Below, in pieces: positions 1-41,372 of a DNA stretch of 41,372 bases. Source of the stretch: a virus. Taxonomy: Duplodnaviria > Heunggongvirae > Uroviricota > Caudoviricetes. The number at the start of each line of letters is the position of its first letter. Positions within the stretch are counted from its first letter, which is position 1. Both the position numbers and the translations under genes were made by a program. The DNA lies in IMG/VR virus record IMGVR_UViG_2778261576_000004, positions 1 through 41,372 of that record; one strand, 5' to 3'. The notes beneath the pieces are model-generated. The model ran no database searches. It was not told where the DNA came from and worked only from the letters and a program-made list of their open reading frames with translations.

Positions 1-1251
1 GTGCTTACCGATACAAAATTAAAAAACCTCAAGCCGCAGGACAAACTGTACAAGGTCTCCGATCGTGACGGGCTGTATGTAGCTGTGCTTACGTCAGGCA
101 CGGTCTCATTTCGTTATGACTACCGTATCAACGGTCGCCGCGAAACACTGGTAATCGGGCAGTATGGGCGTGACGGTATCAGCCTGGCAGAAGCGCGGGA
201 AGAACTGATTGCTGCAAAGAAGCTGCTTAAAGCAGGCCAATCACCGGCTGCGGCTAAACGTGACGGTATCAAAAAGATTCGTGGTGCCGAAACGTTTGCG
301 GTACATACCGACAGTTATATGAAACACGTCATCCTGGCTGAAAGTACCCGCGCAATGAAGCAGGCAGTGATCGACCGTGACATACTTCCGGTTCTTGGCA
401 ACAAAATGATGGCTGAAATTACCACATCGATGGTTCGTGATTTGTGTGACCGGATTGTCGAACGCGGTGGCCGGGCAACAGCAGTGCAGGCCAGGGAGAT
501 CATCAGCAGCGTATACCGTCACGCCAATGACCGTGGTCATGGTTTGTTTAATCCTGCGGCTGACATTAAGCCTTCGTCTATCGCCATATTTAAACCACGA
601 GAGCGAACACTGACACCAGAAGAAATTGGCCTGTTCTTCCGCACGTTGGATGCCATTGGTGCTATGGGCACTATGAAAATGGCTTTAAAACTGGTGCTTA
701 TCACTATGGTTCGTAAGGGCGAATTCACCAATGCAACGTGGGATGAAATAGATTTTAAAAAATGGACATGGACAATTCCTTCAGACCGCATGAAGGGAAG
801 CCGGGCGCATGTTATTTACCTGCCTAAACAGGCTCAGGATATATTGGTCGGGTTGCAGATGTGCGCTGGTGGAAGTGAATATCTGGTTCCTGGTCGTTAC
901 AATTTCCGGAAGCCATTATCTAATGCCGCGCTGAACTCTCTGATCGACAGAACGGTGAAAATAATAAATGAAGATGGTGAGCATATTCAGGATTTCACCG
1001 TACACGATATGCGCCGTACAGCCAGTACGTTGTTGCATGAGGCTGGTTATCCTTCAGACTGGATTGAAAAGGCTCTGGCACATGAGCAGAAAGGTGTGCG
1101 CGCCGTATATAACAAAGCGGAATACGCCAGACAGCGCGCCTACATGTTGCAGCAGTGGGCCGATATGATTGATTCCTGGATTGACGGGGAGCATACGGAT
1201 CTGATTCCGTTCTCCCCGTCGAAGTTTGAGAAGTGGATGGCGGGGGAATAA
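1..1251 (+). CDS. int: Tyrosine site-specific recombinase (phage integrase, P4-like)
   Basis: 416-aa ORF from the window edge; C-terminal catalytic region with HDMRR (H-x-x-R), LAHE and a downstream Tyr (AVY). GTG at position 1, so the true start may be at or just upstream of the window. Confidence 0.9.
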   Translation: MLTDTKLKNLKPQDKLYKVSDRDGLYVAVLTSGTVSFRYDYRINGRRETLVIGQYGRDGISLAEAREELIAAKKLLKAGQSPAAAKRDGIKKIRGAETFAVHTDSYMKHVILAESTRAMKQAVIDRDILPVLGNKMMAEITTSMVRDLCDRIVERGGRATAVQAREIISSVYRHANDRGHGLFNPAADIKPSSIAIFKPRERTLTPEEIGLFFRTLDAIGAMGTMKMALKLVLITMVRKGEFTNATWDEIDFKKWTWTIPSDRMKGSRAHVIYLPKQAQDILVGLQMCAGGSEYLVPGRYNFRKPLSNAALNSLIDRTVKIINEDGEHIQDFTVHDMRRTASTLLHEAGYPSDWIEKALAHEQKGVRAVYNKAEYARQRAYMLQQWADMIDSWIDGEHTDLIPFSPSKFEKWMAGE

Positions 1252-1254
1252 CGT

Positions 1255-1449
1255 TTAATTATTCTGCTGATTTTCTTCCATCTCGGCTTCTGCTGCCAGT
1301 GATTCAATTTTATCTGTGAATATTGCTGACAGTGTTGCAAATTCAGCATCAGTGACAGCGGGAATTGGAACAAACCTGATCCCGCTGTGTGCAAGCATGT
1401 TTGCAGTTTCAAGGCATTTCCTTAAATCTGCTGGTGATGCCCTGTTCAT
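1255..1449 (-). CDS. Hypothetical small protein (64 aa)
   Basis: ATG at 1449 overlaps the methyltransferase stop codon in an ATGA arrangement (translational coupling); no recognisable domain. Confidence 0.3.
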   Translation of the reverse strand: MNRASPADLRKCLETANMLAHSGIRFVPIPAVTDAEFATLSAIFTDKIESLAAEAEMEENQQNN

Positions 1450-2096
1450 GCTGCACGCTCCCGCCCCTGGTTGTCTGTTGGTGACAGCGGAGCATTGCTG
1501 AATGCATTTGTTAATCTGGCAATATCCAACGCGTATCCAGGGTGTAGTTGCACTGCCGGGTCTTCGCACTGATTACCCCAAACATCGAAACCATGAGACG
1601 ACTGGCGGGCGAACAGTTCAATGCGAGAAACATCGCCTAACAATTGCACAAGTTTTTCACGAACGATATCTGGTTTTCTTGAATGCTCAAGCCGCGGTGC
1701 GGTAAATGACTGAACGATCCCTGCATTAATGCGCGTAGGTAGTTTTCCCTTTACTGCAAACAGGCAATCTTCACTATTGGCGCGAGTCATGTGACCCATA
1801 CCCATAACCAGTTTATCTGGTTGTCGACTACCACATTTTATCCACGTGAATCCCTTCATGGTCATCAGACGGAATCCCCAGGCCTCAACAACTTTTAGTG
1901 CTTCGAGTGGTTGTGTTGGCACCCACCACATGGCCAACAGACAGTTTTCATCGGCCAAATCCCACACAGGAAGGCGGCAGATATCCAGCACACTCATAAC
2001 CGGATATTTAAAACCGGCACCGCGATTACCATCTGCGGCTTTGTCCCGGTATACCCAGGGTGGATCTGCATAGATTAGTGTGTATTTCTTAGTCAT
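1446..2096 (-). CDS. MT-A70 family N6-adenine DNA methyltransferase
   Basis: N-terminal IYADPPW motif (DPPW catalytic signature) and overall MT-A70-like layout; start taken at the ATG giving MTKKY. No adjacent restriction gene. Confidence 0.85.
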   Translation of the reverse strand: MTKKYTLIYADPPWVYRDKAADGNRGAGFKYPVMSVLDICRLPVWDLADENCLLAMWWVPTQPLEALKVVEAWGFRLMTMKGFTWIKCGSRQPDKLVMGMGHMTRANSEDCLFAVKGKLPTRINAGIVQSFTAPRLEHSRKPDIVREKLVQLLGDVSRIELFARQSSHGFDVWGNQCEDPAVQLHPGYALDIARLTNAFSNAPLSPTDNQGRERAA

Positions 2097-2388
2097 AAAC
2101 CACCCCACAACATCCTATGCCGCTATAGTCGCCACGGCGAAGGCCGTTACCTTTTGTGATACATTGGTCCCTGCGAACCGCGATCCTTGCACGCTCAACA
2201 TCACCAGAAGCAACATCCATACACTGAAGCCAAAGGTGAGCGGCAATGCGGAACTGCCCTTTTTTCTCTCTTTCAATCGCGCGTTTTTCGATCTCTATCG
2301 CCGCAGGAGTAACGGCGACAATCTTTGACGGACTGCGCATTGAAACCTTGTTCATGTGATATTTTTCAAGTCGGCTTAACTTTCTCAC
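2089..2388 (-). CDS. Hypothetical protein
   Basis: ORF with GTG at 2388 and internal ATG at 2355; 3' end overlaps the methyltransferase start by 8 nt. No recognisable domain. Confidence 0.3.
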   Translation of the reverse strand: MRKLSRLEKYHMNKVSMRSPSKIVAVTPAAIEIEKRAIEREKKGQFRIAAHLWLQCMDVASGDVERARIAVRRDQCITKGNGLRRGDYSGIGCCGVVYD

Positions 2389-2497
2389 TTAATCCAACCC
2401 TCTCTGAAAATTAATGCCAGCAGATAAAGCCATGCTGAAACAGAGGCCAGGAATAAGTACCATCCTGACCATTTGCTCCAGTGCCTTAGCAGCACAC

Positions 2498-2746
2498 TCA
2501 TGCCGCGTTGCTCACGGGACGATATACACGTTGCTGAACAGGAGGTTTTTTACCCTGGAACTCTGCCGGGCTTGCTGCCTGACGTTCATCAAGCCAACGC
2601 TCAACTTCATCACGGTTCCATGCGCAGCGTTTATCGGTGATATACCAGCGTTTAGGAAATTCCCCTGCGCGCTCCATACGGTCGATAGTGCTCCATGACA
2701 GTGGAACCACCGCCAGGAGTTCCTTCTTACCTAATGCACCTTTCAT
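2498..2746 (-). CDS. AlpA/Xis-like small DNA-binding protein (putative excisionase or regulator)
   Basis: 82 aa; the segment LSWSTIDRMERAGEFPKRWYI...AWNRDEVERWL fits the AlpA-family HTH pattern; lies in the leftward early operon near int. Confidence 0.7.
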   Translation of the reverse strand: MKGALGKKELLAVVPLSWSTIDRMERAGEFPKRWYITDKRCAWNRDEVERWLDERQAASPAEFQGKKPPVQQRVYRPVSNAA

Positions 2747-2795
2747 AAATACCTCTCTTGGTTGCAGTGCGGCGCGCGTGGCGCCGCGGTGGTGG

Positions 2796-3737
2796 TTACA
2801 TAGATGTTTCGTTTAATTCTTCCCGACGAACGCTGTAAACGTCGGTGGCTTTTGCCAGCAGTTCGTCATCATCTGAAAGTTTTTGTGCAATGTATTTGTA
2901 AGCCTTATCCAGTTCGGAGACAGTGCTGTAATTCATCGCTGCGCTGGTAAAGGCCATCAGCATTTCTTCTGGATCACGGCTGTCCGATTTACGCGTTTGC
3001 TCATCAGGCTTTTTCGCTGGTTTAGCGTTGATCAGACTGTTCATTCCCGCAGCAGTGGTCGTTTGCGGAGTAATGTCTCGCTCAACGCGCGGTGCCGTTT
3101 CCTGTAATTCGTCTGGGGTGTAGACGCCCATGATTACGTCAGGACAGTGCAGGCGAGACCAGCGTTTTGTCGCAAGGTATGCGAGTTGTTGTTTCGGATC
3201 ACTGGCCCAAAGTGTGGAGTTTCTTACCTGTGCTTGAGACAGCATTAACTCAAGCACTCGAGGTTGATCCTCGCCCTTCATGGTTGCCCATACGCGAACA
3301 CCGCAGCCTTCTTCGTCTTTTAGAGTCCAGCCTGGTGCGATATATGGATTGCCGTTTTTGGATGTTTTCTCAACAAACTTACCGATCACGCGTTCCCACG
3401 GCCCGAACCACTCGTAGTTGATGCGATCTTTTGTTGGCGACATCGTTGAGATAACTGCGTTTACTAATTGGGCTTCATAACCTAGCGTGCCGTTCACAAC
3501 ATGGGTTTTCTGAGCCACGGCAAACGGGTTCATTCCCCACTGCGCAGCCTGCATTGCCACGGCCATGCAATCAGCTGGTTTCCCGGCGAGGTGCGCCGGT
3601 ACCGTTACGCGGCTTTGCGCCATTACCTCGGCGAATTTCATCAGTTGGTTCAAGCCGTCTGGGCTGAAAATAGTTGCAGCAGTTCCAGCGATTGCTGTGT
3701 CTACTGGTGCGTTGATGTTTGCGATGTCGTTGCTCAT
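2796..3737 (-). CDS. recT: RecT-family single-strand annealing recombinase
   Basis: About 313 aa with RecT-like sequence (NGTLGYEAQLVNAVI..., acidic C-terminus); start at the ATG giving MSNDIANI, overlapping the exonuclease stop (ATGA). Confidence 0.85.
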   Translation of the reverse strand: MSNDIANINAPVDTAIAGTAATIFSPDGLNQLMKFAEVMAQSRVTVPAHLAGKPADCMAVAMQAAQWGMNPFAVAQKTHVVNGTLGYEAQLVNAVISTMSPTKDRINYEWFGPWERVIGKFVEKTSKNGNPYIAPGWTLKDEEGCGVRVWATMKGEDQPRVLELMLSQAQVRNSTLWASDPKQQLAYLATKRWSRLHCPDVIMGVYTPDELQETAPRVERDITPQTTTAAGMNSLINAKPAKKPDEQTRKSDSRDPEEMLMAFTSAAMNYSTVSELDKAYKYIAQKLSDDDELLAKATDVYSVRREELNETSM

Positions 3738-4555
3738 ATGTACATATCCTGTTTGCGTGCCCACTCAGGGCGTTTAATGATTTCCACACCGCCCCATTCA
3801 TCATTGATGCGGCATTCGTGATAGGTATTCAGATCCCGGCGGAACAGAGCGTGCCCGGCATCGACATCCTGCGCATCCAGCTCGAACACGCGTACCGGAT
3901 ACCGACCACAATCAATGCTTTCGCTCACGGCAAGAAAGAAAAAACCATGCGGCTGACCAGTAACCCTCATTGCGCCTTCGCGGTACATTGCGTCCTGCAC
4001 GTGGTAGCGGAATTCCTCGATGTGGCGTGCAAAACGGTCCATATCTGCAACCTTTTTCACGTCGACGATCACGTTGTGCTCGTTCAGCCATTTGTCTGGA
4101 CGAATTCGGCACAACTCCCCCGTCTCTTCATCGTTCCAGTACATTGATGCTTCGCAGTAACCAGGTGCTTCCAGCATCCAGCGTGCCGCCGGGTGAGCCA
4201 TTGCGCTATCACGCATCAGCTCCAGTTTCCGCCACTGCTCGGCATCAAGTACCGTAATCCCCATATCCGCCACATCACGAAGAAATTCCTCTTCGTCAGC
4301 TTTACCTTGTTTCGTCCGACGATCGAATTTCGGTGAAACAATGAAGCGTTTGTCGAACTCTCCAGGCTCCAGAAGCAGACAGTGCAATGCGGTTCCCATA
4401 TCCAGTGCAGACTTTTTCTCTTCGTCTTCTGGTGCTGCCTGAACCCATTTAAGAAGCGCCGGATTCTTGGCAACCATGTCCAGTTGCGACTTACTCACGC
4501 CGTCACCGGCGTGGTAGTCTTCGTTGCTGATGTCGAAATAAATTCCCGGTTTCAT
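3734..4555 (-). CDS. PD-(D/E)XK exonuclease (RecE/exonuclease VIII-like partner of RecT)
   Basis: 273 aa directly upstream of and coupled to recT; D...D-V-K motif (IRPDKW...VIVDVKK) typical of PD-(D/E)XK nucleases. Confidence 0.7.
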   Translation of the reverse strand: MKPGIYFDISNEDYHAGDGVSKSQLDMVAKNPALLKWVQAAPEDEEKKSALDMGTALHCLLLEPGEFDKRFIVSPKFDRRTKQGKADEEEFLRDVADMGITVLDAEQWRKLELMRDSAMAHPAARWMLEAPGYCEASMYWNDEETGELCRIRPDKWLNEHNVIVDVKKVADMDRFARHIEEFRYHVQDAMYREGAMRVTGQPHGFFFLAVSESIDCGRYPVRVFELDAQDVDAGHALFRRDLNTYHECRINDEWGGVEIIKRPEWARKQDMYI

Positions 4556-4851
4556 GCCGCGTCCCTCTGCCCATCAAGCTGATCAGCCAGATCCCAGCGG
4601 GCGATAATTGCCATTGCCTCGCGCCGGTAGGCATCCATTAGTTCTTCGAACTCAGGGCTGTCTTTAGCGGCCTCCAGTACTTCCTGGCGAACGCCTTTAA
4701 CTGTTACAACGTCGAAAGTTGATGCCAGTTGATGAAGCCGGATACTCTCAATCAGTTCAACTTGTCGGTCATATAGCTGTTCTGACAGACGGTAGTTCTT
4801 GTCGAATGCCAGCATGATTTTTTGAAGATTTTTCTGCTGATTAACGTTCAT
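4552..4851 (-). CDS. Hypothetical early protein
   Basis: ORF in the leftward operon; start at 4851 (MNVNQQ) has an upstream GGGAGGG Shine-Dalgarno; ATG at 4866 is an alternative. Confidence 0.45.
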   Translation of the reverse strand: MNVNQQKNLQKIMLAFDKNYRLSEQLYDRQVELIESIRLHQLASTFDVVTVKGVRQEVLEAAKDSPEFEELMDAYRREAMAIIARWDLADQLDGQRDAA

Positions 4852-4854
4852 TAT

Positions 4855-5006
4855 CAGCCCTCCCATATCTCGTTATCGTTGGCCACATCGCGAGCTTCTT
4901 TGCTGACGAAAGCCCACTTAATGCCTTCCTGTAAGGTGCGGAACTTCCAGCTCATGAATCCGCATGCAGTAACGCAGTACCAACCGTTGATGATTTTCCA
5001 CTGCAT
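4855..5006 (-). CDS. Hypothetical small protein (about 50 aa)
   Basis: Short ORF (MQWKIINGWYCV...) between OL-like sites and the next early gene; below the ORF-track size cut-off; no known domain. Confidence 0.25.
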
Positions 5007-5025
5007 AACTTGTTACCTCGGTCTG

Positions 5026-5102
5026 TTACCGTTGAGGTAATAATTATGCGTATATGGTTTGATGTCAATAGATATGAGTTAAAAAAATTACCCGTTAGGT
5101 AA
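5026..5102. promoter_or_regulatory. OL-like operator region: two TTACC-N5-GGTAA palindromes (5026-5040, 5088-5102)
   Basis: Two perfect 15-bp palindromes in the intergenic region between the repressor gene and the first leftward early gene. Confidence 0.5.
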
Positions 5103-5113
5103 TCGAATAGGCA

Positions 5114-5138
5114 ATAAAAAAGCCGCCATAAGGCGGCT
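5114..5138 (-). terminator. Rho-independent terminator downstream of the repressor gene (hairpin usable on both strands)
   Basis: AGCCGCC-ATAA-GGCGGCT hairpin (5121-5138) with an A-run upstream on the plus strand, i.e. a U-tract after the hairpin on the minus strand. Confidence 0.6.
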
Positions 5139-5159
5139 TACTTACTGAAAAATATGGTT

Positions 5160-5744
5160 TTATTGTTTGTTTTTTTCGTTCTGGTTGATGACAAATTCAA
5201 TGTAACTTTCGATCTTTGCTTTCTCGGTTTCGGGTAACAATGCGTAGCGCGAGCGATCATAGTTGATGGTCGCAGGGTCGTGCGGGTGAATCAGTAATTC
5301 ATAGCCGTGACGCCCGAATGCGGATGCAACATTCTCCAGGGTGGAAATGGAAACGCTGACCTCATTGTTTAACAGGCGGCTGATTGTCACCTGGGCTACG
5401 CCGGATGCGCGGTGAAGTTTTCCCTGTGTTGAAAGGTCGCGGCTTTCGCTCATCCAGCGTTCCAGGTTGTGAGCCGCCAGCTGGCCAATGTCGCTTGGGC
5501 CGACAGGCTGAAAACCTTCCTGAGAAAGCGAGCGATCGATATCAAGCCAGTTACGGGGTTTATTGGCGGCAGCTTCAATTTTTCGCGCAACCTGATCGCC
5601 GATAACCTTCTTACCAAGAGCCCAGCGGTTTACCAGATTTGCCTGAGTTCCAAGTTTTTCAGCCATCCGCGTCTGAACACCATTGAATTCACGGTCGATC
5701 AAGTCGTTGAGATTTTGCCTGCGGACGTCCTGGATACTTTTCAT
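5160..5744 (-). CDS. Putative prophage repressor (CI-like, tandem HTH, no S24 peptidase domain recognisable)
   Basis: 194 aa; two HTH-like segments (GVQTRMAEKLGTQANLVNRW and GVAQVTISRLLNNE); sits between OL-like and OR-like palindrome pairs, divergent from a Cro-like gene. Confidence 0.55.
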   Translation of the reverse strand: MKSIQDVRRQNLNDLIDREFNGVQTRMAEKLGTQANLVNRWALGKKVIGDQVARKIEAAANKPRNWLDIDRSLSQEGFQPVGPSDIGQLAAHNLERWMSESRDLSTQGKLHRASGVAQVTISRLLNNEVSVSISTLENVASAFGRHGYELLIHPHDPATINYDRSRYALLPETEKAKIESYIEFVINQNEKNKQ

Positions 5745-5799
5745 TTTCTGGAAAATCGCCTCATATATGAATCAGTAGATGATTCAATTTAAAGCAATA

Positions 5800-5862
5800 T
5801 TACCCAACAGGTAAATGCACCTCATGGGTAACTATCCTTGATTTTTGTTACCTTATGGGTGA
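5800..5862. promoter_or_regulatory. OR-like operator region: palindrome 5800-5814 (perfect) and 5848-5862 (one mismatch)
   Basis: TTACCCAACAGGTAA and TTACCTTATGGGTGA in the 154-bp divergent intergenic region between repressor and Cro-like genes. Confidence 0.55.
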
Positions 5863-5898
5863 ATATTTATTATCTGAAATAAATATCAGGCAATAGCT

Positions 5899-6129
5899 AT
5901 GAGCGATAACGGACATTTCGATTTCAAAAAGCACTGGCTTGCACTTACTCCGGATGAGCGTGAAGCCTTCGCACAGGAAGCCGGAACGACGAGTCACTAT
6001 ATCCAGACTCACTTAACAGGTAAGCGCAAAATGCCAGGTAAAGTATTGATGAATGGGCTTTTTAAAGCCTGTAAAACAAGACAATGGCTGCGCTCAAAAG
6101 CAGAACTGGCATACTTCTTCTACTCATGA
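5899..6129 (+). CDS. Cro-like small HTH regulator
   Basis: 76 aa, divergent from the repressor across the operator region; HTH-like segment LTPDEREAFAQEAGTTSHYIQTHLTGKR. Confidence 0.45.
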   Translation: MSDNGHFDFKKHWLALTPDEREAFAQEAGTTSHYIQTHLTGKRKMPGKVLMNGLFKACKTRQWLRSKAELAYFFYS

Positions 6130-6150
6130 TATCCAGCTACAACCCTCTGT

Positions 6151-6175
6151 AGACCGCCACCCGGCGGTCTTTTCA
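6151..6175 (+). terminator. Rho-independent terminator after the Cro-like gene (tR1-like position)
   Basis: AGACCGCC-ACCC-GGCGGTCT hairpin followed by TTTCAT; immediately followed by a one-mismatch palindrome copy at 6185-6199. Confidence 0.5.
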
Positions 6176-6279
6176 TATCTATTCGTACCTCAAAGGTAAT
6201 AAAAAACCAAATATGGTTGATCTTTTTTTTGTGTCAGCACAAAATGACCGTAATCCCAATACTAATAACAGGGCTTACC

Positions 6280-6480
6280 ATGGAAATCATTACACGTATT
6301 GATGCCGCAAAGCGCGGACTTAAACGCTACTACACCGGAAAAACATGTAAGCACGGACATGACAGTGAACGCTGGGTTTACAACGGACACTGTGTTGAGT
6401 GCACCATGGAATCAAACCGTCGTATCAGGGCAGAGATTAAGCAGATCATGATTAATTCCTCCCCACAACATTCAAGCTGA
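6280..6480 (+). CDS. Hypothetical small Cys/His-rich protein (cII position)
   Basis: ORF between cro-like and O-like genes; CKHGH...HCVEC spacing suggests metal binding; start uncertain (ATG 6280 or upstream). Confidence 0.3.
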   Translation: MEIITRIDAAKRGLKRYYTGKTCKHGHDSERWVYNGHCVECTMESNRRIRAEIKQIMINSSPQHSS

Positions 6481-6495
6481 TAGCGGAGATTAATC

Positions 6496-7311
6496 ATGAG
6501 CAGACATGCAACAGATTGGGCCTGGGAGACAGATCCAGGTAGCTCATCATTAAAGCTCATACTGCTCTCGATGGCTGACAGAGCCGATGAATATAACCTC
6601 TGCTACCCCAGCATAGAACGCCTCGTTAAAGACACTTGCCTGAATAAAAAAACCGTGCAGGCCGGGCTTATATCGCTCATGAAAATGGGGCTTATTTCAG
6701 ATACCGGAGAGAGAAAGGGAGCGACAAAAAGAGTGCGGGTTTTCTCTCTTAATATAACCAAAAACGGGAACATTAAAGGCAACCGGGAGGGGGGCAATGA
6801 ACCCGAAAACGGTAATGTTACCGAAAACGGGAATATACCCAAAAACGGGATGTTGAATGATCCCAAAAACGGGATGTTGAATGATCCCAAAAACGGGATC
6901 CAGAACCAGTCATATAACCAGTCATTTAACCAAGAGAGGGAGAGCAGGACAAAAACCCGAGGTTCTGTGCCTCATGACCCCGGCGCAAACAACGCCGTGA
7001 TGAATAACTTTGTTCCTCCTGGTGGGCCAGGGCAATTAGGCAAATTTGTCATGCATGAACAATGGCAGCCATCAGATGACTTTCTTCGGAAAAGCTCATT
7101 GCAGGGGATCTACCTGGACAGTCTGCCAACGGCACAGGAACTTGCAGAGTTCAGAATTTACTGGATGGCTGAGGGTAAGGCATACCATCAGGCACAGTGG
7201 GAGCAGAAGCTGGCAAGGCGGCTGCAGATTAGCAGACAGAAGCAATCAACATTACCTGATAACAACGTTCCGCACTGGAACAGCCCTGAAGCATGGGAGG
7301 ATTTCTTGTGA
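6496..7311 (+). CDS. Replication initiator (lambda O-like HTH N-terminus, repeat-rich middle)
   Basis: N-terminal LKLILLSMADRADEYNLCYPSIERL-type winged-helix region common to phage replication initiators; internal DNA iterons; sits directly before the P-like gene. Confidence 0.75.
   Translation: MSRHATDWAWETDPGSSSLKLILLSMADRADEYNLCYPSIERLVKDTCLNKKTVQAGLISLMKMGLISDTGERKGATKRVRVFSLNITKNGNIKGNREGGNEPENGNVTENGNIPKNGMLNDPKNGMLNDPKNGIQNQSYNQSFNQERESRTKTRGSVPHDPGANNAVMNNFVPPGGPGQLGKFVMHEQWQPSDDFLRKSSLQGIYLDSLPTAQELAEFRIYWMAEGKAYHQAQWEQKLARRLQISRQKQSTLPDNNVPHWNSPEAWEDFL
6758..6901 (+). repeat. Iteron-like direct repeats inside the O-like gene (putative ori)
   Basis: About six spaced copies of CC(A/G)AAAACGG(G/T)A, including two identical 24-bp units CCCAAAAACGGGATGTTGAATGAT at 6838-6861 and 6862-6885. 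Confidence 0.55.
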
Positions 7312-8093
7312 ACAACGTTTTTACCGCGATACAAAACCGTGACGGAGAAGCCCTTTCTCGCATGTCAGGTTATGAGCATCAGTACGTCAACAATGACAAT
7401 GTGGTGAACATGTCAGCAGAGAGGCTTGTTGATGCCCTTTTCAAACAGCTGAAACAACTGTTTCCGGCGGCAGTGGTAACCAACCTGAAGACGCCAGAGC
7501 AGGAAGTCGCTGCAAAACAGCAGTGGATTGCTGCGTTTGCCGAAGGGGGGATCCGAACCCGTGAACAGGTTTCTGCTGGTATGCGCCACGCCCGCGCCAG
7601 TGAATCTCCGTTCTGGCCGTCGCCTGGGCAATTCATCAAGTGGTGTAAAGACAGCAAGATGGTTCTTGGCGTCACCATTGATGATGTGATGGCGGAGTTT
7701 AACCGGTACAGCAAGGAAAAAAGTTTATATCCTGGTGGTCCCGAAAGATTCCCGTGGCGACATCCGGTTATGTACTGGGTCGTATGTGATACCCGCCGTG
7801 CAATGTATCAGCGCCAGCTTAGCGAGATTGAGGTTGAGAAACACGCGCGCAGGCTGCTCGATGATTGGGCGAAAAAGGTGGCTTCCGGACAGCAGATACC
7901 CGATCCGGTGATCAGCATACAGGCAAAGCCAGAACCCATGAGTACACCTCCGGACACAGGGAGAGACGTTTACCATCCACCAGGGCGAAGTTTCGGGTGC
8001 ATGCCTAACGCCGCCACCCTTGGTGGAATAACACCGGCGCAGTGGCTGATGGAGGAATACAGGCGAGGAAAGGCGGCAGGATTTATCAAGTAA
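7293..8093 (+). CDS. Replication protein P-like (DnaB helicase loader)
   Basis: Colinear similarity to lambda P as recalled: ...FPAAVV...QQWIAAFAEGGIRTREQVSAGMRHARASESPFWPSPGQFIKWCK matches the P motif ...RQWVLAFRENGITTMEQVNAGMRVARRQNRPFLPSPGQFVAWCR. Confidence 0.8.
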   Translation: MGGFLVNNVFTAIQNRDGEALSRMSGYEHQYVNNDNVVNMSAERLVDALFKQLKQLFPAAVVTNLKTPEQEVAAKQQWIAAFAEGGIRTREQVSAGMRHARASESPFWPSPGQFIKWCKDSKMVLGVTIDDVMAEFNRYSKEKSLYPGGPERFPWRHPVMYWVVCDTRRAMYQRQLSEIEVEKHARRLLDDWAKKVASGQQIPDPVISIQAKPEPMSTPPDTGRDVYHPPGRSFGCMPNAATLGGITPAQWLMEEYRRGKAAGFIK

Positions 8094-8130
8094 TACCAGC
8101 GCGATAGCGCATTTTTTTACGCCTCGACAA

Positions 8131-8207
8131 TTACCTGTTAGGTAATAAAATATTCTAAAATCTATTGATTTCGTGTCTTATGTGGTTTTTAATTACCTCA
8201 GAGGTAA
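8131..8207. promoter_or_regulatory. Two palindrome copies (8131-8145, 8193-8207) plus a TATGTGGTT box (8179-8187) upstream of the 8211 gene
   Basis: Perfect TTACCTGTTAGGTAA and TTACCTCAGAGGTAA; the second ends 3 nt before ATG 8211 and overlaps the SD. Confidence 0.45.
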
Positions 8208-8210
8208 ATC

Positions 8211-8555
8211 ATGAGAAAACAGATACAGGCTCTTGGTCGACTCAAAACAGGTCAGATGAACAAAACAGAATCTGCGTATTGCCAGCACCTTGAGCTGCGT
8301 AAACGTGCAGGAGAAATCGTCTGGTATCGATTTGAGGGTATCAAGCTGCGGTTAGCTGACAACACGTTCTATACGCCCGATTTTGCTGTGATGCTCGCCA
8401 CCGGCGAGATGGAACTGCACGAAGTGAAAGGTTTCTGGACCGACGACGCCAGGGTGAAAACCAAAGTCGCCGCAGATCAGTATCCGTTCCGAATCATCGG
8501 GGTAACTGTTAAACCAAAGAAAGCAGGTGGTGGCTGGATCATCGAAGAGTTCTGA
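8211..8555 (+). CDS. PD-(D/E)XK-like nuclease (DUF1064-like phage protein)
   Basis: 114 aa with YTPDF...ELHEVKG (D...E-x-K) motif; family name from memory, not searched. Confidence 0.5.
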   Translation: MRKQIQALGRLKTGQMNKTESAYCQHLELRKRAGEIVWYRFEGIKLRLADNTFYTPDFAVMLATGEMELHEVKGFWTDDARVKTKVAADQYPFRIIGVTVKPKKAGGGWIIEEF

Positions 8556-8616
8556 ATCGACGATCTTTTTAGTTATCAATGTTATCAATAAGTTATGTGG
8601 ATAAGCGAGGGTAAAG

Positions 8617-9150
8617 ATGGAAAGTAATATCAAATGGTTAGTTGCCGCCGGGCATGAGATGGCTTCGGAACTGAAAGCAGAATGTGGTGCCGTTGATATG
8701 CGCAGTGTGGCAAAGCTGATCAGCGATTTGGCAACGCAACTGGAAGTGCAACTGGTGCGTGCTAATGCGCTGGCCGAAGACCAGCAGAAAGCGATTGAGT
8801 CAATTAAGCAGGCTGATGCAGCTGTTAAGTTGGCACACGAGAAGTTTTCGGCGCTGGCAGCGGAGAATGCGAGACTGAAATCTGCGCACCCTCAACCATT
8901 CGGACCTGAGATGATGAAGGCTATTGATGCGTATGAGAAGTATCAGGATGAAGTGCCGGAGACTGGGATGCTCAATGCATTTTTCATCTTGCGCGACAGT
9001 ATCCGTGTTGACACCACAGCCACCGATGCTTTCCTGGCTGAAGTGCGGGCGCAGGTGGTAGAGATGTTTGCGGAGTGTGCATACACGCTTGAACATCATG
9101 ATCACGCAGTAGCTTTTGCCGCCGAGCTACGTGAAGGAGGCAACCAGTGA
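8617..9150 (+). CDS. Ea22-like family protein (paralog 1)
   Basis: C-terminal 45 aa (ATDAFLAEVRAQ...HHDHAVAFAAELR.GGNQ) nearly identical to the end of the 10601-11248 product; shares the ALAAENA coiled-coil module with the other paralogs. Confidence 0.55.
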   Translation: MESNIKWLVAAGHEMASELKAECGAVDMRSVAKLISDLATQLEVQLVRANALAEDQQKAIESIKQADAAVKLAHEKFSALAAENARLKSAHPQPFGPEMMKAIDAYEKYQDEVPETGMLNAFFILRDSIRVDTTATDAFLAEVRAQVVEMFAECAYTLEHHDHAVAFAAELREGGNQ

Positions 9151-9446
9151 CTGTATGTCTTATTGATAAACGTCGACGTGGGCAACAAATACCATCTGTT
9201 GAAATGCCGAATCACACATGGTTTTGCGTACTTGATATCGATGGTATGGATACGTTGATCGACACTCGTCATTACTGCGATACCGCAACAGCTACTCCTG
9301 CAAAAGCAAAGAAAATGGCTGCTCTGATAGAAAACTGGACTCCACCTGATGGTTGGTGCAATGGGAATGATCGAGATTGGCACGAAAAAATGAAGGGCTA
9401 TATCTGCGATTTTTTACGTAAATGCAACGGATTCAGGGTGATGTGA
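9147..9446 (+). CDS. Hypothetical protein
   Basis: GTG start overlapping the upstream stop (CAGTGA junction); tightly packed within the Ea22-like array. Confidence 0.35.
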   Translation: MTVCLIDKRRRGQQIPSVEMPNHTWFCVLDIDGMDTLIDTRHYCDTATATPAKAKKMAALIENWTPPDGWCNGNDRDWHEKMKGYICDFLRKCNGFRVM

Positions 9447-9447
9447 T

Positions 9448-10317
9448 ATGACCAAAATTAACTATCAGGCACTGCGTGAAGCGGCAGAAAAGGCAACACC
9501 AGACGAATGGGTCGCATTTATTTCGACGGATACTGGTACTTATGCGGTGCACACGCCCGGTGATGAACGATGTGAAGACGTTATCAAATGGACCGGCTTT
9601 GATGGACAGAAAAATGCAGAGAACAACGCTCGTTATGTTGCCGCGTTCAACCCAAAGGTTGCACTGGAGCTGCTTGGTGAAATTAAGCGCCTGGAGGACA
9701 CAAATATTGATGCTATGTGTCGAATTGCAGAGCTTGAGACTAATCTCGCGGCGCTGGCAGCGGAGAATGCGGCGCTGAAGGCCGGGGCTATGTATTTCTC
9801 ATATGGCTCTGAATTTAGTTTCGAGTGTCACAAAACTGCTGAGGAGGCTATCGCTGCTGCTGAGGCTGCAATTGACGACTATAGAGGCGATGCTTGCGAT
9901 GGATGGAGCGAAGAGGTCGAAAGCATTTGCTGGGGGGTAATTATTCAGCAGGCAACCAAGGTCGGTGAACGCAAGAAGAGGAAATGCGACAGAGTATCAC
10001 CATGGATTGAAAGAGTTTGTGATTATGAGCTTCGACCTAATGTCGAAACCCCAGCCACCGATGCTTTCCTGTCTGAAATTCGTGCGGAAGCACGCAACGA
10101 GGGGATTAACTATACCGCCAGCCGTCTTGCTGCTGCGTTCAATCACGGATTTATCAATAAGTCTTTACGTGAAGTTTTCGACGTTACACGCATGATTTTG
10201 TCAGCGAAAGAAGAGTTGGCTAATGAAGCGCATCCGATTGATGGCCTGTCTGGTGAATATGCGGAGAAATCCCTTGAAGAATGGGCGGAACAGATTCGCA
10301 AAGGAAGCAGCCAGTGA
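9448..10317 (+). CDS. ead/Ea22-like family protein (paralog 2)
   Basis: N-terminus MTKINYQALREAAEKAT typical of ead/Ea22-like proteins; contains the ALAAENAALKA and ATDAFLSEIRA modules. Confidence 0.7.
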   Translation: MTKINYQALREAAEKATPDEWVAFISTDTGTYAVHTPGDERCEDVIKWTGFDGQKNAENNARYVAAFNPKVALELLGEIKRLEDTNIDAMCRIAELETNLAALAAENAALKAGAMYFSYGSEFSFECHKTAEEAIAAAEAAIDDYRGDACDGWSEEVESICWGVIIQQATKVGERKKRKCDRVSPWIERVCDYELRPNVETPATDAFLSEIRAEARNEGINYTASRLAAAFNHGFINKSLREVFDVTRMILSAKEELANEAHPIDGLSGEYAEKSLEEWAEQIRKGSSQ

Positions 10318-10604
10318 ATATCGACACGACAATAACGATCGATACGCTCCTAAATACCGGTCTGGCACTTCTCGGTTGGCTTTACATCATGTCCCGCACA
10401 TGGCGATGGCTGGGTTCCATTTTCCTAAAACAGTGGAAAAAACGGCGCAAACAGGAACTACGCCAGAAGGCATTAGAAGCGTTCTATGACGCATTTGAGC
10501 TTAGCCGCATTGAACCAGGTACAACAGCCAGGATAGCGACAAAAGGCGACCTGATGATAGTGATGTTCCGACAGGAGAGAGCAGAGAAAGGGGAATCAGC
10601 ATGA
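10314..10604 (+). CDS. Hypothetical small membrane protein
   Basis: GTG start overlapping the upstream stop (CAGTGA); hydrophobic segment LLNTGLALLGWLYIM followed by a basic stretch. Confidence 0.3.
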   Translation: MNIDTTITIDTLLNTGLALLGWLYIMSRTWRWLGSIFLKQWKKRRKQELRQKALEAFYDAFELSRIEPGTTARIATKGDLMIVMFRQERAEKGESA

Positions 10605-11248
10605 AATTTTCCAAATTTTCTGAGTTGGTGAATCGTATTTTGTCCAACAACCACAGCCATCGTCGCGATATGGATGTAACAATCGTTGTTCATTCGCCTG
10701 GCAGCATTGGTTCAACACCTTCAGTTGAGGTTCAGTCAATTCACGCTGGTTTTGATTGGGATTCCGGGAAAGTGCTTATTTTCCCATCACAGCCACTGAC
10801 CACGCTAACACCAGAACAGATTACTGATATCACTGATAGTGTGCGCAAAGGTCAGTCTTGGCACGCATATCAGGAATACAAGAAGCATCAAGAGCAGTTG
10901 GAAAAATTGTCGATTGAACTGGATGCCGCAAAACAGCGCATTGCAGAGCTGGAGGGTAATCGCACGGCGCTGGCAGTGGAGAATGAGCTGGCTCGTAAGG
11001 CAGTTCAGGCATTCTGCGATGTTGTTGGCGACAACACCGAGGTTATCGCTGAGGTGGTTGGGCGAGATGGCGTTCTGGTTATTTTGGAGGCCATGAAGGC
11101 AACAGGAAATATGCCAGCCACCGATGCTTTCCTGGCTGAAGTACGGGCGCAGGGCGTGGAGATGTTTGCGGAGTGTGCATACACGCTTGAACATCATGAT
11201 CACGCAGTAGCTTTCGCCGCTGAGCTTCGCAAAGGAGGCAACCAGTGA
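10601..11248 (+). CDS. Ea22-like family protein (paralog 3)
   Basis: Shares the roughly 130-bp 3' module with 8617-9150 and the coiled-coil module with the other paralogs. Confidence 0.55.
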   Translation: MKFSKFSELVNRILSNNHSHRRDMDVTIVVHSPGSIGSTPSVEVQSIHAGFDWDSGKVLIFPSQPLTTLTPEQITDITDSVRKGQSWHAYQEYKKHQEQLEKLSIELDAAKQRIAELEGNRTALAVENELARKAVQAFCDVVGDNTEVIAEVVGRDGVLVILEAMKATGNMPATDAFLAEVRAQGVEMFAECAYTLEHHDHAVAFAAELRKGGNQ

Positions 11249-12015
11249 GCAAGATTGACTATCAGGCACTGCGTGAAAAGGCAGAGAAAGCAACTAAAGG
11301 AAGCTACATCGTAGGGCATACATCTGTTAACCAGCACGGCAATTTAACAGGAGTTTTTGTTTGCCAAAAATGGAAAGGAGAACCCGGTGGTGTGATTGCG
11401 GAATGTCATGTTAACTGCCTAGTTGAAACAGATGTTCAGGCTTATGCAAACGCTGAATTTATTGCTGCTTTTAATCCAAATGTTGCGCTGGCCCTGCTGG
11501 ATGAACGGGAAAGAAACCAGCAATACATCAAACGCCGCGACCAGGAGAACGAGGAGATTGCGCTTACGGTTGGGAAGCTGCGTGTTGAGCTTGAAGCAGC
11601 AGAGAACAACCTTATTGATAGTGAATGCCATGTTGCTGAACTGGAAGAAGCGCTACGCGATAAGCAGGCGTTACTTGAAGCCTCAGAAAAGCGCAACGCA
11701 AAATTACAAAGCGAGAATGCATACATCCGCAACCGGTACAAAGAACTGGACCTATTAATCGGGAAAAACATTCTGGTCATGCAGGCTGCCATTATCGAAT
11801 GGCAGGCAACTGGCGACGCTAAGAGCGGACTAGCATGGATTTATAACACACTGTTTGGCCCTGGCGAATTACCGGACGAATCTGAGAAAGATGCTCAGGC
11901 CTACTTTAATCGCAAATATGCACCGATTGACGAAAAGCTTATGGCGCTTCACAAGTGGTTTTGGGAACAAAGTGAAGCCGAGCGCGCTACTGGCATTCGC
12001 ATCAAAGGAGAGTGA
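11245..12015 (+). CDS. ead/Ea22-like family protein (paralog 4)
   Basis: N-terminus MSKIDYQALREKAEKAT; GTG start overlapping the upstream stop (CAGTGA); central coiled-coil. Confidence 0.7.
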   Translation: MSKIDYQALREKAEKATKGSYIVGHTSVNQHGNLTGVFVCQKWKGEPGGVIAECHVNCLVETDVQAYANAEFIAAFNPNVALALLDERERNQQYIKRRDQENEEIALTVGKLRVELEAAENNLIDSECHVAELEEALRDKQALLEASEKRNAKLQSENAYIRNRYKELDLLIGKNILVMQAAIIEWQATGDAKSGLAWIYNTLFGPGELPDESEKDAQAYFNRKYAPIDEKLMALHKWFWEQSEAERATGIRIKGE

Positions 12016-12016
12016 G

Positions 12017-12208
12017 ATGGACGGACAAATATCAATTACTCGACCTAACACAGGTGATGATGACAAGATAAGAATGGCTATTCGTCTGGAGAGAGGAAAA
12101 ACAATAACTGTCCTTGTTACCCCAGAAAATCTTGCATTAGCACTGACCGGAAAGTCAGAACTCCCCGTAGAGCTAGATGTGAGAAATGTTGAGATTAAGG
12201 TGAAATAG
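12017..12208 (+). CDS. Hypothetical small protein (63 aa)
   Basis: ATG at 12017 directly after the upstream stop; in-frame part of ORF-track entry 11855-12208. Confidence 0.3.
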   Translation: MDGQISITRPNTGDDDKIRMAIRLERGKTITVLVTPENLALALTGKSELPVELDVRNVEIKVK

Positions 12209-12210
12209 GT

Positions 12211-12972
12211 ATGATCACTATTACCAAAGAACGTCTGCTGACAATCAAGCAATGGCGCGAAACATACGGACTAGGTAGCAACGTTGTACTGCCAGCAGAA
12301 GAAGCGCAAGAACTGGCTCGAATTGCTCTGGCATCGCTGGAAACAGAGCCTGTAGCATGGATGTGTGAGGACGCAGATGGTCGTGAGTATAACGCTCGCA
12401 ATGAATTTTCTGGTGGGAGGAAAGGAACCCCACTCTACACCTCTCCTAACGTGCAGGTAGTGCCGGAAGAAATGTATTGGCAGGATGCGCCAGTTGAAGT
12501 CAGCAGCAAAGCGGCTGCATACGCTACAGGCTGGAATGCCTGCCGCGCTGCCATGCTTCATAGTGCCGAACCTGCAAGTAATCATGAAGAGTTGCCGTTT
12601 GATTATCTCCAAGGTCAAAAAGATGGTCTTGAATGGGCTGCGCAGCTTGCAGAAGCAAATCACCCACAAACTGGCGACTGGCTTTACGATGACCCGCTGG
12701 AGCTGGCTAAAGCTATCAGAAAAGGTCCTGACATGCCCGAATTCGATGGACCAACTCCGGTAACTCCGGATGGTTGGATAAGCTGTAGTGAGCGAATGCC
12801 GGAAGAAACGGGTGACATTATTGTTGTTTCGGATGGCATTGTAATGTCCGGGATTTCTTATTCTCGTCGTGACGGGTTCTATATAGCCGCATTGGAGTAC
12901 GACGACGATGAACCAATTGGCGGTGTAACCCACTGGATGCAACTACCAGAACCGCCGCAGGAGGCGAAATGA
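12211..12972 (+). CDS. DUF551-like phage protein
   Basis: C-terminal GWISCSERMPEE...GVTHWMQLPEPP resembles the DUF551 signature as recalled. Confidence 0.6.
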   Translation: MITITKERLLTIKQWRETYGLGSNVVLPAEEAQELARIALASLETEPVAWMCEDADGREYNARNEFSGGRKGTPLYTSPNVQVVPEEMYWQDAPVEVSSKAAAYATGWNACRAAMLHSAEPASNHEELPFDYLQGQKDGLEWAAQLAEANHPQTGDWLYDDPLELAKAIRKGPDMPEFDGPTPVTPDGWISCSERMPEETGDIIVVSDGIVMSGISYSRRDGFYIAALEYDDDEPIGGVTHWMQLPEPPQEAK

Positions 12973-13322
12973 TGGACTATTCACAGTTAAGTGATTTTGA
13001 AATTAACAGAATGGTAGGAGACATAATTTTTAAAGGACTTTGGGCGTGTAAACCGGAAACATCAGGGAATAACACCAACAAATGGTATTACGGAAATACT
13101 GATACAACTTTTGAGCCATTAAACCCTTTACCTGACTACTGCAATAATCCATCGGATGCATGGCCTATTATTGTTGATAATAAAATCAGTCTAACCTGCC
13201 ACCACTCTCGCGGTGAGTGGTCAGCAGTTTTTAATGCCGACAACATTTGCTTTCATGCGAATAATCCACTCCGAGCCGCCATGATTGTATTTCTCATGAT
13301 GCAGGAAAATCAGAATGGCTAA
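12969..13322 (+). CDS. Hypothetical phage protein
   Basis: 117-aa ORF with overlapping stop/start on both sides; no confident domain call. Confidence 0.4.
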   Translation: MMDYSQLSDFEINRMVGDIIFKGLWACKPETSGNNTNKWYYGNTDTTFEPLNPLPDYCNNPSDAWPIIVDNKISLTCHHSRGEWSAVFNADNICFHANNPLRAAMIVFLMMQENQNG

Positions 13323-13653
13323 ATCAGCAGCAGAGCGCAAAGCCGCTCAGAGAGCCAGACAAGCTGCATCTGGCGTGCGTAAGCTGGAAATTGTGCTTGA
13401 TGCTCAGGAAATTGAAATGCTGGAGCGTAACTGTGCCACGCGTCGCCCCGGGCGTGCGCCTTACGAATTTGGTGAGTATATAGCGTTACTGATCCGCCAG
13501 GATGATGCACGCGTGCGCGGGCGTATAAAATCGATCAGCAGAAAACGTTGCGGTAAGTGCGGCGAGATAGTTCCTGTGAATTCATGCCCGTGTAATGGTG
13601 ACTCGCAATGCTGGGTGACCAAAGGCTGGCATGAAACGAAATTAATAGTGTGA
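13315..13653 (+). CDS. Hypothetical protein with basic N-terminus and C-terminal Cys cluster (candidate regulator)
   Basis: N-terminus MAKSAAERKAAQRARQAASG...; C-terminal CGKCGEIVPVNSCPCNGDSQC zinc-ribbon-like cluster; last gene before the terminase-proximal terminator. Confidence 0.4.
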   Translation: MAKSAAERKAAQRARQAASGVRKLEIVLDAQEIEMLERNCATRRPGRAPYEFGEYIALLIRQDDARVRGRIKSISRKRCGKCGEIVPVNSCPCNGDSQCWVTKGWHETKLIV

Positions 13654-13670
13654 CATGTCACGAAGGTGTT

Positions 13671-13883
13671 ATGCCAAAAATACGCTACGACCTTGAAGAT
13701 ATGAGAGATAACTCAGCAAATTTTCCGAAAGAGGTTAAATTTCTCATGCATAAGTATGGTTGCGCCAGGAGGGATATAGTTATCGACAGTCAGCACCCTT
13801 GCGGCGAGGATGTAATTTTCATTCGCGGTAAATGGGAAGGGTATCTTGACGAGAGTTTTTACGATGAATTTGATGGACTTTGA
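13671..13883 (+). CDS. Hypothetical small protein
   Basis: ATG at 13671 with GAAGGTG SD; the GTGACATGTCAC palindrome overlaps the upstream stop. Confidence 0.3.
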   Translation: MPKIRYDLEDMRDNSANFPKEVKFLMHKYGCARRDIVIDSQHPCGEDVIFIRGKWEGYLDESFYDEFDGL

Positions 13884-13888
13884 ATACT

Positions 13889-13914
13889 GCCGCCAACTAT
13901 GGCGGCTTTATTTT
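13889..13914 (+). terminator. Rho-independent terminator upstream of the terminase genes
   Basis: GCCGCC-AACTAT-GGCGGC hairpin followed by TTTATTTTG. Confidence 0.6.
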
Positions 13915-13925
13915 GCATGGTACTA

Positions 13926-13940
13926 TTACCACAACGGTAA
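13926..13940. promoter_or_regulatory. TTACC-N5-GGTAA palindrome upstream of the terminase small subunit gene
   Basis: Perfect TTACCACAACGGTAA between the terminator and ATG 13958 (17 nt upstream); a partial repeat (CTATTACCAC) follows. Confidence 0.45.
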
Positions 13941-13957
13941 CTATTACCACGGTGGTT

Positions 13958-14554
13958 ATGATGCCTGCTGAACCTAAAACCTATAAACGCAAATCAACGC
14001 AATTTAAGCCGCTCACAGCAATGCAGGAGGCTTATTGCCAGTCATACATCAAAACGCCTGAAAACCAGACTCAGGCAGCGATTAACGCAGGATTCTCCCC
14101 AAATACAGCGGCAGTTAAAGCCAGTGTCATGATGCGCGATGAACGCATTCAAAAACGGATTGCCGAGTTGATGGAGGAGCGCAACAAACGAATGCGCGTC
14201 AGTGCTGATTACGTTCTCATGCGCCTGGTGGAGATCGACCAGATGGACGTGATCGACATCCTCAACGACGATGGGAGCCTTAAGCCAATCCGCGAGTGGC
14301 CGAAAATCTGGCGCACTACGCTTAGTGGCTTTGATCTGTCATCGACCATCATGAACATGAACGAGGATTCGATAGAGACAATCCTCAAAAAAATTAAATG
14401 GCCTGACAAGGTGAAGAACCTCGAACTGATTGGTAAGCACGTCGACGTCAACGCGTTCAAAGAACGCCTGGATGTTAATGTGAATGTGACAATTGCTGAT
14501 CGCATAGCGGCAGCCAGGAAGCGACTCAAAGAACGTCAGGATGGTAATCAGTGA
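13958..14554 (+). CDS. Terminase small subunit
   Basis: Directly upstream of and coupled to the large subunit; HTH-like N-terminus (TAMQEAYCQSYIK...AAINAGFSPNTAAVKAS). ORF-track start 13880 rejected because it spans the terminator. Confidence 0.65.
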   Translation: MMPAEPKTYKRKSTQFKPLTAMQEAYCQSYIKTPENQTQAAINAGFSPNTAAVKASVMMRDERIQKRIAELMEERNKRMRVSADYVLMRLVEIDQMDVIDILNDDGSLKPIREWPKIWRTTLSGFDLSSTIMNMNEDSIETILKKIKWPDKVKNLELIGKHVDVNAFKERLDVNVNVTIADRIAAARKRLKERQDGNQ

Positions 14555-16026
14555 CAGATACAGCGTTATCTCCTGAAGAGCAGTTGATCGAGGATATTGC
14601 AGGGTTCACTCACGATCCGCTTGGCTATGCCCTCTATGCGTTCCCGTGGGGGGAAGAGGGTACTGAACTGGCACATGCCACCGGTCCACGTCAGTGGCAG
14701 GCCGATGCGTTCCGAGAGATACGTGATCACCTGCAGAATCCAGAGACGCGATATCAGCCGCTTATGCTGGCACGTGCTTCTGGTCACGGTATTGGTAAAT
14801 CCGCATTCATCTCAATGCTGATCAACTGGGGCATGTCCACTTGCGAGGATTGTAAGGTCGTGGTGACCGCCAACACCGACAACCAGCTACGAACGAAGAC
14901 CTGGCCGGAAATTATCAAGTGGTCGAACCTTGCTATCACGAAAGACTGGTTTACCTGTACCGCTACCGCGATGTACAGCAATGATCCTGGGCACGACAAG
15001 CGGTGGCGAGCTGACGCAATCCCCTGGTCTGAGCACAACACTGAGGCATTCGCCGGACTACACAACGAGCGCAAACGCATCATCGTGGTATTCGATGAAG
15101 CGTCGAACATTGCGGATCTGGTGTGGGAAGTTGCCGAAGGTGCGCTAACTGACGAAGACACTGAGATTATCTGGGTGGCGTTCGGAAACCCGACGCGTAA
15201 TACCGGGCGATTCCGTGAATGTTTCCGCAAATATAAACACCGCTGGAAAACTGCGCAGATTGACAGCCGGACGGTGGAAGGCACTAACAAACAGCAGTTG
15301 CAGAAATGGGTTGATGACTACGGGGAAGACAGCGACTTCGTTAAAATCCGTGTGCGCGGCATATTCCCTGATGCATCTGAATTGCAGTTTATCCCTACCG
15401 GTCTTACTGATGAGGCAATGAAACGGGTGGTAACCGCTGCGCAGGTGGCGCATGCTCCGGTGATAATCGGTGTTGACCCGGCATATTCAGGCGTTGATGA
15501 CGCGGTGATATACCTGCGGCAGGGGCTACACAGTAAGGTGCTGTGGACTGGCAACAAGACTACCGACGATCTGATTATGGCGAAGCGTATCGCTGACTTT
15601 GAAGACCTGTATCAGGCTGACGCAGTGTTCATCGACTTTGGTTACGGTACCGGTCTGAAGTCAATCGGTGATGGTTGGGGGCGCACATGGCAACTTGTTC
15701 CGTTCGGTGGCGCGTCTACTGACCAGCAGATGCTCAACAAGCGTGGGGAGATGTTCAACTCATGCAAGACATGGCTGAGGCTGGGCGGGATGCTGGATGA
15801 CCAGGAAACAGCGGACGATCTGTCGGCGGCAGAGTACAAAGTTCGAGTGGACGGTAAAATCGTTATCGAACCGAAGGAAGATATCAAGGAGCGGCTTGGG
15901 CGTTCGCCTGGTAAAGGCGATGCGCTACTGCTGACGTTTGCGTTCCCTGTGTCGAAGCGTCTGCGAATTCCCGGGCAGCAGAACCAGCAAGGCAAGGCCA
16001 TCACAGATTACGATCCCTATGCTTAA
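14551..16026 (+). CDS. Terminase large subunit
   Basis: 491 aa; Walker A-like ARASGHGIGKS, Walker B-like IIVVFDEAS and a C-terminal nuclease-type region; GTG start overlapping the small-subunit stop. Confidence 0.9.
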   Translation: MTDTALSPEEQLIEDIAGFTHDPLGYALYAFPWGEEGTELAHATGPRQWQADAFREIRDHLQNPETRYQPLMLARASGHGIGKSAFISMLINWGMSTCEDCKVVVTANTDNQLRTKTWPEIIKWSNLAITKDWFTCTATAMYSNDPGHDKRWRADAIPWSEHNTEAFAGLHNERKRIIVVFDEASNIADLVWEVAEGALTDEDTEIIWVAFGNPTRNTGRFRECFRKYKHRWKTAQIDSRTVEGTNKQQLQKWVDDYGEDSDFVKIRVRGIFPDASELQFIPTGLTDEAMKRVVTAAQVAHAPVIIGVDPAYSGVDDAVIYLRQGLHSKVLWTGNKTTDDLIMAKRIADFEDLYQADAVFIDFGYGTGLKSIGDGWGRTWQLVPFGGASTDQQMLNKRGEMFNSCKTWLRLGGMLDDQETADDLSAAEYKVRVDGKIVIEPKEDIKERLGRSPGKGDALLLTFAFPVSKRLRIPGQQNQQGKAITDYDPYA

Positions 16027-16116
16027 TCCGCTGGTGGGGATAATGTCGTTGATATCCTCTGATGAGGATAAAACAAAGCCAGCTCATCGGCTGGCTGTTT
16101 GTGACATGTCACGGTG

Positions 16117-16488
16117 TTATTGCTCGCTTAGCTTCTGCTTCAGCAAGTAACCTTCGAGCATCCAGATTTTGTTTACAGCATTCTGCCGGGCAATCTTCCG
16201 ACCAATTTCTGCATCAAAGTTTTCCGGGCTTGCACAGGCGCTCTCTCCGGTGACGGTGAAGCCGTTGCGCAGCACCAGGACGCAGAACGTCAGCAGAGAA
16301 AGTGATTCGTGCGGCTGGTAGTTTACCTCTCCGCCAGTATGTTTCGCTTTTATGGCTTTGCCAAAGGCACCATCTTCTGCTGTGAAATATGCCTCCTGAG
16401 CAATAATGCCTTCGATATGGTCTGGCGTAACGCGCGGTGCCGTTTTGCCTTTCTCAACGATTTCTTTTTCGATTTGCTTGTCGTTCAT
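16117..16488 (-). CDS. Hypothetical protein (possibly Gp49/Sf6 gp66-like family)
   Basis: 123-aa minus-strand ORF inserted between terminase and portal genes on the opposite strand; family name from memory only. Confidence 0.4.
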   Translation of the reverse strand: MNDKQIEKEIVEKGKTAPRVTPDHIEGIIAQEAYFTAEDGAFGKAIKAKHTGGEVNYQPHESLSLLTFCVLVLRNGFTVTGESACASPENFDAEIGRKIARQNAVNKIWMLEGYLLKQKLSEQ

Positions 16489-16499
16489 AATCTCACCTT

Positions 16500-16523
16500 A
16501 AAAAAATGCCCGGCGAACCGGGC
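16500..16523 (-). terminator. Rho-independent terminator downstream of the tRNA (minus strand)
   Basis: GCCCGG-CGAA-CCGGGC hairpin with an A-run on the plus-strand side (U-tract on the minus strand), ending just before the SD of the 16488 gene. Confidence 0.55.
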
Positions 16524-16686
16524 GAACTGGAAGCAATGAGTTATGCCTTCCGTGGCTGTACGGGTTTACAGCATGAAGTCATCGCAATGGCGTCCTGCTG
16601 TAAAAAGGGCGGTGATAGTCCTTCAAGGGAAACCATCACCGCCAAGCCCCTGGAACTTCTGGCATCACGGTCCTTAGGCGTGATTC

Positions 16687-16763
16687 TGGCGTGGCATGCA
16701 GGATTCGAACCTGCGACCAACCGCTTAGAAGGCGGTTGCTCTGTCCGACTGAGCTAATGCCAC
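16687..16763 (-). tRNA. tRNA-Arg (anticodon UCU)
   Basis: Minus strand folds by hand into a cloverleaf: acceptor GTGGCAT/ATGCCAC, D-arm GCTC/GAGC, anticodon stem ACCGC/GCGGT with loop CTTCTAA, T-arm GCAGG-TTCGAAT-CCTGC, encoded CCA. Confidence 0.85.
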
Positions 16764-17085
16764 AACGCTGAGAGCACTTAGCCTGTTAAGGCGCCACACT
16801 TTGTCGCGGCTCCATAAATGCTCTCATCGTTGTACCCTCGTCTCTTCCGAGGCGTCACACCGAATCGCCGGGATGGTGAATCCCCGTGCGCGGAATAAAA
16901 CCGCTCGACTTGCACATTCCGGCTACCTGGTTCGTTTGCCCGAGCAAGGGAGGGTGCCCCTTAAACGTATCCAGACCGCTATCGGCGCATGTGCCATACG
17001 CCGTACTGCTCAAAATAAAAGCTCACTCCACCTGTTTAATTTAACGACAAGCCAGTCAGGTTAGTAACCAGAATGAGCTCTTTAG

Positions 17086-17165
17086 TTACCTGAAAGGTAA
17101 TAATTCACGCGTTAAATGTCAACCTTCTACGATAAATAAATCATATGTGGTTAAATTGGTAATAA
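17086..17165. promoter_or_regulatory. Palindrome (17086-17100) plus TATGTGGTT box (17144-17152) and GGTAATA (17159-17165) upstream of the portal operon
   Basis: Same arrangement as upstream of the tailspike gene (35438-35502). Confidence 0.45.
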
Positions 17166-17190
17166 TTTAATTGCGTACGGAGTCATTGAT

Positions 17191-17397
17191 ATGTGCATGG
17201 GTAGCTCACCATCAGTGCCTGCAACACCAGAAGTTCAGGCAGCACCACAGGAGCAGGATGCCGCCGTTGTTGATGCCCGCGACGAAGAAACACGTCGCCG
17301 TCGCGCTGCTGCTGGTCGTAGTTCTACGCTGCTTACCGGTTCTCAGGGCGACACATCAACCGCTAATACCAGCGGTAAAACGCTACTTGGTCAGTAA
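17191..17397 (+). CDS. Hypothetical small protein (68 aa)
   Basis: First ORF after the putative late promoter; its translation initiation region ACGGAGTCATTGATATG is nearly identical to that of the portal gene. Confidence 0.35.
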   Translation: MCMGSSPSVPATPEVQAAPQEQDAAVVDARDEETRRRRAAAGRSSTLLTGSQGDTSTANTSGKTLLGQ

Positions 17398-17411
17398 CCG
17401 GAGTCATTGAA

Positions 17412-19082
17412 ATGGCGGAAACAACTAAAGAGCGATTGAACAAACAGTTCGCACAACTTGAAAGCGAGCGTCAGTCGTTCGAGCCGCACTGGCGCGAGTT
17501 GAGTGATTACATCAACCCGCGTGGTTCCCGCTTTCTGACTTCTGAGGTCAACCGTAACGATCGACGCAATACACGCATTATTGATTCGACCGGGACTATG
17601 GCGGCGCGCACTCTCGCCAGCGGCATGATGTCAGGCATCACAAGCCCCGCGCGTCCGTGGTTTCGCCTGGCTACGCCAGATCCTGAAATGATGGATTATG
17701 GCCCTGTTAAGTTGTGGCTTGAGGCGGTGCAGAACCGCATGAACGATATGTTCAATAAGTCGAATCTCTATCAGTCGCTGCCGCAGTTATACGGAAGCCT
17801 CGGCACATACAGCACTGGTGCAATGGCAGTGCTGGAGGATGACGAGGACATCATTCGCACAATGCCATTCCCGATAGGCAGTTACTACCTGGCTAACTCA
17901 CCTCGTGGCAGTGTGGACACTTGTTTTCGCAAGTTCTCTATGACTGTTCGTCAGCTTGTTCAGGAGTTCGGGCTAAATAACGTCAGCGAATCCGTAAAAA
18001 GCATGTGGGAAAGCGGCACCTACGAGAAGTGGATTGAAGTGATGCATTCGGTTTACCCGAACATTGACCGCGATACATCGAAGCTGGATAGCAAGAACAA
18101 GCCATTCAAATCAGTTTATTACGAGGTTGGTGGCGATAACGACAAGTTGTTGCGTGAGTCCGGATTCGATGAGTTTCCAATTATGGCTCCGCGCTGGGAA
18201 GTTAACGGCGAAGATGTTTATGGATCATCATGCCCGGGTATGCTGGCGCTTGGACCTGTTAAGGCATTGCAGCTTCTCCAGAAGCGCAAGTCGCAGTTGA
18301 TTGATAAAGCCACCAATCCGCCGATGGTTGCTCCGACTTCCCTCAAGAATCAGCGCGCCTCCCTTCTTCCTGGCGACATCACGTATATCGATCAGATTAC
18401 TGGTCAGGATGGTTTCAGGCCTGCTTATCTGGTTAACCCCAGTACAGCAGATCTGGTGGCAGACATTCAGGACACTCGCCAAATCATTAACAGCGCCTAC
18501 TTTGTCGATCTGTTCATGATGTTGCAGAACATCAATACCCGCTCGATGCCTGTTGAAGCGGTGATCGAAATGAAAGAAGAAAAACTTCTGATGTTGGGGC
18601 CGGTTCTGGAGCGTCTGAACGACGAATGTCTTAATCCTCTCATTGACCGCGCTTTCTCGATGATGGTGCGTAAAAACATGCTGCCGCCACCGCCTGACGC
18701 GATGGAAGGTATGCCCCTGAAGGTCGAATACATTTCCGTCATGGCTCAGGCGCAGAAGTCTATCGGCCTGTCCAGTCTGGCATCCACGGTCAACTTCATT
18801 GGTCAACTTGCGCAAGCGAAACCAGAAGCTCTCGACAAACTCAACGTTGATCAGGCGATCGATGCATTCGCTGATATGTCCGGAGTGTCTCCAACCGTCA
18901 TTGTTCCGCAGGAACAGGTTGAGCAGGCTCGCCAGCAACGGGCACAGCAGCAACAGCAGCAACAAATGATGGCGATGGGGATGGCGGCGGCACAGGGTGC
19001 CAAGACGCTAAGCGAAGCTAAAACTTCGGATCCGAGTGTTTTGTCAGCTATGGCGAATGCAGTTAGTGGTCAGGGTGGGTAA
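17412..19082 (+). CDS. Portal (head-to-tail connector) protein, T7 gp8-like
   Basis: 556 aa; Gln/Ala/Met-rich C-terminus (QQQQQQQMMAMGMAAAQGA) and overall layout resemble the T7-type connector as recalled. Confidence 0.8.
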   Translation: MAETTKERLNKQFAQLESERQSFEPHWRELSDYINPRGSRFLTSEVNRNDRRNTRIIDSTGTMAARTLASGMMSGITSPARPWFRLATPDPEMMDYGPVKLWLEAVQNRMNDMFNKSNLYQSLPQLYGSLGTYSTGAMAVLEDDEDIIRTMPFPIGSYYLANSPRGSVDTCFRKFSMTVRQLVQEFGLNNVSESVKSMWESGTYEKWIEVMHSVYPNIDRDTSKLDSKNKPFKSVYYEVGGDNDKLLRESGFDEFPIMAPRWEVNGEDVYGSSCPGMLALGPVKALQLLQKRKSQLIDKATNPPMVAPTSLKNQRASLLPGDITYIDQITGQDGFRPAYLVNPSTADLVADIQDTRQIINSAYFVDLFMMLQNINTRSMPVEAVIEMKEEKLLMLGPVLERLNDECLNPLIDRAFSMMVRKNMLPPPPDAMEGMPLKVEYISVMAQAQKSIGLSSLASTVNFIGQLAQAKPEALDKLNVDQAIDAFADMSGVSPTVIVPQEQVEQARQQRAQQQQQQQMMAMGMAAAQGAKTLSEAKTSDPSVLSAMANAVSGQGG

Positions 19083-19087
19083 TCACA

Positions 19088-19384
19088 ATGACAGATTACG
19101 AAGACGATCAACTGAAAGAAGAAAACGCCAGTAAGCAACGTGACATGGCACAGCGTGAAATTGATGACATTCGCTTTGTCATGAGCAGTGAACAGGGGCG
19201 TCGCGTTGTCTGGTCTGTGCTGGAGAAAGGCCGGGTGTTTTCCGCTATCTCACCGATGGATGCTATGGCAATGGCATTTAATGAGGGGCAACGCAATCTG
19301 GCGCTGGAACTGTTTCAGCGCGTTATGGCGCATTGCCCTGAACAGTATTTGAAGATGGCCAAAGAGGCCAGTGAACAGGAGTGA
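19088..19384 (+). CDS. Hypothetical protein
   Basis: 98-aa ORF between the portal and scaffold genes. Confidence 0.4.
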   Translation: MTDYEDDQLKEENASKQRDMAQREIDDIRFVMSSEQGRRVVWSVLEKGRVFSAISPMDAMAMAFNEGQRNLALELFQRVMAHCPEQYLKMAKEASEQE

Positions 19385-19386
19385 TC

Positions 19387-20082
19387 ATGAATTTATTTGA
19401 GCGTTTGCTGTATCGCCGTCTTTGCAATGAGCAACCAGTCGATGGTGGAGCAGCTCCGGCTGCGTCAGAACCGTCAGCGCCTGCAGGTGATAACCCTGCT
19501 CCAGTTGGTGATCCATCACAACCGGAAGGTGATAAGCCACAACCTGTTGCTGATGGCGATAAACCTGCTGATGACAAAAAGCCTGAAAACGATAAGCAGG
19601 ATGAAAAAAAGGACGGCGATAAACCAGAGGGTGCGCCTGAGAAGTACGAGTTTCAGGCTGCCGAAGGCGTAGAGCTGGATACAGAAGCGTTGAAGGAATT
19701 CGAGCCGGTGGCGCGAGAACTAAACCTGACCAACGAGCAAGCGCAAAAGCTGGTTGATGCTTATCCGAAGATTCTGGCAGGTGTTCAGCAGCGCCAGGCA
19801 GAAGCCTGGCAGAAAACAACCGAGCAGTGGGCTGCGGATGTAAAAGCTGACAAAGAAATCGGTGGCGACAAGTTGATTTCTAACCTTAGCGCCGCACAGC
19901 GTGCGCTTGACCAGTTCGGGACACCTGAACTCAAAGAATATCTGAACACCACCGGGCTGGGTAATCACCCTGATCTGGTCAAAACGTTCGTGAAAATTGG
20001 AAAGGCGATGTCTGAAGATGGCATGGTCACCGGTGGTAATGAAGGCCAGCGTAGTGCGGCCGAAGTGCTCTATGGCAAATAA
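19387..20082 (+). CDS. Putative scaffolding protein
   Basis: Position between portal and capsid genes; acidic, Pro/Lys-rich low-complexity N-terminal half and helical C-terminal half; ATG 19387 with AGGAG SD. Confidence 0.55.
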   Translation: MNLFERLLYRRLCNEQPVDGGAAPAASEPSAPAGDNPAPVGDPSQPEGDKPQPVADGDKPADDKKPENDKQDEKKDGDKPEGAPEKYEFQAAEGVELDTEALKEFEPVARELNLTNEQAQKLVDAYPKILAGVQQRQAEAWQKTTEQWAADVKADKEIGGDKLISNLSAAQRALDQFGTPELKEYLNTTGLGNHPDLVKTFVKIGKAMSEDGMVTGGNEGQRSAAEVLYGK

Positions 20083-20090
20083 GAGAGGAA

Positions 20091-21083
20091 ATGACAATGG
20101 CTGTTAAAGGCTTAACTGCGCTAACGCTGGCTGACTGGGGTAAGCGCGTCGATCCAAACGGGAAAGTCGATAAGATTATCGAGCTTCTCGGTCAAACTAA
20201 CCCGATCCTTCAGGATATGCCTTTTGTCGAAGGGAACCTTCCTACCGGACACCGAACCACCATTCGTTCTGGTTTACCTTCAGCTACCTGGCGTTTGCTG
20301 AACTATGGCGTACAGCCAAGCAAATCAACCACAGTGCAGGTAACCGATTCCGTTGGCATGCTGGAAACCTATGCTGAAGTCGATAAGTCACTGGCTGATC
20401 TGAACGGCAATACCGCCGAATTCCGCCTGTCTGAAGACCGCGCATTTATTGAAGCGATGAATCAGCAGATGGCGCAGACGCTGTTTTATGGTGATTCCAG
20501 CGTTAACCCTCAGCAGTTTATGGGACTGTCCTCCCGCTATTCCAGCCTGTCTGCAGGTAATGCTCAGAACATCATTGATGCTGGTGGCACGGGCACAGAT
20601 AACACCTCAATCTGGTTAGTGGTGTGGGGCGAAAACACCGTGCATGGCATCTTCCCGAAAGGGCAGAAGGCTGGCATTCAGATGGAAGATAAAGGCCAGG
20701 TGACACTGGAAGATGCTAATGGCGGCAAGTACGAAGGCTACCGTACCCATTACAAATGGGACAACGGACTTGCTCTGCGTGACTGGCGTTATGTTGTTCG
20801 CATTGCAAACATCGATGTCAGCAATCTTTCAGAACCTTCCTCTGCCGCAAATATTGCGAAGTTGATGGTTAAAGCACTGCATCGCATTCCAAACCGTGGC
20901 ATGGGTCGCCCGGTGTTCTACATGAACCGCACTGTAGGCCAGGCTCTTGATCTGCAGTCTCTGGAGAAAACATCTCTGGCGATTAGCGTAAAAGAGACTG
21001 AAGGCGAGTGGTGGACGTCATTCCGTGGTGTACCAATCCGTGAAACTGATGCGCTTCTGGAAACAGAAGCCCGCGTGGTGTAA
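20091..21083 (+). CDS. Major capsid protein
   Basis: 330-aa ORF after the scaffold gene and followed by a hairpin; start may be ATG 20097 (better SD spacing). Confidence 0.7.
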   Translation: MTMAVKGLTALTLADWGKRVDPNGKVDKIIELLGQTNPILQDMPFVEGNLPTGHRTTIRSGLPSATWRLLNYGVQPSKSTTVQVTDSVGMLETYAEVDKSLADLNGNTAEFRLSEDRAFIEAMNQQMAQTLFYGDSSVNPQQFMGLSSRYSSLSAGNAQNIIDAGGTGTDNTSIWLVVWGENTVHGIFPKGQKAGIQMEDKGQVTLEDANGGKYEGYRTHYKWDNGLALRDWRYVVRIANIDVSNLSEPSSAANIAKLMVKALHRIPNRGMGRPVFYMNRTVGQALDLQSLEKTSLAISVKETEGEWWTSFRGVPIRETDALLETEARVV

Positions 21084-21134
21084 CGCCTGTTATTAACCTG
21101 TGGGTCGTAACAGACCCACTAATGGAGAAAGAAG

Positions 21135-21572
21135 ATGATCACCGACAAACTGTTGATGTTCTCCGAAGCACAGGCGGTAACTGATACCGCGGCTTCTACT
21201 GACGTAATCGATCTCGGTCCAATTGATGGAAACCGTCGCGATATCGGTGTGGGTTACCCGCTTGAGTTTTGGGGGCTGGTTAACGAAGCCGCCACGGCAA
21301 GTGGTGAGGCAACTGTAAACATCCAGTTGCAGACGAGTGAGAATAACAGCTCATGGACCACTATTTATGATAGTGGCGCACTGGCAAAGGCCACCCTGAC
21401 AGCAGGTAAGCGAGTTGTTTCTGCAAAGGTGCCAGCCGGTGTTCAGCGATATCTGCGTGTTAACTACTCCGTCGCAACTGGCCCACTAACGGCTGGCAAA
21501 TTCACTGCGGGTATCAATCTTGATGTTGATGCCAATACGCCGTATCCGATCCGCTCAAAAGTAACTGGTTAA
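21135..21572 (+). CDS. Hypothetical virion protein (possible capsid-associated)
   Basis: 145-aa ORF directly after the capsid gene; no confident domain. Confidence 0.4.
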   Translation: MITDKLLMFSEAQAVTDTAASTDVIDLGPIDGNRRDIGVGYPLEFWGLVNEAATASGEATVNIQLQTSENNSSWTTIYDSGALAKATLTAGKRVVSAKVPAGVQRYLRVNYSVATGPLTAGKFTAGINLDVDANTPYPIRSKVTG

Positions 21573-21582
21573 GGTGATATCG

Positions 21583-21918
21583 ATGTCAGGTGAGAAACCA
21601 AGATACCGCGTTCTGCGCCTCTCTCATATCCATAACACACTGTGGCCGGAGGGGGCAGAAATCGAATACGAAGGTGAGCCTGGTAGCGCACTGGAACCTG
21701 TTAACGATGCAGCCAGACAGGCAAAAGCAAAGGTAGCAGGAAAGGTGTCTATGGCAGCAACCAGCACCAAAATCATCAACGATGTGTCAGATGATGGTGA
21801 ACTGGATAAGCTCCGTGAAGAGTACGAATTGCTCTTTAACGAGAAGCCACACCATAACGCCAAAGCCGAAACGCTCCGCGAGAAGATCGCAGATAAGCGT
21901 AAAGAACTGGGCGTGTAA
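21583..21918 (+). CDS. Hypothetical protein
   Basis: ATG 21583 with AAGGTGA SD; followed by a terminator. Confidence 0.35.
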   Translation: MSGEKPRYRVLRLSHIHNTLWPEGAEIEYEGEPGSALEPVNDAARQAKAKVAGKVSMAATSTKIINDVSDDGELDKLREEYELLFNEKPHHNAKAETLREKIADKRKELGV

Positions 21919-21934
21919 GCCTCGCGAATCAGAC

Positions 21935-21956
21935 AAGGGGCTTCGGCCCCTTTATT
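21935..21956 (+). terminator. Rho-independent terminator
   Basis: GGGGC-TTCG-GCCCC hairpin followed by TTTATT. Confidence 0.6.
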
Positions 21957-21974
21957 GCAGGAGTATAGAAACTT

Positions 21975-22580
21975 ATGGCCTCTGTAGTAGAGATCTGCAA
22001 TCGTGCGCTGTCCAATATTGGCAACAGCCGCAGCATTAACAGCCTGACGGAAGCCAGCAAGGAAGCGGGGGAATGTTCGCTGCACTTTGAGGCCTGCCGT
22101 GATGCTGTGCTTTCTGATTTTGACTGGAACTTTGCTACCAAACGCGTGGCGCTTGCAGATACGAGCAATCCACCGCCTGACTGGGAATATGCGTATCAGT
22201 ACCCGTCCGATTGTCTGCGCATTACTGAAATTATGCTTCCTGGTGTACGCAATCCAACAGCAGCAATGCGCGTTCAGTACGAAGTAGGTGTAGACACCAA
22301 CGGAACAGGAAAGTTGATCTACACAGACCAGCCTCAGGCATGGCTCAAGTATGTCTCTCGCGTTACAGATGTGAACATGTTTGATGCCATTTTTATGGAG
22401 GCGTTGGCCTGGCGTCTTGCGGCAGCTATTAACATGGCGCTGACTGGGAATGCAGACCTCGGTACGTTTGCCCTCAATATGTACAATCGCGTGATTCTTA
22501 GTGCTGGCTCGCATAGCCAGAATGAATCACAGGAACCACAGCCACCGGTTGACGAGTTTACCATTGCGAGGTTGTCCTGA
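21975..22580 (+). CDS. Tail tubular protein A-like (T7 gp11-like)
   Basis: 201 aa, size and position matching gp11 immediately before a gp12-like gene. Confidence 0.55.
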   Translation: MASVVEICNRALSNIGNSRSINSLTEASKEAGECSLHFEACRDAVLSDFDWNFATKRVALADTSNPPPDWEYAYQYPSDCLRITEIMLPGVRNPTAAMRVQYEVGVDTNGTGKLIYTDQPQAWLKYVSRVTDVNMFDAIFMEALAWRLAAAINMALTGNADLGTFALNMYNRVILSAGSHSQNESQEPQPPVDEFTIARLS

Positions 22581-25033
22581 TGGCTATCAGTTGGATCCAG
22601 CCCAGCTTTGCCGGTGGTGAGATTGGACCGTCGTTGTACGGTCGTATCGACATGGCGAAGTACCAGGTGGCATTGCGCAAGTGCGATAACTTTATCGTGC
22701 GGCAGTATGGCGGCGTTGAGAATCGACCTGGTACGCGTTTTGTCGGTGCCGCCAAATACCCAAATCGGAAATGCCGCCTGATCCCGTTCCAGTTCTCGAC
22801 GGTTCAGACTTATGCTCTGGAGTTCGGACACCAGTACATGCGCGTTATCAAAGATGGTGCGTTGGTGCTGAACAGCAGCAATGTTATTTATGAAATTGCC
22901 ACGCCATATACTGAAGCCGATCTGTTCAGAATTAAATTCACGCAAAGCGCAGACGTGCTTACGCTGGTTCATCCGGCATACCCGCCGAAAGAGTTGCGCC
23001 GCTATGCGCATGACAACTGGCAACTGGTTGATGTGGTAACGAAGAACGGGCCATTTGAAGATATCAATATTGACGAGTCAGTGACGGTTTATGCCAGCGC
23101 CAGCACCGGGACAATTACGTTAACGGCAAGCGCCTCTATTTTTGGCGCGGAGCAGGTAGGCAAATTGTTCTATCTGGAACAGCCAGCAGTGGATTCAGTA
23201 CCGGTATGGGAAACCAGTAAGAGTACGTCGATTGGCGATATTCGCCGTGCAGACAGTAACTACTATCGCGCCGTTACAGCAGGCAAAACAGGCACTTTGC
23301 GCCCTTCGCATACAGAAGGCACATCATGGGATGGCTGGGGAGGCTCCGGTGATGATGATACTGGCATTGAGTGGGAGTATCTGCACAGTGGTTTTGGCAT
23401 TGCCCGTATAACTGCTGTAAATGGCACTACTGCAACTGCTGAGGTGATTTCCTATATCCCTTCGCAGGTCGTTGGCGAGGATAATGCCAGCTATAAATGG
23501 GCTAAATATGCCTGGAACAGTGTTAATGGTTATCCTGGCACTGTTGTTTATTATCAACAGCGTCTTTACTTCGCCGCATCGACTGCGTTCCCTCAGACTA
23601 TCTGGGCCAGCCGTACTGGGGATTATAAGGATTTTGGCAAAAGCAATCCTACGCAGGATGACGATAGAATTATCTACACCTATGCCGGGCGTCAGGTTAA
23701 TGAGATCCGCCACCTGATTGATGTTGGTTCGCTGGTGGCGCTGACTTCCGGAGGTGAGTACGTCATCACCGGCGACCAGAACAAAGTGTTAACCCCATCA
23801 TCATTTGCATTCAGCTCTCAGGGATCAAATGGCTCAAGCAACGTCCCACCAATTGCCGTGGCGAATATTGCTCTGTTCGTCCAGGAGAAAGGCAGTGTTG
23901 TCCGTGATCTGGCCTATTCATTCGATGTTGACGGCTATCAGGGGAACGACCTTACTATCCTTGCCAATCATCTTTTTCAGAAGCACAGCATTGTTGACTG
24001 GTGCTTCTCTATTGTCCCTTACTCCAGCGCCTTCTGCATTCGTGATGACGGTAAATTACTGGTGATGACCTATCTGCGTGATCAACAGGTTTTTGCATGG
24101 GCACCACAGTCCAGTACCGGAAAATATGAAAGCACATGCAGTATCAGCGAAGGCAATGAAGATGCGGTGTATTTCGTCGTTAACCGAACCGTTAACGGGC
24201 AAACAGTGAGATACATCGAGCGACTGTCCAGCCGTTTATTTACCAGCGATGAAGATGCTTTCTTTGTTGATTCTGGCCTTAGCTATGATGGAAGAAATAC
24301 GTCTGACAGAACGATGACCATCACTGGTGGTTCTGGTGAATGGGATTACCGCGCGGAATATACAATCAGTGTTTCTGGTGGTGCGTACTTCACCAGTAGT
24401 GATGTCGGTGCGCAACTACAGTTCCCTTATACCGGCGATGAAGTGTCAAAAGAATTACGTTGCGACATTATTTCTGTAACCAGCAATACCGCAGTAGTGG
24501 TTCGTGCTAACAGGAACGTCCCGCCATCCCTCAGGAATGTGGCTACCACAAACTGGCAGATGGCGCGCCGGACATTTGGCGGCTTGTCTCATCTTGAAGG
24601 CCAGACCGTAAACATCCTCTCTGATGCGAACGTGGAACCACAAAAAGTGGTTTCCGGAGGTGCCGTCACGCTGGAATCACCGGGGGCTGTTGTGCACATC
24701 GGCCTGCCAATAACTGCTGAATTCGAAACACTGGATATCAACATTAACGGACAGGAAACGCTGCTGGACAAAAAACAGGTGATCCCGTCCGTTACTCTGG
24801 TTGTGAATGCCAGTCGCGGCATCTGGGCGACTACGCCCGGCGGTAAATGGTACGAATATCCACAGCGTGAATTCGAGTTCTACGATGATCCTGTTGATGA
24901 CGCTACCGGAAAAGTAGAAGTGAAACTGGACAGTAACTGGGGCAAAAACGGACGTGTAAAAATCCGTCAGCTTGACCCGTTGCCGCTGTCTGTTCTTGCC
25001 GTTATTCCTCGCCTTACTGTTGGGGGATTCTGA
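22580..25033 (+). CDS. Tail tubular protein B-like (T7 gp12-like)
   Basis: 817 aa; position and size as gp12; N-terminus MAISWIQPSFAGGEIGPSLYGRID resembles the gp12 N-terminus as recalled. Confidence 0.7.
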   Translation: MAISWIQPSFAGGEIGPSLYGRIDMAKYQVALRKCDNFIVRQYGGVENRPGTRFVGAAKYPNRKCRLIPFQFSTVQTYALEFGHQYMRVIKDGALVLNSSNVIYEIATPYTEADLFRIKFTQSADVLTLVHPAYPPKELRRYAHDNWQLVDVVTKNGPFEDINIDESVTVYASASTGTITLTASASIFGAEQVGKLFYLEQPAVDSVPVWETSKSTSIGDIRRADSNYYRAVTAGKTGTLRPSHTEGTSWDGWGGSGDDDTGIEWEYLHSGFGIARITAVNGTTATAEVISYIPSQVVGEDNASYKWAKYAWNSVNGYPGTVVYYQQRLYFAASTAFPQTIWASRTGDYKDFGKSNPTQDDDRIIYTYAGRQVNEIRHLIDVGSLVALTSGGEYVITGDQNKVLTPSSFAFSSQGSNGSSNVPPIAVANIALFVQEKGSVVRDLAYSFDVDGYQGNDLTILANHLFQKHSIVDWCFSIVPYSSAFCIRDDGKLLVMTYLRDQQVFAWAPQSSTGKYESTCSISEGNEDAVYFVVNRTVNGQTVRYIERLSSRLFTSDEDAFFVDSGLSYDGRNTSDRTMTITGGSGEWDYRAEYTISVSGGAYFTSSDVGAQLQFPYTGDEVSKELRCDIISVTSNTAVVVRANRNVPPSLRNVATTNWQMARRTFGGLSHLEGQTVNILSDANVEPQKVVSGGAVTLESPGAVVHIGLPITAEFETLDININGQETLLDKKQVIPSVTLVVNASRGIWATTPGGKWYEYPQREFEFYDDPVDDATGKVEVKLDSNWGKNGRVKIRQLDPLPLSVLAVIPRLTVGGF

Positions 25034-25497
25034 TGATCGACGTTCAAATTATTCCCGCTACCGAAGAGCATCTTCAGATGATTTTGCCGGATGTTCGTCA
25101 GGCTGATATTGACGAACTGTATGCGGTATCGCTGATGACTACCGAAGATGCGCTGCGTGTTGGTCTGCGTACTGCGACTATGGCCTGGTCAGGATTTGCG
25201 AACGGAGAACTGGTAACCATGTTTGGCGTATCTCCGGCGTCAATGATCGGTGGCAATGGTACGCCCTGGCTGGTCGGAACCAGCCGTATCGAAAAATATC
25301 AGAAGACATTTCTTCGCCACTGCCGCCCTGTATTGCAGCAGATGCTGGCAGTTTATCCGCGCCTGGAAAACTATGTCGACGAGCGAAACCATGTTGCCAA
25401 AGCATGGCTGCACTGGCTTGGATTCAGGCTTGAAGAAGCCGCGCCTTATGGTGCTCTTGGTCTTAATTTCCACAGATTTCACATGGAGAGAAAATAA
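25033..25497 (+). CDS. Putative internal virion protein (gp13 position)
   Basis: 154-aa ORF coupled to the flanking genes; assignment by synteny only. Confidence 0.4.
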   Translation: MIDVQIIPATEEHLQMILPDVRQADIDELYAVSLMTTEDALRVGLRTATMAWSGFANGELVTMFGVSPASMIGGNGTPWLVGTSRIEKYQKTFLRHCRPVLQQMLAVYPRLENYVDERNHVAKAWLHWLGFRLEEAAPYGALGLNFHRFHMERK

Positions 25498-26072
25498 TGT
25501 GCGATCCGGTTATTGCTGGTGGCGCAATGCTCGCCATGAGTGGCATTCAGGCATACACCCAGTACCAACAGGGAAAGTATGCCTCGAAGGTTGCAGAAGC
25601 GAACGCAGATATAGCCACAGCTCAGGCAAATGATGCAATAAACAGGGGTAACGCTGAAGCTGAGCAACGGCGCAGAGAGACCCGACAGCGGCTTGGTACA
25701 CAGGCGGCGACAATGGGGGCTACCGGCGCTGATTTATCTACCGGTAACGCGCTGGATATATTTGGTGACACTGCTCAGTTTGGCGCTCTTGATTCGCTGA
25801 CGACGGTGAATAACGCGCAACGCGAGGCTTACGGTTATCAGGTTCAGGCTGCCAACTATAAAGCAGAAGCCAGTTCAGCCCGTAAACAGGGGAATGTGGG
25901 AGCAGCAACAACATTGCTCACTGCGCCTCTGAAGGCATACGGTGCGTACCAGATGTTTGGTGGGACGTGGAGTCCGTTCTCTAAAGGAAGTACATCTGGT
26001 GGTGGGACGCCAATGTTATCTAACTCAGGTTTTATGAATTCTGACTCCCGATTCAAAATAGGAGGTTACTGA
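25497..26072 (+). CDS. Putative internal virion protein B-like (gp14 position)
   Basis: 191 aa, Ala/Gly/Gln-rich; synteny and size. Confidence 0.45.
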   Translation: MCDPVIAGGAMLAMSGIQAYTQYQQGKYASKVAEANADIATAQANDAINRGNAEAEQRRRETRQRLGTQAATMGATGADLSTGNALDIFGDTAQFGALDSLTTVNNAQREAYGYQVQAANYKAEASSARKQGNVGAATTLLTAPLKAYGAYQMFGGTWSPFSKGSTSGGGTPMLSNSGFMNSDSRFKIGGY

Positions 26073-28819
26073 TGCCTGTTGTTCCTACTACATCCGGACG
26101 CCAGGTGCAAAGTCGTGGTGTGCAAACCGGTGGTTTTCAGACCTTCGATGTTCCTCAAGCAGGTCAGGTGCTGGCGAATGTCGCAGATCAGTATGCGGTG
26201 GCATATGGTGAAGCCAGGCAGAAAGCGAATGTTGCTATGGCCCAGGAGGCGTTACTGCAATTTAACCAATTTGCAGATGACCAGATTAACAACCCTGAAA
26301 ATGGGCTGATTTCTAAACAGGGTAAAAACGCTCTTGGTCAGAGTGACGCTGTTATGAAAAATATGCAGGAAAGGGCTCAGGCATTATTAGGCTCAATCCC
26401 TGAAAGTGAGGAAAGGAATAAATTATCCTTTCAACTCCAGCAGTCTATGCAGTCTTATTACAATCAGGCACGTCGATATGAAGTTGGGCAGTTTCAGCAA
26501 TTCCAAGATCAAACGTATTTGTCAGGAAATGCATTGGCTGTCACTCAGTCTGCGGGGCTATATAGCGATAACCAAGCATTTGTCGATTTAGCCAAGCAGC
26601 GATTTGAATCTATTGATCAATACGCTGATGCGCATGGGCTTCCTGATGAGTGGCGTGTTCAGCAGAAAACTCAGCTCAAGGAAGAAATGGGGCAGCAAGC
26701 ATGGATAGGAAATATCGCTCAAAAATACAACGAGTTTCTTCAGGTTAATGGAGAGCCAGGGGATCTTGGTGGTGTGAGTCGTGCAATATCACATGGTAAT
26801 TCATTGGATGCTCGTGGTTTACGTAATAATAACCCTGGTAATATTGAAGCGAGCAAATCTAACCCGTGGGAAGGTCAGATCGGTAGCGATGGACGTTTTG
26901 CAACGTTTGCTACCCCTGAGCATGGAATCCGCGCGTTGGGTAAAAATATGTTGTCTTACCAGCGTCAAGGCTATGACACCGTTAGCGAGATTGTTAATCG
27001 CTATGCTCCGGCTAGTGATGGTAATAATACTGATGCTTATATTAGGGCATTGTGTGGTGAGCTTGGTGTTGGGGAGAATGATCAGCTTGATATCTCTAAC
27101 CCAAAGACACTAGCTGCTTTATGTGCTGGGATTATTAAACACGAAAATGGCAGTATGCCTTATAGCACCGAACAGCTTGAAACTGGTATCTCGGCAGCCC
27201 TTGGTCTAACTAACCTTGATTCACCTAAGCGTTATACGGGCAATGCGGCATTTGATGCTATGAGCCCTCAAATGCAAATACAGGCATTGAGGCAGGCTAA
27301 TGAGCTGAGAAATCAGTACCGCCAGCAGTATGCGGACCAGCTTAGCACCGTAGTTAAAGATGCATATTCAGCCCTTGATGAAGGATTGAAACCTGAGAAG
27401 TTACCTTCTGAGGACGATTTTATCCGGGCCAATGGTCCGCGCATTGGCGCTATGAAGTGGAAGGATATGCAGGCGCAGATACAATATGGAGGTGTCATTG
27501 GTGCCGCTAAAGACCTCACTCCAGAAGGACGACAAGACATTCTTGAACGTTTACGTCCACAGGATCCAAACGCTCCTGGATTTGCTGCTAACCAGCAACG
27601 CTGGGAGAAAATGCAGGCCAAATTTAAAGAGATGGATAGGGAGTGGGAGATTCAGCAGGGAAGAAACAGGTTCGTGTCTTCAATGCAAAATAACTTCCCG
27701 CTGGACCCGAACGACAAAAACAATCAGGCAGCGGTAGACCGTTATTTCGCGCAGGATATCGCGCCTTCGTTTTCCATATCTGATCCGCAGAGCATCAATA
27801 CACTGGTCACCGTCACAACTAAAAGCGGCATGATACCAACTCAGGTTAAAACAATGCTTAACAGTGGAGCAACATCAAGAGATCCTGCGCTGGTTGTCCC
27901 GATGGCAAAATTCTACGGTCAGTTATTCGATAATAATCCGGCGGCAGCGGCAACACTTGATAAAAGTACGATGGCATTTTACGGCAAGGTTTACGATTAT
28001 TCCCGCGCTGGCGTGCCGGAGGATAAGGCTGTTGATATGGCTTACAGCCAGGTGTTCCAACAGGATGACCGAATGAAACAGATGCTTTCCACTGCCATGC
28101 GAGACAAAAAATATGTCGCGGCGAGGGCAACTGCTGCACAAAATAACGCCAGCAGTCTGACTTCCTTTGGTTCGTGGTCTCCGGATATTACCGATCCAGG
28201 AAAATCAAATGCGGCCTATCAGCGAGATTACCAGACAATTTACGATGCTAACTTTGTACAGACAGGTGGCGATGCAGAACAGGCTGAGAAAATGACCAAT
28301 GCCATGATCAGAACCACCTGGGGAGTTTCTACGGTTAATGGCAAAGCAGAGGTTATGAAGTATGCACCTGAGGCATTGTACGGAGTAAATAATGGTGCTG
28401 GTAACTGGATACAGGGGCAGTGGGAGCAGGAAAAACGCGAGCTTAAATCAAAATCCTTTGGCGGTCCTCGCAGTGATACGGACTTAATACTTGTTTCTGA
28501 TGGCCTTACGGCAAGGGATAGGAGTTATGCTGTTATGGTTTTACAGCCTGACGCAAACGGAGCGATAGAACCGAGAAATTATATTGGAGAAAATGGTCTC
28601 CCTGTTCGTTTCAAGCCGGATCAGCTGACATCTCCAATGTACAGGCAAACCATTCAGTTACAGCAACAGCGTGTTGATGAGGCTAGAGTGCGGAGAGAAG
28701 GCAATCCGCTGCCGCAGTTCAGCAATAAAGATGGATATACTCCTCCAGATCTGACCAAACCATTCGGTTATGGTTCAGCCAATTACCTTCCGAGCAATAT
28801 ATACGCAGGGGGCAAATAA
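26072..28819 (+). CDS. Putative internal virion (ejection) protein C-like
   Basis: 915-aa ORF in the gp15 position; contains a visibly AT-richer internal segment (about 26.3-27.3 kb). Confidence 0.5.
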   Translation: MPVVPTTSGRQVQSRGVQTGGFQTFDVPQAGQVLANVADQYAVAYGEARQKANVAMAQEALLQFNQFADDQINNPENGLISKQGKNALGQSDAVMKNMQERAQALLGSIPESEERNKLSFQLQQSMQSYYNQARRYEVGQFQQFQDQTYLSGNALAVTQSAGLYSDNQAFVDLAKQRFESIDQYADAHGLPDEWRVQQKTQLKEEMGQQAWIGNIAQKYNEFLQVNGEPGDLGGVSRAISHGNSLDARGLRNNNPGNIEASKSNPWEGQIGSDGRFATFATPEHGIRALGKNMLSYQRQGYDTVSEIVNRYAPASDGNNTDAYIRALCGELGVGENDQLDISNPKTLAALCAGIIKHENGSMPYSTEQLETGISAALGLTNLDSPKRYTGNAAFDAMSPQMQIQALRQANELRNQYRQQYADQLSTVVKDAYSALDEGLKPEKLPSEDDFIRANGPRIGAMKWKDMQAQIQYGGVIGAAKDLTPEGRQDILERLRPQDPNAPGFAANQQRWEKMQAKFKEMDREWEIQQGRNRFVSSMQNNFPLDPNDKNNQAAVDRYFAQDIAPSFSISDPQSINTLVTVTTKSGMIPTQVKTMLNSGATSRDPALVVPMAKFYGQLFDNNPAAAATLDKSTMAFYGKVYDYSRAGVPEDKAVDMAYSQVFQQDDRMKQMLSTAMRDKKYVAARATAAQNNASSLTSFGSWSPDITDPGKSNAAYQRDYQTIYDANFVQTGGDAEQAEKMTNAMIRTTWGVSTVNGKAEVMKYAPEALYGVNNGAGNWIQGQWEQEKRELKSKSFGGPRSDTDLILVSDGLTARDRSYAVMVLQPDANGAIEPRNYIGENGLPVRFKPDQLTSPMYRQTIQLQQQRVDEARVRREGNPLPQFSNKDGYTPPDLTKPFGYGSANYLPSNIYAGGK

Positions 28820-31800
28820 TGCCGATATATGAACAGGATCCTAAAGAGTTGCTTGGCGAGGATATTCAGCAAATAGCAGCACCTGATGACAGTAATTTCT
28901 ATATGGAAACACCTTCTTTGCTTTCTGCTGTGAACCCATTTACCAGTGATCAACGCGTTCAAAGGTCTAGACAAGCAGCATTTCGTATAGATAACACGCT
29001 GGGTAGCTTTATTGCCAGTGCTCCTTTCAGTCAGTTTGACAGGGTTGAAGGATATAACCCATTTGATAACGATGCAGCAGATATTAAAGGCTATGAAGAT
29101 TTTGCAGATTCGTTTATCAACTCCGGTTCGCCTGAAGAAACAATGGCAATTAAACATCGAATCGATCAGCAGAGAGCTGACATGGAATACAATTCAGGCT
29201 TGGGATTTGCTGGTACAGTCTCTTCTGTAGCAATGAGATTAGCAGATCCATTCAATGCGATTTCTATGTTTATTCCGTTCGGCGCTGTTGTTCGTGGCGG
29301 TCGTATTGCAGAAACAGCCGGGCGTTTTGCCCTGGCGAATGCTGCTGGCAGTGTTGCTTCAGAGGCCGCATTACAGGCCACTCAGGAAGCTCGCTCACCG
29401 ATGGAGAGCGTATCGAACGTTGTTGTTGATGCTCTCGTTGGTGGGATCCTTGGTGCTGGTGCACAGCTACTTGCTGGACCTGGCGCGCGCGAGGCAGTGG
29501 TTAACTCAGTAGGTAATCATTTGCGAGGTATGGATTCTCCTCAAAGCATTGGTGCAGCTCAGGTTTTCAATACCACACTCGATCAGGAACAGCTCGCTGG
29601 ACTTGGACTTGCTAACAAAACGTTGAGTGTCACTCCTGCTGGCCGCTTGGCGCAATCACCATCTCTTGTCTCCCGTCAGATTAACCAGCAGCTTGCCGAA
29701 AATAACTATTTCTTCGCCAAAAATGATGAGGGGTTGGCTACGTTTACGGCAGTCGAGACTAAGATTAAGCAATACGACGCCATGCTTTATAAGCAGATGG
29801 AAGCCACTCGTGATGCTTACCAGCAGTACAGCAAATCTGTTAGCGCCCGCGGCGTGAAGAGGATGAACTTTATTGATTTCAATGAAGCTGTTGGCATGGC
29901 TATGCGCCGTGGTGATCAGAGTGATATTCCTGAGGTTTCACAAGCAGCCGCCAGAATCCGCCCCATTTTCGAGACCACAAAAGCCCGTATGCAGGAACTG
30001 GGGATCCTTCCTGAGGATATCGATGTCGTGACGGCGAAAAGTTATCTTCCCCGCATTTATAAGTTCGATAAGATACTTTCCGACCGCACTGAATTCAGAG
30101 GGCGAATTGCCAACTGGATACAAGGGATTAGTGCCAAAGGTGCTGACAAAGCAGGTCAGCGAATTGAAAGGATAAATTCATTGCTAAAAACTGCAGAGGA
30201 ATCGGCACCGCGCGCTGATGCTCTCGCTAGTGAAATCGCTGAAGCGGAGAAATGGTCTGGTAAAAAAATTCTACTCATGGAAGAACTGGATAAACGAAAT
30301 AAGCTTATATCTCAGGAGACTGACACACAGGCGCGTCTTACAAGAATAGAAAAAGAGTTGGCCGAGACTTCATCAGAAAAACTTCAGGCAAGAATGATGA
30401 AAGAAAGCTCTGACCTTAAAACACGCCTTGATGATATAGCGCAGGCAAAGAGTGAGCTTCCTGTCTATCAGCGCCATATGGAGTTGTTGGATAATCCACG
30501 GAAATATCGTTCTGAGCTTCGCCGACTGCAAAAACGGGCAAATTCAACCACAAGGCTGAATGCAAGCCGCGAACGAGCACTGAAGCAGATGGAGCCTCTA
30601 TCCCGAGAGGAAGCAGAGGACGCTGCTGACGAGATCGTGAATAAAATAATAGGCGCACCTTCCGGGCTTGTACCAGCCGATATTATCCCAGAGAGACTCG
30701 TTGGTCGGGCTGGTTTCACTAAAAGCAGAACGCTGCTTATTCCTGATGAGCGTATAGAAGATTTTCTTGAATCAGATGTTAACTACATCATGGAAAGTTA
30801 TCTCCGGCAGGTGGCACCAGAAATTGAGCTGACTGCGCAGTTTGGCCGTAAAGATATGGGGGAGCAAATCCGTCAGGTTAGTGAGGAATATACCCGGCTA
30901 ATAAAAGAGGCTAAAACACCTAAACGACGTGCAGTTCTTGAGAAGCAACGGGAGGCTGATATTAGGGATATTACGGCTATGCGTGATCGACTGCTTGGTA
31001 CTTACGGTGCACCTCAAGATCCACGCAGTTTCTTTGTTCGTGCCGGGCGAGTTGCTAGGAATATTAACTTCCTCCGTTTGCTTGGTGGAATGACCGTCTC
31101 CGCTGCAACTGATCTGATGCGACCGATGATGCAGCATGGCCTGAGAAAATCTCTCGGACCAATGGTAAGCATGCTTAAAAATATGGACTCAGTGAAGATT
31201 GCAACCAGGGATTTGCGAGAAATGGCCGTTGGGCTTGATTATGTCCTGTCTACGCGTACAAAGGCTATAGCGGATCTTACTGACCCATATAGCCGGAGAA
31301 GCGCCGCTGAGCGAGGCCTGAACTGGATGACGCAGAAATTCGGTAACTGGACGCTGATGAATCAGTGGAACAGCGCACTTAAATCATGGTCTGGGATGAT
31401 AGTGCAGTCGAGGATACTTGACGCGGCTCGCCAAGTTTCTGCTGGTGGCACGCTCTCCAAAAGTGAAATGCGGAAGATGGCACAGGTCGGCATCAATGAA
31501 GATGTTCTGCGTCGAATCGGGGAGCAATTCGGGAAGCACGGAGAGGATATGGACGGGCTGTTAACCGGGCATAGTCATCTGTGGGATGACCGTTTCGCTA
31601 GAGAGATTTTCCAGTCTGCAGTGCTGAAAGATGTAGACTCAGTGATTGTAACGCCTGGCGTAGGTGATACACCGCTGTTTTTTAGTAAAGAAGGCTGGAA
31701 GATGATCACGCAGTTCAAAACGTTTATCTTCGCACAGCATAACAGGGTGCTAGTATCTGGTATCCAGCAGGGCGATGCTGCATTCTATCTTGGTGCGCTT

Positions 31801-32208
31801 GGCACGATTGCGCTTGGCTCAATGGTCTATATGATGAAACAGAAGTTAAGCGGTCGCGATATCGACTACAGCTGGAATAACCTTGTGAAAGAGGGGATCG
31901 ACCGGGGCGGAATGCTTGGCTGGCTCTCTGAGCCGCTGAATACCGTTGAGAACATAAGCGGCGGTAGGTTTGGTCTTGGCGCGATGTTTGGTGCGCCTCC
32001 GGTATCAAGGTTTCAGAGTCGTAATGCTATTGGTGCTTTACTTGGTCCTACCTTTGATCTTGGCGGTGATGCCGCGACGGTTGCGAATGGTGTACTTAAC
32101 GGAGAATTTGACAGCCAGCAAACCCACGCGGTCCGTAAAATGCTACCTTTTCAGAACCTGTGGGCGATATCACCGTTACTAAATAAAGTTGAAGAGCAGA
32201 TGAAATAG
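28819..32208 (+). CDS. Putative internal virion (ejection) protein D-like
   Basis: 1129-aa ORF in the gp16 position; long coiled-coil regions and hydrophobic Gly/Ala-rich stretches. Confidence 0.55.
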   Translation: MPIYEQDPKELLGEDIQQIAAPDDSNFYMETPSLLSAVNPFTSDQRVQRSRQAAFRIDNTLGSFIASAPFSQFDRVEGYNPFDNDAADIKGYEDFADSFINSGSPEETMAIKHRIDQQRADMEYNSGLGFAGTVSSVAMRLADPFNAISMFIPFGAVVRGGRIAETAGRFALANAAGSVASEAALQATQEARSPMESVSNVVVDALVGGILGAGAQLLAGPGAREAVVNSVGNHLRGMDSPQSIGAAQVFNTTLDQEQLAGLGLANKTLSVTPAGRLAQSPSLVSRQINQQLAENNYFFAKNDEGLATFTAVETKIKQYDAMLYKQMEATRDAYQQYSKSVSARGVKRMNFIDFNEAVGMAMRRGDQSDIPEVSQAAARIRPIFETTKARMQELGILPEDIDVVTAKSYLPRIYKFDKILSDRTEFRGRIANWIQGISAKGADKAGQRIERINSLLKTAEESAPRADALASEIAEAEKWSGKKILLMEELDKRNKLISQETDTQARLTRIEKELAETSSEKLQARMMKESSDLKTRLDDIAQAKSELPVYQRHMELLDNPRKYRSELRRLQKRANSTTRLNASRERALKQMEPLSREEAEDAADEIVNKIIGAPSGLVPADIIPERLVGRAGFTKSRTLLIPDERIEDFLESDVNYIMESYLRQVAPEIELTAQFGRKDMGEQIRQVSEEYTRLIKEAKTPKRRAVLEKQREADIRDITAMRDRLLGTYGAPQDPRSFFVRAGRVARNINFLRLLGGMTVSAATDLMRPMMQHGLRKSLGPMVSMLKNMDSVKIATRDLREMAVGLDYVLSTRTKAIADLTDPYSRRSAAERGLNWMTQKFGNWTLMNQWNSALKSWSGMIVQSRILDAARQVSAGGTLSKSEMRKMAQVGINEDVLRRIGEQFGKHGEDMDGLLTGHSHLWDDRFAREIFQSAVLKDVDSVIVTPGVGDTPLFFSKEGWKMITQFKTFIFAQHNRVLVSGIQQGDAAFYLGALGTIALGSMVYMMKQKLSGRDIDYSWNNLVKEGIDRGGMLGWLSEPLNTVENISGGRFGLGAMFGAPPVSRFQSRNAIGALLGPTFDLGGDAATVANGVLNGEFDSQQTHAVRKMLPFQNLWAISPLLNKVEEQMK

Positions 32209-32649
32209 CTATTCACAATTAGTGATGGCGTATGTATCAAATATATTGCCATCACTAAATACATACCTATACTCAATCACTCCGCCAAGGTGAATAAATG
32301 CTTTCATTTGCCTGTTGGAGCAAATGCTCGATTTTGAATAATTTCGCATTACACTCTTTAATTTATTTTCTAAGGTTACATCACCATTATAAACTTTTGA
32401 TAAATAGCTGTTGTTGTAATTAAGATGCGCTACAACTAAAAGTTTGTTTAGTATTGCATTTATTGAAACAATAGACATATTATCATTCAATTTTATGGGA
32501 AGTGACTTTCCTGCTTCTGATGCAATTTTGTTTGCATGTGCACACATATCCTCATTTATTAAATTCTTAAAACATATGTCGTTTGCAAACGAAAAAATTG
32601 GTAGGATAAACAAAACGGTAGCTGTAATAGCGTGCATCGGCTTAATCAT
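32209..32649 (-). CDS. Hypothetical secreted protein (AT-rich accessory gene)
   Basis: N-terminal signal-peptide-like segment (AITATVLFILPIFSFA); strongly AT-rich coding sequence; convergent with the upstream virion gene. Confidence 0.4.
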   Translation of the reverse strand: MIKPMHAITATVLFILPIFSFANDICFKNLINEDMCAHANKIASEAGKSLPIKLNDNMSIVSINAILNKLLVVAHLNYNNSYLSKVYNGDVTLENKLKSVMRNYSKSSICSNRQMKAFIHLGGVIEYRYVFSDGNIFDTYAITNCE

Positions 32650-32661
32650 TAGGTGACCTTT

Positions 32662-33111
32662 ATGTTCAAGAAGATGATCAACAGATTAATCGGTGGTAAG
32701 GAGGTTAGCAATAAAATTCAACCTCTTATCTTTAAGGATAACTTTTCAGCTTTTGAGTATGCGTGTAAGTATCTTGACACAAGCCTTTCAGCCAATAAAC
32801 CAATGCCAGCCATCATCATACCTGGTCCCAGTGGGGAACAGCCAGTTTTGCTGGATTCTGGAAGACAAAGGGCAATGCTGAAGGTGTGCTCAGCTGATGG
32901 TGGATTTTTTGTTATTGCCGATTCATCTTACAGCAAAGGACCAAAGCTGAGGATTGGTGATCTTGTTGCTTGGTTGCCTGTGAGTTATGCCGAAGAATTA
33001 ACGGATAAAATAGAAGATCCTCGCTCCGCTATGGTTGGCTTTATATTGGGAACCATTCATCCTGAACTAACATCTACTGGCTGGAAGGGTAAAGAAAGAT
33101 TTCGCAAGTAG
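32662..33111 (+). CDS. Hypothetical protein (AT-rich accessory gene)
   Basis: ATG 32662 with AGGTGA SD; divergent from the 32209-32649 gene with almost no spacer; followed by a terminator. Confidence 0.4.
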   Translation: MFKKMINRLIGGKEVSNKIQPLIFKDNFSAFEYACKYLDTSLSANKPMPAIIIPGPSGEQPVLLDSGRQRAMLKVCSADGGFFVIADSSYSKGPKLRIGDLVAWLPVSYAEELTDKIEDPRSAMVGFILGTIHPELTSTGWKGKERFRK

Positions 33112-33125
33112 CGTGACATGTCACA

Positions 33126-33149
33126 GGCCGCTTTCGCGGCCTTGTTTTT
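33126..33149 (+). terminator. Rho-independent terminator
   Basis: GGCCGC-TTTC-GCGGCC hairpin followed by TTGTTTTT; directly preceded by the GTGACATGTCAC palindrome. Confidence 0.6.
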
Positions 33150-33309
33150 AACGAATGCCACCGCCGCCCGGACGGGAATCCGCAGAACGCCCACCGCAGC
33201 GGGAGCCGTCAGCAGCAGTGTCGCTGTCGTGCTGACAACGACCGGCAAAGGCCTGAGTTGAAGCTACCAGAGACAACAAAACGAACAGTGCAGCAAATGC
33301 TTTTTTCAT
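33148..33309 (-). CDS. Hypothetical small secreted peptide
   Basis: Predicted signal peptide MKKAFAALFVLLSLVASTQAFA followed by a 31-aa Gly/Arg-rich tail with two Cys; weak SD. Confidence 0.25.
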   Translation of the reverse strand: MKKAFAALFVLLSLVASTQAFAGRCQHDSDTAADGSRCGGRSADSRPGGGGIR

Positions 33310-33401
33310 TGTGAAATTTCCATCTATAAGCCACCTCAATGTGGCGTCAATGAGTGTAGCACTGACTTTTGTTTCGCCCACAAAAAAGCCCGCAGCGCGG
33401 G

Positions 33402-33842
33402 CTATTCTTCTTCATCATTAAAAAGCGGATTGTTGTTTCCATCTGATGAAAGGAAAGGTATGTGTTCTCTTGAAAATCCAACAATGACAATTTCATTATC
33501 ATTTTTTGCATAATGAATGCATTCATTAGAATGCCTTCCGCCAGGGTTGAAATTTAAGTTAATGGTATAATTCTTAAATGTGTTTGGATACCATGTTGGC
33601 CCACAATGATAATGCCAATAATTCTCTTGCTCATAATTGTCTGAGCCGGGAATTTTATCATGGTTATCATCAACCCACGAGGGCTTGTTTTTTCCAACAA
33701 GCGCCCTTCCATTGGCAACATCCTCTAAAAAACTTTGTATGATTTTTATTTCATCATCAGTAAGGAAAGGTCCGTCTACAGCGAAAGGGGTGTTGCTTTC
33801 CCCATGTAGAAAACTATTAGATATTCTAATGTTAAACTTCAA
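33402..33842 (-). CDS. Hypothetical protein (AT-rich, probable TTG start)
   Basis: TTG at 33842 preceded by CAGGAG SD; AT-rich; downstream partner of the 33863-34030 gene. The ORF-track N-terminal extension to 33983 overlaps the better-supported small gene. Confidence 0.4.
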   Translation of the reverse strand: MKFNIRISNSFLHGESNTPFAVDGPFLTDDEIKIIQSFLEDVANGRALVGKNKPSWVDDNHDKIPGSDNYEQENYWHYHCGPTWYPNTFKNYTINLNFNPGGRHSNECIHYAKNDNEIVIVGFSREHIPFLSSDGNNNPLFNDEEE

Positions 33843-33862
33843 GGAAAACTCCTGATGTGCTT

Positions 33863-34030
33863 CTATTTGGAGCGAAATGCCGCCTTGAAGTCGCTGAAAG
33901 ATGTTCCTGTCTGGTAAACCATATCCTTGTCGCGCTCTTTGCTTGCGCGGCCAAGCATAACTTTTCCAATGACATCCCAGCATTGCTTGGCTTGTTCATT
34001 GTGCTGAGTACGATTTTTCAACGCTGTCAT
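33863..34030 (-). CDS. Hypothetical small protein (55 aa)
   Basis: ATG 34030 with a strong AAGGAGG SD 6 nt upstream and a palindrome copy directly 5' of it; translation MTALKNRTQHNEQAKQCWDVIGKVMLGRASKERDKDMVYQTGTSFSDFKAAFRSK. Confidence 0.4.
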   Translation of the reverse strand: MTALKNRTQHNEQAKQCWDVIGKVMLGRASKERDKDMVYQTGTSFSDFKAAFRSK

Positions 34031-34042
34031 ATCGCGCCTCCT

Positions 34043-34057
34043 TTACCTTTAAGGTAA
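34043..34057. promoter_or_regulatory. TTACC-N5-GGTAA palindrome at the 5' end of the small-gene cassette
   Basis: Perfect TTACCTTTAAGGTAA abutting the SD; upstream on the minus strand are a TTGCAG -35-like and TACTAT -10-like hexamer with 17-bp spacing. Confidence 0.4.
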
Positions 34058-34129
34058 TAGTACGCTATTCACCCACAGTCTGCAATCTGTACAGAATTAT
34101 TTAAAGGCACATCCCTGTGCCGCCGCCCG

Positions 34130-34786
34130 TCAGAAGAACCCAGCCTTGTCGTTGATGTACTCCGCGTGGGTCTGGATATCACGCAGGCATTTGCTCACAC
34201 CAACAATGTAGCAGAACATGGTGGTCAGCTCCGCCGCCGCACCCGATACGTCGTGCCCGTCTTCCTGTAACTGGTTCAGCAGATTCATCAGCAGTGAGTT
34301 CTCCGTCAGGCCGAGAACACCAGACGGCGAATGAATCAGGCTACGGTAGCCGGGCTTCAGTGGGGCGCTGTATTCTTTTTTGTCTTCCAGCTTGATCGCC
34401 TCCATAATGGCGGGCATGAAGCCTGACAAGACCTTCTCCACTTTTGTTTCTTGTTGTCTTAAACGTTTCTCGCATTCAATGAAGTAGCGTCGCACCTGGC
34501 GACCTTTTTCGTTACGCTCGACCATCGCCAGCTCTTTGGCTGTATCAAGGGTGAGGTGGTACTCTTTGCGGTTGTGGCCGCCTCTACCAGATGTTTGCTT
34601 TCCCAAATTGGAAAGCAAAATATAGTCTTGATTTTCAATGAATTCGTATTCTGATATGCGATTTGTAATCCATGCTGCAAACACCTTTTTAACACCTAAA
34701 AAAGCGTGCAGATCGCGGGCATTACAAAGTAGGGCTGTTTCGTTAGATATAGTGCCGTTGAATACGGGGATGAGTTGAGCGTTCAT
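34130..34786 (-). CDS. Phage antirepressor (AntA/AntB-type N-terminal domain)
   Basis: N-terminus [38 protein letters not shown] matches the AntA pattern as recalled; C-terminal domain shared with the 35104-35361 product; GGAGA SD. Confidence 0.7.
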
Positions 34787-35103
34787 GATGGCGTCTCCAC
34801 TTAGCGAATTACATCACCACCGCTGAGACCAATCAGATGGTGGTGAACTGAACGGAGTTGGTCTTACCGGCCTAAGTGGTACCGGCGTCCTTTCGGACCC
34901 CCATTCAGCCCACCATAATTCTGGCATGACTGTGCTATACGCATAAAAAAACCACGTCTGGCGTGGTATGCGCCACTTAGTAATCCGGGAGACCAATCCC
35001 GGCACTGGATTTTGCCAGTGCCCGATTACTATGGCACAAGAGGAGTGCGATGTAAATTTACCGCAAAGGTAAATATAAGCACTCCTTTTGGTAATTGCAA
35101 ACC
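34787..35103 (-). other. Structured non-coding leader/spacer with intrinsic terminator
   Basis: Several perfect hairpins (e.g. CCGGGA-GACCAA-TCCCGG, CACTGG-ATTTTG-CCAGTG), a minus-strand terminator (CCACG-CCAGA-CGTGG then T7) near 34943-34964, and a palindrome copy (35058-35072) nested in an 8-bp stem (AGGAGTGC/GCACTCCT). Confidence 0.4.
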
Positions 35104-35361
35104 TTATCTGGTTTGTTTACGTAATTGTTCGGCACAATAGTCGAGATGTGTTTGCAGATCCCGCATAGACATCTGTGAGCTGGTGACGTAGTTAATCAGT
35201 GCAGTCAGTTCGGCAAGTGGGCCATCGACATTAAATCCATCCTTATCGAGCTCCCGGAGTAATTTCATCAAGTGCGATCCCTCCACCAGTGATCTGACGC
35301 CTCCCGGCGTGTGAATCCTTTCGGTAAATCCGTCTTCCAGTGGATAGTGATACTGCTGCAT
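35104..35361 (-). CDS. Small protein homologous to the antirepressor C-terminal domain
   Basis: ...TPGGVRSLVEGSHLMKLLRELDKDGFNVDGPLAELTALINYV... aligns by eye with ...[42 protein letters not shown]... of the antirepressor; ATG 35361 with GGAGAA SD (ORF-track TTG at 35379). Confidence 0.45.
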   Translation of the reverse strand: MQQYHYPLEDGFTERIHTPGGVRSLVEGSHLMKLLRELDKDGFNVDGPLAELTALINYVTSSQMSMRDLQTHLDYCAEQLRKQTR

Positions 35362-35437
35362 CTTATCTTCTCCATGCAATAACTGTATATTTATACAGTA
35401 TCAAATAATTTGTTTGCTATCCAGCACGTTTTGAAAA

Positions 35438-35502
35438 TTACCTGAAAGGTAATATATATTCGTATTTACAGCCTTTCTATCCATATGTGGTTTTACAGGT
35501 AA
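35438..35502. promoter_or_regulatory. Palindrome (35438-35452) plus TATGTGGTT box (35484-35492) and GGTAATA in the divergent region upstream of the tailspike gene
   Basis: TTACCTGAAAGGTAA is identical to the copy upstream of the portal operon. Confidence 0.45.
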
Positions 35503-35556
35503 TAGAATAACCAGATATGCGGCGCAACGGGTGCTGCGACTATCTGGAGATTTAAC

Positions 35557-37686
35557 ATGACGGTCTCAACCGAAGTTGACCACAACGAATACACAGGTAA
35601 CGGCGTTACGACATCGTTTCCGTATACTTTTCGAATTTTCAGAAAATCAGACCTGGTTGTTCAGGTGTCTGACCTGAACGGGAACGTAACAGAATTGGTC
35701 CTGGATACCGGTTATACGGTAACTGGGGCGGGCACTTATAGTGGCGGTTCTGTGGTTCTTCCGTCTCCTCTTGCTGCTGGCTGGCGAATTACGATAGATC
35801 GTGTGCTTGATGTAGTGCAGGAGACAGACCTTCGCAATCAGGGAAAATTTTTCCCCGAAGTGCATGAAGATGCTTTTGACTACCTGACGATGCTGATCCA
35901 GCAATGTTTTGGGTGGTTCAGACGTGCATTGATGAAACCATCTTTGCTTGCAAAATATTACGATGCAAAGCAAAACAGAATTTCTAACCTTGCAGATCCA
36001 TCACTTGAGCTTGACGCTGTAAATAATCGCTCAATGCGTAATTATGTCGATGCTGCAATCGCCGGGGTTGTTGGTGGTTTTGGTTGGTTTATTCAGTATG
36101 GTTCTGGGGCAGTATACCGAACGTTCCAGGATAAGATGAGAGACACCATTAGTGTTCGTGATTTTGGTGCAAAAGGAGACGGCATAACAGATGATACTGT
36201 AGCAATTCAAAATGCTATTAATGCAGTACCAGAAGGGGCTATACTTGGATTTTATGGTGGTGAATTTGTTTTTGATAAGGTTGAATTGTTTAAGCCAATA
36301 ACATTAGTTGGTGATGCAACGTTAATTCACAACGGATTTAGAATAAAATCTAGCAGAATCCGATCGCTTTTATCTGGCGTTCAGAAATGCAAGGATTACT
36401 CCGAGTCTTCAAGAGCATTTTATTGCTATGCAAATGAAGACCAAAGAGATTATGACGATATTCAGATTTTATTTAATAGATTTGAAGGTTTCTTTTACTC
36501 TACGGCATTTGTTGCAAAAAACTATTATTTGGAGAATGACCCTAATTCAAGAACTGTCAAAAACACAAAAGTAATAGGGTGTACATCAGTTGCTCCTGAT
36601 TCTGTAAATGCCGGTCATTTTCAACATATAGGCGTTACAAATGCTGAAACATCACATAACTCAACTTATGGCGGACAAAATGCAACATCATACAACTTCA
36701 TTAACCAGAATGGATTTGTAAGGATTATAGGAAATTATGACCATAACAATAGCTATGGTTCATGTGAGCTTGAGAACTCAATGGTGAGCAACTCAGTTAT
36801 ATCAGGTAATACGTTTTCGTCATATTTATGGGTGGATGATACAAGTAATGTTACTATTTCTGGAAATACCGTTTCATCAAGGATCAAAGTAACATCGCAA
36901 ACTGACGATGTTCATAATATAACCATATCAGCAAATACCACAAAACGGATTACTATAGAGCAATTTGGAGAATCTCCGACAGGTCTGGTATATGGTGCAT
37001 TAATTTCCTGTAACACTATTACTGGCGACAGTGATGGAAGTTCAGACATTTTATGTACGTCACTTGTTACAGGTGAGATTTCATCAAATTATTGTCATGG
37101 ATCAGAAAAAAATATATCAATTGTCCGCCTGGATTCTTCTGATATAACTGTTAGAAACAATAAAGGAAACAAAGGATTACTTACAATAAGTAACGATGGT
37201 GGAAGGATAATTGAATATGGCAATGATTCTATGGTTCTGTCTGGAAGCATAGATAGCAGACATATACATAATTTATTACATCCAGACACATCGTATTTAG
37301 ATCTACCGGGGAAATATCTGCACGGAACTAAATATACTGGCAGTATCCCCCCCGGTTCCACAGGAACTGTATCACTTCAAATACCATCAGGGGCAAGCCT
37401 TGTTTTCAGGGGTGTTTCTATATGGGTTCTAATTAGAGATGTTAGCAATAACAATATATCGTCATTCAGAATTGATGGTTCATATAGAGTTGTTGGTGGA
37501 AGTGTTGGTCTTAGTTTTGCTGATGCTTATTCGAAACTCGGGGTGGATGCAAACTCTATAACAGTGTCAAACAATAACAGCACTTCTGACAATATCAGCA
37601 TAGCAATTAAAAACACAGATTCATCAAAAACCCTTCAGGTTACTGTTATGCCGGAGGTTTCAAGCAGGTTAGGTATTGAGGAATAG
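35557..37686 (+). CDS. Tailspike/tail fiber with T7 gp17-like N-terminal adaptor and pectate-lyase-like beta-helix domain
   Basis: N-terminal 130 aa resembles the gp17 tail-attachment domain as recalled; VRDFGAKGDGITDDTVAIQNAI is the signature start of right-handed beta-helix depolymerases; C-terminal two-thirds are AT-rich. Confidence 0.8.
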   Translation: MTVSTEVDHNEYTGNGVTTSFPYTFRIFRKSDLVVQVSDLNGNVTELVLDTGYTVTGAGTYSGGSVVLPSPLAAGWRITIDRVLDVVQETDLRNQGKFFPEVHEDAFDYLTMLIQQCFGWFRRALMKPSLLAKYYDAKQNRISNLADPSLELDAVNNRSMRNYVDAAIAGVVGGFGWFIQYGSGAVYRTFQDKMRDTISVRDFGAKGDGITDDTVAIQNAINAVPEGAILGFYGGEFVFDKVELFKPITLVGDATLIHNGFRIKSSRIRSLLSGVQKCKDYSESSRAFYCYANEDQRDYDDIQILFNRFEGFFYSTAFVAKNYYLENDPNSRTVKNTKVIGCTSVAPDSVNAGHFQHIGVTNAETSHNSTYGGQNATSYNFINQNGFVRIIGNYDHNNSYGSCELENSMVSNSVISGNTFSSYLWVDDTSNVTISGNTVSSRIKVTSQTDDVHNITISANTTKRITIEQFGESPTGLVYGALISCNTITGDSDGSSDILCTSLVTGEISSNYCHGSEKNISIVRLDSSDITVRNNKGNKGLLTISNDGGRIIEYGNDSMVLSGSIDSRHIHNLLHPDTSYLDLPGKYLHGTKYTGSIPPGSTGTVSLQIPSGASLVFRGVSIWVLIRDVSNNNISSFRIDGSYRVVGGSVGLSFADAYSKLGVDANSITVSNNNSTSDNISIAIKNTDSSKTLQVTVMPEVSSRLGIEE

Positions 37687-37762
37687 CATCATATATAATT
37701 ATTTTAATGTTAATGCCGTCTTCTTGTTGGCGGCTTATTTGTGAAAATGGAATGAGTTATTT

Positions 37763-38062
37763 ATGATGAATATAGAAGTTGATATAACACCAATTCTTCA
37801 CGCACTTTGCGCTGTTGTCGCACAAGTTCTGGTTGGTCTTTTTACCGGAAACTGGGTTTACGGTGCGATAGCTGGTTGTACGTTCTTCATTGCGCGTGAA
37901 CACGCCCAGGCAGAATATCGCTGGATAGAAAAGTTTGGGAAAGGGAAACGTATCAACATGCCGTGGTGGGGAGGTTTTGATCCGCGCGCATGGGATGTTG
38001 GAAGCCTGTTTGACTTTGTTGTTCCTGTTACTGTTTGTTTTTGTGTTTATTTCTCTATTTGA
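37763..38062 (+). CDS. Hypothetical membrane protein
   Basis: 99 aa with hydrophobic segments at both ends; between tailspike and lysis genes. Confidence 0.35.
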   Translation: MMNIEVDITPILHALCAVVAQVLVGLFTGNWVYGAIAGCTFFIAREHAQAEYRWIEKFGKGKRINMPWWGGFDPRAWDVGSLFDFVVPVTVCFCVYFSI

Positions 38063-38284
38063 CTGCTACCGCGCCATTTGATGGTGCGGAATTCAACTAA
38101 TCCTCTATATTTTGAATCATTTCTGTACTGCAATCTCTTCAGAGTTATGTAAAAGGCAAGCCTTATTATCGACATGAAAGGAAGGGGATTGACAATGCAT
38201 GGGTAACAAAAAACCATAAATGGTTTATCATGCGTAATGCCTTTACTATTCAGGAGGTAGTTATGCATATAAACGGTGGAAAAC

Positions 38285-38689
38285 ATGTCAGCTCAACTAA
38301 CCAGTGAAACTTTAAATCAGTGGCTTAGCATGAGTTCTCTGGCGGCGGTGATAGCAGGAGTTCCTCCTGAGGTTGCTTTGGGGGCTTTGGCTGGGGCGGT
38401 AATTTTTGTTACCTCTGCGGTAGAGTATCCTATTCGTCGTCGTGTACTCTTGTCGATGCTTAGCTTTCTCTGCGGCCTTCTTTTTTATAAACCAGCAGCA
38501 TCAATTCTTATCGGCATAGCCAGCCTGATCCCTACCATCACGCAGGACTCTTTTGAAAAAGGGATTGTTTTCTCAGCTGGCGCATTCGTGTCAGCAATTG
38601 TTGCTGTGCGTATTGGTATATGGCTCTATCACCGTTCCGATAATCCACGCGAGTTAATTCCGGGGAGAAAAGACGATGGTAACGCATGA
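38285..38689 (+). CDS. Putative holin or holin-associated membrane protein
   Basis: Multiple predicted transmembrane segments; immediately upstream of the second membrane protein and endolysin. Start ambiguous (GTG 38276 or ATG 38285); a 14-codon uORF with strong AGGAGG SD starts at 38263. Confidence 0.4.
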   Translation: MSAQLTSETLNQWLSMSSLAAVIAGVPPEVALGALAGAVIFVTSAVEYPIRRRVLLSMLSFLCGLLFYKPAASILIGIASLIPTITQDSFEKGIVFSAGAFVSAIVAVRIGIWLYHRSDNPRELIPGRKDDGNA

Positions 38690-38984
38690 GTTTTTTTTGC
38701 TTATCACCAATGCAGTTATTTGTACTGGCATAGCAATTCGCGTTGTCACATTCCGGCGTAACGGCTCTCAACATCGAAGATGGGGAGGGTGGCTTGCTTA
38801 TTTCCTTATTGTTGCTGCGGCCAGTATTCCTGTTCGTGTCGTCTATGCAATCTGGTTACGCACGCCAATGGCTGTGGATTTATCTGAGGTCATTATCAAC
38901 GCTGTCATGCTTGCCGCGGTTATTAAAACACGCGGTAACGTTGTTCAGATTTTCAAAATATCGAGGTCTAAACATGGAGATTAA
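38676..38984 (+). CDS. Putative holin (three hydrophobic segments)
   Basis: 102 aa, start overlaps the upstream gene and end overlaps the endolysin start. Confidence 0.4.
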
Positions 38985-39603
38985 ACAATTCCAGCGAGCT
39001 GCTGGTATTAGCGAGTCGCTGGCCGCACGCTGGTTCTCGCATATAACTTCTGCGATGAAAGAGTTTGGTATCAGCAAAGCAGAAGATCAGGCAATGTTTA
39101 TTGCTCAGGTCGGGCATGAGTCTGGGGGCTTCACCCGGTTGCAGGAGAATTTCAACTACAGCGTCAGCGGACTGGCTAACTTTGTTCGGGCTGGGCGTCT
39201 CACTCAGGGACAGGCCAACGCATTGGGGCGACGCGCAGGCGAACCACCATTGCCACTTGAGCGCCAGAGAGCGATTGCCAATCTGGTGTACAGCAAACGC
39301 ATGGGGAACAATGCCCCCGGCGATGGCTGGAATTACCGTGGCCGCGGACTTATCCAGATTACCGGTTTGAATAACTATCGTGATTGCGGAAACGGCCTGA
39401 AAGTGGACCTGCTGGAGAATCCTGAACTGTTGGCGCAGGACGAATACGCGGCTCGTAGCGCGGCGTGGTTTTTTGCCAGCAAAGGCTGCATGAAGTATAC
39501 CGGTGATATTGCACGTGTAACTCTGATTATCAATGGTGGCAGGAATGGCATCGACGACCGGCGCGCGCGGTACGTCACTGCCAGTAAGGTGCTGGCTGTA
39601 TGA
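38974..39603 (+). CDS. Endolysin, glycoside hydrolase family 19 (chitinase-like)
   Basis: [12 protein letters not shown]...[15 protein letters not shown]...INGG motifs characteristic of GH19 phage endolysins; no signal peptide; ATG 38974 with GAGG SD. Confidence 0.85.
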
Positions 39604-40082
39604 TCTGGTCATTCGTAAAAGCATACCGTAAACAGTTGATTATCATGGCGGTGCTTGCTGTTCTGGTCATATCAGGAGTTGTTGCCTGGAATGTGCACGG
39701 CAGTCGTCAGTACGACGCTGGGTATGCACAGGCGAAAGAAGACCGCAAAACCGAAGATGAGAGAGTTCGTCAGCACTACGAACAGGAGAAATCGATCAAT
39801 GAACGTGAAGCGCAGCAGAGGATCGACCAGGCGCGCAATGATGCTCTTGATGCTGCCGCTCGCGCTGGCCGGTTGCAGCAACAGCTCGTTGCCATCCGTG
39901 AGCAGCTCAGGCAGTATAACGCCATTGTCGGCGCTGGGACGTCAGCCGCAGACACCGGAGTTTTGCTTGCCGACGTGCTCAGTAAATCTCTCGAGAGAAA
40001 CAGACAACTGGCAGAGTATGCTGACCGGGCAGCCGAAGCCGGAAGAGTCTGTGAAAAACAGTACGACACCCTGACCAGATAG
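39600..40082 (+). CDS. Rz: Rz-like inner-membrane spanin (i-spanin)
   Basis: N-terminal transmembrane segment [18 protein letters not shown] followed by a Gln/Arg/Ala-rich coiled coil; start overlaps the endolysin stop; contains an embedded +1-frame lipoprotein ORF. Confidence 0.75.
39838..40074 (+). CDS. Rz1: Rz1-like outer-membrane lipoprotein spanin (o-spanin), embedded in Rz
   Basis: +1-frame ORF wholly inside Rz: [13 protein letters not shown] with an L-A-G-C lipobox, then a Pro/Ser-rich periplasmic segment. Confidence 0.6.
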   Translation: MMLLMLPLALAGCSNSSLPSVSSSGSITPLSALGRQPQTPEFCLPTCSVNLSRETDNWQSMLTGQPKPEESVKNSTTP

Positions 40083-40237
40083 CATGGCATTTTTCATGGT
40101 ACTGATTTCCGGTGACGGTATATAAAACGGTACGAGGAAAATTGAGCTTTGGAAAAACGTTATCACTCAATTGGTTATGGTGCCAGTAAATAATTGAGTG
40201 GGAATGATTTTGATCCCTGCACTATGAATGAACAAAA

Positions 40238-40264
40238 CCCTCTGTTACTACAGAGGGTTTTTTA
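40238..40264 (+). terminator. Rho-independent terminator after the lysis cassette
   Basis: CCCTCTGT-TACT-ACAGAGGG hairpin flanked by an A-run upstream and T7 downstream (usable on both strands). Confidence 0.6.
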
Positions 40265-40301
40265 TCTTCAAGAATTATAGGCTTGAAGTTACTTACATCG
40301 A

Positions 40302-40841
40302 TTAATTAAACCAGCTGTCCGATTTGTTCTCTTCTGCTTTGCCCACGCTTTTCATCAGATCGCGACCGCCTTCAGTCATATTTCTGTTTGCGTCAGCTTC
40401 AGATTGCACCACATCGGTTTGCGCAGCTTTGTGCTTCAGTTCCTGATCGATAAATTCGTTTTCGCGCTTAACGCGGGCTTCTTCTTTCGCCAGTGCCAGT
40501 TTTTGTTTCTGAATCTCTAAGCTGCGTAGCTCATCTTCATAACTTTGATCGCGTTTTTTGTCCGCAGTGGCTTCGGCGTCCAGTTTATCCTGACGAGCTT
40601 TCTTATTTGCCGCTGCCGTTGCCGCTCTTTTATTAGCCGCGGCCTGGGCGTTTGCGCGACGTTGCTTCTCTTGCTGGATTTCCCTGTTGCGCTCCGCGAC
40701 CCATTCGTCATGCTGCCTTTGCTCTTCATTTTTACCTTGCTGTTCCGCTTCTGCGACAGCCGAGAGTTGATCCTGCAATGATGAGGCGATAGCCGGATAG
40801 CTAAAGGAGGCTAAGATGGCGCAAAGAAAAACTTTCTTCAT
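40302..40841 (-). CDS. Secreted periplasmic coiled-coil protein
   Basis: Signal-peptide-like N-terminus MKKVFLCAILASFSYPAIA; Lys/Glu/Ala/Gln-rich helical body; family not confidently recognised. Confidence 0.45.
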   Translation of the reverse strand: MKKVFLCAILASFSYPAIASSLQDQLSAVAEAEQQGKNEEQRQHDEWVAERNREIQQEKQRRANAQAAANKRAATAAANKKARQDKLDAEATADKKRDQSYEDELRSLEIQKQKLALAKEEARVKRENEFIDQELKHKAAQTDVVQSEADANRNMTEGGRDLMKSVGKAEENKSDSWFN

Positions 40842-40856
40842 GACTCCTCCTGATTA

Positions 40857-41372
40857 TTAGCTCTTTTCAGGACATTTGGTATTTGGCTGAATACGCGTTT
40901 CGTTATACGTCGTGGTAATAACAACGGCTAAACCTGTCGTAAACTGGCACTCTTTACCCACCTGGGTGGAGGTATACACTTTGGTGCCTTCCTTATACGT
41001 TAGAGAAACACCTTCCACTAAGGTTTTATCATTCACCATAGAACCCGCTGCCGCGCCAACAGCTCCGCCGCCAACTGCACCTGCCGTCGTTCCGGAATTG
41101 CTGCCAGACCCCACGTTGTGGCCGATTACACCGCCAGCGACTGCACCAATAAGCGCGCCGAAGGCTTGTGCGTTTCGTTTATTTTGGGAGTTGTCTACGG
41201 CAACTTTTGCGGGAAGAATGGAAATAATATTAACGGTTTTAGTTTCTTGTTTGGTATTCAGTTGATCGGTTTGATAAACATCGGCGGCATGATCATCAGC
41301 ATTTGACTGGCATCCTGCCAGAGTGAATGACGCTAACATTGCCACAGGCAGAAGACATTTTTTAAATTTCAT
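40857..41372 (-). CDS. Glycine-zipper lipoprotein (SlyB/17-kDa-antigen-like)
   Basis: Lipobox LAGC after a signal peptide; Gly/Ala-rich glycine-zipper segment (GALIGAVAGGVIGHNVGSG...AVGGGAVGAAAG); start codon is the last triplet of the window. Confidence 0.55.
   Translation of the reverse strand: MKFKKCLLPVAMLASFTLAGCQSNADDHAADVYQTDQLNTKQETKTVNIISILPAKVAVDNSQNKRNAQAFGALIGAVAGGVIGHNVGSGSNSGTTAGAVGGGAVGAAAGSMVNDKTLVEGVSLTYKEGTKVYTSTQVGKECQFTTGLAVVITTTYNETRIQPNTKCPEKS

Follow-up and report, generated by a model that had tools for sequence, protein, structure and literature searches.

Dispersed putative repressor operators and predicted terminator-bounded transcription units in an epsilon15-like prophage without a recognisable Q or N antiterminator

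The epsilon15/phiV10 group of temperate short-tailed phages (genus Uetakevirus: epsilon15, phiV10, TL-2011b, phiv142-3, PAS61 and ZX5) is a known mosaic, in which a lambdoid arm for integration, recombination, immunity and replication is joined to a podovirus virion module with T7-type portal, adaptor, nozzle and internal proteins. The same att core, ATTGAGTGGGAATGATT, is given for phiV10, epsilon15 and ZX5, and the repressor and antirepressor of ZX5, a close relative of the prophage described here, have been tested experimentally (PMC9782041). In lambda and P22, whose late control involves N-nut and Q-qut, a terminator separates the early-right operon from the late genes immediately behind it, and the last of the early genes, that of a small regulator, has a DNA site next to it. 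Mycobacteriophage L5 carries stoperators, many copies of a repressor site that are located between genes in both early and late regions.

The stretch analysed here, referred to as the window, comprises 41,372 nucleotides of an IMG/VR virus record (IMGVR_UViG_2778261576_000004) and is an ordinary member of the epsilon15/phiV10 group. Its nucleotide identity to Escherichia phages phiv142-3 and PAS61 is 97.2-97.5% over 81-83% of 25 kb and, for the genus, ~97% over 77-83% of the first 25 kb; its annotated gene order is collinear with those of epsilon15, phiV10 and TL-2011b, and it has the attP core in common with the genus, as well as the operators, the palindromes and the late promoter blocks. 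The prophage extends from the integrase gene at position 1 to the attR core (40193..40209, + strand), an exact match to ATTGAGTGGGAATGATT at the right prophage end, and the right limit of 40264 adopted in a preliminary description of this DNA was about right. That description had recognised a chimera of lambdoid and T7-like modules. Gene-by-gene profile matches bear out this layout, although the whole-genome comparison with temperate podoviruses that it proposed identifies the standard, already known Uetakevirus architecture and no new chimera.

The lambdoid assignment of integrase, RecT/exonuclease, repressor/cro and O/P was supported by profile matches throughout. A tyrosine integrase gene (1..1251, + strand; phrog_1, E 2e-87), syntenic with TL-2011b gp01, forms the left prophage end. 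The leftward genes encode a PerC-family putative transcriptional activator (2089..2388, - strand; PF06069, E 6e-7; phrog_868), an AlpA-family protein, probably an excisionase or regulator (2498..2746, - strand; PF05930; best PDB match 8C3T, E 1.8e-11), and the recombination proteins RecT (2796-3764) and exonuclease VIII (3734-4555), which together span 2796..4555 (- strand; phrog_561, phrog_412). The leftward promoter pL (TTGACA-17-AATTAT), flanked by two operators, lies in OL (5025..5103), followed by the prophage repressor gene (5160..5744, - strand; PF01381, phrog_8), whose product carries two HTH domains but lacks an S24 peptidase domain, the OR operator cluster (5799..5870) and a cro-like gene (5899..6129, + strand; phrog_35). 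The replication genes (6496..8093, + strand; phrog_1032, phrog_109) encode an O-like initiator (6496-7311), with at least six lambda-type iterons at 6750-6902, and a P-like helicase loader (7293-8093). Downstream, a nin-like region (8211..13322, + strand) contains DUF1064/resolvase-like, Ea22-like, DUF7739, DUF4752, DUF551 and NinX genes.

The label T7-like, previously given to the virion module, holds for the portal, adaptor, nozzle and internal proteins and fails for the capsid, terminase and RNA polymerase. The structural operon (17191..32208, + strand) encodes the portal, a Bbp19-like protein, the protease, the GP7 capsid protein, the adaptor, the nozzle and the internal virion proteins. 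Its gp8-type portal matches PF12236 (E 1e-187), and its gp11/gp12-type adaptor and nozzle resemble the 'Connector protein' (E 8e-26) and 'Tail nozzle' (E 1e-220) chains of PDB 8CK1. The internal proteins are of gp14-16 type, with a 191-aa protein matching PF24072 T7_gp14, and the record of epsilon15 gp11 notes an HHpred match to T7 tubular protein A. The T7-like phages as a whole (Autographiviridae) are characterized by a phage-encoded single-subunit RNA polymerase and a T7-type capsid with scaffold and no protease. In contrast, no phage RNA polymerase gene was found among the ORFs of the window, the capsid is of the epsilon15 GP7 type (PF20911) and accompanied by a prohead protease, and the terminase, with small and large subunits at 13961..16026 (+ strand; PF03592, phrog_51, phrog_2), is of the Terminase_2/P22-Sf6 type. 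An insert with an Sf6 gene-66-like ORF (PF13876) and a tRNA-Arg(TCT) gene follows at 16117..16763 (- strand). The tailspike (35557..37686, + strand) has a conserved N-terminal adaptor domain, and its N-terminus (aa 1-181) matches the 8CK1 fibre. Lysis genes had been placed 3' of the tailspike, correctly: the lysis unit (38189..40082, + strand) opens with a TTGACA box and the palindrome AACCATAAATGGTT (38212-38225), followed by a cassette of two holin-like genes, endolysin and Rz (38276-40082) just ahead of the attR core.

The preliminary description could recognise neither Q nor N, and profile searches led to the same result. No called ORF of at least 50 aa, within 8.2-13.9 kb or elsewhere in the window, matched a Q or N family in Pfam, PHROGs or NCBIfam, the lambda Q types (Q-lambda, Q82, Q21) included, and the nin-like region holds no antiterminator family. 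An N-type system would pair nut (boxA/boxB) sites with a small, arginine-rich protein encoded by the first gene behind pL; neither of the two ORFs nearest pL (50 and 104 aa) is rich in arginine, and neither received a family annotation in the profile scans. The window resembles lambda and P22 in that a terminator stands between the early-right operon and the late genes immediately behind it, and in having a DNA site beside its last early gene, that of a small regulator. Unlike these phages, it has no member of a Q or N family and no recognisable promoter at this site, the palindrome GTGACATGTCAC; its late region is divided among several units, each with operators, and the lysis genes stand at the far end instead of first.

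A 17-bp operator, ATTACC-N5-GGTAAT, occurs at 15 sites with at most two mismatches, compared with 1.7 in shuffled sequences, and 12 of these sites are intergenic. OL and OR contain this operator, and further copies precede the replication unit, the nin, terminase and portal/structural units, and those of the antirepressor and the tailspike. Most operons of the window are predicted to carry their own repressor-binding sites, and the RefSeq record of epsilon15 marks the equivalent sites ahead of terS, of gp3 and of the tail fibre gene as repressor-binding. This dispersal between genes of early and late regions recalls the L5 stoperators, although the sites in the window are palindromic and mostly lie upstream of or within promoters, not in one orientation inside transcribed regions.

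Terminators had been noted after the cro-like gene and before terminase, and both are present. Downstream of the first (6151..6178, + strand; stem 6151-6170 plus T-run, dG -15.0) lie an operator-like site (6184-6200) and then the palindrome AACCAAATATGGTT (6205-6218); the second (13889..13914, + strand; stem 13889-13906 plus T-run, dG -13.8) closes the early-right unit. Ahead of the nin-like region lies a sigma-70-like promoter, TCGACA-16-TAAAAT (8124..8208, + strand), with one operator inside its spacer (8130-8146) and another at 8192-8208. The portal/structural operon is preceded by an operator (17085-17101) and the genus-invariant promoter block CATATGTGGTTAAATTGGTAATAATTTAA (together 17085..17168, + strand), and the tailspike by an operator and a conserved promoter block with the -10 element TAGAAT (35437..35508, + strand). 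Both blocks are invariant in six genomes that are otherwise ~78% identical, whereas their core promoters are poor relative to the sigma-70 consensus, with 3/6 matches in the -35 element. Promoters and terminators throughout the genus are predictions. The terminase ATG lies 47 nt downstream of the 13889 terminator, and the interval holds only 1.5 operator copies (13925..13959) and a Shine-Dalgarno sequence, with no promoter cassette; the terminator-operator-ATG arrangement at terS is conserved.

Taken together, these features make it reasonably probable that the genes are transcribed as a series of units that are bounded by terminators and that the repressor could silence one by one, rather than as a single long antiterminated transcript. 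The 17-bp operator would be a target of the two-HTH repressor and probably of the Cro-like protein too, and since copies stand ahead of the units named above, the prophage repressor could silence them directly. Because this repressor lacks a self-cleavage domain, we infer that induction would proceed through an antirepressor controlled by LexA and by C4 and isrK RNAs. The corresponding immI-like module (34130..35400, - strand) comprises a LexA box (35381-35400), a 91-aa ORF, an isrK RNA (34945-35021; RF01394, 67.7 bits, gathering score 50), a C4 antisense RNA (34836-34920; RF01695, 61.2 bits, gathering score 45) and an AntA antirepressor gene (34130-34786; PF08346, E 4e-26). As in the immI regions of P22 and P1-P7, this second immunity region lies between internal (ejection) protein genes and the tailspike, and the C4 and isrK RNAs are directly upstream of the antirepressor, C4 preceding the gene as in P1. 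A LexA box and a repressor-type operator set the module apart from those regions. An arc/mnt pair is absent from the window; TL-2011b has an Arc-like gene.

Upon derepression, the weak conserved promoters of the portal/structural and tailspike units would presumably fire, possibly with a phage factor. Genus-invariant blocks with poor -35 elements fit derepression, activation or both, and this poor match means that derepression alone may not suffice. The proposal of late expression by promoter-specific activation or derepression thus stands in part: operators at the late units and weak conserved promoters favour it, but the terminase unit, which has no promoter of its own, still requires read-through of the 13889 terminator and would be reached from the nin unit. 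This read-through, a form of antitermination or leakiness, counts against the unit-by-unit model, as does the consideration that derepressing all units at once would not by itself yield early and late timing. Protein-site pairings, promoter activities and temporal order are here deduced from sequence.

The 112-aa product of the last early-right gene (13315..13653, + strand; epsilon15 gp49/N15 gp46 family, phrog_536) has a ribbon-helix-helix fold (strand-helix-helix, as in CopG/Arc/MetJ) and a Cys motif whose last CxxC is not conserved. The palindrome GTGACATGTCAC overlaps its stop codon (copy 1, 13650..13661), follows a hairpin terminator (16077-16096) as copy 2 (16101-16112; together 16077..16112), and is itself directly followed by an intrinsic terminator as copy 3 (33113-33124; together 33113..33150, + strand). 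It lies beside terminators, at the 3' end of each of three rightward units, and not at promoters, and no longer serves the argument for promoter-specific activation that had been built on it. In Q-type control, a constitutive promoter that carries a Q-binding element and a promoter-proximal pause lies before a terminator, with the late genes beyond it. The window has a terminator at 13889, and no consistent sigma-70 promoter was found at or after the palindrome; a GTGACA-17-TAAATT arrangement occurs there only in epsilon15 and PAT1.

The palindrome co-occurs with the gp49 family across unrelated phages, and the 112-aa protein and its matS-like site are a candidate for part of the late switch. 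In one alternative to the unit-by-unit model, control non-homologous to Q replaces it: the protein, bound at GTGACATGTCAC, would alter RNA polymerase so that it reads through or stops at the adjacent terminators, thereby timing terminase and late expression. Throughout the genus, this gene closes the early set immediately ahead of terS, which lacks its own promoter. In 77/77 viral contigs, and likewise in ZF40 and N15, the palindrome either overlaps the stop codon of the family gene or comes after it. Eleven genomes with a gp49-family gene contain 31 sites with a 2-bp spacing and one for all other spacings from 0 to 6. A terminator-like hairpin lies within 70 nt of 72% of palindrome sites compared with 1.4% of random positions, although the loci behind this figure are phylogenetically related and hence not independent observations. 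The C-terminal half of the protein weakly matches TraR/DksA-type zinc fingers, which bind RNA polymerase (hmmsearch against PDB: YbiI, E 0.13; TraR, E 0.19), but the hhalign probability is only 53% with a single TraR and 65% with a TraR alignment, and neither Pfam nor Foldseek matched this half to DksA/TraR. Furthermore, N15 and ZF40 each have a Q-like gene alongside a family member, which means that the family does not simply stand in for Q; sites in phages other than Uetakevirus have no neighbouring terminators, and at site 1 the palindrome-to-terminator distance ranges from 22 to 230 nt. On balance, we regard this alternative as unlikely.

Stated for the whole family, it is doubtful that these are site-specific ribbon-helix-helix proteins, possibly with a TraR-like zinc module, that recognise GTGAC-N2-GTCAC and in the Q/N-less Uetakeviruses act as DNA-tethered termination or antitermination factors at unit-end terminators. 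If they were, the gp49 family would be the missing switch that admits RNA polymerase to the terminase genes, a factor of a new kind, working in Uetakeviruses where terminators end the early, terminase and structural units. Podo-, sipho- and myoviruses of Escherichia, Salmonella, Klebsiella, Pectobacterium, Yersinia and Vibrio would each retain ~3 copies of its site.

It is very unlikely that the AlpA-family (2498-2746) or PerC-family (2089-2388) protein is the late regulator, the former as a Q-like antiterminator, as AlpA is in Pseudomonas aeruginosa, and the latter by activating the weak late promoters. Both families are represented here and are conserved in the genus as a whole, and the invariant element CATATGTGGTT of the late promoters, with their poor -35, could be an activator site. 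However, the AlpA-like gene occupies the expected excisionase position with no other xis candidate and is annotated as an excisionase in epsilon15, no P. aeruginosa-type binding element or terminator arrangement was identified in the window, and nothing ties either protein to the late promoters.

Equally improbable is a role of GTGACATGTCAC outside transcription, as a module-boundary recombination linker, which would need neither a perfect palindrome nor tracking of one protein family across hosts, or as a MatP/matS-like genome organisation or bridging site bound by a phage protein or host MatP. The MatP/matS system of Enterobacteriaceae shares the ribbon-helix-helix fold and the half-sites GTGAC/GTCAC; membership was nevertheless rejected, as matS is a 13-bp site with a 3-bp spacer (GTGAC[AG]N[TC]GTCAC), found once against 31 sites with 2 bp in the 11 genomes, and the 112-aa protein carries a Cys motif, lacks the MatP four-helix bundle and shows no sequence homology to MatP (hhalign probability 0.5%).

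Within Uetakevirus, the window differs only in accessory content: it lacks the O-antigen acetylase gene between tailspike and lysis genes, and has its own orf77 behind the 112-aa gene, tRNA-Arg/gene-66-like insert, morons at 32.2-34 kb and receptor-binding part of the tailspike.

Megablast searches with the first 25 kb of the window matched the Escherichia phages phiv142-3 and vB_EcoP_PAS61 at 97.2–97.5% identity over 81–83% of the query, followed by HEMP4, ZX5, TL-2011b and phiV10, with Salmonella phages farther away at about 78%. The matched phages are members of the known genus Uetakevirus, typified by Salmonella phage epsilon15, to which the window adds a near-identical member. It begins at the start of the integrase gene, and the attachment core published for phiV10, epsilon15 and ZX5 (PMC9782041) occurs in it only once, at 40193–40209; it therefore represents an integrated prophage extending from int to attR. 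Beyond attR, phage-type genes on the minus strand (40302–41372), encoding a phrog_1094/DUF5384 protein and a DNA methyltransferase (phrog_1277), are also carried by the TL-2011b record and suggest a second prophage or remnant adjoining this one. Uetakevirus-type phages find use with E. coli O157 and Salmonella, both for typing and as reporters, which gives knowledge of their late promoters practical value.

The preliminary description, drawn from the sequence alone, had proposed a chimera of lambdoid control and replication genes with a T7-like virion module, and every element that it listed was found in the window. The left and early-right arms encode integrase, a DNA methyltransferase, PerC-like and AlpA-like small proteins, RecT and exonuclease VIII, and the immunity and early-right genes encode a repressor with two helix-turn-helix (HTH) motifs and no peptidase domain, a cro-like protein, an O-like initiator and a P-like helicase loader. 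Between 6750 and 6902, the O-like gene carries at least six lambda-type iterons (TCCC-N6-GGGA units; those at 6846 and 6870 are identical 20-mers), which probably constitute the replication origin. Within the virion module, the portal is of the T7 gp8 type (PF12236, E = 1e-187), a T7 gp14-type internal protein is present, and PDB 8CK1 provides matches for three further parts: its connector chain for the adaptor (E = 8e-26), its nozzle chain for the nozzle (E = 1e-220) and its fibre chain for the tailspike N-terminus (E = 3e-32). The capsid is of the epsilon15 GP7 type and is accompanied by a prohead protease, the terminase is of a type other than T7-like, and no phage RNA polymerase was found in the window. 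The T7-like character is therefore limited to the portal–tail–ejection apparatus and does not extend to the capsid, terminase or RNA polymerase. As described, the lysis cassette (38276–40082; two holin-like genes, endolysin and Rz) lies past the tailspike, adjoining attR, and intrinsic terminators are located after the cro-like gene (6151–6170) and before terminase (13889–13906), with predicted energies of −15.0 and −13.8 kcal/mol. The layout is that of a known Uetakevirus genome; the chimera is textbook for epsilon15-like phages and nothing new. The G+C content falls to 37–39%, versus about 50%, at 32200–33100 and 36000–38000, stretches that correspond to morons (32209–33111) and the receptor-binding part of the tailspike, which suggests their recent horizontal acquisition.

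Profile searches confirm the absence of Q and N, likewise put forward earlier. All called ORFs of at least 50 aa in the 8.2–13.9 kb interval and in the rest of the window were scanned against Pfam and PHROGs, with NCBIfam added for the nin-like region, and none matched an antiterminator family. The nin-like region encodes DUF1064/resolvase-like, Ea22-like, DUF7739, DUF4752, DUF551 and NinX proteins. Two ORFs near pL, of 50 and 104 aa, were considered as N-like candidates and rejected, being neither arginine-rich nor assignable to a family. Literature searches returned no paper on late transcription in Uetakevirus, nor any published account of how temperate enterobacterial phages whose early genes are lambdoid time their late genes without Q or N; the single experimental study of the close relative ZX5 covered the repressor, antirepressor and integrase only (PMC9782041).

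Late expression had been suggested to depend on promoter-specific activation or derepression rather than antitermination. The epsilon15 RefSeq record annotates "repressor" sites in OL and just upstream of terS, gp3 (the gene preceding portal) and the tail fibre gene. The operator motif derived from these annotated sequences, ATTACC-N5-GGTAAT, occurs 15 times in the window at up to two mismatches, compared with 1.7 times in shuffled sequences, and 12 of the 15 copies are intergenic. Copies flank pL (5025 and 5087), lie in OR (5799), 3' of the cro terminator (6184) and 3' of the P-like gene (8130 and 8192), precede terS (13925 and 13943), the portal operon (17085) and the tailspike (35437), and occur in the antirepressor region (34042 and 35057). 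A good sigma-70-like promoter at 8124–8151 (10 of 12 matches) has the 8130 copy in its spacer. Six genomes with diverged flanks share an unchanged 28-bp block, ATATGTGGTTAAATTGGTAATAATTTAA, ahead of the portal operon, and a related block, CATATnnGGTT-N5-GGTAATAgAAT, precedes the tailspike; as predicted promoters, both have an acceptable −10 element (TAATTT and TAGAAT, respectively) and a poor −35 element, and the upstream operators would be centred near −82 and −70. A third repeat, AACCA-N4-TGGTT (consensus AACCATATATGGTT), is found at or near predicted promoters after cro (6205–6218), in the portal and tailspike blocks (17139–17152 and 35479–35492), before the antirepressor unit (35100–35113) and before the lysis genes (38212–38225), and is kept at the same places in phiV10, epsilon15, PAT1 and Tyrion. 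A related sequence occurs in the pL spacer.

Together with the terminator-like hairpins that lie between units, the operators and predicted promoters support an operator-controlled promoter for each unit. The reading of own promoters plus derepression is thus supported for the nin, structural, tailspike, lysis and antirepressor units but not for terminase, and the epsilon15 annotation already implies this design. The testable cis-elements that emerge are operators before most units, invariant weak late promoters and a promoterless terminase behind a terminator. Two leftward sequences were also observed. Just past cro and its terminator, a promoter-like CTGACA-16-CATATT (6210–6237, minus strand) faces cro and resembles the lambda oop promoter in position. 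The interval from terL to portal (16030–17190) breaks up the late region with a leftward Sf6 gene-66-like ORF (16117–16488), a tRNA-Arg(TCT) (16687–16763) and about 420 bp of non-coding DNA before the portal operon, in which a minus-strand TTGACA (17111–17116) is conserved; as part of a leftward promoter it would be a tentative candidate, since a −10 element does not follow at a convincing distance.

Only 47 nt, taken up by 1.5 operator copies and the ribosome-binding site, separate the terminator at 13889 from the terS start, and this terminator–operator–terS arrangement is conserved from the E. coli to the Salmonella members. Since these 47 nt hold nothing else, terminase would have to be reached by transcription passing the terminator. 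A 70-aa ORF (phrog_1541, 13671–13883) is inserted between this terminator and the first copy of the palindrome described below; PAS61 and TL-2011b retain only an 8-codon remnant of it, and epsilon15 has nothing at that place.

The dispersed palindrome GTGACATGTCAC, of the form GTGAC-N2-GTCAC, has exactly three copies in the window. The first (13650–13661) overlaps the stop codon of the last early gene, the second (16101–16112) lies four bases from a hairpin after terL, and the third (33113–33124) is one base past the last rightward gene (32653–33111), which follows the internal-protein genes, and two bases before a terminator. The same three positions are occupied in epsilon15, phiV10, PAS61, PAT1 and Tyrion, and in part in TL-2011b and BUCT711, with differing flanks. 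Across 80 related viral contigs (1.3 Mb), the 2-bp spacing accounts for 126 sites and six other spacings for 2. In every one of 77 cases, the neighbouring gene's conserved C-terminal codons are followed 6 or 16 nt later by the start of the palindrome, and a terminator-like hairpin lies within 70 nt of 72% of sites versus 1.4% of random positions; as the loci are related, these hairpin and spacing counts reflect conservation rather than independent events.

The palindromes thus mark unit ends beside terminators rather than promoters, and the promoter-specific activation once read into them finds no support. As promoter or activator sites they fail on distance: that to terS varies from about 70 to 280 bp, and the late promoters are 1 kb and 2.3 kb away from copies 2 and 3. 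A promoter-like GTGACA-17-TAAATT arrangement is confined to the Salmonella members. A boxB-like RNA hairpin was rejected, since its stem would have only 4 bp and the fold of the associated protein is of a DNA-binding type. A CRP or FNR site was dismissed on inspection, the half-site spacing being wrong. The half-sites are the same as those of matS, GTGAC[AG]N[TC]GTCAC (PMC3603311), from which the palindrome differs in a spacer of 2 rather than 3 bp.

The associated protein, the 112-aa product of that last early gene (13315–13653) and a member of the epsilon15 gp49/N15 gp46 family, is assigned to phrog_536 ("transcriptional regulator"), a family with 149 cluster representatives at E ≤ 0.001. 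It carries ribbon-helix-helix and Cys motifs and is 78–99% conserved across Enterobacteriaceae. It matched no Pfam family, and phmmer gave no match in the PDB; homology to MatP was rejected at the sequence level. Its C-terminal half may resemble TraR/DksA-type zinc fingers, with HH probabilities of 53–65% and no Foldseek hit. A search for related loci with a narrower alignment of the protein recovered close relatives only, and the literature held nothing relevant on the palindrome or on N15 gp46. GTGAC-N2-GTCAC also accompanies the phrog_536 family in unrelated phages. In N15, the gene 46 stop codon overlaps GTGACTGGTCAC, with three sites in the genome (28550, 33237 and 39269); Pectobacterium phage ZF40 has an exact palindrome 3 nt past the gp22 stop and also three sites (5125, 7622 and 14944); and two of the three sites in Vibrio phage K303 (21342, 33227 and 35942) lie exactly 19 nt before start codons, one being that of terS. 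A 10-kb stretch of a P2-like Yersinia phage contains one exact copy. Eleven genomes yielded 31 sites at spacing 2, one at 3 and none at 0, 1, 4, 5 or 6, with about 0.04 sites per genome expected by chance. From this recurrent pairing, we infer that the family protein binds the palindrome.

No terminators were found beside palindrome sites outside Uetakevirus, and N15 and ZF40 carry Q-like genes alongside the family; its role is therefore more general than replacing Q. That the gp49-family protein governs termination at unit ends from its matS-like palindromes seems improbable. Should it control termination, the protein–palindrome pair would be a new regulatory device; should its function be DNA organisation, the pair would parallel MatP/matS in phages. 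The conserved ribbon-helix-helix/zinc-motif protein and its palindrome thus form a candidate pair, and are the part that deserves experiment.

Induction appears to involve a leftward module between the internal-protein genes and the tailspike, which resembles the second immunity region, immI, of P1/P22 (also P1/P7). A near-consensus LexA box, AACTGTATATTTATACAGTA (35381–35400), lies upstream of a leftward 91-aa ORF heading the unit, followed by isrK (34945–35021) and C4 antisense (34836–34920) RNAs, both on the minus strand and above the Rfam gathering score, and directly downstream by an AntA antirepressor (34130–34786, minus strand). Because the repressor lacks the S24 self-cleavage domain, SOS induction probably proceeds via the antirepressor, with this immI-like module as its likely route.

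Follow-up and report, generated by a model that had tools for sequence, protein, structure and literature searches.

A Stand-Alone MT-A70 Adenine Methyltransferase beside an Orf63-Type Gene in a phiV10/epsilon15-like Prophage

The window, the 41,372-nucleotide stretch of DNA analyzed here, carries an ordinary, already known and annotated stand-alone adenine methyltransferase. In the explanation that we favor, to which we give about an even chance, this phage protein methylates adenine in DNA on its own, probably at GATC, without a cognate endonuclease, and the gene beside it is an independent gene of the Orf63 type. The outcomes are mainly corrective: the overlap that joins the two genes is ordinary packing, and the 64-aa ORF is homologous to lambda Orf63.

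Results

The Prophage and Its Locus

The window is a phiV10/epsilon15-like temperate podophage, an E. coli prophage inserted after guaA. DNA identity across the region is 97–99.9% with phiV10, TL-2011b, ZX5, and related phages. The position of the locus downstream of guaA is shown in strain FT130, whose prophage copy is a deleted version. When complete E. coli genomes are compared, the early-right region is mosaic, and none matches the window end to end. The locus is carried by 545 of 5426 complete E. coli genomes (~10%), where it is annotated as MT-A70, PerC, DUF1382, and integrase. Annotations of an identical methyltransferase protein, WP_000163456.1, and of its neighbors already exist for phiV10-type phages and for hundreds of E. 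coli genomes. The tyrosine integrase (positions 1–1251, plus strand) matches Pfam Arm-DNA-bind_3 and Phage_integrase and is 87% identical to the epsilon15 integrase. It is convergent with the leftward operon described below, and its stop codon lies 3 nt from that of the Orf63-like gene. A sequence-only reading of this DNA had placed the methyltransferase next to the integrase. The two genes are indeed near each other, but the 64-aa gene intervenes.

The Methyltransferase

The methyltransferase gene lies on the minus strand at positions 1446–2096 (ATG, 2096–2094; TGA, 1448–1446) and encodes a 216-aa protein that begins MTKKYTLIYADPPW. It is assigned to the MT-A70 family (class beta) of N6-adenine methyltransferases. 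The Pfam MT-A70 profile (PF05063) matches over its full length, positions 1–172 of 172 (E = 3.2e-22; 79.7 bits against a cut-off of 23.9), and PADLOC MTase_II also matches (E = 2e-77). Matches to PDB sequences include MTA1 (E = 3.5e-13) and METTL3. Direct reading of the sequence places the codons of catalytic motif IV, DPPW, at positions 2055–2066 (minus strand). They specify residues 11–14, which lie N-terminal to the SAM-binding region as the MT-A70 family requires. In an alignment of 40 sequences, D11, P12, and P13 are each conserved at ≥90% and W14 is invariant. The earlier identification of an MT-A70 methyltransferase with a DPPW motif is therefore borne out, with the motif intact.

An AF2 model of the protein (pLDDT 75, pTM 0.73) returns METTL3 (E = 9e-15) and MTA1 (E = 3e-13, rmsd ~4 Å) as top Foldseek matches, and the protein is predicted to adopt a Rossmann-like fold of the METTL3/MTA1 type. 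The catalytic core comprises approximately residues 1–190, and such a small core (~190 aa) leaves little space for a target-recognition domain. The substrate-facing loops, residues 19–29 and 97–106, are low-confidence in the model. The C-terminal tail (residues ~195–216) is similar to the C-terminal end of an ORF that stands by itself at Kluyvera locus L006, and it was probably left by a fusion.

Of 80 near-identical prophage contigs, 78 have an intact methyltransferase ORF. Counted ORF by ORF across the contigs, variant codons are synonymous in 63 cases and nonsynonymous in 40 for the methyltransferase, which is under purifying selection, and synonymous in 16 and nonsynonymous in 9 for the 64-aa ORF. 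Because the variant codons are mostly synonymous and the small ORF matches DUF1382, both ORFs are real genes and not chance ORFs.

The enzyme is an orphan. A Type II restriction–modification system would place a cognate endonuclease next to it; its neighbors are instead a PerC-family gene and a DUF1382 gene, which upholds the earlier statement that no restriction endonuclease adjoins it. Pfam and PADLOC scans of all operon genes and 20 other ORFs of the window, a set with only a minority of the structural genes, detected neither an endonuclease nor a second methyltransferase. Several of the scanned ORFs have no family match of any kind. GATC occurs in the prophage at an observed/expected ratio of 0.76, and neither its frequency nor that of palindromes is informative on specificity.

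The Leftward Operon

The methyltransferase and the 64-aa gene appear to be the last two genes of a leftward early operon that carries recombination genes. At the head of this operon is a candidate sigma-70-like promoter (TTGACA-17-AATTAT; positions 5040–5068, minus strand), found by consensus scan only, just 3′ of the repressor-gene terminator. The same kind of scan of the minus strand from 1255 to 5040 found no promoter-like or terminator-like site. Three ATGA-joined genes occupy positions 2796–4866 on the minus strand: orf104 (4552–4866), a PD-(D/E)XK exonuclease (3734–4555), and RecT (2796–3737). Pfam matches for these genes are RecT (E = 2e-44) and DUF3799 (E = 1e-22). An 82-aa AlpA-like helix-turn-helix protein (2498–2746, minus strand) follows. 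Judging from its matches to Pfam PF05930 (E = 3e-5) and to phrog_66 (E = 2e-16), which is labeled "excisionase and transcriptional regulator", it is probably an excisionase or regulator. A 38-aa hydrophobic ORF (2385–2501, minus strand) overlaps both of its flanking genes by 4 nt; the annotations of phiV10 and YDC107_2 give it as a putative membrane protein. Overlaps are present at six of the seven junctions of the operon.

Immediately upstream of the methyltransferase is a gene for a small PerC-family protein (2089–2388, minus strand), read as 99 aa from a GTG at 2388 or as 88 aa from an ATG at 2355. The annotated N-terminus of epsilon15 gp31, which is 78% identical, favors the GTG start. A Pfam PF06069 score of 30.3 bits (cut-off 22.6; E = 5e-7) and a match to phrog_868, "transcriptional activator" (E = 1e-54), underlie the family assignment; with the NCBIfam ANR model this ORF reaches 23.9, short of the cut-off of 32. 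The TAA stop codon of this gene overlaps the methyltransferase ATG by 8 nt (ATGACTAA, 2089–2096), a point absent from the earlier reading. A search for natural fusions of PerC to the methyltransferase, which would have hinted at a functional link, turned up a single candidate, P0005 (297 aa, 97% identical, three member sequences); it was rejected, as it is most simply a frameshift across this 8-nt overlap.

The ATGA Junction and the 64-aa Gene

The 64-aa gene occupies positions 1255–1449 on the minus strand; its ATG is at 1449–1447, and its 64 codons plus stop end at 1255. It matches Pfam DUF1382 (PF07131; E = 1.4e-30; 105.7 bits against a cut-off of 27) and, over 61 residues, the structure of lambda Orf63 (PDB 8DSB; E = 5.8e-13), and Orf63 has been equated with DUF1382 (PMC10869804). 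It is also 49% identical to gp04 of phages PA28 and PA8. The ATGA in which its start overlaps the methyltransferase stop lies at 1446–1449 (minus strand), just where the sequence-only reading had seen it, and a Shine–Dalgarno-like GGGAG motif is found 9 nt 5′ of the ATG.

The ATGA is kept in all 78 scorable near-identical prophages, whatever gene lies downstream. That gene is Orf63 in 57 prophages, a Ser/Thr phosphatase in 17, and an 82-aa gene of unknown function in 4, in genomes that are otherwise 98–100% identical. DUF1382 also occurs without a methyltransferase in lambda and Phi24B. The ATGA overlap is thus ordinary operon packing at a cargo-exchange junction, and the 64-aa gene is an independent accessory gene of the lambda Orf63 type in a variable slot 3′ of the methyltransferase, not its dedicated partner. 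Because the junction is generic and the downstream gene is exchanged in 21 of 78 prophages, the overlap is not evidence of partnership. As to the coupling proposed earlier, the physical overlap with a real gene stands, but no specific relationship between the two genes goes with it.

A Mobile Single-Gene Cassette

The surroundings of the methyltransferase were surveyed at 42 loci with a full-length gene. Tightly abutting ORFs fall into ~21 sequence clusters on each side, upstream at 33 of the loci and downstream at 31, and 25 of the 31 tight downstream junctions overlap by 4 nt. DUF1382 is downstream in none of 40 species-level relatives, and no endonuclease is associated with the methyltransferase at any of the 42 loci. 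The sole nearby methyltransferase genes are cytosine-methyltransferase-like ORFs at two loci (L040 and L042). A PerC-domain ORF abuts the cassette in the window and at four species-level loci (L022, L023, L024, and L029), with L020 as a weak case; at L020, L022, and L023 the fused protein has a winged-helix domain N-terminal to its PerC domain. At the DNA level, homology with the Stx2a phage PA28 begins exactly at the methyltransferase start codon and ends near residue 177. Further E. coli copies lie in the nin region, flanked by NinB and NinD, or stand free 3′ of lysis genes. The methyltransferase is a mobile single-gene cassette among enterobacterial temperate phages.

Discussion

The target of the enzyme can be approached through its closest studied homologue. 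Residues 1–187 share 83% amino acid identity with M.EcoPA8orf6770P, gp5 of the Stx2a phage phiPA8, which is identical in PA28. PMC10810198 notes a high similarity of this protein to M.EcoGV, whose overexpression led to GATC methylation in vivo, and Table 3 of PMC6602927 lists M.EcoGV as a GATC "Dam homolog". M.EcoGV is the enzyme of the O104:H4 Stx2 phage. On DNA, dam– DNA included, purified M.EcoPA8orf6770P by itself is barely active above background; in a 1:1 complex with PNB-2 it prefers 16S rRNA and 30S subunits, and it increases spontaneous induction (PMC10810198). The DNA (GATC) activity of this methyltransferase clade is disputed for these reasons.

Our favored reading can be laid out as a mechanism. 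After infection or induction, the methyltransferase would be cotranscribed with the recombination genes, a timing suggested by gene order and one consensus promoter match; the probable origin of the transcript is the promoter-like site at 5040–5068. The methyltransferase would be translated by coupling or reinitiation along the chain of overlapping genes, and it would act alone, probably as a homodimer by analogy with other class beta enzymes. Its presumed substrate is adenine in DNA. Homology makes GATC the likeliest target, in the manner of Dam, with the M.EcoGV assignment taken second-hand. Phage DNA would in this way stay fully methylated during replication and in its packaged form, and such DNA would resist restriction enzymes that are blocked by adenine methylation. 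The methyltransferase might also influence the balance between lysis and lysogeny. We infer this biological role; self-protection or epigenetic regulation, as put forward in the sequence-only reading, is plausible and generic.

The enzyme could instead be an RNA methyltransferase like the phiPA8 holoenzyme, one that with a small nucleic-acid-binding partner methylates 16S rRNA and tunes spontaneous prophage induction. The shared core with an enzyme that prefers 16S rRNA in the presence of PNB-2 (PMC10810198) points in this direction, as do the closest folds, METTL3 and MTA1, which both work in hetero-oligomers, and the small PerC-family gene translationally coupled upstream in the window. However, PNB-2 (phiPA8 gp6, 143 aa) has no homologue in the window (tblastn, E < 0.01) or in any of 124 other loci. 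The C-terminal ~27 residues of the phiPA8-type enzyme, proposed to be important for PNB-2 binding (Gong et al.), have an unrelated counterpart in the window enzyme. The ~21 kinds of upstream neighbor across loci make an obligate neighboring partner unlikely, and the modified rRNA base has yet to be named even for phiPA8. We consider this explanation unlikely. A 62-aa protein, PA28 gp06, was considered as PNB-2 and rejected: the published terminator sequence is absent from PA28, and the phiPA8 record gives PNB-2 as 143 aa. PA28 gp06 shares just the last ~20 residues with PNB-2. In a separate reading, the PerC-family protein of phiV10/epsilon15-like prophages could replace PNB-2 as a targeting or regulatory subunit, directing the MT-A70 enzyme to a specific RNA or DNA target and tuning prophage induction. 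The hint for it is the PerC-domain ORF that abuts the cassette in the window and at the other loci listed above. PNB-2, on which Pfam gives a weak HTH_11 match alone, has no similarity to PerC proteins, and our literature searches returned no link of PerC to MT-A70, nor of the exo-xis region to a phage methyltransferase. A PerC subunit is quite improbable; if true, it would tie the PerC/Pch regulators to nucleic-acid methylation in a prophage of ~10% of E. coli.

Low target specificity, as in M.EcoGII or Hia5, would give the phage genome broad protection from many restriction enzymes. The minimal ~190-aa domain with no obvious target-recognition domain is consistent with such an enzyme, the activity of purified M.EcoPA8orf6770P is weak and non-substrate-specific, and nonspecific class beta enzymes do exist in prophages (PMC5778455, PMC7544214). 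Against this stand the GATC specificity that secondary sources give to the close homologue M.EcoGV, and the absence of M.EcoGII from the matches of every homology search with the window methyltransferase; we regard a nonspecific enzyme as doubtful. A dedicated two-gene unit of methyltransferase and Orf63-like protein, in which the ATGA ensures stoichiometric coexpression, was implied by the sequence-only reading and is very unlikely. The Shine–Dalgarno-like motif at the overlap would suit such a unit, the methyltransferase–DUF1382 order recurs in the Stx2a phages PA28 and PA8, and lambda Orf63, whose partner is not known, binds a helical ligand in a cleft (PMC10869804). However, the overlap in PA28 and PA8 differs (23–41 nt), and DNA homology breaks between the two genes. 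The exchange of the downstream gene among near-identical prophages, the lack of DUF1382 downstream in the species-level relatives, and its occurrence alone in lambda and Phi24B argue further against a unit. A decaying restriction–modification remnant or inactive gene might be suspected from the missing partner endonuclease and from a tail that resembles a fusion scar. The intact ORF with its synonymous excess, the match at every Pfam profile position with DPPW conserved, and the 42 loci free of a linked endonuclease leave this the slimmest of chances.

The sequence-only reading held that its own proposal would be refuted if no new adenine methylation motif accompanied the gene. This test is unsound. 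The lack of a new motif in a lysogen would not refute activity, because one close homologue is assigned to GATC in the sources cited above, and GATC is already methylated by host Dam, and because another homologue acts on 16S rRNA. The methyltransferase may also be silent in a lysogen, since its gene sits at the far end of an early lytic operon. A comparison of lysogen and cured methylomes in a dam+ host is thus not decisive; were the target GATC or rRNA, its outcome would be falsely negative. The discovery value of the locus is small, because the identical protein and its neighbors are already annotated and biochemical work exists on a homologue whose core is 83% identical. For the question of DNA (GATC) versus rRNA as the target of this widespread MT-A70 clade, the PNB-2-less version in ~10% of E. 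coli is a convenient natural test case.

Comparison with Known Systems

M.EcoPA8orf6770P resembles the window enzyme in its MT-A70 fold, its DPPW motif, and its status as an orphan near the integrase end of a temperate E. coli phage. Its gene likewise has a DUF1382 gene on its downstream side, and a small gene overlaps it from upstream. The C-terminal tails of the two proteins (216 aa in the window, 208 aa in phiPA8) are unrelated and do not align, the upstream gene is of the PerC family in the window and PNB-2 in phiPA8, and the backbones are those of a Uetakevirus-like podophage and a lambdoid Sepvirinae phage, respectively. Closer in lineage are phiV10, whose adenine methylase region is 98.7% identical to the window at the DNA level, and epsilon15. 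Both share the operon position with the window, with HTH, PerC, and methyltransferase genes facing a convergent integrase. The epsilon15 adenine methylase (AAO06092.1) is 77–78% identical to the window protein, but it has 192 aa and lacks the tail. In epsilon15, gp30 lies between PerC and the methylase, and a small membrane-like ORF rather than DUF1382 follows the methylase.

Lambda orf63, in the exo-xis region, holds a place equivalent to that of the 64-aa ORF, between recombination genes and integrase; unlike the window, lambda has no methyltransferase adjoining it. Lambda Orf63 is a dimeric pro-lytic protein of alpha-beta-alpha fold whose molecular function is not known even in lambda. The best structural matches of the window enzyme are METTL3–METTL14 and the ciliate MTA1 complex (Foldseek E ~1e-14, TM 0.6–0.68), which have the DPPW active site in common with it. 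These are eukaryotic, multisubunit assemblies with accessory RNA- or DNA-binding domains, and they are only 20–25% identical to the window enzyme. T4 Dam, P1 Dmt, and VT2-Sa Dam are phage-borne, partner-less GATC m6A methyltransferases that act in a dam+ host. They are classical Dam enzymes of the alpha class, not MT-A70 proteins, and they fill the same role as that proposed for the window enzyme, whose GATC specificity is putative.

Results

The methyltransferase gene runs on the minus strand from an ATG at 2096 to a TGA at 1446-1448, begins MTKKYTLIYADPPW, and encodes 216 aa. Its stop codon shares bases, as ATGA, with the start codon of a 64-aa ORF on the same strand (ATG 1449-1447, end 1255). 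Reading of the ORFs confirms both genes and their overlap at 1255-2096, where the sequence-only reading had placed them. The 216-aa protein covers the Pfam MT-A70 profile in full (E=3.2e-22) and matches the PADLOC Type II methyltransferase model (E=2e-77), PHROG 359 ('DNA methyltransferase'), and, among solved structures, the ciliate MTA1 complex and human METTL3. METTL3 and MTA1 are also the best Foldseek matches of its AlphaFold2 model (pLDDT 75, pTM 0.73), and DPPW plus about 100 more positions are invariant or nearly so across a 40-sequence alignment. The last ~20 residues (…NAPLSPTDNQGRERAA; …NAPLSPTDNQG…; window 1465-1520), which are modeled with low confidence, resemble the end of a separate 54-aa ORF downstream of the methyltransferase in a Kluyvera prophage (L006, 3591-3755). 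This resemblance suggests that a deletion in the E. coli lineage fused the methyltransferase frame with that of a downstream ORF, the tail probably being a remnant of the fusion rather than part of the enzyme.

The 64-aa ORF, preceded by a GGGAG motif 9 nt upstream of its ATG, belongs to DUF1382 (Pfam, E=1.4e-30) and aligns with PDB 8DSB (E=5.8e-13). The latter is the structure of lambda Orf63, which belongs to the exo-xis region, forms dimers, and acts pro-lytically (PMC10869804). On the plus strand, the integrase gene (1-1251) converges on this Orf63 homologue; just 3 nt separate the two stop codons (window 1249-1257), and scanning gave no terminator-like site. Early transcription from the leftward operon would continue into int in antisense; the epsilon15 record has RNase III sites annotated around int.

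The ATGA junction was compared across 80 IMG/VR contigs whose methyltransferases are 98-100% identical. The 216-aa ORF and the ATGA are kept in 78 of them (L048, L051, L053, and others), and the gene that starts there varies: 57 have the Orf63 homologue, 17 have a 219-aa Ser/Thr phosphatase of the lambda-phosphatase type, and the other 4 have an unknown 82-aa ORF. DUF1382 is downstream of the methyltransferase in none of 40 loci from different species. When the species-level loci are taken together with PA28, epsilon15, and the window, a tightly abutting ORF is found downstream in 31 of 42 loci (25 of the 31 by a 4-nt overlap) and upstream in 33, and the neighbors form about 21 sequence clusters per side. 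Elsewhere in E. coli, copies of the cassette are flanked by NinB and NinD in lambdoid nin regions or stand free after lysis genes, and lambda carries DUF1382 without the methyltransferase. Compared with Stx2a phage PA28, the window shows DNA homology from precisely the methyltransferase start codon to about codon 177, and then none until within DUF1382. From the variable ATGA-linked genes, the many neighbor clusters, the independent occurrence of DUF1382, and the breaks in PA28 homology, we conclude that the methyltransferase moves as a single-gene cassette, that the position downstream is a cargo slot, and that ATGA is a standard compact junction. The translational coupling to the small ORF that the sequence-only reading had claimed is plausible, but it tells nothing particular about Orf63; the same ATGA leads into other genes in 21 of the 78 contigs. 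Phage Phi24B (L125, HM208303) has two DUF1382 paralogues (2682-2897 and 4344-4535), orf63 proper by exo and a second near the integrase; a DUF550/551 gene precedes the latter, where phiPA8 has its methyltransferase.

Upstream, a PerC family gene (Pfam; 2089-2388, minus strand) shares its last 8 nt (ATGACTAA), stop codon included, with the start of the methyltransferase, a feature absent from the earlier reading. Beyond PerC lie, in order, a 38-aa hydrophobic ORF, an AlpA-like HTH protein, RecT, a PD-(D/E)XK exonuclease, and a 104-aa ORF. This leftward operon has a promoter-like site at 5040-5068; scanning it for internal promoters or terminators gave no match. Overlaps occur at six of its seven junctions, 4 nt long ([A/G]TGA) in five and 8 nt long in the sixth. 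The sole non-overlapping junction, between RecT and the HTH gene, holds a GC-rich inverted repeat (GCGGCGCGCGTGGCGCCGC, window 2766-2792) without a T-run; the equivalent element is labeled a transcriptional pause stem-loop in the epsilon15 record. Three operon genes end in a shared GC(G/A)GCATGA (window 4552-4560, 2498-2506, and 1446-1454), so the encoded proteins end in ...AA, an ending also common in relatives' methyltransferases and upstream ORFs. The shared ending may represent a short, conserved boundary that favors module exchange.

PerC-domain ORFs directly abut the cassette start in a number of unrelated prophage settings: the window, four further species-level loci (L022, L023, L024, and L029, ~2500-3004), and, as a weak case, L020. 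In three of those loci (Buttiauxella, Dryocola) the PerC domain carries a fused N-terminal MarR-like winged-helix domain. Epsilon15-like phages likewise have PerC upstream of the methyltransferase, at a short distance. A PerC-MT-A70 fusion ORF (P0005, 297 aa, three Logan assemblies) that shares 97% identity with the window genes is most simply explained by a frameshift across the 8-nt overlap, not by a natural domain fusion. Epsilon15-like prophages of other genera carry variable cargo between PerC and the methyltransferase, overlapping the methyltransferase start (L009 2417-2995; L012 2492-2998; L011 1937-3004; L010 2513-3004). Examples are a PD-(D/E)XK endonuclease-like protein (below-cut-off match to Pfam PDDEXK_5, E=5e-5) and, judged by eye, a 355-aa protein with a DGQHR motif and an HNH/NUMOD-like protein. 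Such cargo may represent defense genes or, in those relatives, even partner endonucleases.

The 1.2-kb region is 97-99.9% identical to phiV10, TL-2011b, ZX5, and other epsilon15-like (Uetakevirus) phages, which the first 25 kb of the window also follows. Of 5426 complete E. coli genomes, 545 carry the locus, which directly follows guaA in strain FT130; the annotations there read 'MT-A70 family methyltransferase', 'PerC family transcriptional regulator', 'DUF1382 family protein', and integrase for the 545 copies. The remaining window functions are replication, packaging, virion, and lysis. Pfam and PADLOC scans of the operon genes plus 20 other window ORFs, several of which had no match at all, found no restriction endonuclease and no second methyltransferase; the methyltransferase is thus an orphan, which bears out the sequence-only reading. 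FT130 (L001, NZ_CP040090.1, 4001-33156) holds a deleted form of the prophage that lacks the early-right region, from replication genes through terminase, and has the portal gene next after the immunity region; its int-Orf63-methyltransferase-PerC segment is 100% identical to the window. By position and length relative to FT130, two minus-strand ORFs at the right end of the window (179 aa, 40302-40841; 171 aa, 40857-41372, to the window edge) would correspond to host yfgI and yfgH. In that case the end of the prophage falls near 40.1-40.3 kb, and the window covers almost exactly a single prophage that extends from the start codon of int to the right junction.

Discussion

We propose with middling confidence that the protein is an autonomous DNA adenine methyltransferase, probably a homodimer, expressed from the leftward early operon. 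It would be made together with the recombination genes and act alone; its target would be adenine in DNA, with GATC the likeliest site by homology. Autonomy is favored because the cassette occurs with many unrelated neighbors and without PNB-2, the partner subunit in phiPA8; a homodimer is probable because class beta methyltransferases are thought to require dimerization (PMC7544214). Possible roles would be to keep replicating phage DNA fully methylated, shielded from restriction enzymes that adenine methylation blocks, and to influence the lysis-lysogeny switch.

The catalytic core shares 83% identity with M.EcoPA8orf6770P, which is gp5 of Stx2a phages PA8 and PA28. M.EcoGV, described as highly similar to M.EcoPA8orf6770P, methylated GATC in vivo when over-produced (PMC10810198) and is listed as a GATC 'Dam homolog' (PMC6602927). 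[quoted passage not shown] Purified alone, M.EcoPA8orf6770P has only weak, non-specific activity (PMC10810198), and we consider it improbable that the window protein is a low-specificity enzyme. A dedicated unit of methyltransferase and Orf63 is very doubtful, as the ATGA junction is uninformative about Orf63 in particular. That the gene is a decaying remnant is scarcely credible; variant codons among near-identical prophages are 63 synonymous versus 40 non-synonymous in the methyltransferase, 16 versus 9 in the Orf63 homologue, and 24 versus 14 in PerC, a bias consistent with purifying selection on all three. Comparing the methylomes of a dam+ lysogen and a cured strain cannot refute methyltransferase activity, because host Dam already methylates GATC, because DNA methylome profiling is blind to rRNA methylation, and because the gene may be unexpressed in lysogens.

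The methyltransferase is already known: it is an annotated gene of a well-known phage lineage, with a close homologue that has been studied. Gong, Chakraborty, and Koudelka found that disrupting the M.EcoPA8orf6770P gene lowers spontaneous induction and virulence, a defect that a DPPW-to-APPA mutant fails to complement (PMC10810198). A sequence search found no homologue of phiPA8 PNB-2 (143 aa) in the window or any other fetched locus, and PNB-2 has no similarity to PerC. In phiPA8, PNB-2 lies upstream of the methyltransferase, whereas PerC takes that place in the window. This adjacency could reflect a functional link analogous to that with PNB-2, but shared residence in early operons is the simpler account, leaving PerC as an only mildly unconventional lead at this locus.

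What the first reader, a model, noticed from the sequence alone, without database searches (positions are those of the whole stretch)
5026..35452. A 15-bp palindrome TTACC-N5-GGTAA recurs at least 12 times: at OL/OR-like positions and in front of replication, terminase, portal, tailspike and accessory genes
Seen directly: perfect copies at 5026-5040, 5088-5102, 5800-5814, 8131-8145, 8193-8207, 13926-13940, 17086-17100, 34043-34057, 35058-35072 and 35438-35452, with one-mismatch copies at 5848-5862 and 6185-6199. All are intergenic. Two lie left of the repressor gene and two between repressor and cro-like gene, the classical lambdoid OL/OR layout. The rest sit directly upstream of the DUF1064-like gene, the terminase small subunit, the portal operon, the tailspike gene and the antirepressor and small-gene cassettes. 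In lambda-type phages repressor operators are confined to OL and OR, so one operator-like site spread over the late and accessory regions suggests a single DNA-binding protein wiring early, late and moron promoters. Several copies abut a Shine-Dalgarno sequence, so an mRNA-hairpin role is an alternative.
Basis: partly seen in the sequence, partly recalled or inferred. Interest (0 to 1): 0.8.

Follow-up and report, generated by a model that had tools for sequence, protein, structure and literature searches.

The report
Dispersed repressor operators of phiV10-like prophage
The repeated palindrome is real and is almost certainly the binding site of this prophage's main repressor, placed in front of nearly every operon so that one protein silences the whole phage; the same sites are already marked as repressor sites in the public record of the related phage epsilon15, so this is a well-documented case, not a new kind of system.

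Summary
TTACC-N5-GGTAA occurs 10 times perfectly (0.03 expected) and 14 times with at most one mismatch (0.66 expected), at all the stated coordinates.

The window is a phiV10/epsilon15-like (Uetakevirus) E. coli prophage. Its repressor (5160-5744) is a full-length homolog of the SPC32H Rep whose structure is solved. The 91-aa gene at 35104-35379 is the matching LexA-controlled antirepressor Ant.

The same palindrome is the most frequent 5-N-5 palindrome in all seven Uetakevirus genomes examined and in three further prophages that carry a Rep homolog. It sits at the same places in each: OL, OR, after cro, after the replication genes, and before terS, the portal operon and the tailspike/ant region. 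The flanking DNA has diverged.

The epsilon15 GenBank record already marks seven of these sites as 'protein_bind: repressor'. An mRNA hairpin role is unlikely.

New details from this work:
- Operator pairs keep a strict 62-bp spacing.
- The operator recurs in two positions: abutting the -10 hexamer, or filling the spacer between -35 and -10.
- A second palindrome is conserved at the lytic promoters.

Direct binding at the late promoters remains untested.

The parts
5026..5040 (.). OL proximal operator. It abuts, and shares one base with, the -10 of the leftward early promoter PL.
   Evidence: Perfect copy. PL is predicted as TTGACA-17-AATTAT at 5068->5040 on the minus strand. Conserved in 7 genomes.
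5088..5102 (.). OL distal operator, exactly 62 bp from the proximal one and upstream of the PL -35.
   Evidence: Perfect copy. The 62-bp spacing is kept in six of the seven genomes, 63 bp in BUCT711, and also in L088 and L090.
5160..5744 (-). Rep, the prophage repressor. It has an N-terminal HTH DNA-binding domain, a middle dimerisation domain and a C-terminal tetramerisation/Ant-binding domain.
   Evidence: PDB 5D50_A (SPC32H Rep), E 4e-42 over residues 1-190. Pfam HTH_3 match and no peptidase S24 domain. NLVNRW at residues 36-41 is invariant. Domain layout from PMC9986798.
5800..5814 (.). OR1, the operator nearest rep. It overlaps the likely rep promoter.
   Evidence: Perfect copy. Conserved position. 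The promoter assignment is my reading of the sequence.
5817..5831 (.). OR2, a degenerate copy (GCACC...GGTAA) 17 bp from OR1.
   Evidence: Two mismatches. The orthologous copy is perfect in epsilon15, SPC32H and BUCT711.
5848..5862 (.). OR3, lying in the -35/-10 region of the rightward promoter PR, in front of the cro-like gene.
   Evidence: One mismatch. -35 TTGATT at 5838-5843. The tool's alternative is TTGTTA-17-TATTAT at 5845-5873.
5899..6129 (+). Cro-like small HTH protein (76 aa).
   Evidence: phrog_35, transcriptional repressor, E 5.6e-13. Translation.
6185..6199 (.). Operator after the cro terminator, at the head of the replication operon.
   Evidence: One mismatch. Terminator at 6151-6170. 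The same position is occupied in phiV10, Tyrion and BUCT711.
8131..8145 (.). Distal operator of the pair after the replication-operon terminator. It may also fill the spacer of a predicted promoter, TCGACA-16-TAAAAT.
   Evidence: Perfect copy. Promoter at 8124-8151. Alignment.
8193..8207 (.). Proximal operator, 62 bp from 8131. It abuts TTTAAT (8188-8193) and contains the ribosome-binding site of the DUF1064 gene.
   Evidence: Perfect copy. -35 TTGATT at 8165-8170 and TTTAAT at 8188-8193. 'CTATTGA' and the operator are invariant in 7 genomes.
13926..13940 (.). Operator upstream of terS, after the terminator of the early-right operon.
   Evidence: Perfect copy. Terminator at 13889-13906. Annotated as a repressor site in epsilon15 at 12-27.
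13944..13958 (.). Second terS operator, 18 bp away, covering the ribosome-binding site and start codon of terS.
   Evidence: One mismatch. Present in phiV10, epsilon15, Tyrion and BUCT554.
17086..17100 (.). Operator upstream of the portal/head operon.
   Evidence: Perfect copy. Conserved in 7 genomes while the upstream flank is unalignable. Annotated in epsilon15 at 2931-2947.
17148..17162 (.). Half-operator TGGTT-N5-GGTAA exactly 62 bp from 17086, inside an invariant 30-bp block (ATATGTGGTTAAATTGGTAATAATTTAA). It is a candidate weak second Rep site overlapping the portal promoter.
   Evidence: Its function is inferred.
34043..34057 (.). Operator at the head of a leftward accessory unit (55-aa gene 34030->33863 and the 193-aa gene). 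It is adjacent to that gene's AGGAGG ribosome-binding site.
   Evidence: Perfect copy. Sequence. phrog_8607 and phrog_5954.
35058..35072 (.). Operator abutting the -10 of a leftward promoter that drives isrK-like RNA, C4 antisense RNA and the AntA-type antirepressor.
   Evidence: Perfect copy. Promoter TTGCAA-17-TATATT at 35100->35072. Rfam isrK at 34945-35021 and C4 at 34836-34920. AntA domain.
34130..34786 (-). Second antirepressor: an AntA N-terminal domain fused to a C-terminal part related to the small Ant.
   Evidence: PF08346, E 4e-26. phrog_377, and phrog_450 on residues 135-216.
35104..35379 (-). Ant, the small antirepressor that inactivates Rep.
   Evidence: PDB 5D50_E, E 7e-47.
35383..35398 (.). 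LexA box in the ant promoter.
   Evidence: CTGTATATTTATACAG, the only match in the window. Conserved in 7 genomes.
35438..35452 (.). Operator in the ant/tailspike intergenic region. It lies upstream of the leftward ant promoter and inside a predicted rightward promoter, TTGAAA-18-TATATT.
   Evidence: Perfect copy. Promoter at 35431-35460. Annotated in epsilon15 at 19895-19911.
35488..35502 (.). Half-operator TGGTT-N5-GGTAA, 50 bp from 35438. It lies within the 17-bp spacer (35486-35502) between the conserved TCCATA (35480-35485) and TAGAAT (35503-35508), the likely tailspike promoter.
   Evidence: The promoter assignment is inferred from conservation.
38409..38423 (.). One-mismatch match inside a coding sequence. 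It is probably chance and not part of the system.
   Evidence: 0.66 such matches are expected by chance. It lies within ORF 38276-38689.

Best explanation
The 15-bp palindrome (fuller consensus a-A-TTACC-t-n-W-n-a-GGTAA-T-t) is the operator of the prophage repressor Rep (5160-5744), a member of the SPC32H/epsilon15 Rep family.

Proposed mechanism (inferred unless marked otherwise):
- Each half-site is read by one N-terminal helix-turn-helix domain. The invariant stretch NLVNRW is the likely recognition helix.
- Rep is a tetramer with two pairs of DNA-binding domains (shown for SPC32H Rep). It could therefore hold two operators at once.

The genome is built from short operons. Each ends in a terminator and restarts at its own promoter, and almost every restart carries a Rep operator in one of two positions:
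- Abutting the -10 hexamer: PL, the DUF1064 promoter, the C4/AntA promoter and the 34-kb accessory promoter.
- Filling the -35/-10 spacer: OR3, and the weak copies at the tailspike and portal promoters.

These sites are often paired with a second operator 62 bp away (about six helical turns), or 17-18 bp away.

In the lysogen, Rep would therefore shut off the early-left, early-right, replication, packaging, head and tail units and two accessory units directly, instead of relying on a lambda-type antitermination cascade. On DNA damage, LexA leaves the ant promoter (LexA box at 35383-35398). Ant then binds the C-terminal domains of Rep and releases it from all operators at once.

Shown here: the enrichment, the positions, the conservation, and the homology of Rep and Ant. 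Inferred: that Rep occupies every site, the bridging of site pairs, and the promoter assignments.
For: - Enrichment: 10 perfect copies against 0.03 expected; 14 against 0.66 at up to one mismatch.
- Homology: Rep is a full-length homolog of the SPC32H repressor, PDB 5D50_A, E 4e-42. Ant matches 5D50_E, E 7e-47. The LexA box is present.
- Prior annotation: the epsilon15 record marks 7 orthologous sites as 'protein_bind repressor', and their sequence is ATTACC-N5-GGTAAT.
- Generality: TTACC-N5-GGTAA is the top 5-N-5 palindrome (8-11 perfect copies) in all 7 Uetakevirus genomes from E. coli, Salmonella, Enterobacter and Klebsiella. It also occurs 7 times in 20 kb around each of three further Rep homologs of 54-65% identity.
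- Footprinting: the sites are orthologous and invariant while the flanks diverge.
- Location: all 11 perfect epsilon15 copies lie in the 6.6% of that genome that is non-coding.
- Reverse test: of 79 IMG/VR stretches found only by two palindromes 62 bp apart, 62 encode a Rep homolog. Those I inspected of the rest (L100, L101) are truncated stretches of the same phage type, and two (L094, L159) are unrelated low-GC phages.
- Recognition helix: the N-terminal NLVNRW is invariant in Reps of 42-100% identity.
- Promoter context.
- Literature: SPC32H Rep is a tetramer that binds palindromic sites with DNA-binding domains paired across dimers, and Ant disassembles it (PMC9638917). It has an N-terminal DNA-binding domain, a middle dimerisation domain and a looping-type tetramerisation domain, with the two pairs of dimerisation domains about 100 A apart (PMC9986798).
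- Functional hint: overexpressing the identical repressor in phage ZX5 cut endolysin and holin transcripts by more than 99.9% (PMC9782041).
Against: - No binding data were available to me for this phage or for the late-operon sites. The primary SPC32H papers and the epsilon15 genome paper are not in the held library, and the epsilon15 annotation may be purely predictive.
- The covariation test was uninformative. Reps with altered helices (NLVSRW, NLISRW, NLINRW) still sit next to the same palindrome. Nothing therefore ties the motif to Rep rather than to another conserved phage protein such as the Cro-like product.
- The portal, terS and tailspike promoters are weak by sigma-70 consensus, and the scan did not call them. 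Repression geometry there is conjecture.
- In this window the holin promoter lacks a full operator. Not every late unit is covered.
Confidence: 0.82

Rival explanations
1. The sites are shared by, or mainly serve, a second phage regulator. One candidate is the 76-aa Cro-like protein, acting as a lytic repressor on the same operators as in lambda or P22. Another is the conserved 112-aa regulator encoded just before terS. Under this reading, the late-region copies are used for timing during lytic growth and not for lysogenic silencing.
For: The Cro-like HTH protein is encoded next to OR. A conserved regulator of family phrog_536 lies at 13315-13653. There is no helix/operator covariation that would single out Rep. 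The late promoters look activator-dependent.
Against: Nothing excludes Rep binding as well. Sharing operators with Cro would be the classical arrangement and would add to the main explanation without replacing it. The epsilon15 record assigns the sites to the repressor. Paired sites 62 bp apart suit a tetramer with two DNA-binding pairs better than a small Cro dimer.
Confidence: 0.25
2. The palindrome acts at the RNA level, as a small hairpin near ribosome-binding sites that modulates translation or mRNA stability.
For: The 25-nt segments fold into 6-7-bp hairpins of -4.2 to -7.2 kcal/mol. Copies at 8193, 13944 and 34043 touch a ribosome-binding site.
Against: - Any palindrome folds, so the folding energies are not informative.
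- The base identity of the arms, not just their pairing, is fixed in 65 of 65 perfect sites from 7 genomes.
- Imperfect orthologous sites carry one-sided, uncompensated changes: GGTGA, GTACC, TCACC, GCACC.
- Several sites lie upstream of the predicted -35 (5088, 8131, 17086), right after terminators.
- Where the operator abuts the -10, transcription should start inside it and leave out the left arm.
- No Rfam family overlaps the sites.
Confidence: 0.04
3. The motif is a target of a restriction-modification or methylation system, or of a host transcription factor, and not of a phage repressor.
For: The phage encodes an MT-A70-type adenine methylase. The same palindrome also occurs in unrelated low-GC phage switch regions, so it is not unique to this Rep family.
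Against: Methylase and restriction targets are not confined to promoter gaps, whereas all 11 perfect epsilon15 copies are non-coding. The motif tracks the presence of a Rep homolog. In the low-GC phages it again sits between divergent cI and cro genes, which is operator behaviour. I know of no E. coli regulator with this consensus (own knowledge; not tested).
Confidence: 0.03

Closest known systems
Repressor-binding sites annotated in Salmonella phage epsilon15 (NC_004775.2; genome paper Kropinski et al. 2007, not readable here)
   Same: Same palindrome (ATTACC-N5-GGTAAT). Same orthologous positions: before terS, before the gp3/portal operon, before the tail-fibre gene, left of the repressor, and after the replication genes.
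   Different: The Reps are only 42% identical. The epsilon15 record marks 7 sites and omits OR, the holin-promoter site and the second member of the 62-bp pair, all found here. This window has extra sites at accessory cassettes (34043, 35058) and lacks a full holin-promoter site.
SPC32H Rep-Ant antirepression switch (PDB 5D50/5D4Z; Kim & Ryu 2013, Kim et al. 2016)
   Same: Full-length Rep and Ant homologs, a LexA box in front of ant, and palindromic operators. Tetrameric Rep with two DNA-binding pairs is described in PMC9638917 and PMC9986798.
   Different: The published work, as far as I could read it second-hand, concerns the switch and the protein complex. PMC9986798 states that the structural mechanism of repression 'has not been extensively characterized'. 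Genome-wide operator use and the 62-bp pairing are my inference.
Phage P1 C1 repressor with many dispersed operators, and the P1 immI module (C4 RNA-icd-ant) (own knowledge)
   Same: One repressor with more than 10 operators scattered over the genome, controlling many separate operons. One of these is an antirepressor operon that also carries a C4 antisense RNA; here the C4 Rfam hit lies upstream of an AntA-type gene behind operator 35058.
   Different: P1 operators are asymmetric 17-mers, and C1 is unrelated in sequence. P1 is a plasmid prophage.
Mycobacteriophage L5/L1 gp71 'stoperators' (PMC1934351 abstract; own knowledge)
   Same: Tens of repressor sites spread through the genome, far beyond the immunity region.
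   Different: Stoperators are asymmetric, lie within transcribed regions in one orientation and block elongation. Here the sites are symmetric and sit at promoters in non-coding gaps.
Lambda/P22 OL-OR switch
   Same: Divergent repressor and cro genes with three operators between them, and a leftward early promoter with operators.
   Different: No S24 autocleavage domain. Induction is by an antirepressor. Operators are not confined to OL/OR. Operons are individually terminated and re-promoted.
Global repressors of plasmid backbones, e.g. RP4 KorA (PMC2665229 abstract)
   Same: One small palindromic operator reused at many promoters to coordinate separate functional modules.
   Different: This is a plasmid system with an unrelated protein. 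The resemblance is in logic only.

Membership tests
SPC32H/epsilon15-type Rep-Ant immunity system (Uetakevirus) | Repressor homologous over its full length to SPC32H Rep (N-terminal DNA-binding domain, middle dimerisation domain, C-terminal tetramerisation/Ant-binding domain) | tested here: met
   phmmer against PDB: 5D50_A E 4e-42 over residues 1-190; 5D4Z (residues 92-198) E 4e-20. Alignment of six Reps.
SPC32H/epsilon15-type Rep-Ant immunity system (Uetakevirus) | Small antirepressor Ant encoded next to the tailspike gene and controlled by a LexA box | tested here: met
   5D50_E E 7e-47. CTGTATATTTATACAG at 35383-35398, directly upstream of ant.
SPC32H/epsilon15-type Rep-Ant immunity system (Uetakevirus) | ATTACC-N5-GGTAAT operators at the rep/cro region and at the positions annotated in epsilon15 | tested here: met
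SPC32H/epsilon15-type Rep-Ant immunity system (Uetakevirus) | Rep physically binds these palindromes and Ant releases it | not testable with these tools
   Needs EMSA, footprinting or ChIP. Second-hand statements exist only for SPC32H.
Lambdoid CI/Cro switch | Divergent repressor and cro genes with multiple shared operators between them, plus operators at a leftward early promoter | tested here: met
   Sites at 5800, 5817 and 5848 between rep and the cro-like gene; 5026 and 5088 at PL.
Lambdoid CI/Cro switch | Repressor with a C-terminal S24 (LexA-like) autocleavage domain | tested here: not met
   Pfam finds only HTH families, no Peptidase_S24. The C-terminal half matches the SPC32H tetramerisation/Ant-binding region.
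Lambdoid CI/Cro switch | Operators confined to OL and OR, with late genes controlled through antitermination | tested here: not met
   Eight further sites outside OL/OR at operon heads. Terminators separate the operons. The presence of an antiterminator was not tested.
Global phage repressors with dispersed operators (P1 C1, L5 gp71, phiC31 c) | Ten or more operator copies spread across the genome outside the immunity region | tested here: met
   13-15 sites over 30 kb. The same holds in 7 related genomes.
Global phage repressors with dispersed operators (P1 C1, L5 gp71, phiC31 c) | Asymmetric operator acting in one orientation within transcribed DNA (L5 stoperators, P1 operators) | tested here: not met
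   The site is a perfect palindrome and lies in non-coding promoter gaps.
Global phage repressors with dispersed operators (P1 C1, L5 gp71, phiC31 c) | Sequence homology of the repressor to C1, gp71 or the phiC31 c protein | not tested
   Only Pfam and PHROG scans were run. They report generic HTH families and name none of these.

The most novel reading that the evidence does not exclude
The Rep regulon of these phages may be a fixed, genus-wide wiring plan that has not been described as such. It would have three elements:
- Promoters are clamped by one Rep tetramer bridging two operators that are kept 62 bp apart in six of the seven genomes (63 bp at OL in BUCT711), at OL, at the post-replication promoter and, with a weak partner site, at the portal promoter.
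- A second, unannotated palindrome (AWCCA-N4-TGGTT) sits at the replication, portal, tailspike and lysis promoters. It would be read by a second, unidentified regulator that sets lytic timing.
- Because more than ten operators would have to change together, operator specificity is frozen. Reps that differ by up to 58% of residues, in E. coli, Salmonella, Klebsiella, Enterobacter and Serratia prophages, all keep one operator. That would make these phages mutually immune unless Ant specificity or spacer preferences separate them.
Probability: 0.3. Interest if true: 0.55.

Novelty: new member of a known kind. Interest (0 to 1): 0.3.

Why it matters
This does not open a new field. It gives a clean, checkable map of how a common family of E. 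coli and Salmonella prophages (phiV10, epsilon15, SPC32H) is silenced: one repressor, about fifteen operators, and one antirepressor that frees them all.

The map is useful in three ways:
- For people engineering phiV10-type reporter phages.
- For interpreting the SPC32H Rep tetramer structure. The 62-bp operator pairs are an obvious substrate for testing the proposed binding by domains paired across dimers, and for testing looping.
- For asking why operator specificity is conserved across Reps that are only 42% identical, which bears on cross-immunity among these prophages.

Tried and rejected
- Literature: I tried to read the epsilon15 genome paper (PMC2698709 and its DOI), the two SPC32H papers (PMC4983836, PMC3807360) and the P1 genome paper (PMC523184). 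None is held. Statements about them are second-hand or from my own knowledge. Full-text searches for the motif or for Uetakevirus operators found nothing specific.
- Covariation between recognition helix and operator: I collected 86 Rep homologs, picked three with altered helices and fetched their loci. All keep TTACC-N5-GGTAA, so the test cannot discriminate.
- Protein-based IMG/VR scan: it returned only 100%-identical copies and added no diversity.
- Natural 'no-Rep' control: Sodalis phage phiSG1, the nearest portal relative without a Rep hit, is a degraded mosaic and was dropped.
- Canonical sigma-70 promoters at the portal, terS and tailspike sites: the scan does not call them. My hand assignments rest on conservation only.
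- DnaA, IHF or CRP as readers of the second motif: the consensus does not fit (own inspection).
- Hairpin energies: uninformative, because any palindrome folds.

Full report
**1. Observation**

Dinucleotide-preserving shuffles give 0.03 copies on average and never more than 1. With one mismatch allowed there are 14 copies against 0.66 expected:
- 13944, which is 18 bp from 13926 and overlaps the terS ribosome-binding site and start codon;
- 38409, which is inside a coding sequence and is the kind of single hit chance predicts.

A two-mismatch copy at 5817-5831 lies between 5800 and 5848, so the repressor/cro gap holds three sites.

The sites are non-coding. The only apparent exception is 13926/13944, which fall inside the phiV10-style TTG-started terS. 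This disappears once the conserved N-terminus MPAEPK (ATG at 13958/13961) and the terminator at 13889-13906 are taken into account.

**2. What the window is**

The region is 97-98% identical to Escherichia phages phiV10, phiv142-3, PAS61 and others of the genus Uetakevirus. The window runs from the integrase start through the lysis genes, plus about 1.2 kb beyond the lysis genes that I take to be host flank (not verified).

- The repressor gene (5160-5744, minus strand) encodes a 194-aa protein that matches the solved SPC32H repressor over residues 1-190 (PDB 5D50_A, E 4e-42).
- It has HTH matches but no S24 autocleavage domain.
- The 91-aa gene at 35104-35379 matches the SPC32H antirepressor Ant (5D50_E, E 7e-47).
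- A perfect LexA box, CTGTATATTTATACAG, lies at 35383-35398 in its promoter.

This is therefore the Rep/Ant type of immunity system, not a lambda-type CI.

**3. The motif is already annotated in the type phage**

The epsilon15 reference record carries seven 'protein_bind, repressor, lysogeny' features. Reading them out gives ATTACC-N5-GGTAAT at these positions: before terS, before the gp3/portal operon, before the tail-fibre gene, three left of the repressor, and one after the replication genes. These are the orthologs of the window's 13926, 17086, 35438, 5026/5088 and 8131.

The central idea of the finding, a repressor operator reused at late operons, is thus in the public record for this genus, at least as a prediction. 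I could not read the accompanying paper or the SPC32H papers.

**4. Comparative evidence**

- An unbiased count of all 5-mer/spacer/reverse-complement palindromes puts TTACC-N5-GGTAA first in every one of seven genomes, with 8 to 11 perfect copies each and the next palindrome far behind. The genomes are the window, phiV10, epsilon15, Tyrion, SPC32H, Klebsiella BUCT711 and Enterobacter BUCT554.
- The copies are orthologous. In alignments of the portal, tailspike, post-replication and PL regions, the half-sites are invariant columns while upstream flanks are often unalignable.
- In epsilon15, all 11 perfect copies lie in the 6.6% of the genome not annotated as coding.
- The symmetrised logo from 65 sites is a-A-TTACC-t-n-W-n-a-GGTAA-T-t, with an A/T centre in 95% of sites.
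- Three more prophages whose Rep is 54-65% identical and carries a changed helix (NLVSRW, NLISRW, NLINRW) have 7 perfect copies each within 20 kb. Two are from E. coli and one from Serratia. The two E. coli prophages keep the same 62-bp pairs.
- In the reverse direction, I searched IMG/VR only for two palindromes 62 bp apart. This returned 79 new stretches, of which 62 encode a Rep homolog. Those I inspected of the rest (L100, L101) are truncated pieces of the same phage type.
- Two stretches (L094, L159) are low-GC phage switch regions that use the same palindrome between an unrelated XRE repressor and a cro gene.

**5. Anatomy and likely mechanism**

The genome is cut into short operons by rho-independent terminators. 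Nearly every restart carries an operator, in one of two recurring geometries.

(A) The operator abuts the -10 hexamer, so it covers the start site:
- PL: TTGACA-17-AATTAT, then TACC....
- The promoter before the DUF1064 gene: TTGATT-17-TTTAAT, then TACC.... 'CTATTGA' is invariant in seven genomes.
- The leftward promoter at 35100->35072: TTGCAA-17-TATATT, then TACC....
- By eye, the unit at 34043.

(B) The operator fills the -35/-10 spacer:
- OR3 in PR.
- The tool-predicted promoters at 8124-8151 and 35431-35460.
- The degenerate copies TGGTT-N5-GGTAA, which sit between conserved -35-like and -10-like hexamers at the tailspike promoter (TCCATA ... TAGAAT) and the portal promoter.

Spacing between operators is constrained:
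- OL and the post-replication promoter each have two operators 62 bp apart in six of the seven genomes and in L088 and L090; in BUCT711 the OL pair is 63 bp apart.
- The portal unit has its weak partner at exactly +62.
- OR1-OR2 and the two terS sites are 17-18 bp apart.

According to papers I could read, SPC32H Rep is a tetramer that binds palindromic sites through DNA-binding domains paired across dimers, and Ant breaks the assembly (PMC9638917). It has an N-terminal DNA-binding domain, a dimerisation domain and a looping-type tetramerisation domain, with the two domain pairs about 100 A apart (PMC9986798).

From this I infer that one tetramer bridges the paired operators around a promoter, and that Ant, made when LexA is inactivated, frees all operons simultaneously. 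Consistent with global silencing, overexpressing the identical repressor of phage ZX5 lowered endolysin and holin transcripts by more than 99.9% (PMC9782041).

None of this shows occupancy at the late sites. That step is inferred.

**6. Rival explanations**

It is weak for four reasons. The arms are fixed in sequence, not merely complementary. Imperfect orthologs carry uncompensated one-sided changes. Several sites are upstream of their promoters and just after terminators. In geometry A the transcript should begin inside the palindrome. The folding energies only restate that palindromes fold.
- A second regulator sharing the sites (the Cro-like protein, or the 112-aa regulator before terS). 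This cannot be excluded and would complement Rep, not replace it.
- A methylation/restriction target or a host factor. This does not fit the strict promoter-gap location or the association with Rep.

**7. Comparison with known systems and novelty**

- The window is a member of the epsilon15/SPC32H Rep-Ant family; every testable defining feature is met.
- It resembles lambda only in the divergent repressor/cro layout. It fails lambda's autocleavage and 'operators only at OL/OR' criteria.
- It works like the global repressors of P1, L5 and phiC31, or plasmid KorA, in reusing one operator at many promoters. It differs from P1 and L5 in having symmetric, promoter-located sites.
- The C4-RNA/antirepressor cassette behind operator 35058 is a further parallel to P1 immI.

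I rate the finding as a new member of a known kind. Possibly new details are the strict 62-bp pairing, the two promoter geometries, the conservation of one operator across Reps only 42% identical, and a second conserved palindrome at the lytic promoters.

**8. Verdict**

Interest is 0.3. The most novel reading still open is a fixed genus-wide wiring plan with tetramer clamps, a second unknown regulator and frozen operator specificity. I give it about 0.3 probability, and it would deserve about 0.55 interest if true.

Noticed in passing
window 6205-6218, 17139-17152, 35479-35492, 38212-38225 (also 5046-5059, 35100-35113): A second palindrome, AWCCA-WATR-TGGTT, gives 16 strand matches at up to 2 mismatches against 1.84 expected. 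The best copies sit at the post-cro, portal, tailspike and holin promoters, next to or downstream of the Rep operators. The same element is present at those promoters in phiV10, epsilon15, Tyrion and SPC32H; BUCT711 and BUCT554 show it at only some of them. It is not annotated in the epsilon15 record. The protein that binds it is unknown.
   Followed up: partly
window 13650-13661, 16101-16112, 33113-33124: The 12-bp palindrome GTGACATGTCAC occurs 3 times against 0.03 expected. It lies at the ends of three rightward operons, next to rho-independent terminators. Most of the other six genomes have it at two or three of these places. Its function is unknown.
   Followed up: partly
window 34836-35021 (-), 34130-34786 (-): The '63-aa ORF' is really an isrK-like Hfq-binding sRNA (34945-35021) plus a C4 antisense RNA (34836-34920). 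Both lie upstream of an AntA-type antirepressor whose C-terminal part (residues 135-216) belongs to the same PHROG as the small Ant. This resembles the P1 immI module, and it sits behind Rep operator 35058.
   Followed up: partly
window 35383-35398: A perfect LexA box, CTGTATATTTATACAG, lies directly upstream of the ant start. It is conserved in all seven genomes.
   Followed up: yes
L088, L089, L090 (E. coli and Serratia prophages); alignment A1: Reps that are 42-100% identical, including variants with NLVSRW, NLISRW or NLINRW in the presumed recognition helix, are all associated with the identical TTACC-N5-GGTAA operator. This raises the question of whether these phages are cross-immune.
   Followed up: partly
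L094 3793-4142; L159 323-423: Two low-GC IMG/VR phage contigs carry 4-5 copies of the same TTACC-N5-GGTAA palindrome in and around the gap between a 134-aa XRE-type repressor and a 77-aa cro-like gene. One copy lies between TTGACA and TATAGT. The operator sequence is the same, but the repressor showed no tblastn match to either Rep query.
   Followed up: no
window 16690-16763 (-): A tRNA gene on the minus strand lies between terL and the portal operon, next to a leftward gp49/Sf6-gene-66 family gene at 16117-16488. A conserved TGTCAA just right of operator 17086 reads TTGACA on the minus strand. It could be the -35 of a leftward promoter whose -10 falls inside the operator.
   Followed up: no
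window 38160-38275: The holin-operon promoter has a Rep operator in phiV10, epsilon15, Tyrion, SPC32H and BUCT554. In this window it keeps only a GGTAA half-site (38202-38206), downstream of a different accessory gene at 37763-38062. The lysis operon here may therefore escape direct Rep control.
   Followed up: partly

What the first reader, a model, noticed from the sequence alone, without database searches (positions are those of the whole stretch)
5160..5744. Repressor without a recognisable autocleavage domain, paired with a distant antirepressor module
The repressor candidate shows two HTH-like segments but nothing resembling a LexA/CI S24 peptidase domain with its Ala-Gly cleavage site and Ser/Lys dyad, as far as can be judged by eye. 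An AntA-type antirepressor (34130-34786) and a truncated paralog (35104-35361) lie about 29 kb away, each with palindrome copies nearby. This suggests antirepressor-mediated induction in which the repressor also controls its own antagonist.
Basis: inference. Interest (0 to 1): 0.6.

Follow-up and report, generated by a model that had tools for sequence, protein, structure and literature searches.

The report
Known Rep–Ant phage switch, two antirepressors
This is the immunity switch of an ε15/phiV10-type E. coli phage: a repressor that cannot cut itself and is instead switched off by a small DNA-damage-controlled antirepressor, a mechanism already solved for Salmonella phage SPC32H, so the core finding is correct but not new.

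Summary
ORF 5160-5744 (-) encodes a 194-aa protein with two HTH segments and no S24 peptidase domain. It is a full-length homologue of the crystallised Salmonella phage SPC32H repressor Rep (PDB 5D50, E=4e-42) and is 100% identical to the repressors of published phages phiV10, phiv142-3 and ZX5.

The "truncated paralog" (35104-35361) is not truncated. It is the complete 85-aa SPC32H-type antirepressor Ant (88% identical, E=5e-47). A near-consensus LexA box (35383-35398) lies 21 nt upstream, and it is homologous to the box mutated in the constitutively lytic SPC32N. It is most likely the SOS trigger.

The AntA-type gene (34130-34786) is a second antirepressor: an AntA N-terminal module fused to a diverged Ant domain. 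It sits behind an isrK-like sRNA and a C4 antisense RNA (Rfam). The C4 loops pair with the ant ribosome-binding site and co-vary with it across phages, as in P1 immI.

TTACC-N5-GGTAA palindromes (14 found, 0.66 expected) overlap P_L, P_R and the isrK-C4-ant promoter. Repressor control is therefore plausible for the large ant and unproven for the small one.

Verdict: an already known system. The two-tier antirepressor layout is a modest, undescribed extension.

The parts
5160..5744 (-). rep: 194-aa non-cleavable repressor. N-terminal HTH DNA-binding domain, middle HTH_3-like domain, C-terminal tetramerisation/Ant-binding segment.
   Evidence: ORF. Pfam HTH_3 twice, no S24. Full-length match to SPC32H Rep 5d50_A, E=4e-42, 42% identity. 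100% identical to the phiV10, phiv142-3 and ZX5 repressors. Role of the C-terminal domain from PMC9986798.
5120..5139 (-). Intrinsic terminator after rep, making rep a single-gene transcription unit.
   Evidence: 8-bp stem with 6 GC pairs plus a T-run.
5026..5102 (.). Leftward early promoter region: two perfect palindromes (5026-5040, 5088-5102) flanking TTGACA(5068)-17-AATTAT(5040) on the minus strand.
   Evidence: The same arrangement occurs downstream of SPC32H rep.
5800..5873 (.). rep/cro divergent control region: palindromes 5800-5814 (perfect), 5817-5831 (2 mismatches) and 5848-5862 (1 mismatch). The rightward promoter TTGTTA(5845)-17-TATTAT(5873) overlaps the last one.
   Evidence: SPC32H has three such sites between rep and its cro-like gene.
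5899..6129 (+). cro-like small regulator, divergent from rep.
   Evidence: ORF. PHROG 35 'transcriptional repressor', E=5.6e-13.
35104..35361 (-). ant: complete 85-aa SPC32H-type antirepressor, the probable SOS-triggered inducer.
   Evidence: 5d50_E, E=5.5e-47, aligned 2-84 with 3-85 of 86. 88% identical to SPC32H ant by tblastn and present in 35 related phage records. No Pfam family. PHROG 450 'unknown function'.
35383..35398 (.). LexA box CTGTATAAATATACAG (extended TACTGTATAAATATACAGT), 21 nt upstream of the ant ATG.
   Evidence: Conserved in SPC32H, phiV10, phiv142-3, ZX5 and Tyrion. SPC32N differs from SPC32H by C->A in the ACAG arm of the homologous box.
35438..35452 (.). Palindrome TTACCTGAAAGGTAA between ant and the tailspike gene. 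It lies in the spacer of a + strand promoter-like site (35431-35460) and just after the -10 of a minus-strand one (35479-35451).
   Evidence: Conserved in SPC32H. Function not established.
35058..35100 (-). Promoter-like TTGCAA-17-TATATT followed at once by palindrome 35058-35072: the candidate Rep-controlled promoter of the isrK-C4-ant operon.
   Evidence: The palindrome stays about 51 nt upstream of isrK in six relatives, with invariant arms and a variable centre.
34945..35021 (-). isrK-like sRNA with its own terminator. It carries TTGGTCT (34996-34990) and CTAAGTGG (34980-34973), the same motifs as the ant leader.
   Evidence: Rfam RF01394, 67.7 bits (gathering 50). Terminator. Motifs.
34836..34920 (-). 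C4 antisense RNA. Its loop CCACTTAG (34879-34872) and single-stranded AGACCAA (34864-34858) are the antisense determinants.
   Evidence: Rfam RF01695, 61.2 bits (gathering 45). Fold and complementarity.
34797..34832 (-). Leader of the large ant with the C4 target sites TTGGTCT (34832-34826) and CTAAGTGG (34804-34797). The latter overlaps the Shine-Dalgarno GGAG.
   Evidence: Three-way covariation of C4, leader and isrK across seven phages.
34130..34786 (-). Large antirepressor (218 aa): AntA N-terminal module (22-92) plus SPC32H-Ant-like C-terminal domain (137-213).
   Evidence: Pfam AntA, E=4e-26. 5d50_E, E=4.6e-14 over 137-213. The C-terminal 80 aa are identical to ZX5 ORF4, which has a Bro-N N-terminus and behaved as an anti-repressor when overexpressed (PMC9782041).
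6185..6199 (.). Additional palindrome (1 mismatch) after the cro terminator.
8131..8207 (.). Two perfect palindromes (8131-8145, 8193-8207) ahead of ORF 8211. The first lies in the spacer of TCGACA-16-TAAAAT.
13926..13958 (.). Two adjacent palindromes at the start of the terminase/late region.
   Evidence: The same sites occur in phiV10.
17086..17100 (.). Intergenic palindrome.
34043..34057 (.). Palindrome immediately upstream of the AGGAGG-ATG of a 55-aa ORF (33863-34030, minus strand), downstream of the large ant.
   Evidence: PHROG 8607.

Best explanation
The window is an ε15/phiV10-type (Uetakevirus) temperate podophage carrying the SPC32H-type Rep-Ant antirepression switch. Rep (5160-5744) is a non-cleavable repressor. 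By homology it acts as a tetramer, and I infer that it binds the TTACC-N5-GGTAA operators that overlap the leftward and rightward early promoters and several other promoters. Lysogeny ends not by RecA-stimulated self-cleavage but when DNA damage removes host LexA from the box at 35383-35398. The 85-aa Ant (35104-35361) is then made. It binds the C-terminal domain of Rep, breaks up the tetramer and releases it from DNA. This E. coli lineage has a second tier. A larger protein (34130-34786) carries a diverged copy of the same Ant domain behind an AntA module. It is transcribed from a promoter with a Rep-type palindrome just after its -10. It is held off translationally by a C4 antisense RNA that pairs with its ribosome-binding site. 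An upstream isrK-like sRNA carries copies of the C4 target sites and can titrate C4. I infer that this tier acts as a P1-immI-like second immunity or commitment layer. Shown here: the homologies, the motifs, their positions and their covariation. Inferred: all binding events and the order of events.
For: No S24 domain and two HTH segments. Rep is a full-length homologue of SPC32H Rep in the Rep-Ant complex 5D50 (E=4e-42; 42% identity). The small ORF matches SPC32H Ant end to end (E=5.5e-47). Rep and Ant co-occur in the same set of about 35 phage records. No S24/LexA-like protein is annotated anywhere in the RefSeq record of phiV10, whose Rep is identical. The LexA box is a perfect CTGT-N8-ACAG with an AT-rich centre, one of only 3 loose matches in 41 kb. 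It is conserved in register with SPC32H. One of the two nucleotides that distinguish SPC32N from SPC32H in this locus falls in the ACAG arm of that box. Secondary literature states that LexA self-cleavage leads to Ant synthesis in this system (PMC7380047), that Rep binds DNA as a tetramer and tetrameric Ant binds two Rep dimers (PMC9638917), and that the C-terminal tetramerisation domain is also the Ant-binding domain (PMC9986798). Palindromes: 14 against 0.66 expected. They overlap promoter-like hexamers at five sites, and the same half-sites occur around SPC32H rep and ant. Second tier: Rfam isrK and C4 above gathering score, C4 loop/target complementarity at the SD, compensatory three-way covariation in seven phages, and a conserved operator position. 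ZX5 ORF21 (identical Rep) abolished free phage when overexpressed, and ZX5 ORF4 (identical Ant-like C-terminus) lowered lysogen counts about 1000-fold when overexpressed (PMC9782041).
Against: No binding or cleavage experiment exists for this exact phage. The window Rep is only 42% identical to SPC32H Rep while Ant is 88% identical, so conservation of the interface is assumed, not shown. I could not read the primary SPC32H papers, so I do not know whether the palindromes were mapped experimentally as Rep operators. The ant promoter hexamers I propose (TGGATA-17-TACTGT) are weak and chosen by eye. The palindrome nearest the small ant does not overlap that promoter. Transcription of C4 and the large ant requires read-through of the isrK terminator, which I infer only from Gifsy-1. 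The proposed role of the large Ant as a feedback or anti-immunity device is inference.
Confidence: 0.85

Rival explanations
1. The AntA-type protein (34130-34786) is the principal inducer, the 85-aa ORF is a decayed paralog, and the repressor itself, through the palindromes, is the main control on the antirepressor.
For: The AntA-type protein carries a recognised antirepressor domain. Its near-relative ZX5 ORF4 promotes the lytic state when overexpressed. A palindrome follows the -10 of its operon promoter.
Against: The 85-aa ORF is full length relative to the crystallised Ant. It has a LexA box and is present in all relatives. The large gene is absent from SPC32H and ε15 and truncated inside its Ant-like domain in phiV10. 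A circuit in which only the repressor controls its own antagonist has no input for induction.
Confidence: 0.07
2. The TTACC-N5-GGTAA palindromes are not, or not only, Rep operators. They could be sites for the Cro-like protein or another phage regulator, or a shared promoter-associated element, so no inference about Rep controlling ant can be drawn from them.
For: They also occur ahead of late and other operons (13926, 17086, 8131). No binding data were accessible to me. Cro-type proteins commonly share operators with the repressor.
Against: The sites cluster on both sides of rep and overlap P_L and P_R, which is the classical operator layout. The half-sites are conserved between phages whose Rep N-terminal recognition region (NLVNRW) is conserved. 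Arms are invariant and the centre varies, as expected for a dimeric HTH site.
Confidence: 0.12
3. Rep is inactivated by some other route, such as proteolysis by a host protease or RecA-dependent cleavage through an unrecognised catalytic site, and Ant is accessory, as in P22 where an ant mutant stays SOS-inducible.
For: P22 shows that possession of an antirepressor does not prove dependence on it (PMC7380047).
Against: P22 C2 has an S24 domain and this Rep does not. The homologous SPC32H Rep is inactivated by Ant after LexA self-cleavage according to the review read. From my memory of the abstract of Kim and Ryu 2013, which I could not read here, SPC32H Rep is not cleaved during the SOS response. 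The structure of the complex exists (5D50).
Confidence: 0.03

Closest known systems
Rep-Ant antirepression system of Salmonella phage SPC32H (Kim and Ryu 2013, J Virol; Kim et al. 2016, PNAS; PDB 5D4Z and 5D50)
   Same: Same phage genus. Rep of about 195 aa with two HTH-type domains and no S24. Ant of about 86 aa (88% identical). LexA box in register upstream of ant. ant divergent from the tailspike gene. Same TTACC-N5-GGTAA sites around rep and ant.
   Different: Rep is only 42% identical. The E. coli, Enterobacter and Klebsiella lineage adds the isrK-C4-large-ant module between ant and the virion genes, which SPC32H and ε15 lack.
Published E. coli Uetakeviruses phiV10, phiv142-3, vB_EcoP_ZX5 and TL-2011b
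   Same: Rep is 98.5-100% identical in protein, and the region is 96-99% identical in DNA. The ZX5 repressor and large anti-repressor were tested by overexpression.
   Different: In those records the small Ant is annotated 'hypothetical protein'. The N-terminal module of the large ant is Bro-N in ZX5 and phiV10 but AntA here. C4/isrK specificity differs.
immI of phages P1 and P7 (C4 antisense RNA controlling icd-ant; C1-controlled operator at the immI promoter)
   Same: A C4-family RNA whose loop sequences pair with the ribosome-binding region of the ant message (mechanism as summarised in PMC12197685). Upstream copies of the target sites. A repressor-type operator at the operon promoter. Specificity variants between phages that share the same primary repressor.
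   Different: No icd-like coupling ORF: C4 targets the ant SD directly. The primary repressor and the Ant effector domain are unrelated to P1 C1 and Ant. The upstream target copies lie in a separately terminated isrK-type sRNA.
Gifsy-1 isrK-orf45-anrP locus (Hershko-Shalev et al. 2016, PMC4825925)
   Same: An isrK sRNA with a leaky terminator, a conserved short leader and an antirepressor-like gene downstream. The sRNA acts in trans to open the leader.
   Different: No ORF ends in an ATGA overlap with the ant start here. The downstream protein carries the SPC32H-type Ant domain. The output in Gifsy-1 (AntQ-mediated growth arrest) is not expected here.
LexA-controlled antirepressors of Gifsy and Fels-2 prophages and Tum of coliphage 186
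   Same: Same logic: a non-cleavable repressor, with SOS sensed through a LexA-repressed small antirepressor (PMC7380047; PMC3121763 listed).
   Different: Sequence relationship was not tested here. From memory of the Kim and Ryu 2013 abstract, the SPC32H-type Ant is structurally distinct from them.
P22 immI (ant, arc, mnt, sar) next to the tailspike gene
   Same: An antirepressor module at the equivalent map position, beside the tailspike gene, with RNA-level control of ant (established knowledge; sar summarised).
   Different: P22 C2 is S24-cleavable and ant is dispensable for SOS induction. I did not search for Arc or Mnt homologues.

Membership tests
SPC32H-type Rep-Ant antirepression system | Repressor homologous over its full length to SPC32H Rep (N-terminal HTH, middle HTH-like domain, C-terminal tetramerisation/Ant-binding domain) | tested here: met
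   phmmer against PDB 5d50_A, E=4e-42, residues 1-190 with 2-197. BLASTP 42% identity, E=2e-53.
SPC32H-type Rep-Ant antirepression system | Repressor lacks an S24 autocleavage domain | tested here: met
   No Peptidase_S24 hit at E<=1. Only HTH families hit. Only 47 residues follow the second HTH.
SPC32H-type Rep-Ant antirepression system | Stand-alone antirepressor of about 86 aa homologous to SPC32H Ant | tested here: met
   5d50_E, E=5.5e-47, end to end. 88% identity by tblastn.
SPC32H-type Rep-Ant antirepression system | LexA box at the ant promoter | tested here: met
   CTGTATAAATATACAG at 35383-35398, 21 nt from the ATG. Aligned with the SPC32H box. The SPC32N mutation lies in that box. 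LexA binding itself is not testable here.
SPC32H-type Rep-Ant antirepression system | Synteny: rep divergent from a cro-like gene, and ant divergent from the tailspike gene | tested here: met
SPC32H-type Rep-Ant antirepression system | Rep stays uncleaved during SOS, and Ant physically binds Rep and releases it from DNA | not testable with these tools
   Needs biochemistry or multimer modelling. Only inferred from 5D50 homology.
LexA/CI-type autocleavable repressors (S24) | C-terminal S24 peptidase domain with Ala/Cys-Gly site and Ser/Lys dyad | tested here: not met
   No S24 hit. The C-terminal half aligns instead with the SPC32H Rep 92-198 tetramer domain, 5d4z_A, E=4e-20.
P1/P7 immI (C4-controlled antirepressor) | C4-family antisense RNA upstream of ant | tested here: met
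   RF01695, 61.2 bits against gathering score 45, full model 1-87.
P1/P7 immI (C4-controlled antirepressor) | Two C4 single-stranded segments complementary to the ant leader at the ribosome-binding site, with co-variation | tested here: met
   CCACTTAG/CTAAGTGG and AGACCAA/TTGGTCT. An 8-mer complement arose by chance in 5% of shuffled leaders. Both sites co-vary in seven phages, together with the isrK copies.
P1/P7 immI (C4-controlled antirepressor) | icd-like upstream ORF translationally coupled to ant | tested here: not met
   No ORF in the leader ends at or overlaps the ant start.
P1/P7 immI (C4-controlled antirepressor) | Primary-repressor operator at the immI promoter | tested here: inconclusive
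   A palindrome follows the -10-like hexamer and is positionally conserved, but Rep binding is untested.
Gifsy-1 isrK-orf45-anrP module | isrK sRNA with Rho-independent terminator upstream of an antirepressor-like gene | tested here: met
   RF01394, 67.7 bits against gathering score 50. Terminator 34967-34951.
Gifsy-1 isrK-orf45-anrP module | orf45 whose stop overlaps the antirepressor start (AUGA) and mediates coupling | tested here: not met
   One search lists the leader ORFs and none ends at 34783-34786.
AntA/AntB antirepressor family (PF08346) | AntA N-terminal domain | tested here: met
   E=4.2e-26, 91.8 bits against cut-off 27, residues 22-92.

The most novel reading that the evidence does not exclude
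E. coli, Enterobacter and Klebsiella Uetakeviruses run a two-tier antirepressor circuit against a single non-cleavable repressor. A LexA-gated stand-alone Ant triggers induction. A second Ant-domain protein, made from a Rep-repressed, C4/isrK-gated operon, then acts as a positive-feedback latch or as an anti-immunity weapon on superinfection. Phages with 100% identical Rep (this window and phiv142-3 against ZX5 and phiV10) carry different, internally co-varying C4/isrK/leader specificities. They would therefore form P1/P7-style heteroimmunity groups within one repressor immunity type. The Ant domain would be a portable Rep-binding module that is shuffled behind AntA, Bro-N, Rha or ORF6N heads.
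Probability: 0.35. Interest if true: 0.5.

Novelty: already known. Interest (0 to 1): 0.3.

Why it matters
The core result is ordinary. It places this phage in a switch type that has been solved genetically and structurally, so no new mechanism is needed to explain a repressor without an S24 domain.

It has practical value for annotation. The true SOS-responsive antirepressor of these common E. coli prophages is labelled "hypothetical protein" in RefSeq and "unknown function" in PHROGs, while the label "antirepressor" goes only to the larger accessory gene. At least 80% of the module is present in 79 of 5,426 complete E. coli genomes, and partial matches occur in 866.

The modestly new part is the second tier. 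If it is real, phages sharing one repressor can still differ in immunity through an antisense-RNA specificity code. It would also show that the Rep-binding Ant domain is a shuffled module. Both points bear on prophage cross-induction and on engineering phiV10-type reporter phages.

Tried and rejected
1. I looked for an S24 domain or any other catalytic domain in Rep with Pfam at E<=1 and with PADLOC, and found none.

2. I tried to read the primary SPC32H papers and the ε15 genome paper by DOI and by PMC id. None is held, so statements about SPC32H rest on PDB entries, GenBank records, secondary papers and, where marked, my memory of the abstracts.

3. The word-indexed homologue search with the large-Ant C-terminal domain gave only 20 mostly partial hits and little architectural information. 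The exhaustive representative search was more useful.

4. I considered a strong sigma-70 promoter for the small ant. The scanner finds none overlapping the LexA box, and my TGGATA-17-TACTGT proposal is weak.

5. I considered the 63-aa GTG ORF 34814-35005 and the 26-aa ORF 34864-34944 as icd/orf45 equivalents. I rejected them because neither abuts the ant start and both lie over the conserved RNA genes.

6. I considered the other two CTGT-N8-ACAG matches (16556, 21098) as LexA boxes. I rejected them because their centres are GC-rich and they lie far from any regulatory gene.

7. The palindrome at 38409 (1 mismatch, inside a coding ORF) is probably a chance match.

8. I checked the cargo ORFs next to the ant module against defence-system models and found no hits.
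Full report
**What the window is.** The immunity region and the ant region are 96-99% identical in DNA to published temperate podophages of the genus Uetakevirus (ε15-like): phiv142-3, phiV10, vB_EcoP_ZX5, TL-2011b and others. The window starts at the integrase ATG, and the ZX5 attachment core lies at 40193-40209.

**The observation.** ORF 5160-5744 on the minus strand encodes 194 aa.
- Pfam gives HTH_3 in two stretches (best 106-147, E=1.2e-9) and a YdaS/Cro-type HTH at 21-61. There is no S24 peptidase hit at E<=1.
- PHROGs files it with transcriptional regulators and repressors.
- It diverges from a 76-aa Cro-like gene (5899-6129; PHROG 35) and is followed by its own terminator.
- The RefSeq annotation of phiV10, whose repressor is 100% identical, contains no S24 or LexA-like protein anywhere in the genome.

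The AntA domain of ORF 34130-34786 is also confirmed (PF08346, E=4e-26), as is its paralogy with ORF 35104-35361.

**What it is.** A sequence search of the Protein Data Bank identifies all three proteins.
- The repressor matches chain A of 5D50 ("Repressor", 199 aa) over its whole length (E=4e-42). Its C-terminal half matches 5D4Z (E=4e-20).
- The 85-aa ORF matches chain E of 5D50 ("Anti-repressor protein", 86 aa) from residue 2 to 84 (E=5.5e-47).

These entries are the Rep tetramer and the Rep-Ant complex of Salmonella phage SPC32H. tblastn places rep and ant of SPC32H at 42% and 88% identity respectively, and the SPC32H GenBank record annotates them as rep and ant. The "truncated paralog" is therefore the complete, stand-alone antirepressor of this family. 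Residues 137-213 of the AntA-type protein are a diverged copy (about 37-40% identity) of the same domain (E=4.6e-14).

A perfect CTGT-N8-ACAG with an AT-rich centre lies at 35383-35398, 21 nt upstream of the ant ATG. The extended sequence is TACTGTATAAATATACAGT. Its arms are those of strong E. coli LexA boxes such as recA (established knowledge).
- It aligns in register with CTGTATGTTTATACAG of SPC32H, and the box is kept in phiV10, phiv142-3, ZX5 and Tyrion.
- SPC32H and SPC32N differ at two nucleotides in this locus. One is a C->A change in the ACAG arm of that box.
- As I recall the abstract of Kim and Ryu 2013, which is not readable here, that mutation makes Ant constitutive and the phage lytic.
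- A review I could read says that in these Salmonella prophages LexA self-cleavage leads to synthesis of an Ant that inhibits the repressor by protein-protein interaction (PMC7380047).
- Two other papers state that Rep binds DNA as a tetramer, that tetrameric Ant binds two Rep dimers and breaks the tetramer (PMC9638917), and that the C-terminal tetramerisation domain is also the Ant-binding domain (PMC9986798).

**Operators.** TTACC-N5-GGTAA occurs 14 times at up to one mismatch, against 0.66 expected, and no shuffle reached that number. All but one site are intergenic or at gene starts.
- Two sites flank the leftward promoter TTGACA-17-AATTAT.
- Three sites lie between rep and cro, one of them over TTGTTA-17-TATTAT.
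- Others lie in or next to promoter-like hexamers at 8124-8151, 35072-35100 and 35431-35460.
- SPC32H has the same half-sites: three between rep and cro, three downstream of rep and one upstream of ant. The putative recognition segment NLVNRW is conserved between the two Reps.

That these are Rep operators is a strong inference. I could not verify it from primary literature.

**Does Rep control its antagonists?**
- *Small ant.* The conserved palindrome (35438-35452) is centred about 57 nt upstream of the likely transcription start and does not overlap the LexA-box promoter. It lies in the spacer of a plus-strand promoter-like site facing the tailspike gene and just after the -10 of a minus-strand one. 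Neither of those is conserved in SPC32H. Rep control of the small ant is therefore possible but unproven, and LexA is the documented control.
- *Large ant.* The evidence is better. A promoter-like TTGCAA-17-TATATT is followed at once by a perfect palindrome (35058-35072). This site keeps its position about 51 nt upstream of the next element in E. coli, Enterobacter and Klebsiella relatives, with invariant arms and a freely varying centre.

**An RNA layer upstream of the large ant.** Rfam finds an isrK-type sRNA (34945-35021, 67.7 bits against 50) with its own terminator. It also finds a C4 antisense RNA (34836-34920, 61.2 bits against 45) between that promoter and the large ant.
- The C4 hairpin loop CCACTTAG is complementary to CTAAGTGG, which overlaps the Shine-Dalgarno sequence of the large ant.
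- The single-stranded AGACCAA in C4 is complementary to TTGGTCT further upstream in the leader.
- The isrK RNA carries both target motifs again.
- Across seven phages the C4 segments, the leader sites and the isrK sites change together: CCACTTAG/AGACCAA here, CCTTTTAG/ACGCCAA in ZX5 and phiV10, CCTTTGTAG with AGACCAA or GTCTCAA in Enterobacter and Klebsiella phages, and TCCTTGTTAG/GTCTCAA in APSE-7.

This is the logic of P1/P7 immI, where c4 RNA blocks the ribosome-binding region of the ant message through loop sequences (PMC12197685). It is also the logic of the Gifsy-1 isrK-orf45-anrP locus, where isrK is read through and acts in trans to open the leader (PMC4825925). Unlike both models, no coupling ORF abuts the ant start here. 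The module is widespread in enterobacterial temperate phages, and the APSE-7 record annotates it in the same way.

**The large antirepressor is modular.** ZX5 ORF4 has a Bro-N head, yet its C-terminal 80 residues are identical to those of the AntA-headed protein here. In phiV10 the gene is truncated inside the Ant-like domain.
- An exhaustive profile search finds only 62 representative clusters with this domain among 1.84 billion proteins. They are either stand-alone (about 85-95 aa) or sit at the C-terminus of proteins of 150-319 aa.
- The N-terminal heads of those longer proteins are Bro-N, AntA, Rha or ORF6N.
- In the ZX5 paper, overexpressing the repressor (identical to this one) abolished free phage. 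Overexpressing ORF4 lowered lysogen counts about 1000-fold and repressor transcription by 75% (PMC9782041).

**Most likely mechanism.**
1. In the lysogen, Rep tetramers occupy the palindromes and silence the early and several other promoters. LexA silences ant.
2. DNA damage removes LexA. Ant is made, binds the Rep C-terminal domain and releases Rep from DNA.
3. Release of Rep also opens the isrK-C4-ant promoter. isrK titrates C4, and the second Ant-domain protein is translated and reinforces the switch.

The first two steps rest on close homology to a solved system. The third step is inference from sequence features and covariation.

**Comparison and novelty.** Every defining feature of the SPC32H-type system that could be tested was met. 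The defining feature of S24 repressors was tested and not met. The system, and this very repressor protein, are already in the literature, so the core finding is already known.

To my knowledge three things have not been described. One is the co-existence of a LexA-gated Ant and a C4/isrK-gated Ant-domain fusion against one repressor. Another is the existence of different C4 specificities among phages with identical Rep. The third is that annotation pipelines miss the small Ant: it is "hypothetical protein" in RefSeq E. coli genomes and "unknown function" in PHROG 450. These justify a low-to-moderate interest score, not a high one.

Noticed in passing
34836-35021 and 34797-34832; loci L001, L003, L008, L009, L010, L011: C4 loop sequences, ant-leader sites and isrK sites co-vary three ways across seven phages. 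The window and phiv142-3 differ from ZX5 and phiV10 at both sites although their Rep proteins are 100% identical. This suggests P1/P7-like heteroimmunity classes within one repressor type.
   Followed up: partly
35104-35361: The SPC32H-type Ant has no Pfam family. It falls in PHROG 450 'unknown function' and is called 'hypothetical protein' in RefSeq E. coli genomes and in the phiV10, ZX5 and phiv142-3 records. 79 of 5,426 complete E. coli genomes carry at least 80% of the ant module.
   Followed up: yes
L003:3071-3655 (phiV10p23): The large antirepressor of phiV10 is truncated inside its Ant-like C-terminal domain, so that phage probably relies on the small Ant alone.
   Followed up: partly
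34466-34790: The AntA-head coding part of the large ant is about 91% identical in DNA to ant genes of many Stx-converting and lambdoid phages, while the C-terminal Ant-like part is not. This points to a recombination joint inside the gene.
   Followed up: no
8131-8207, 13926-13958, 17086-17100, 6185-6199: Rep-type palindromes also precede the post-replication (nin-like) genes, the terminase/late region and another intergenic gap. The repressor may silence many transcription units directly and not only P_L and P_R.
   Followed up: partly
33863-34057: A perfect palindrome (34043-34057) sits immediately upstream of the AGGAGG-ATG of a 55-aa ORF (PHROG 8607, unknown function). Cargo ORFs of unknown function follow (33402-33983, 32653-33111, 32209-32649), with no defence-system hits.
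   Followed up: partly
16687-16763 (-): A phage-borne tRNA-Arg with anticodon TCT.
   Followed up: no
1-1251 and 40193-41372: The window starts exactly at the integrase ATG. The ZX5 att core ATTGAGTGGGAATGATT occurs once, at 40193-40209. Two minus-strand ORFs lie between it and int: DUF5384 (40302-40841) and a glycine-zipper/TraT-like protein (40857-41372).
   Followed up: partly
6496-7311: The replication-initiation-like ORF contains a short tandem peptide repeat (PKNGMLND twice, within N/G-rich sequence). Its DNA repeats produce spurious terminator-like hits at 6846-6889.
   Followed up: no
5160-5744 compared with 35104-35361: Between this phage and SPC32H, Ant is 88% identical but Rep only 42%. 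The extreme C-terminal segment of Rep (about 148-190), which other authors call the tetramerisation/Ant-binding domain, is about 49% identical by hand count, only slightly above the protein-wide 42%.
   Followed up: partly

Follow-up and report, generated by a model that had tools for sequence, protein, structure and literature searches.

A probable lambda-type iteron origin of replication inside the initiator gene of a phiV10-like Escherichia coli phage

The replication origin of phage lambda is situated within the gene of its initiator protein O, where iterons and an AT-rich tract occupy the middle of the coding sequence (PMC7466680). There are four iterons in lambda and six in Stx phages, the lambda iterons are bent, and the O protein also binds A/T-rich single strands (PMC7466680). 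In the lambda genome (NC_001416), the iterons are formed by ATCCCTCAAAACGAGGGA and its variants, with starts 20, 24, and 23 nt apart, and are followed by an A-rich tract, all of it located mid-gene in O and upstream of P. The genome record and the publication both confirm the layout from which an earlier note on the DNA studied here had started, that of a lambda origin within O built of iterons. RepA_N plasmids of Firmicutes, for example those with a RepA of the pSK41 type, have iterons inside the rep coding sequence.

Here, we analyze an array of direct repeats located inside the initiator gene of a phiV10-like E. coli phage. The window, by which we mean the whole stretch of DNA analyzed, is 41,372 nt long. 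We assign a probability of roughly 0.8 to the reading that the repeats are the binding sites of the initiator and mark the origin of the phage, which would thus be a lambda-type origin inside the initiator gene. The initiator gene is 96–99% identical to those of phiV10 and other E. coli Uetakevirus phages (megablast). It is preceded by a Cro-like gene and by an oppositely oriented gene for a CI-like repressor, and the locus is an early right operon of the lambda-like type. The RefSeq record of phiV10 (NC_007804.2) annotates terminators close to the initiator gene, which itself is given neither an origin nor a repeat feature. The coding features of the locus are:

6496–7311, + strand: replication initiator gene encoding 271 residues, with a winged helix, a disordered linker, and a DnaT-like domain (ORF, Pfam, PHROG, AF2).
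6496–6756, + strand: coding region of the N-terminal winged helix (aa 1–87), the presumed iteron binder (AF2, Foldseek).
7045–7251, + strand: coding region of the DnaT-like C-terminal ssDNA-binding domain (aa 184–252; Pfam PF17948, E = 1e-15).
7293–8093, + strand: gene of a lambda-P-like helicase loader, overlapping the end of the initiator gene (Pfam PF06992, E = 2e-56; PHROG 109 'P-like helicase loader').

The initiator matches PHROG 1032 'replication initiation protein' with E = 2e-108, and Pfam assigns HTH_36 to aa 18–67 and DnaT to aa 184–252. The AlphaFold2 (AF2) model of the protein was built from 115 diverse sequences. Residues 1–88 are predicted to form a winged helix composed of four helices and a β-hairpin wing, modeled confidently with pLDDT of 87–98. 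Residues 91–181 have low confidence and are presumably a disordered linker, and residues 190–251 make up a C-terminal domain of helices. The start of the linker, aa 88–135, is encoded by the iteron array, which is positioned between the coding regions of the N- and C-terminal domains. The residues conserved in the family within the recognition helix and wing are K52, T53, and D69-T70-G71-x-R73. A Foldseek search of the PDB with the winged helix returned generic winged-helix DNA binders alone, none of them at E ≤ 1e-3. With E of about 1e-20, the C-terminus matches the corresponding domain of E. coli DnaT in the PDB (chains of 4ou6, 4ou7, 6aep, 9zbt).

Phage records label the gene 'primosomal protein I' or 'DnaT', and both labels are misleading. 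The full-length DnaT equivalog model NCBIfam NF002770 gives 84.9 bits against a cut-off of 201, with the match restricted to aa 181–264. Because the score is below the cut-off and the C-terminal domain alone is in common, 'primosomal protein DnaT' is a misnomer. The initiator has no match to Pfam Phage_rep_O (PF04492), which lambda O matches at 6e-36, and none to RepA_N in Pfam scans at E ≤ 1. It is a winged-helix/DnaT-like chimera and no orthologue of lambda O. A homology claim based on direct profile comparison with the N-terminus of lambda O was rejected as too weak, since hhalign gave a probability of 12.6%. Both N-termini match PHROG 678 and 345 over overlapping profile regions, which makes a remote kinship plausible; judged from these profiles, the initiator would be no more than remotely related to lambda O. 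The designation 'O-like gene' in the earlier note has to be qualified: the domain composition is HTH_36 and DnaT-like instead of Phage_rep_O.

The array is composed of six iterons in the part of the gene that encodes the linker:

6758–6769, + strand: iteron 1, CCAAAAACGGGA.
6803–6814, + strand: iteron 2, CCGAAAACGGTA.
6821–6832, + strand: iteron 3, CCGAAAACGGGA.
6839–6850, + strand: iteron 4, CCAAAAACGGGA, with flanks ACCC...GGGAT.
6863–6874, + strand: iteron 5, CCAAAAACGGGA, with dyad arms ATCCC/GGGAT.
6883–6900, + strand: iteron 6 with its full dyad, GATCCCAAAAACGGGATC, core at 6887–6898.
6838–6899, + strand: 24-bp tandem with iterons 4–6, the section of the array that gains and loses units in the population (Tandem Repeats Finder, TRF).

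A pattern search of the 41.4-kb window finds exact matches to CCRAAAACGGKA on the + strand only, starting at 6758, 6803, 6821, 6839, 6863, and 6887. The single other match, at 3350, has one mismatch. Dinucleotide-preserving shuffles contain 0.59 matches on average and two at most, compared to the six observed. The start-to-start spacings of 45, 18, 18, 24, and 24 nt are each a multiple of 3, and all six iterons are read in one frame of ORF 6496–7311, giving the peptide T/P-K/E-N-G. TRF detects an 18-bp array at 6801–6850 and a perfect 24-bp tandem of 2.6 copies at 6838–6899. Iterons 4–6 are each bracketed by inverted (dyad) arms of 5–6 bp. The description in the earlier note, with about six spaced copies inside the initiator gene that encode an NG-rich protein segment, agrees with these results, and the identical 24-bp units that it reported are also present. 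It counted two copies in these units, but the tandem includes iterons 4–6 and thus three cores.

GATC sites are located at 6859–6862, 6883–6886, and 6897–6900. These three sites overlap iterons 5–6 and form the densest GATC cluster of the window. Scans for DnaA-box and IHF consensus sequences near the array gave no match, and an Rfam scan of the array region found no RNA family. The single-strand folding of 6740–6970 is unremarkable (z = -1.16). Terminator-like matches on the minus strand within the array are a by-product of neighboring iteron arms and the A-tract, and were not taken as functional. Possible decayed copies at 6783–6792 (CCGGGAGGGG) and at about 6950–6962 (CAAAAACCCGAGG, which is CAAAAAACGGGGAT in relatives) were considered too weak for counting.

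The closest relatives of the window, namely phiV10, EC.W1-9, PAS61, and 80 IMG/VR contigs, are 96–100% identical and uninformative as a test of conservation; they were kept for the analysis of copy number only. More distant relatives were selected in species-representative genomes by alignment of aa 1–87 alone, with the repeats excluded. The N-terminal domain is found in 547 clusters at 50% identity (E ≤ 1e-10), and its position is always N-terminal. The 80 loci studied belong to Enterobacterales, Vibrio, Pseudoalteromonas, Marinomonas, Acinetobacter, Wohlfahrtiimonas, and Beta-, Alpha-, and Deltaproteobacteria. The possibility raised earlier, that the repeats are not conserved in related O genes, is opposite to what we found: nearly all relatives selected by aa 1–87, from Gamma-, Beta-, Alpha-, and Deltaproteobacteria, keep the same core in the same place. 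De novo detection finds 4–11 related 12-mer copies within 400 nt past the domain in almost all loci, compared to 1–3 in upstream controls. On the coding strand of 83 non-redundant loci, CC[AG]AAAACGG occurs 140 times in the 32.8 kb just past the domain. Outside that zone, there are four occurrences on the coding strand and three on the opposite strand (263.6 kb overall). A position matrix of 333 sites has conserved AA at -7/-6 and delimits the full unit to about (G)AAYAn(T)(C)CC-A-AAAA-C-GG(G)(A). The spacings between iterons have family-wide modes of 17/18 and 23/24 nt.

These repeats could reflect selection on the protein only. The repetitive, disordered P/T-K/E-N-G linker would then be the selected trait, and the DNA repeats would be a by-product of recent slippage that has no function as DNA. 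The window copies, which share one frame at spacings that are multiples of 3, are consistent with this explanation, as are the predicted disorder of the linker and the final units, which are a perfect recent tandem with a copy number that drifts in the population. Since all six window copies share one frame, the frame argument depends on the relatives, which read the same DNA core in three frames, as PKNG, TQKR, and PKT. A copy in Edwardsiella phage GF-2, aCC CAA AAA CGG, encodes TQKR, one in Vibrio phage H20, CCA AAA ACG G, encodes PKT, and other copies encode PKNG. The 140 strict cores are distributed among the codon phases as 102/27/11, and among the 35 loci with two or more strict cores, 25 have cores in different reading frames. 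In a further, independent set, made up of proteins alone (115 cluster representatives), the three frame read-outs occur 242, 67, and 39 times in linkers, and 0, 2, and 0 times elsewhere. Inverted cores, such as CCCGTTTTTTCC, are present in several loci, and even radical substitutions in the protein, of N by I, F, or Y, leave the CCC-W6-GGG pattern intact. The cores are constant among relatives, whereas the spacers are divergent. Rare codons are fixed at synonymous sites: the window cores use CCC for 4/4 Pro and GGG for 5/6 Gly, compared to shares of 9% and 15% over another 31 long ORFs in the window. Three frames, inverted copies, and rare codons together indicate that the constraint acts on DNA and that the peptide is a by-product. 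The frame analysis largely refutes selection on the peptide alone, which we consider very improbable. The repeats are constrained as a DNA sequence, and the NG-rich peptide is secondary.

The array is inherited together with the N-terminal domain. Searches with tblastn identified four phages that share the N-terminal domain alone, Edwardsiella GF-2, Vibrio H20, Acinetobacter AP22, and enterobacterial PPompW, and each of the four has an identically placed array, the cores of which follow the scheme CC(C)-A/T-rich hexamer-GG(G). The array of GF-2 contains three copies of ATCCCAAAATTGGGAT, and that of H20 five copies of CCGAAAACGGTAC. The initiator of GF-2 has a lambda-O-type C-terminal half and is followed by a P gene; the partner of the AP22 initiator is a DnaB-like helicase. 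SPN1S and Tyrion, which share the DnaT-like domain alone, are without the array. The DnaT-like C-terminus is present in just 16 of the 115 diverse family members. The motif also varies with the domain. It is CCAA[CT]AA[CT]GG in an Acinetobacter clade with a seven-residue N-terminal insertion and CCAAAAGTGG in a clade with a shortened wing, and in one member, whose wing is divergent, a GC-rich repeat takes its place. The array is co-inherited and co-varies with the N-terminal domain, no matter which C-terminal domain is attached. In the manner of iterons, the repeat is conserved as DNA, irrespective of coding, and specific for the lineage of its cognate initiator. Given the co-inheritance and the co-variation of the motif, the initiator's own N-terminal domain is the simplest reading of who binds, and its winged helix is the predicted iteron binder. 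Conservation at the DNA level and co-inheritance with the N-terminal domain support the proposal of the earlier note that the array is the likely origin, made of initiator-binding iterons.

A different protein, such as a host factor, a repressor, or a partition protein, might instead bind the repeats in the service of another process, for example as a centromere, in packaging, or in phase-variable expression. The three GATC sites at iterons 5–6 could attract Dam or SeqA, and TubR-type centromere binders are among the weak fold matches. However, the GATC overlap with the iterons is not kept beyond enterobacterial relatives and is missing in many, including Vibrio H20, and the window gene list has no partition genes adjoining the array. 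In hosts as far apart as Vibrio, Acinetobacter, Sulfuricella, and Sphingomonadales, the motif goes with the N-terminal domain, and it co-varies with this domain as well. We regard a binder other than the initiator as extremely improbable, and retain the reading of the repeats as initiator sites of a lambda-type origin.

A second conserved element is located directly downstream of the array. TRF detects a 12-bp tandem, AACCAGTCATAT, at 6904–6932, immediately past the last iteron copies, and the region contains two features:

6902–6937, + strand: three tandem 12-nt GAAYC units, AGAACCAGTCAT, ATAACCAGTCAT, and TTAACCAAGAGA, a candidate unwinding or helicase-entry zone (TRF, family conservation).
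6932–6956, + strand: purine-rich run AAGAGAGGGAGAGCAGGACAAAAAC, placed like the A-rich tract of lambda (AT skew of 0.56 over 6900–6959).

Across the family, with the last iteron of each locus defined by chained hits, at least two [AGT]AAYC units are present within 48 nt past the last iteron in 46 of 67 loci, and exactly three in 32; controls have none. Most loci scored as lacking the element have variant last iterons that were missed by the search pattern. The first unit begins exactly 6 nt past the last core in 43 loci, and successive GAAYC units are spaced by 12 nt (41 cases), 13 nt (26), or 11 nt (8). The units occur in two codon phases, 70 and 57 times, which means that the 12/13-mer element is likewise constrained as DNA. 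In many relatives, an A-rich run comes next after the 12/13-mers, and the family has a modest AT/purine peak 40 to 50 nt past the last iteron (0.68 versus about 0.55). We hypothesize that the 12/13-mer block is an unwinding or helicase-entry zone. The adjacent AT-rich element envisaged in the earlier note might correspond to this block directly 3' of the array, which is only moderately AT-rich: 6902–6937 is about 62% AT, and 60-nt windows have 42–47% GC. In sequence, the GAAYC units are similar to the 5' half of an iteron unit (GAAYnnnCC).

Among 86 phiV10-like loci, the number of iterons varies between 3 and 9, as 18- or 24-bp units are gained or lost, and 60 of the 86 have the iteron arrangement of the window. 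This variation in the array accounts for the variable length of the initiator gene in E. coli genomes, where the protein has 271–311 residues. In the record of a circular E. coli plasmid of 8,461 bp, NZ_CP148379.1, genes for a repressor, a Cro-like protein, and YdaT are accompanied by a homologous initiator with iterons and by a P-like gene. Its replication genes are the initiator and the P-like gene only, alongside the immunity region, a layout that is similar to that of the lambda-dv plasmid. The record could be an assembly artefact.

It is also conceivable that the repeats are true initiator sites with a mainly regulatory role, in autoregulation, titration or handcuffing, or as a transcription roadblock, and that replication starts elsewhere. 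Plasmid iterons serve initiation and copy control alike, the flank of the array is not strongly AT-rich, and host-factor sites were not found. However, the motif forms no second cluster: the only other match in the window is that at 3350, and the flanks of relatives are almost free of the motif. The conserved 12/13-mers at a fixed 6-nt offset, often with an A-rich run, are an arrangement typical of origins, and the roughly 8.5-kb plasmid record has just the module of initiator, iterons, and P-like gene. We consider a mainly regulatory array unlikely.

Under the preferred reading as a lambda-type origin, the origin region would extend from 6758 to about 6956, within the linker-coding part of the initiator gene. 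The winged helix (aa 1–87) would bind the six iterons, probably as dimers, with the arms TCCC/GGGA placed around the A-tract. The resulting bent nucleoprotein complex may stress the adjoining three 12-mers and purine-rich run (6902–6956). The DnaT-like domain could then bind the exposed single strand, recruit the lambda-P-like loader (7293–8093) with host DnaB, or do both. Early rightward transcription would pass through the origin site. Binding by the initiator, the bending and unwinding of the DNA, the loading of the helicase, and origin activity itself are inferred by analogy with lambda. The full texts searched, in which older phage work is thinly covered, contain no experimental report of binding or origin activity for this initiator family. 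Searches of these texts for the motif, phiV10/epsilon15 replication, DnaT-like phage initiators, and lambdoid prophage iterons gave no description of the iteron family.

The principle of an iteron origin inside a gene is textbook knowledge. The novel points are a rule by which such origins can be located across the family, a DNA site that constrains a coding sequence, and the conserved 12/13-mer element. The analysis locates the probable origin of phiV10/Uetakevirus-type phages and corrects the misleading label 'primosomal protein DnaT'. The origins of hundreds of prophage lineages can be sought past HTH_36, as CC-W6-GG repeats followed by GAAYC 12/13-mers. Possible uses are the construction of phage-derived replicons and the prediction of replication incompatibility between co-resident prophages. 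The locus is also a clear case of a coding sequence that is constrained by a predicted DNA-binding site and not by the protein product. Tentatively, we speculate that the winged helix, the iterons, and the GAAYC trio at its fixed offset might constitute an ancient, portable origin cassette with interchangeable helicase-recruiting C-termini, distributed over at least four classes of Proteobacteria. The 12/13-mers might then be a new initiator-read unwinding or ssDNA-binding element, comparable to oriC 13-mers, DnaA-trios, and plasmid DUE repeats. The near-identity of the cores might further place lambda O in the same recognition lineage. We hold this broader proposal to be doubtful.

Among the known systems, E. 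coli DnaT resembles the initiator in the C-terminal 70–85 residues, which match its three-helix ssDNA-binding domain, but has no counterpart of the N-terminal winged helix or the iteron linker. RepA_N initiators (pSK41-type, PDB 4pql/5kbj) share with it a winged-helix N-terminus, iterons in their own gene, and a separate C-terminal domain for host interactions. RepA N-terminal structures are among the fold matches, with E of 0.02–0.04, which however are no better than those of generic MarR or Fur winged helices. The RepA_N Pfam model does not match the initiator, and RepA_N proteins belong to other host phyla and have other replication partners.

The lambda origin is different from the probable origin in the window in several respects. 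The window initiator has HTH_36 in place of the Phage_rep_O N-terminal domain and a DnaT-like C-terminal domain in place of the lambda-O type, its iteron is shorter by 2–3 bp, and the flank consists of three conserved, moderately AT-rich 12/13-mers. The two loci are alike in their overall plan. In both lambda and Stx phages, as in the window, the origin site is positioned in the linker-coding middle of the initiator gene, and the iteron number differs among relatives, with 3–9 copies here being comparable to four in lambda versus six in Stx phages. The lambda origin is also composed of direct repeats of about 18–20 bp with internal dyad arms and an A-tract, spaced by 20–24 bp in lambda and by 18–24 bp in the window, where one gap is 45 bp. 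An A/purine-rich stretch is located on the promoter-distal side of the iterons, the N-terminal domain is the DNA binder in lambda and presumably also here, and a P-family loader gene comes next. The core of the window iteron, ATCCC-AAAAAC-GGGAT, resembles the lambda iteron ATCCCTCAAAACGAGGGA.

Within the six-repeat array of the initiator gene, three GATC (Dam) sites at window positions 6859-6900 overlap iterons 5 and 6 in their arms. These sites constitute the densest GATC cluster of the window, with three in 60 bp as compared to 154 in 41 kb. The cluster could link initiation with methylation or SeqA. The overlap of GATC sites with iterons is not conserved in the Vibrio relatives.

Degenerate iteron-like sequences are found next to the regular copies. 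Most close relatives contain an additional one, ACAAAAAACGGGGAT, in columns of about 265-280 of the alignment of the array region (A1), positioned about 50 bp past the array and beyond the tandem 12-mers. The window has ACAAAAACCCGAGG at the corresponding positions 6946-6962. The sequence CCGGGAGGGG at 6783-6792, within the 45-bp gap of the array, is possibly a decayed iteron copy. The array is also crossed by a 95-residue antisense open reading frame (6603-6890, minus strand) encoding a repetitive FNIPFLGS peptide; this frame is, almost certainly, not a gene but a by-product of the repeat sequence.

The initiator genes of the Uetakevirus relatives SPN1S and Tyrion retain the DnaT-like C-terminal domain, and their N-terminal parts are unrelated to that of the window initiator. 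A comparable repeat array was not found in these two genes.

The initiator gene of phage YDC107_2 (CP025713.1, locus 400-1016) is broken by one-base changes that extend A5 to A6 in the A-runs of the iterons, and the locus is annotated instead as an opposite-strand "putative membrane protein". The disruption is probably a homopolymer sequencing error combined with misannotation. The 138-kb Vequintavirus record of phage BP9 (PP488543.1) carries at its end, at 133.4-137.2 kb, a complete phiV10-type module for immunity and replication, and such a module is also present in the 115-kb "UNVERIFIED_ORG" phage record PH444 (PP350014.1). In both records, the module likely originates from chimeric assembly.

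Three RNA genes with Rfam matches are located elsewhere in the window:

16690-16763, minus strand, tRNA gene (73 bits)
34836-34920, minus strand, C4 antisense RNA
34945-35021, minus strand, isrK Hfq-binding RNA

The tRNA gene could be phage-borne, or it could be a host tRNA gene marking one end of a prophage. The C4 and isrK RNAs, side by side at 34836-35021, look like an antisense immunity element of the type known from P1 and P7, here in a phiV10-like genome.

Upstream of the initiator gene, in the interval that separates the Cro-like gene from the genes leading up to the initiator, the window contains the following feature:

6151-6170, plus strand, strong hairpin resembling an intrinsic terminator, AGACCGCCACCCGGCGGTCT and then a T-run

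The phiV10 annotation lists this hairpin as a terminator, and its position corresponds to that of tR1 in phage lambda. A homologous initiator with iterons is also encoded by a circular 8.5-kb E. coli "plasmid" (NZ_CP148379.1, whole record), together with a cryptic-prophage immunity region, a P-like gene, hokD, rem, and defence-like genes. A Klebsiella record (NZ_CP130688.1) is similar but linear. The circular E. coli record resembles a natural version of the lambda-dv replicon.

Follow-up and report, generated by a model that had tools for sequence, protein, structure and literature searches.

Repeated palindromes ahead of the transcription units of a phiV10/epsilon15-like prophage probably form a repressor-controlled operator and promoter grammar

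The recurring order of a palindrome, a short box, and a GGTAA motif ahead of operons in the 41,372-nucleotide stretch of DNA analyzed here (the window) probably represents a repressor-controlled grammar of operators and promoters belonging to a prophage of the epsilon15/phiV10 type, and not a new promoter class; we put the probability of this reading at roughly 0.6. The window is a phiV10/epsilon15-like (Uetakevirus) prophage, 98-99% identical to phiV10, TL-2011b, and ZX5 from 16800 through the portal gene. Of the two palindromes involved, O1 is already known from its annotation in the relative epsilon15, and O2, which is apparently unannotated, sits on what look like weak ordinary promoters. 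The directly observed part of this work comprises motif statistics, positions, conservation, and homologies.

O1, (A)TTACC-N5-GGTAA(T), is the commonest 5+5 palindrome in the window and four relatives. The window holds 10-14 copies versus 0.08-0.66 expected: with at most one mismatch, TTACCTNNNAGGTAA matches 10 times (0.08 expected) and TTACCNNNNNGGTAA 14 times (0.66 expected). It recurs at orthologous places in three further genomes and six prophage loci of other species. Almost all transcription units begin with one or two copies: PL, PR/Prep, terS, the replication and DUF1064 operons, the divergent tRNA/portal and ant/tailspike regions, and two leftward accessory operons. Ahead of the lysis genes, the window carries an O1 half-site alone, whereas relatives have a full O1. 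Across 80 E. coli prophage loci with a 100% identical Rep match, variable positions number 5 of 70 in the O1 arms, 20 of 35 in the centers, and 83 of 402 in the intergenic sequence around them (arms versus centers, Fisher p = 4e-8). Across genera, too, the arms are invariant and the centers differ, the A+T fraction of the center tracking the Rep lineage (0.68 versus 0.89). Such variation suggests the signature of a protein site. The epsilon15 record AY150271.2 labels the same 16-17-mers 'protein_bind: repressor', among them those ahead of terS (12-27), the portal operon (2931-2947), and the tailspike gene (19895-19911).

The regulatory genes, and the LexA box associated with one of them, are as follows:
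5163-5744, minus strand: Rep immunity repressor, homologue of Rep of Salmonella phage SPC32H (PDB 5D50_A, E 4e-42, residues 1-190), with a recognition-helix stretch NLVNRW unchanged in six relatives.
5899-6129, plus strand: Cro-like HTH protein, divergent from rep and candidate O2 binder (phrog_35 'transcriptional repressor', E 5.6e-13).
35107-35361, minus strand: Ant antirepressor, SPC32H Ant homologue (PDB 5D50_E, E 7e-47), with start codon and Shine-Dalgarno read from the sequence.
35383-35398: LexA box CTGTATATTTATACAG 5' of ant, read from the sequence; its ACTGTAT and A-ACAGTA are unchanged in five genomes.

The sites of the early region are:
5026-5040: O1 TTACCGTTGAGGTAA, at -10/+1 of leftward PL.
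5068-5040, leftward: PL, TTGACA-17-AATTAT (promoter scan, 10/12).
5046-5059: O2 filling positions 4-17 of the PL spacer, with a good right arm ATGCGTATATGGTT (box at 5051).
5088-5102: O1, distal PL site, 62 bp from 5026.
5800-5814, 5817-5831, and 5848-5862: rep/cro intergenic O1 sites, the second weak (GCACC..GGTAA), the third TTACC..GGTGA.
5838-5843, rightward: candidate PR -35 TTGATT, the third rep/cro O1 lying just 3' of it.
6185-6199: O1 GTACCTCAAAGGTAA, directly past the cro terminator.
6205-6218: perfect O2 AACCAAATATGGTT.
6217-6222 and 6240-6245: candidate replication-operon promoter, -35 TTGATC, 17 nt, CAAAAT.
8131-8145: O1 TTACCTGTTAGGTAA, in the spacer of TCGACA-16-TAAAAT (8124-8151; scan, 10/12).
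8165-8193, plus strand: candidate DUF1064 promoter TTGATT-17-TTTAAT, read from the sequence, with the architecture of PL.
8174-8187: box/O2 half TGTCTTATGTGGTT in the DUF1064 promoter spacer (TATGTGGTT at 8179-8187).
8193-8207: O1 TTACCTCAGAGGTAA, over -10/+1 and the Shine-Dalgarno of the DUF1064 gene, 62 bp from 8131.

The O1 copies thus gather around PL and between rep and cro, the places required of an immunity operator, and, because of this placement and the epsilon15 annotation, we consider O1 the predicted, and probable, operator of the SPC32H-type tetrameric repressor Rep. This weighs against the phage-specific promoter class proposed in the earlier note. The 62-bp spacing of the PL pair is kept in all relatives, and the PL O2 is a full dyad, ATCCATATATGGTT, in Tyrion. 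The last two T of the O2 at 6205-6218 are the first two bases of the replication-operon -35, and both hexamers of that candidate promoter are kept in five lineages. The related arrangement noted earlier before the DUF1064-like gene (TTACCTGTTAGGTAA, TATGTGGTT, and TTACCTCAGAGGTAA within 8131-8207) holds, with CTATTGA and the box kept in eight genomes. The fourth site, at 8594-8613, drops out of the set: it lacks the palindrome and occurs only in E. coli phages; its supposed box, TATGTGGATAA, is a perfect DnaA-box consensus, and its GGTAAAG is part of a ribosome-binding region. Conversely, the set extends well beyond three to four operons, to PL, rep/cro, the post-cro site, terS, 34043, 35058, and the lysis operon.

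In the late and accessory regions, we found the following:
13926-13940 and 13944-13958 (GGTTA arm): two adjoining O1 over the terS ribosome-binding region.
16687-16763, minus strand: tRNA-Arg(UCU), transcribed away from the portal operon (Rfam, 73.3 bits; ARAGORN).
17086-17100: O1 upstream of the portal operon (TTACCTGAAAGGTAATA at 17086-17102).
17139-17152: portal O2 AATCATATGTGGTT (CATATGTGGTT at 17142-17152), overlapping a weak -35 ATCATA (17140-17145).
17158-17168, plus strand: O1 half-site GGTAAT, 5 bp past O2, then candidate -10 TAATTT (17163-17168).
34043-34057: O1 adjoining the -10 of a leftward candidate promoter.
34085-34080 and 34062-34057, minus strand: that promoter, TTGCAG-17-TACTAT, found by eye.
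34133-34786: AntA-family gene (Pfam AntA, E 4e-26).
34836-34920, minus strand: C4 antisense RNA (Rfam, 61.2 bits), upstream of the AntA-family gene.
34945-35021, minus strand: isrK (Rfam, 67.7 bits), upstream of the AntA-family gene.
35058-35113, minus strand: leftward isrK-C4-AntA promoter module, with O1 (35058-35072), -10 TATATT (35077-35072), O1 half-site (35090-35094), -35 TTGCAA (35100-35095), and O2 AACCTTATCTGGTT (35100-35113).
35431-35460: TTGAAA-18-TATATT (scan, 10/12), with the tailspike O1 in its spacer.
35438-35452: O1 between ant and the tailspike gene (TTACCTGAAAGGTAATA at 35438-35454).
35479-35492: tailspike O2 ATCCATATGTGGTT (CATATGTGGTT at 35482-35492), overlapping a weak -35 TCCATA (35480-35485).
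35498-35508, plus strand: tailspike O1 half-site GGTAA, then candidate -10 TAGAAT (35503-35508).
38202-38231, plus strand: lysis-operon module, GGTAA (38202-38206), 5 nt, perfect O2 AACCATAAATGGTT (38212-38225), then TATCAT.

The common order of palindrome, box, and GGTAATA at the portal operon (GGTAATA at 17158-17164) and the tailspike gene (35498-35504) is borne out by the sequence, and its elements can be resolved further. The TATGTGGTT box makes up the center and right arm of another dyad, A(A/T)CCA-TATN-TGGTT (O2), 14 bp long. GGTAATA, 5 bp away from O2, is half of an O1 site and adjoins a TAnnnT -10 hexamer, TAATTT at the portal operon and TAGAAT at the tailspike gene. Exact TATNTGGTT occurs 11 times in the window (1.16 expected), and AACCANNNNTGGTT with at most one mismatch 11 times (1.5 expected) and, in phiV10, nine times (1.1 expected), an approximately eightfold enrichment; four O2 copies lie near O1 where 0.46 are expected. 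In the 80 E. coli loci, none of 15 right-arm positions varies, and the N position takes all four bases. O2 overlaps the -35 of sigma-70-like promoters or sits inside or against their spacer. The O1-O2 center distance is the same in every genome having both sites and close to whole helical turns: 52.5 bp at the portal operon (7/7 genomes), 40.5 bp at the tailspike gene (five genomes), 41.5 bp in the 35058 module, 43.5 bp ahead of the lysis genes (where relatives have O1 and then O2), 19.5 and 42.5 bp at PL and the DUF1064 promoter, and 19.5 bp after cro. In two genomes with a drifted tailspike O2, the O1-to-GGTAA distance is still 59-60 bp. This order and spacing, kept in phages of E. coli, Salmonella, Enterobacter, and Klebsiella, uphold the earlier proposal of a shared architecture; it is regulatory and conserved, recurs at orthologous promoters, and fronts operons needing promoters of their own.

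The claim that none of these regions matches sigma-70 well stands for the portal operon, where the promoter scan found no plus-strand sigma-70 site within 16000-17450 and the best fit by eye is ATCATA-17-TAATTT; it does not stand for the 10/12 matches at the tailspike gene and at 8131. The portal hexamers, the DUF1064 TTTAAT, and the tailspike TCCATA were read by eye and fail the scan criteria, the DUF1064 promoter because its -10 lacks A at position 2. The scan called TTGCAA-17-TATATT of the isrK-C4-AntA module and GTAACA-17-TATCAT at the lysis operon. A 27-nt block at the portal promoter, TAT(G/A)TGGTTAAATTGGTAATAATTTAA, has one variable position across seven genomes; at the tailspike promoter GGTAATAGAAT is unchanged in five, and a conserved T(T/C/A)CATA-17-TAGAAT underlies the box. 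The portal promoter is intrinsically weak and may depend on an activator, even though a new promoter class is disfavored. On the minus strand, the portal O1 contains a candidate -10, TACCTT, 17 nt from a conserved TTGACA (17122-17117); the likely product of this leftward promoter is the tRNA-Arg(UCU), also present in TL-2011b, phiV10, SPN1S, and BUCT711.

We infer the binders, the transcription starts, and the sign (positive or negative) of regulation through O2. As the binder of O2 we tentatively propose the Cro-like protein, which is confined to the 37 phage records in which Rep, too, occurs and whose AGTTSHYIQxHLT stretch is unchanged in six relatives. A second binding mode of Rep is a more doubtful candidate, and the remaining probability goes to some other factor. 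O2 is missing between rep and cro, an oddity if it were the operator of Cro. Across genera it retains a consensus distinct from that of O1 and a core spacing that differs by 1 bp, which argues for a separate protein and against the main reading. Its distance to the -10 hexamer, which varies among 0, 7, and 10 bp, also speaks against the main reading.

Rep could conceivably account for everything, although we find this doubtful. O2 would then be another type of Rep site, sharing the ACC/GGT core but spaced 1 bp wider, and one tetramer, with four DNA-binding domains, would span two neighboring dyads: O1+O1 at PR and terS (16-18 bp apart), O1+O2 (19.5 bp) at PL, post-cro, and DUF1064, and, in front of the portal operon and the tailspike gene, O2 together with half an O1. 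Coliphage 186 offers a precedent, as its CI uses a single HTH on two distinct operator types and it has a LexA-controlled antirepressor, Tum. Supporting this are the common ACC...GGT core, the tolerance of O1 arms for GGTTA, GGTGA, TCACC, and GCACC, and the location of O2 5 bp from an O1 or half-site at 7/7 promoter-near copies in the window. Further, Rep is described in published secondary accounts as a tetramer that binds palindromic sites through two pairs of DNA-binding domains drawn from different dimers (PMC9638917) and has a looping-type tetramerization domain (PMC9986798). However, the perfect consensus AACCATATATGGTT is held across genera with no drift towards or away from O1, and O2 is unchanged between two Rep lineages that are 42% identical, even as O1 centers change. 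Moreover, a third O1 replaces the PL O2 in Salmonella phages, which shows that neither site can simply stand in for the other at a given location.

It is unlikely, too, that O2 is the site of a phage activator that makes up for the -35 lacking in the portal, tailspike, and lysis promoters, works from a position near -40.5 on those of the replication operon and isrK-C4-AntA, and represses PL and DUF1064; a single factor, most plausibly the Cro-like protein, would thereby set the early-to-late order and leave lysogenic silence alone to O1 and Rep. The best O2 dyads do lie at weak promoters (no sigma-70 call at the portal, -35 TCCATA at the tailspike), the lysis copies range from perfect to 1-2 mismatches, and at 6205 and 35100 O2 shares 2 bp with the -35, its center falling near -40.5, a class-II-like position. 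Strong promoters (PL, TTGACA, 10/12) hold O2 in the spacer, often as a half-site alone, the Cro-like recognition helix is as invariant as O2, and none of the small early proteins examined proved to be a Q- or N-type regulator; it would be unusual for a phage to lack temporal control altogether. Yet the position of O2 relative to the -10 (about -19.5, -26.5, -29.5, or -40.5) is atypically variable for one activator, neither the late terS operon nor the rep/cro region has O2, and its nearly constant placement 5 bp from an O1 or half-site fits a joint operator at least equally well. The regulator earlier suggested, the 13315-13653 product, goes with another palindrome, GTGACATGTCAC, in this phage, Pectobacterium phage ZF40, and N15, and ZF40 lacks both the TTACC palindrome and the box. 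Very improbable is a role as leader hairpins or RNase III sites, or as boundaries for the exchange of cassettes (tailspike, O-antigen modification, and accessory genes). The O1 17-mer can form a 7-bp hairpin (-5.8 kcal/mol, z = -3.1), would be transcribed from +1 at four promoters, and belongs to modules flanking cassettes that differ among relatives, and the epsilon15 record predicts nearby RNase III sites. Nevertheless, the arms are invariant without compensatory changes while the loop varies, O2 folds poorly (-0.9 kcal/mol), an Rfam search found no family at O1 or O2 sites, sites flank promoters on both sides, including stretches not expected to be transcribed, and the PL and PR positions are those of operators.

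Under the preferred reading of a repressor-controlled grammar, Rep bound to O1 in the lysogen would repress each unit directly. At PL, the DUF1064 promoter, 34043, and 35058, O1 itself would cover -10/+1. For the portal, tailspike, and lysis promoters, the center of O1 lies ~68-82 bp 5' of the inferred start, which is not a classical position for steric repression; hence, repression there would need the proximal composite, looping, or an O1 that serves the divergent leftward promoter. Rep tetramers on the distal O1 and the proximal composite of O2 and half-site may keep these weak promoters closed. SOS induction would then remove LexA from the ant promoter, and Ant would strip Rep from the DNA, opening all units of the prophage.

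On sequence grounds, the window is a phiV10/epsilon15-like (Uetakevirus) prophage, because Escherichia phages vB_EcoP_ZX5, PAS61, TL-2011b, and phiV10 share 98-99% identity with it from 16800 through the portal gene, and because its gene order agrees with the annotated genomes of phiV10, TL-2011b, SPN1S, Tyrion, and epsilon15. The Rep-Ant lysis/lysogeny switch of Salmonella phage SPC32H was reportedly worked out by Kim and Ryu in 2013 and Kim et al. in 2016, with PDB entries 5D4Z and 5D50. Like that switch, the window has Rep and Ant homologues and a LexA box at ant; by contrast, its Rep, which is 100% identical to that of phiV10, is only 42% identical to the SPC32H lineage, and its operator centers are less A+T-rich.

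Immunity functions in the window
5163-5744, minus strand: immunity repressor, homologue of SPC32H Rep (194 aa; PDB 5D50_A, E = 4e-42)
5899-6129, plus strand: Cro-like protein, divergent from rep
35107-35361, minus strand: antirepressor, homologue of SPC32H Ant (PDB 5D50_E, E = 7e-47)
35383-35398: LexA box CTGTATATTTATACAG (consensus CTGT-N8-ACAG) upstream of ant, read from the sequence and conserved in relatives

Rep has been described as a tetramer that binds palindromic sites via two pairs of DNA-binding domains, and Ant as its inactivator (PMC9638917; PMC9986798).

The earlier note had described a palindrome, a TATGTGGTT box, and a GGTAATA-type string in a constant order before several operons. 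The quoted strings were confirmed at their coordinates and their enrichment over expectation counted, and phages of four host genera retain the three-part order before both the portal operon and the tailspike gene. The palindrome, (A)TTACC-N5-GGTAA(T), here called O1, is far in excess: with up to one mismatch, TTACCTNNNAGGTAA has 10 matches in the window against 0.08 expected, and TTACCNNNNNGGTAA has 14 against 0.66. TTACC-N5-GGTAA is the commonest 5+5 palindrome in the window, TL-2011b, phiV10, SPN1S, and Tyrion (8-10 exact copies each), and O1 also occurs at orthologous places in epsilon15, BUCT711, and BUCT554 and in six prophage loci of other enterobacterial species. All strong copies are intergenic, symmetric dyads.

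Copies of O1 in the window
5026 and 5088: promoter PL, in the interval separating rep from the leftward early operon
5800, 5817 (weak), and 5848: rep/cro intergenic region
6185: past the cro terminator
8131 and 8193: DUF1064 gene
13926 and 13944: terS
17086, 34043, 35058, and 35438: further copies

Because O1 clusters at PL and between rep and cro, in a layout common to seven relatives, it is a candidate immunity operator. The annotation of epsilon15 already includes this dyad, with its copies before the portal and tailspike genes; record AY150271.2 labels the same 16-17-mers (features including ATTACCTAAAAGGTAAT and ATTACCTGTAAGGTAAT) as "protein_bind, repressor, lysogeny". The annotated motif, ATTACC-N5-GGTAAT, is the same and lies in the same places, namely at terS, upstream of the gp3/portal operon, and upstream of the tailspike gene, with further copies at PL (three) and at the RuvC/DUF1064 position. 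That these are repressor sites is the annotation of the record; that they are Rep operators in the present phage is a prediction. The record leaves unmarked its own three rep/cro copies and the proximal RuvC/DUF1064 copy (35969), and has nothing at the TATGTGGTT dyad or the GGTAATA half-site; it predicts IHF sites beside two operators, which the E. coli phages do not conserve. In all relatives an O1-like TTACC-N5-GGTAT also forms part of a longer inverted repeat (GACGGTAT...ATACCGTC) that precedes the integrase gene (26870 in genome L002, 26986 in L003, 28568 in L004, 26882 in L005; the equivalent stretch is outside the window), where it may act as an int-controlling Rep site or belong to the attP architecture.

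The pattern of variation speaks to the nature of O1. Between genera the arms are unchanged, and the five central bases vary at orthologous sites. Within E. coli we used 80 prophage loci, namely those returned with a Rep alignment from a scan of viral contigs; every Rep match was 100% identical, which made the sample of no use for covariation, and it served for a polymorphism test. The arms are variable at 5 of 70 positions, against 20 of 35 in the center (p = 4e-8), and flanking intergenic DNA at 83 of 402. The A+T fraction of the center is 0.68 in the phiV10/Tyrion lineage versus 0.89 in the epsilon15/BUCT711 lineage, the Rep of which is only 42-45% identical to that of the former; the presumed recognition stretch of Rep, NLVNRW, is invariant, and the three residues preceding it differ between the lineages. 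Since the arms are fixed, the centers vary, and their A+T content tracks the Rep lineage, O1 is best read as a protein-binding dyad and not as a hairpin. An RNA reading of the repeats was rejected on the same invariant arms and varying centers, which show no compensatory changes, and at gathering threshold an Rfam scan matched only the tRNA, isrK, and C4, all away from the O1 and O2 sites. A contig scan for distant Rep relatives returned the two known lineages and relatives confined to the N-terminus, with other recognition helices and other repeats (e.g., ACAACC in a Paraburkholderia contig), and was hence uninformative for covariation. In the portal-related Cobetia phage Carin1, which is without Rep or Cro, neither O1 nor O2 was found.

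Comparison of all copies of the TATGTGGTT box showed it to be one half of a second element, the 14-bp palindrome A(A/T)CCA-TATN-TGGTT, here called O2. TATNTGGTT occurs 11 times in the window against 1.16 expected; with up to one mismatch, O2 is found 11 times against 1.5 expected (9 against 1.1 in phiV10; 6 against 0.9 in SPN1S), and four window copies lie near an O1 where 0.46 are expected. In the 80-locus sample the TGGTT arm is variable at 0 of 15 positions, and the N position takes all four bases.

Copies of O2 in the window
6205: perfect, AACCAAATATGGTT
38212: perfect, AACCATAAATGGTT
17139: one mismatch, AATCATATGTGGTT
35100: one mismatch, AACCTTATCTGGTT
35479: one mismatch, ATCCATATGTGGTT
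5046 and 8174: half-sites, with fuller dyads in other genomes (Tyrion ATCCATATATGGTT, AACCGTATATGGAT)

To our knowledge, O2 fits the consensus of none of CRP, IHF, Fis, DnaA, sigma-54, sigma-E, sigma-32, sigma-28, PdhR, and RutR. An exact-O2 scan of viral contigs gave 120 matches, mostly random and about 11 of them Uetakevirus-like, and was uninformative on a host factor. The dyad and its phased spacing are in neither the epsilon15 annotation nor the literature searched, in which full-text queries with the motif strings gave nothing relevant and no mention of O2; an earlier description is possible in Kropinski 2007, Kim and Ryu 2013, or Kim et al. 2016, which lay outside the search. The ZX5 paper predicts four promoters and describes no operator sequence. 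The fourth site of the earlier note, at 8594, does not belong to the set: it has no palindrome, its TATGTGGATAA is a DnaA-box consensus, and its GGTAAAG is part of the ribosome-binding region, the string being confined to the E. coli phages. Only the E. coli phages have the DnaA-box-like cluster to which this supposed box belongs; it occupies 8573-8604, past the DUF1064 gene and ahead of the following one, and consists of two copies of GTTATCAAT followed, on the minus strand, by a perfect TTATCCACA.

The third part of the architecture, GGTAATA, is the right arm of O1 in extended form (GGTAAT); at the portal and tailspike promoters, exactly 5 bp separate it from O2. The same 5-bp gap sets O2 apart from an O1 or O1 half-site at PL, past cro, at DUF1064, in the 35058 module, and ahead of the lysis genes. 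The distances between the centers of O1 and O2 sites are the same in every genome where both were found.

Center-to-center distances between O1 and O2
Portal: 52.5 bp
Tailspike: 40.5 bp
35058 module: 41.5 bp
Lysis: 43.5 bp
PL and DUF1064: 19.5 and 42.5 bp
After cro: 19.5 bp

These values are near 2, 4, and 5 helical turns. For the O1 pairs at PL and DUF1064 the separation is exactly 62 bp in group A genomes and between 61 and 63 bp in the others. As the linkers diverge in sequence and keep their length, the arrangement points to contacts between bound proteins. In the near-invariant block upstream of the portal operon, an inverted repeat, TTAAATT-GGTAAT-AATTTAA (17151-17170), has the O1 half-site at its center; its transcript would fold into a hairpin with many G-U pairs, but the stability of the whole region is unremarkable (z = -0.98).

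Promoters were called where sigma-70 hexamers 16-18 bp apart scored 9 or more matches out of 12 and the -10 had A as its second and T as its sixth base; further candidates, conserved across genomes, were picked by eye.

Promoters and their dyads
PL, called: TTGACA-17-AATTAT, O1 at -10/+1, O2 in the spacer
8124, called: TCGACA-16-TAAAAT, spacer holding the 8131 O1
35431, called: TTGAAA-18-TATATT, spacer holding the 35438 O1
35100 module, leftward, called: TTGCAA-17-TATATT, 35058 O1 at -10/+1, O2 touching the -35
38203, called: GTAACA-17-TATCAT, spacer holding the 38212 O2
8165-8193, by eye: TTGATT-17-TTTAAT, same architecture as PL
6217-6245, by eye: TTGATC-17-CAAAAT, replication operon
Tailspike gene, by eye: T(T/C/A)CATA-17-TAGAAT, GGTAATAGAAT invariant
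Portal operon, by eye: ATCATA-17-TAATTT, in a 27-nt block

The view of the earlier note that no site matches sigma-70 well holds for the portal operon, where the scan called nothing on the plus strand, and fails at 8124 and 35431. Because of that null call the portal promoter is taken to be intrinsically weak; the 27-nt block around it has one variable position among seven genomes. The tailspike pair (TCCATA-17-TAGAAT in the window) matches just 3 of 6 positions of the -35. Its candidate -10 is flanked, only in the E. coli phages, by inverted CATAT(G/C)TGGTT copies, the second being AACCAGATATG (reverse complement of CATATCTGGTT) at 35509-35519, just 3' of the -10. The portal, tailspike, and lysis operons need promoters of their own, since each follows a terminator or a divergent gene. 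From the end of O2 to the candidate -10 there are 0 bp at PL, the DUF1064 promoter, and the lysis promoter of the window; the gap is 7 bp for the lysis promoter of phiV10 and 10 bp for the promoters of the portal operon and the tailspike gene. The O2 copies at 6205 and 35100 are upstream of the -35.

Not every O1 need serve the operon downstream. A minus-strand TTGACA (17122-17117), kept in six of seven genomes and TTGACC in the seventh, is spaced 17 nt from a TACCTT inside the 17086 O1, for which reason this copy may primarily control a leftward promoter formed by that pair. On the same strand lies the following gene:

16687-16763, minus strand: tRNA-Arg(UCU), between terL and the portal operon (Rfam, ARAGORN)

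TL-2011b, phiV10, SPN1S, and BUCT711 also have it, whereas Tyrion, epsilon15, and BUCT554 lack it; because the tRNA overlaps the plus-strand ORF 16506-16757, annotated as a hypothetical protein in phiV10 and TL-2011b, that ORF is probably spurious. The leftward promoter of the 35058 module is predicted to drive isrK, the C4 antisense RNA, and an AntA-family gene. The C4 RNA and the isrK Hfq-binding RNA (34836-35021, minus strand), each of which exceeds the Rfam gathering score, immediately precede an AntA/AntB-family antirepressor gene (34133-34786, minus strand), in an arrangement resembling the immI region of P1, as a second antirepressor module beside the LexA-controlled Ant.

As to what binds O2, the Cro-like protein is our leading candidate, at a probability of about 0.4. 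Its distribution coincides with that of Rep (the same 37 phage records), its HTH is invariant, and its similarity to the N-terminal domain of Rep, weak and in register (BLASTP E = 0.001; hhalign E = 0.07), fits two related, distinct dyads with a shared ACC/GGT core; the rep/cro region, however, is without O2. Rep itself would be a somewhat less probable binder, for which speak the four DNA-binding domains per tetramer, the consistent position of O2 beside an O1 or a half-site, and the tolerance of O1 for a GGTTA arm. What probability remains falls to another factor. The regulator suggested in the earlier note, the 112-aa product of 13315-13653, was rejected, as Pectobacterium phage ZF40 has a 67%-identical homologue and neither O1, O2, nor TATGTGGTT. 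PDB searches with this regulator and with the Cro-like protein gave no matches, and on the small conserved early proteins Pfam, PHROGs, and NCBIfam gave no match to the Ogr, Delta, Lpa, Mor, or C families.

The 112-aa regulator (phrog_536) has, by eye on the translation, a ribbon-helix-helix-like N-terminus and a CxxC...CxC...C motif, and its gene carries GTGAC-N2-GTCAC over or just past the stop codon in the window, in ZF40 (genome L008, 14944), and in N15 (L141, 3270). A third palindrome, GTGACATGTCAC, occurs at operon ends: at this stop codon (13650-13661), after terL (16101-16112), and after the last structural gene just before the terminator (33113-33124), three copies against about 0.04 expected. 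It is probably the binding site of the regulator and possibly linked to termination or antitermination. Elsewhere, the replication-initiator gene (6496-7311) contains, at 6750-6902, six direct repeats of iteron type with the core CCCAAAAACGGGA, at intervals of 18-24 bp except for a single 45-bp gap; they are probably the phage origin, and two further 12-bp repeats, AACCAGTCAT(A/T)T, follow at 6904-6927.

Direct silencing of many operons by dispersed operators is known in kind. The C1 operators of P1 and the gp71 "stoperators" of mycobacteriophage L5 are asymmetric sites dispersed over the genome and read by one repressor, the L5 sites working inside transcribed regions in an orientation-dependent manner. 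The present system is like these in having a dozen or more dispersed, predicted repressor sites and many operons that would be silenced directly, and unlike them in that its sites are symmetric, at promoters, and often paired 62 bp apart or with a second type of dyad; a stoperator reading of the L5 type (asymmetric, oriented, inside operons) was rejected because the sites are symmetric and the strong copies all intergenic. The late promoters of P1 Lpa, Mu C/Mor, P2 Ogr, and lambda CII have a dyad at a fixed distance from the -10 and a known activator gene. The portal and tailspike promoters resemble them in a weak or absent -35, a TAnnnT -10, and a dyad over the -35 or spacer, yet the distance from O2 to the -10 varies, O2 is also in strong early spacers, and the searches gave no homologue of an activator. 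The CI repressor of coliphage 186 has two operator types, with Tum as antirepressor. Here too a LexA-controlled antirepressor would induce and a multimeric repressor may read two dyads, but the systems are unrelated in sequence, and that Rep reads both dyads is only a hypothesis.

For the lysogen we infer a scheme in which Rep on O1 would silence every transcription unit separately, directly over -10/+1 at four promoters and perhaps jointly with the proximal O2/half-site composite, via looping or neighbor contacts. On DNA damage, LexA would leave the ant promoter, Ant would remove Rep, and the units would open. O2 could add a timing layer, repressing where it fills a spacer and activating where it replaces a weak -35. 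An extended version, which we regard as speculative and improbable, makes O2 the operator of the Cro-like protein in a single-protein temporal switch: in the spacer it would shut off the strong early PL and DUF1064 promoters, at a weak -35 it would turn on replication, isrK-C4-AntA, portal, tailspike, and lysis, and the upstream Rep operator, in helical register, would hold a veto in the lysogen. No Q- or N-type regulator was recognized among the small early proteins searched.

Should O2 prove only an auxiliary operator, the finding would amount to routine phage regulation; a Cro-like O2 switch, if true, would give a temperate podovirus family an early-to-late logic not described before. Prophages of the phiV10/epsilon15 type, which carry O-antigen-modifying genes, are common in E. 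coli, Salmonella, Klebsiella, and Enterobacter and have found use as reporter and biocontrol phages. A Rep operator of its own at nearly every transcription unit would explain how a single antirepressor event opens the whole genome. O2, with its fixed, helically phased spacing, offers a handle on the early-to-late control of this group and could aid the design of tightly repressed or inducible phage promoters.
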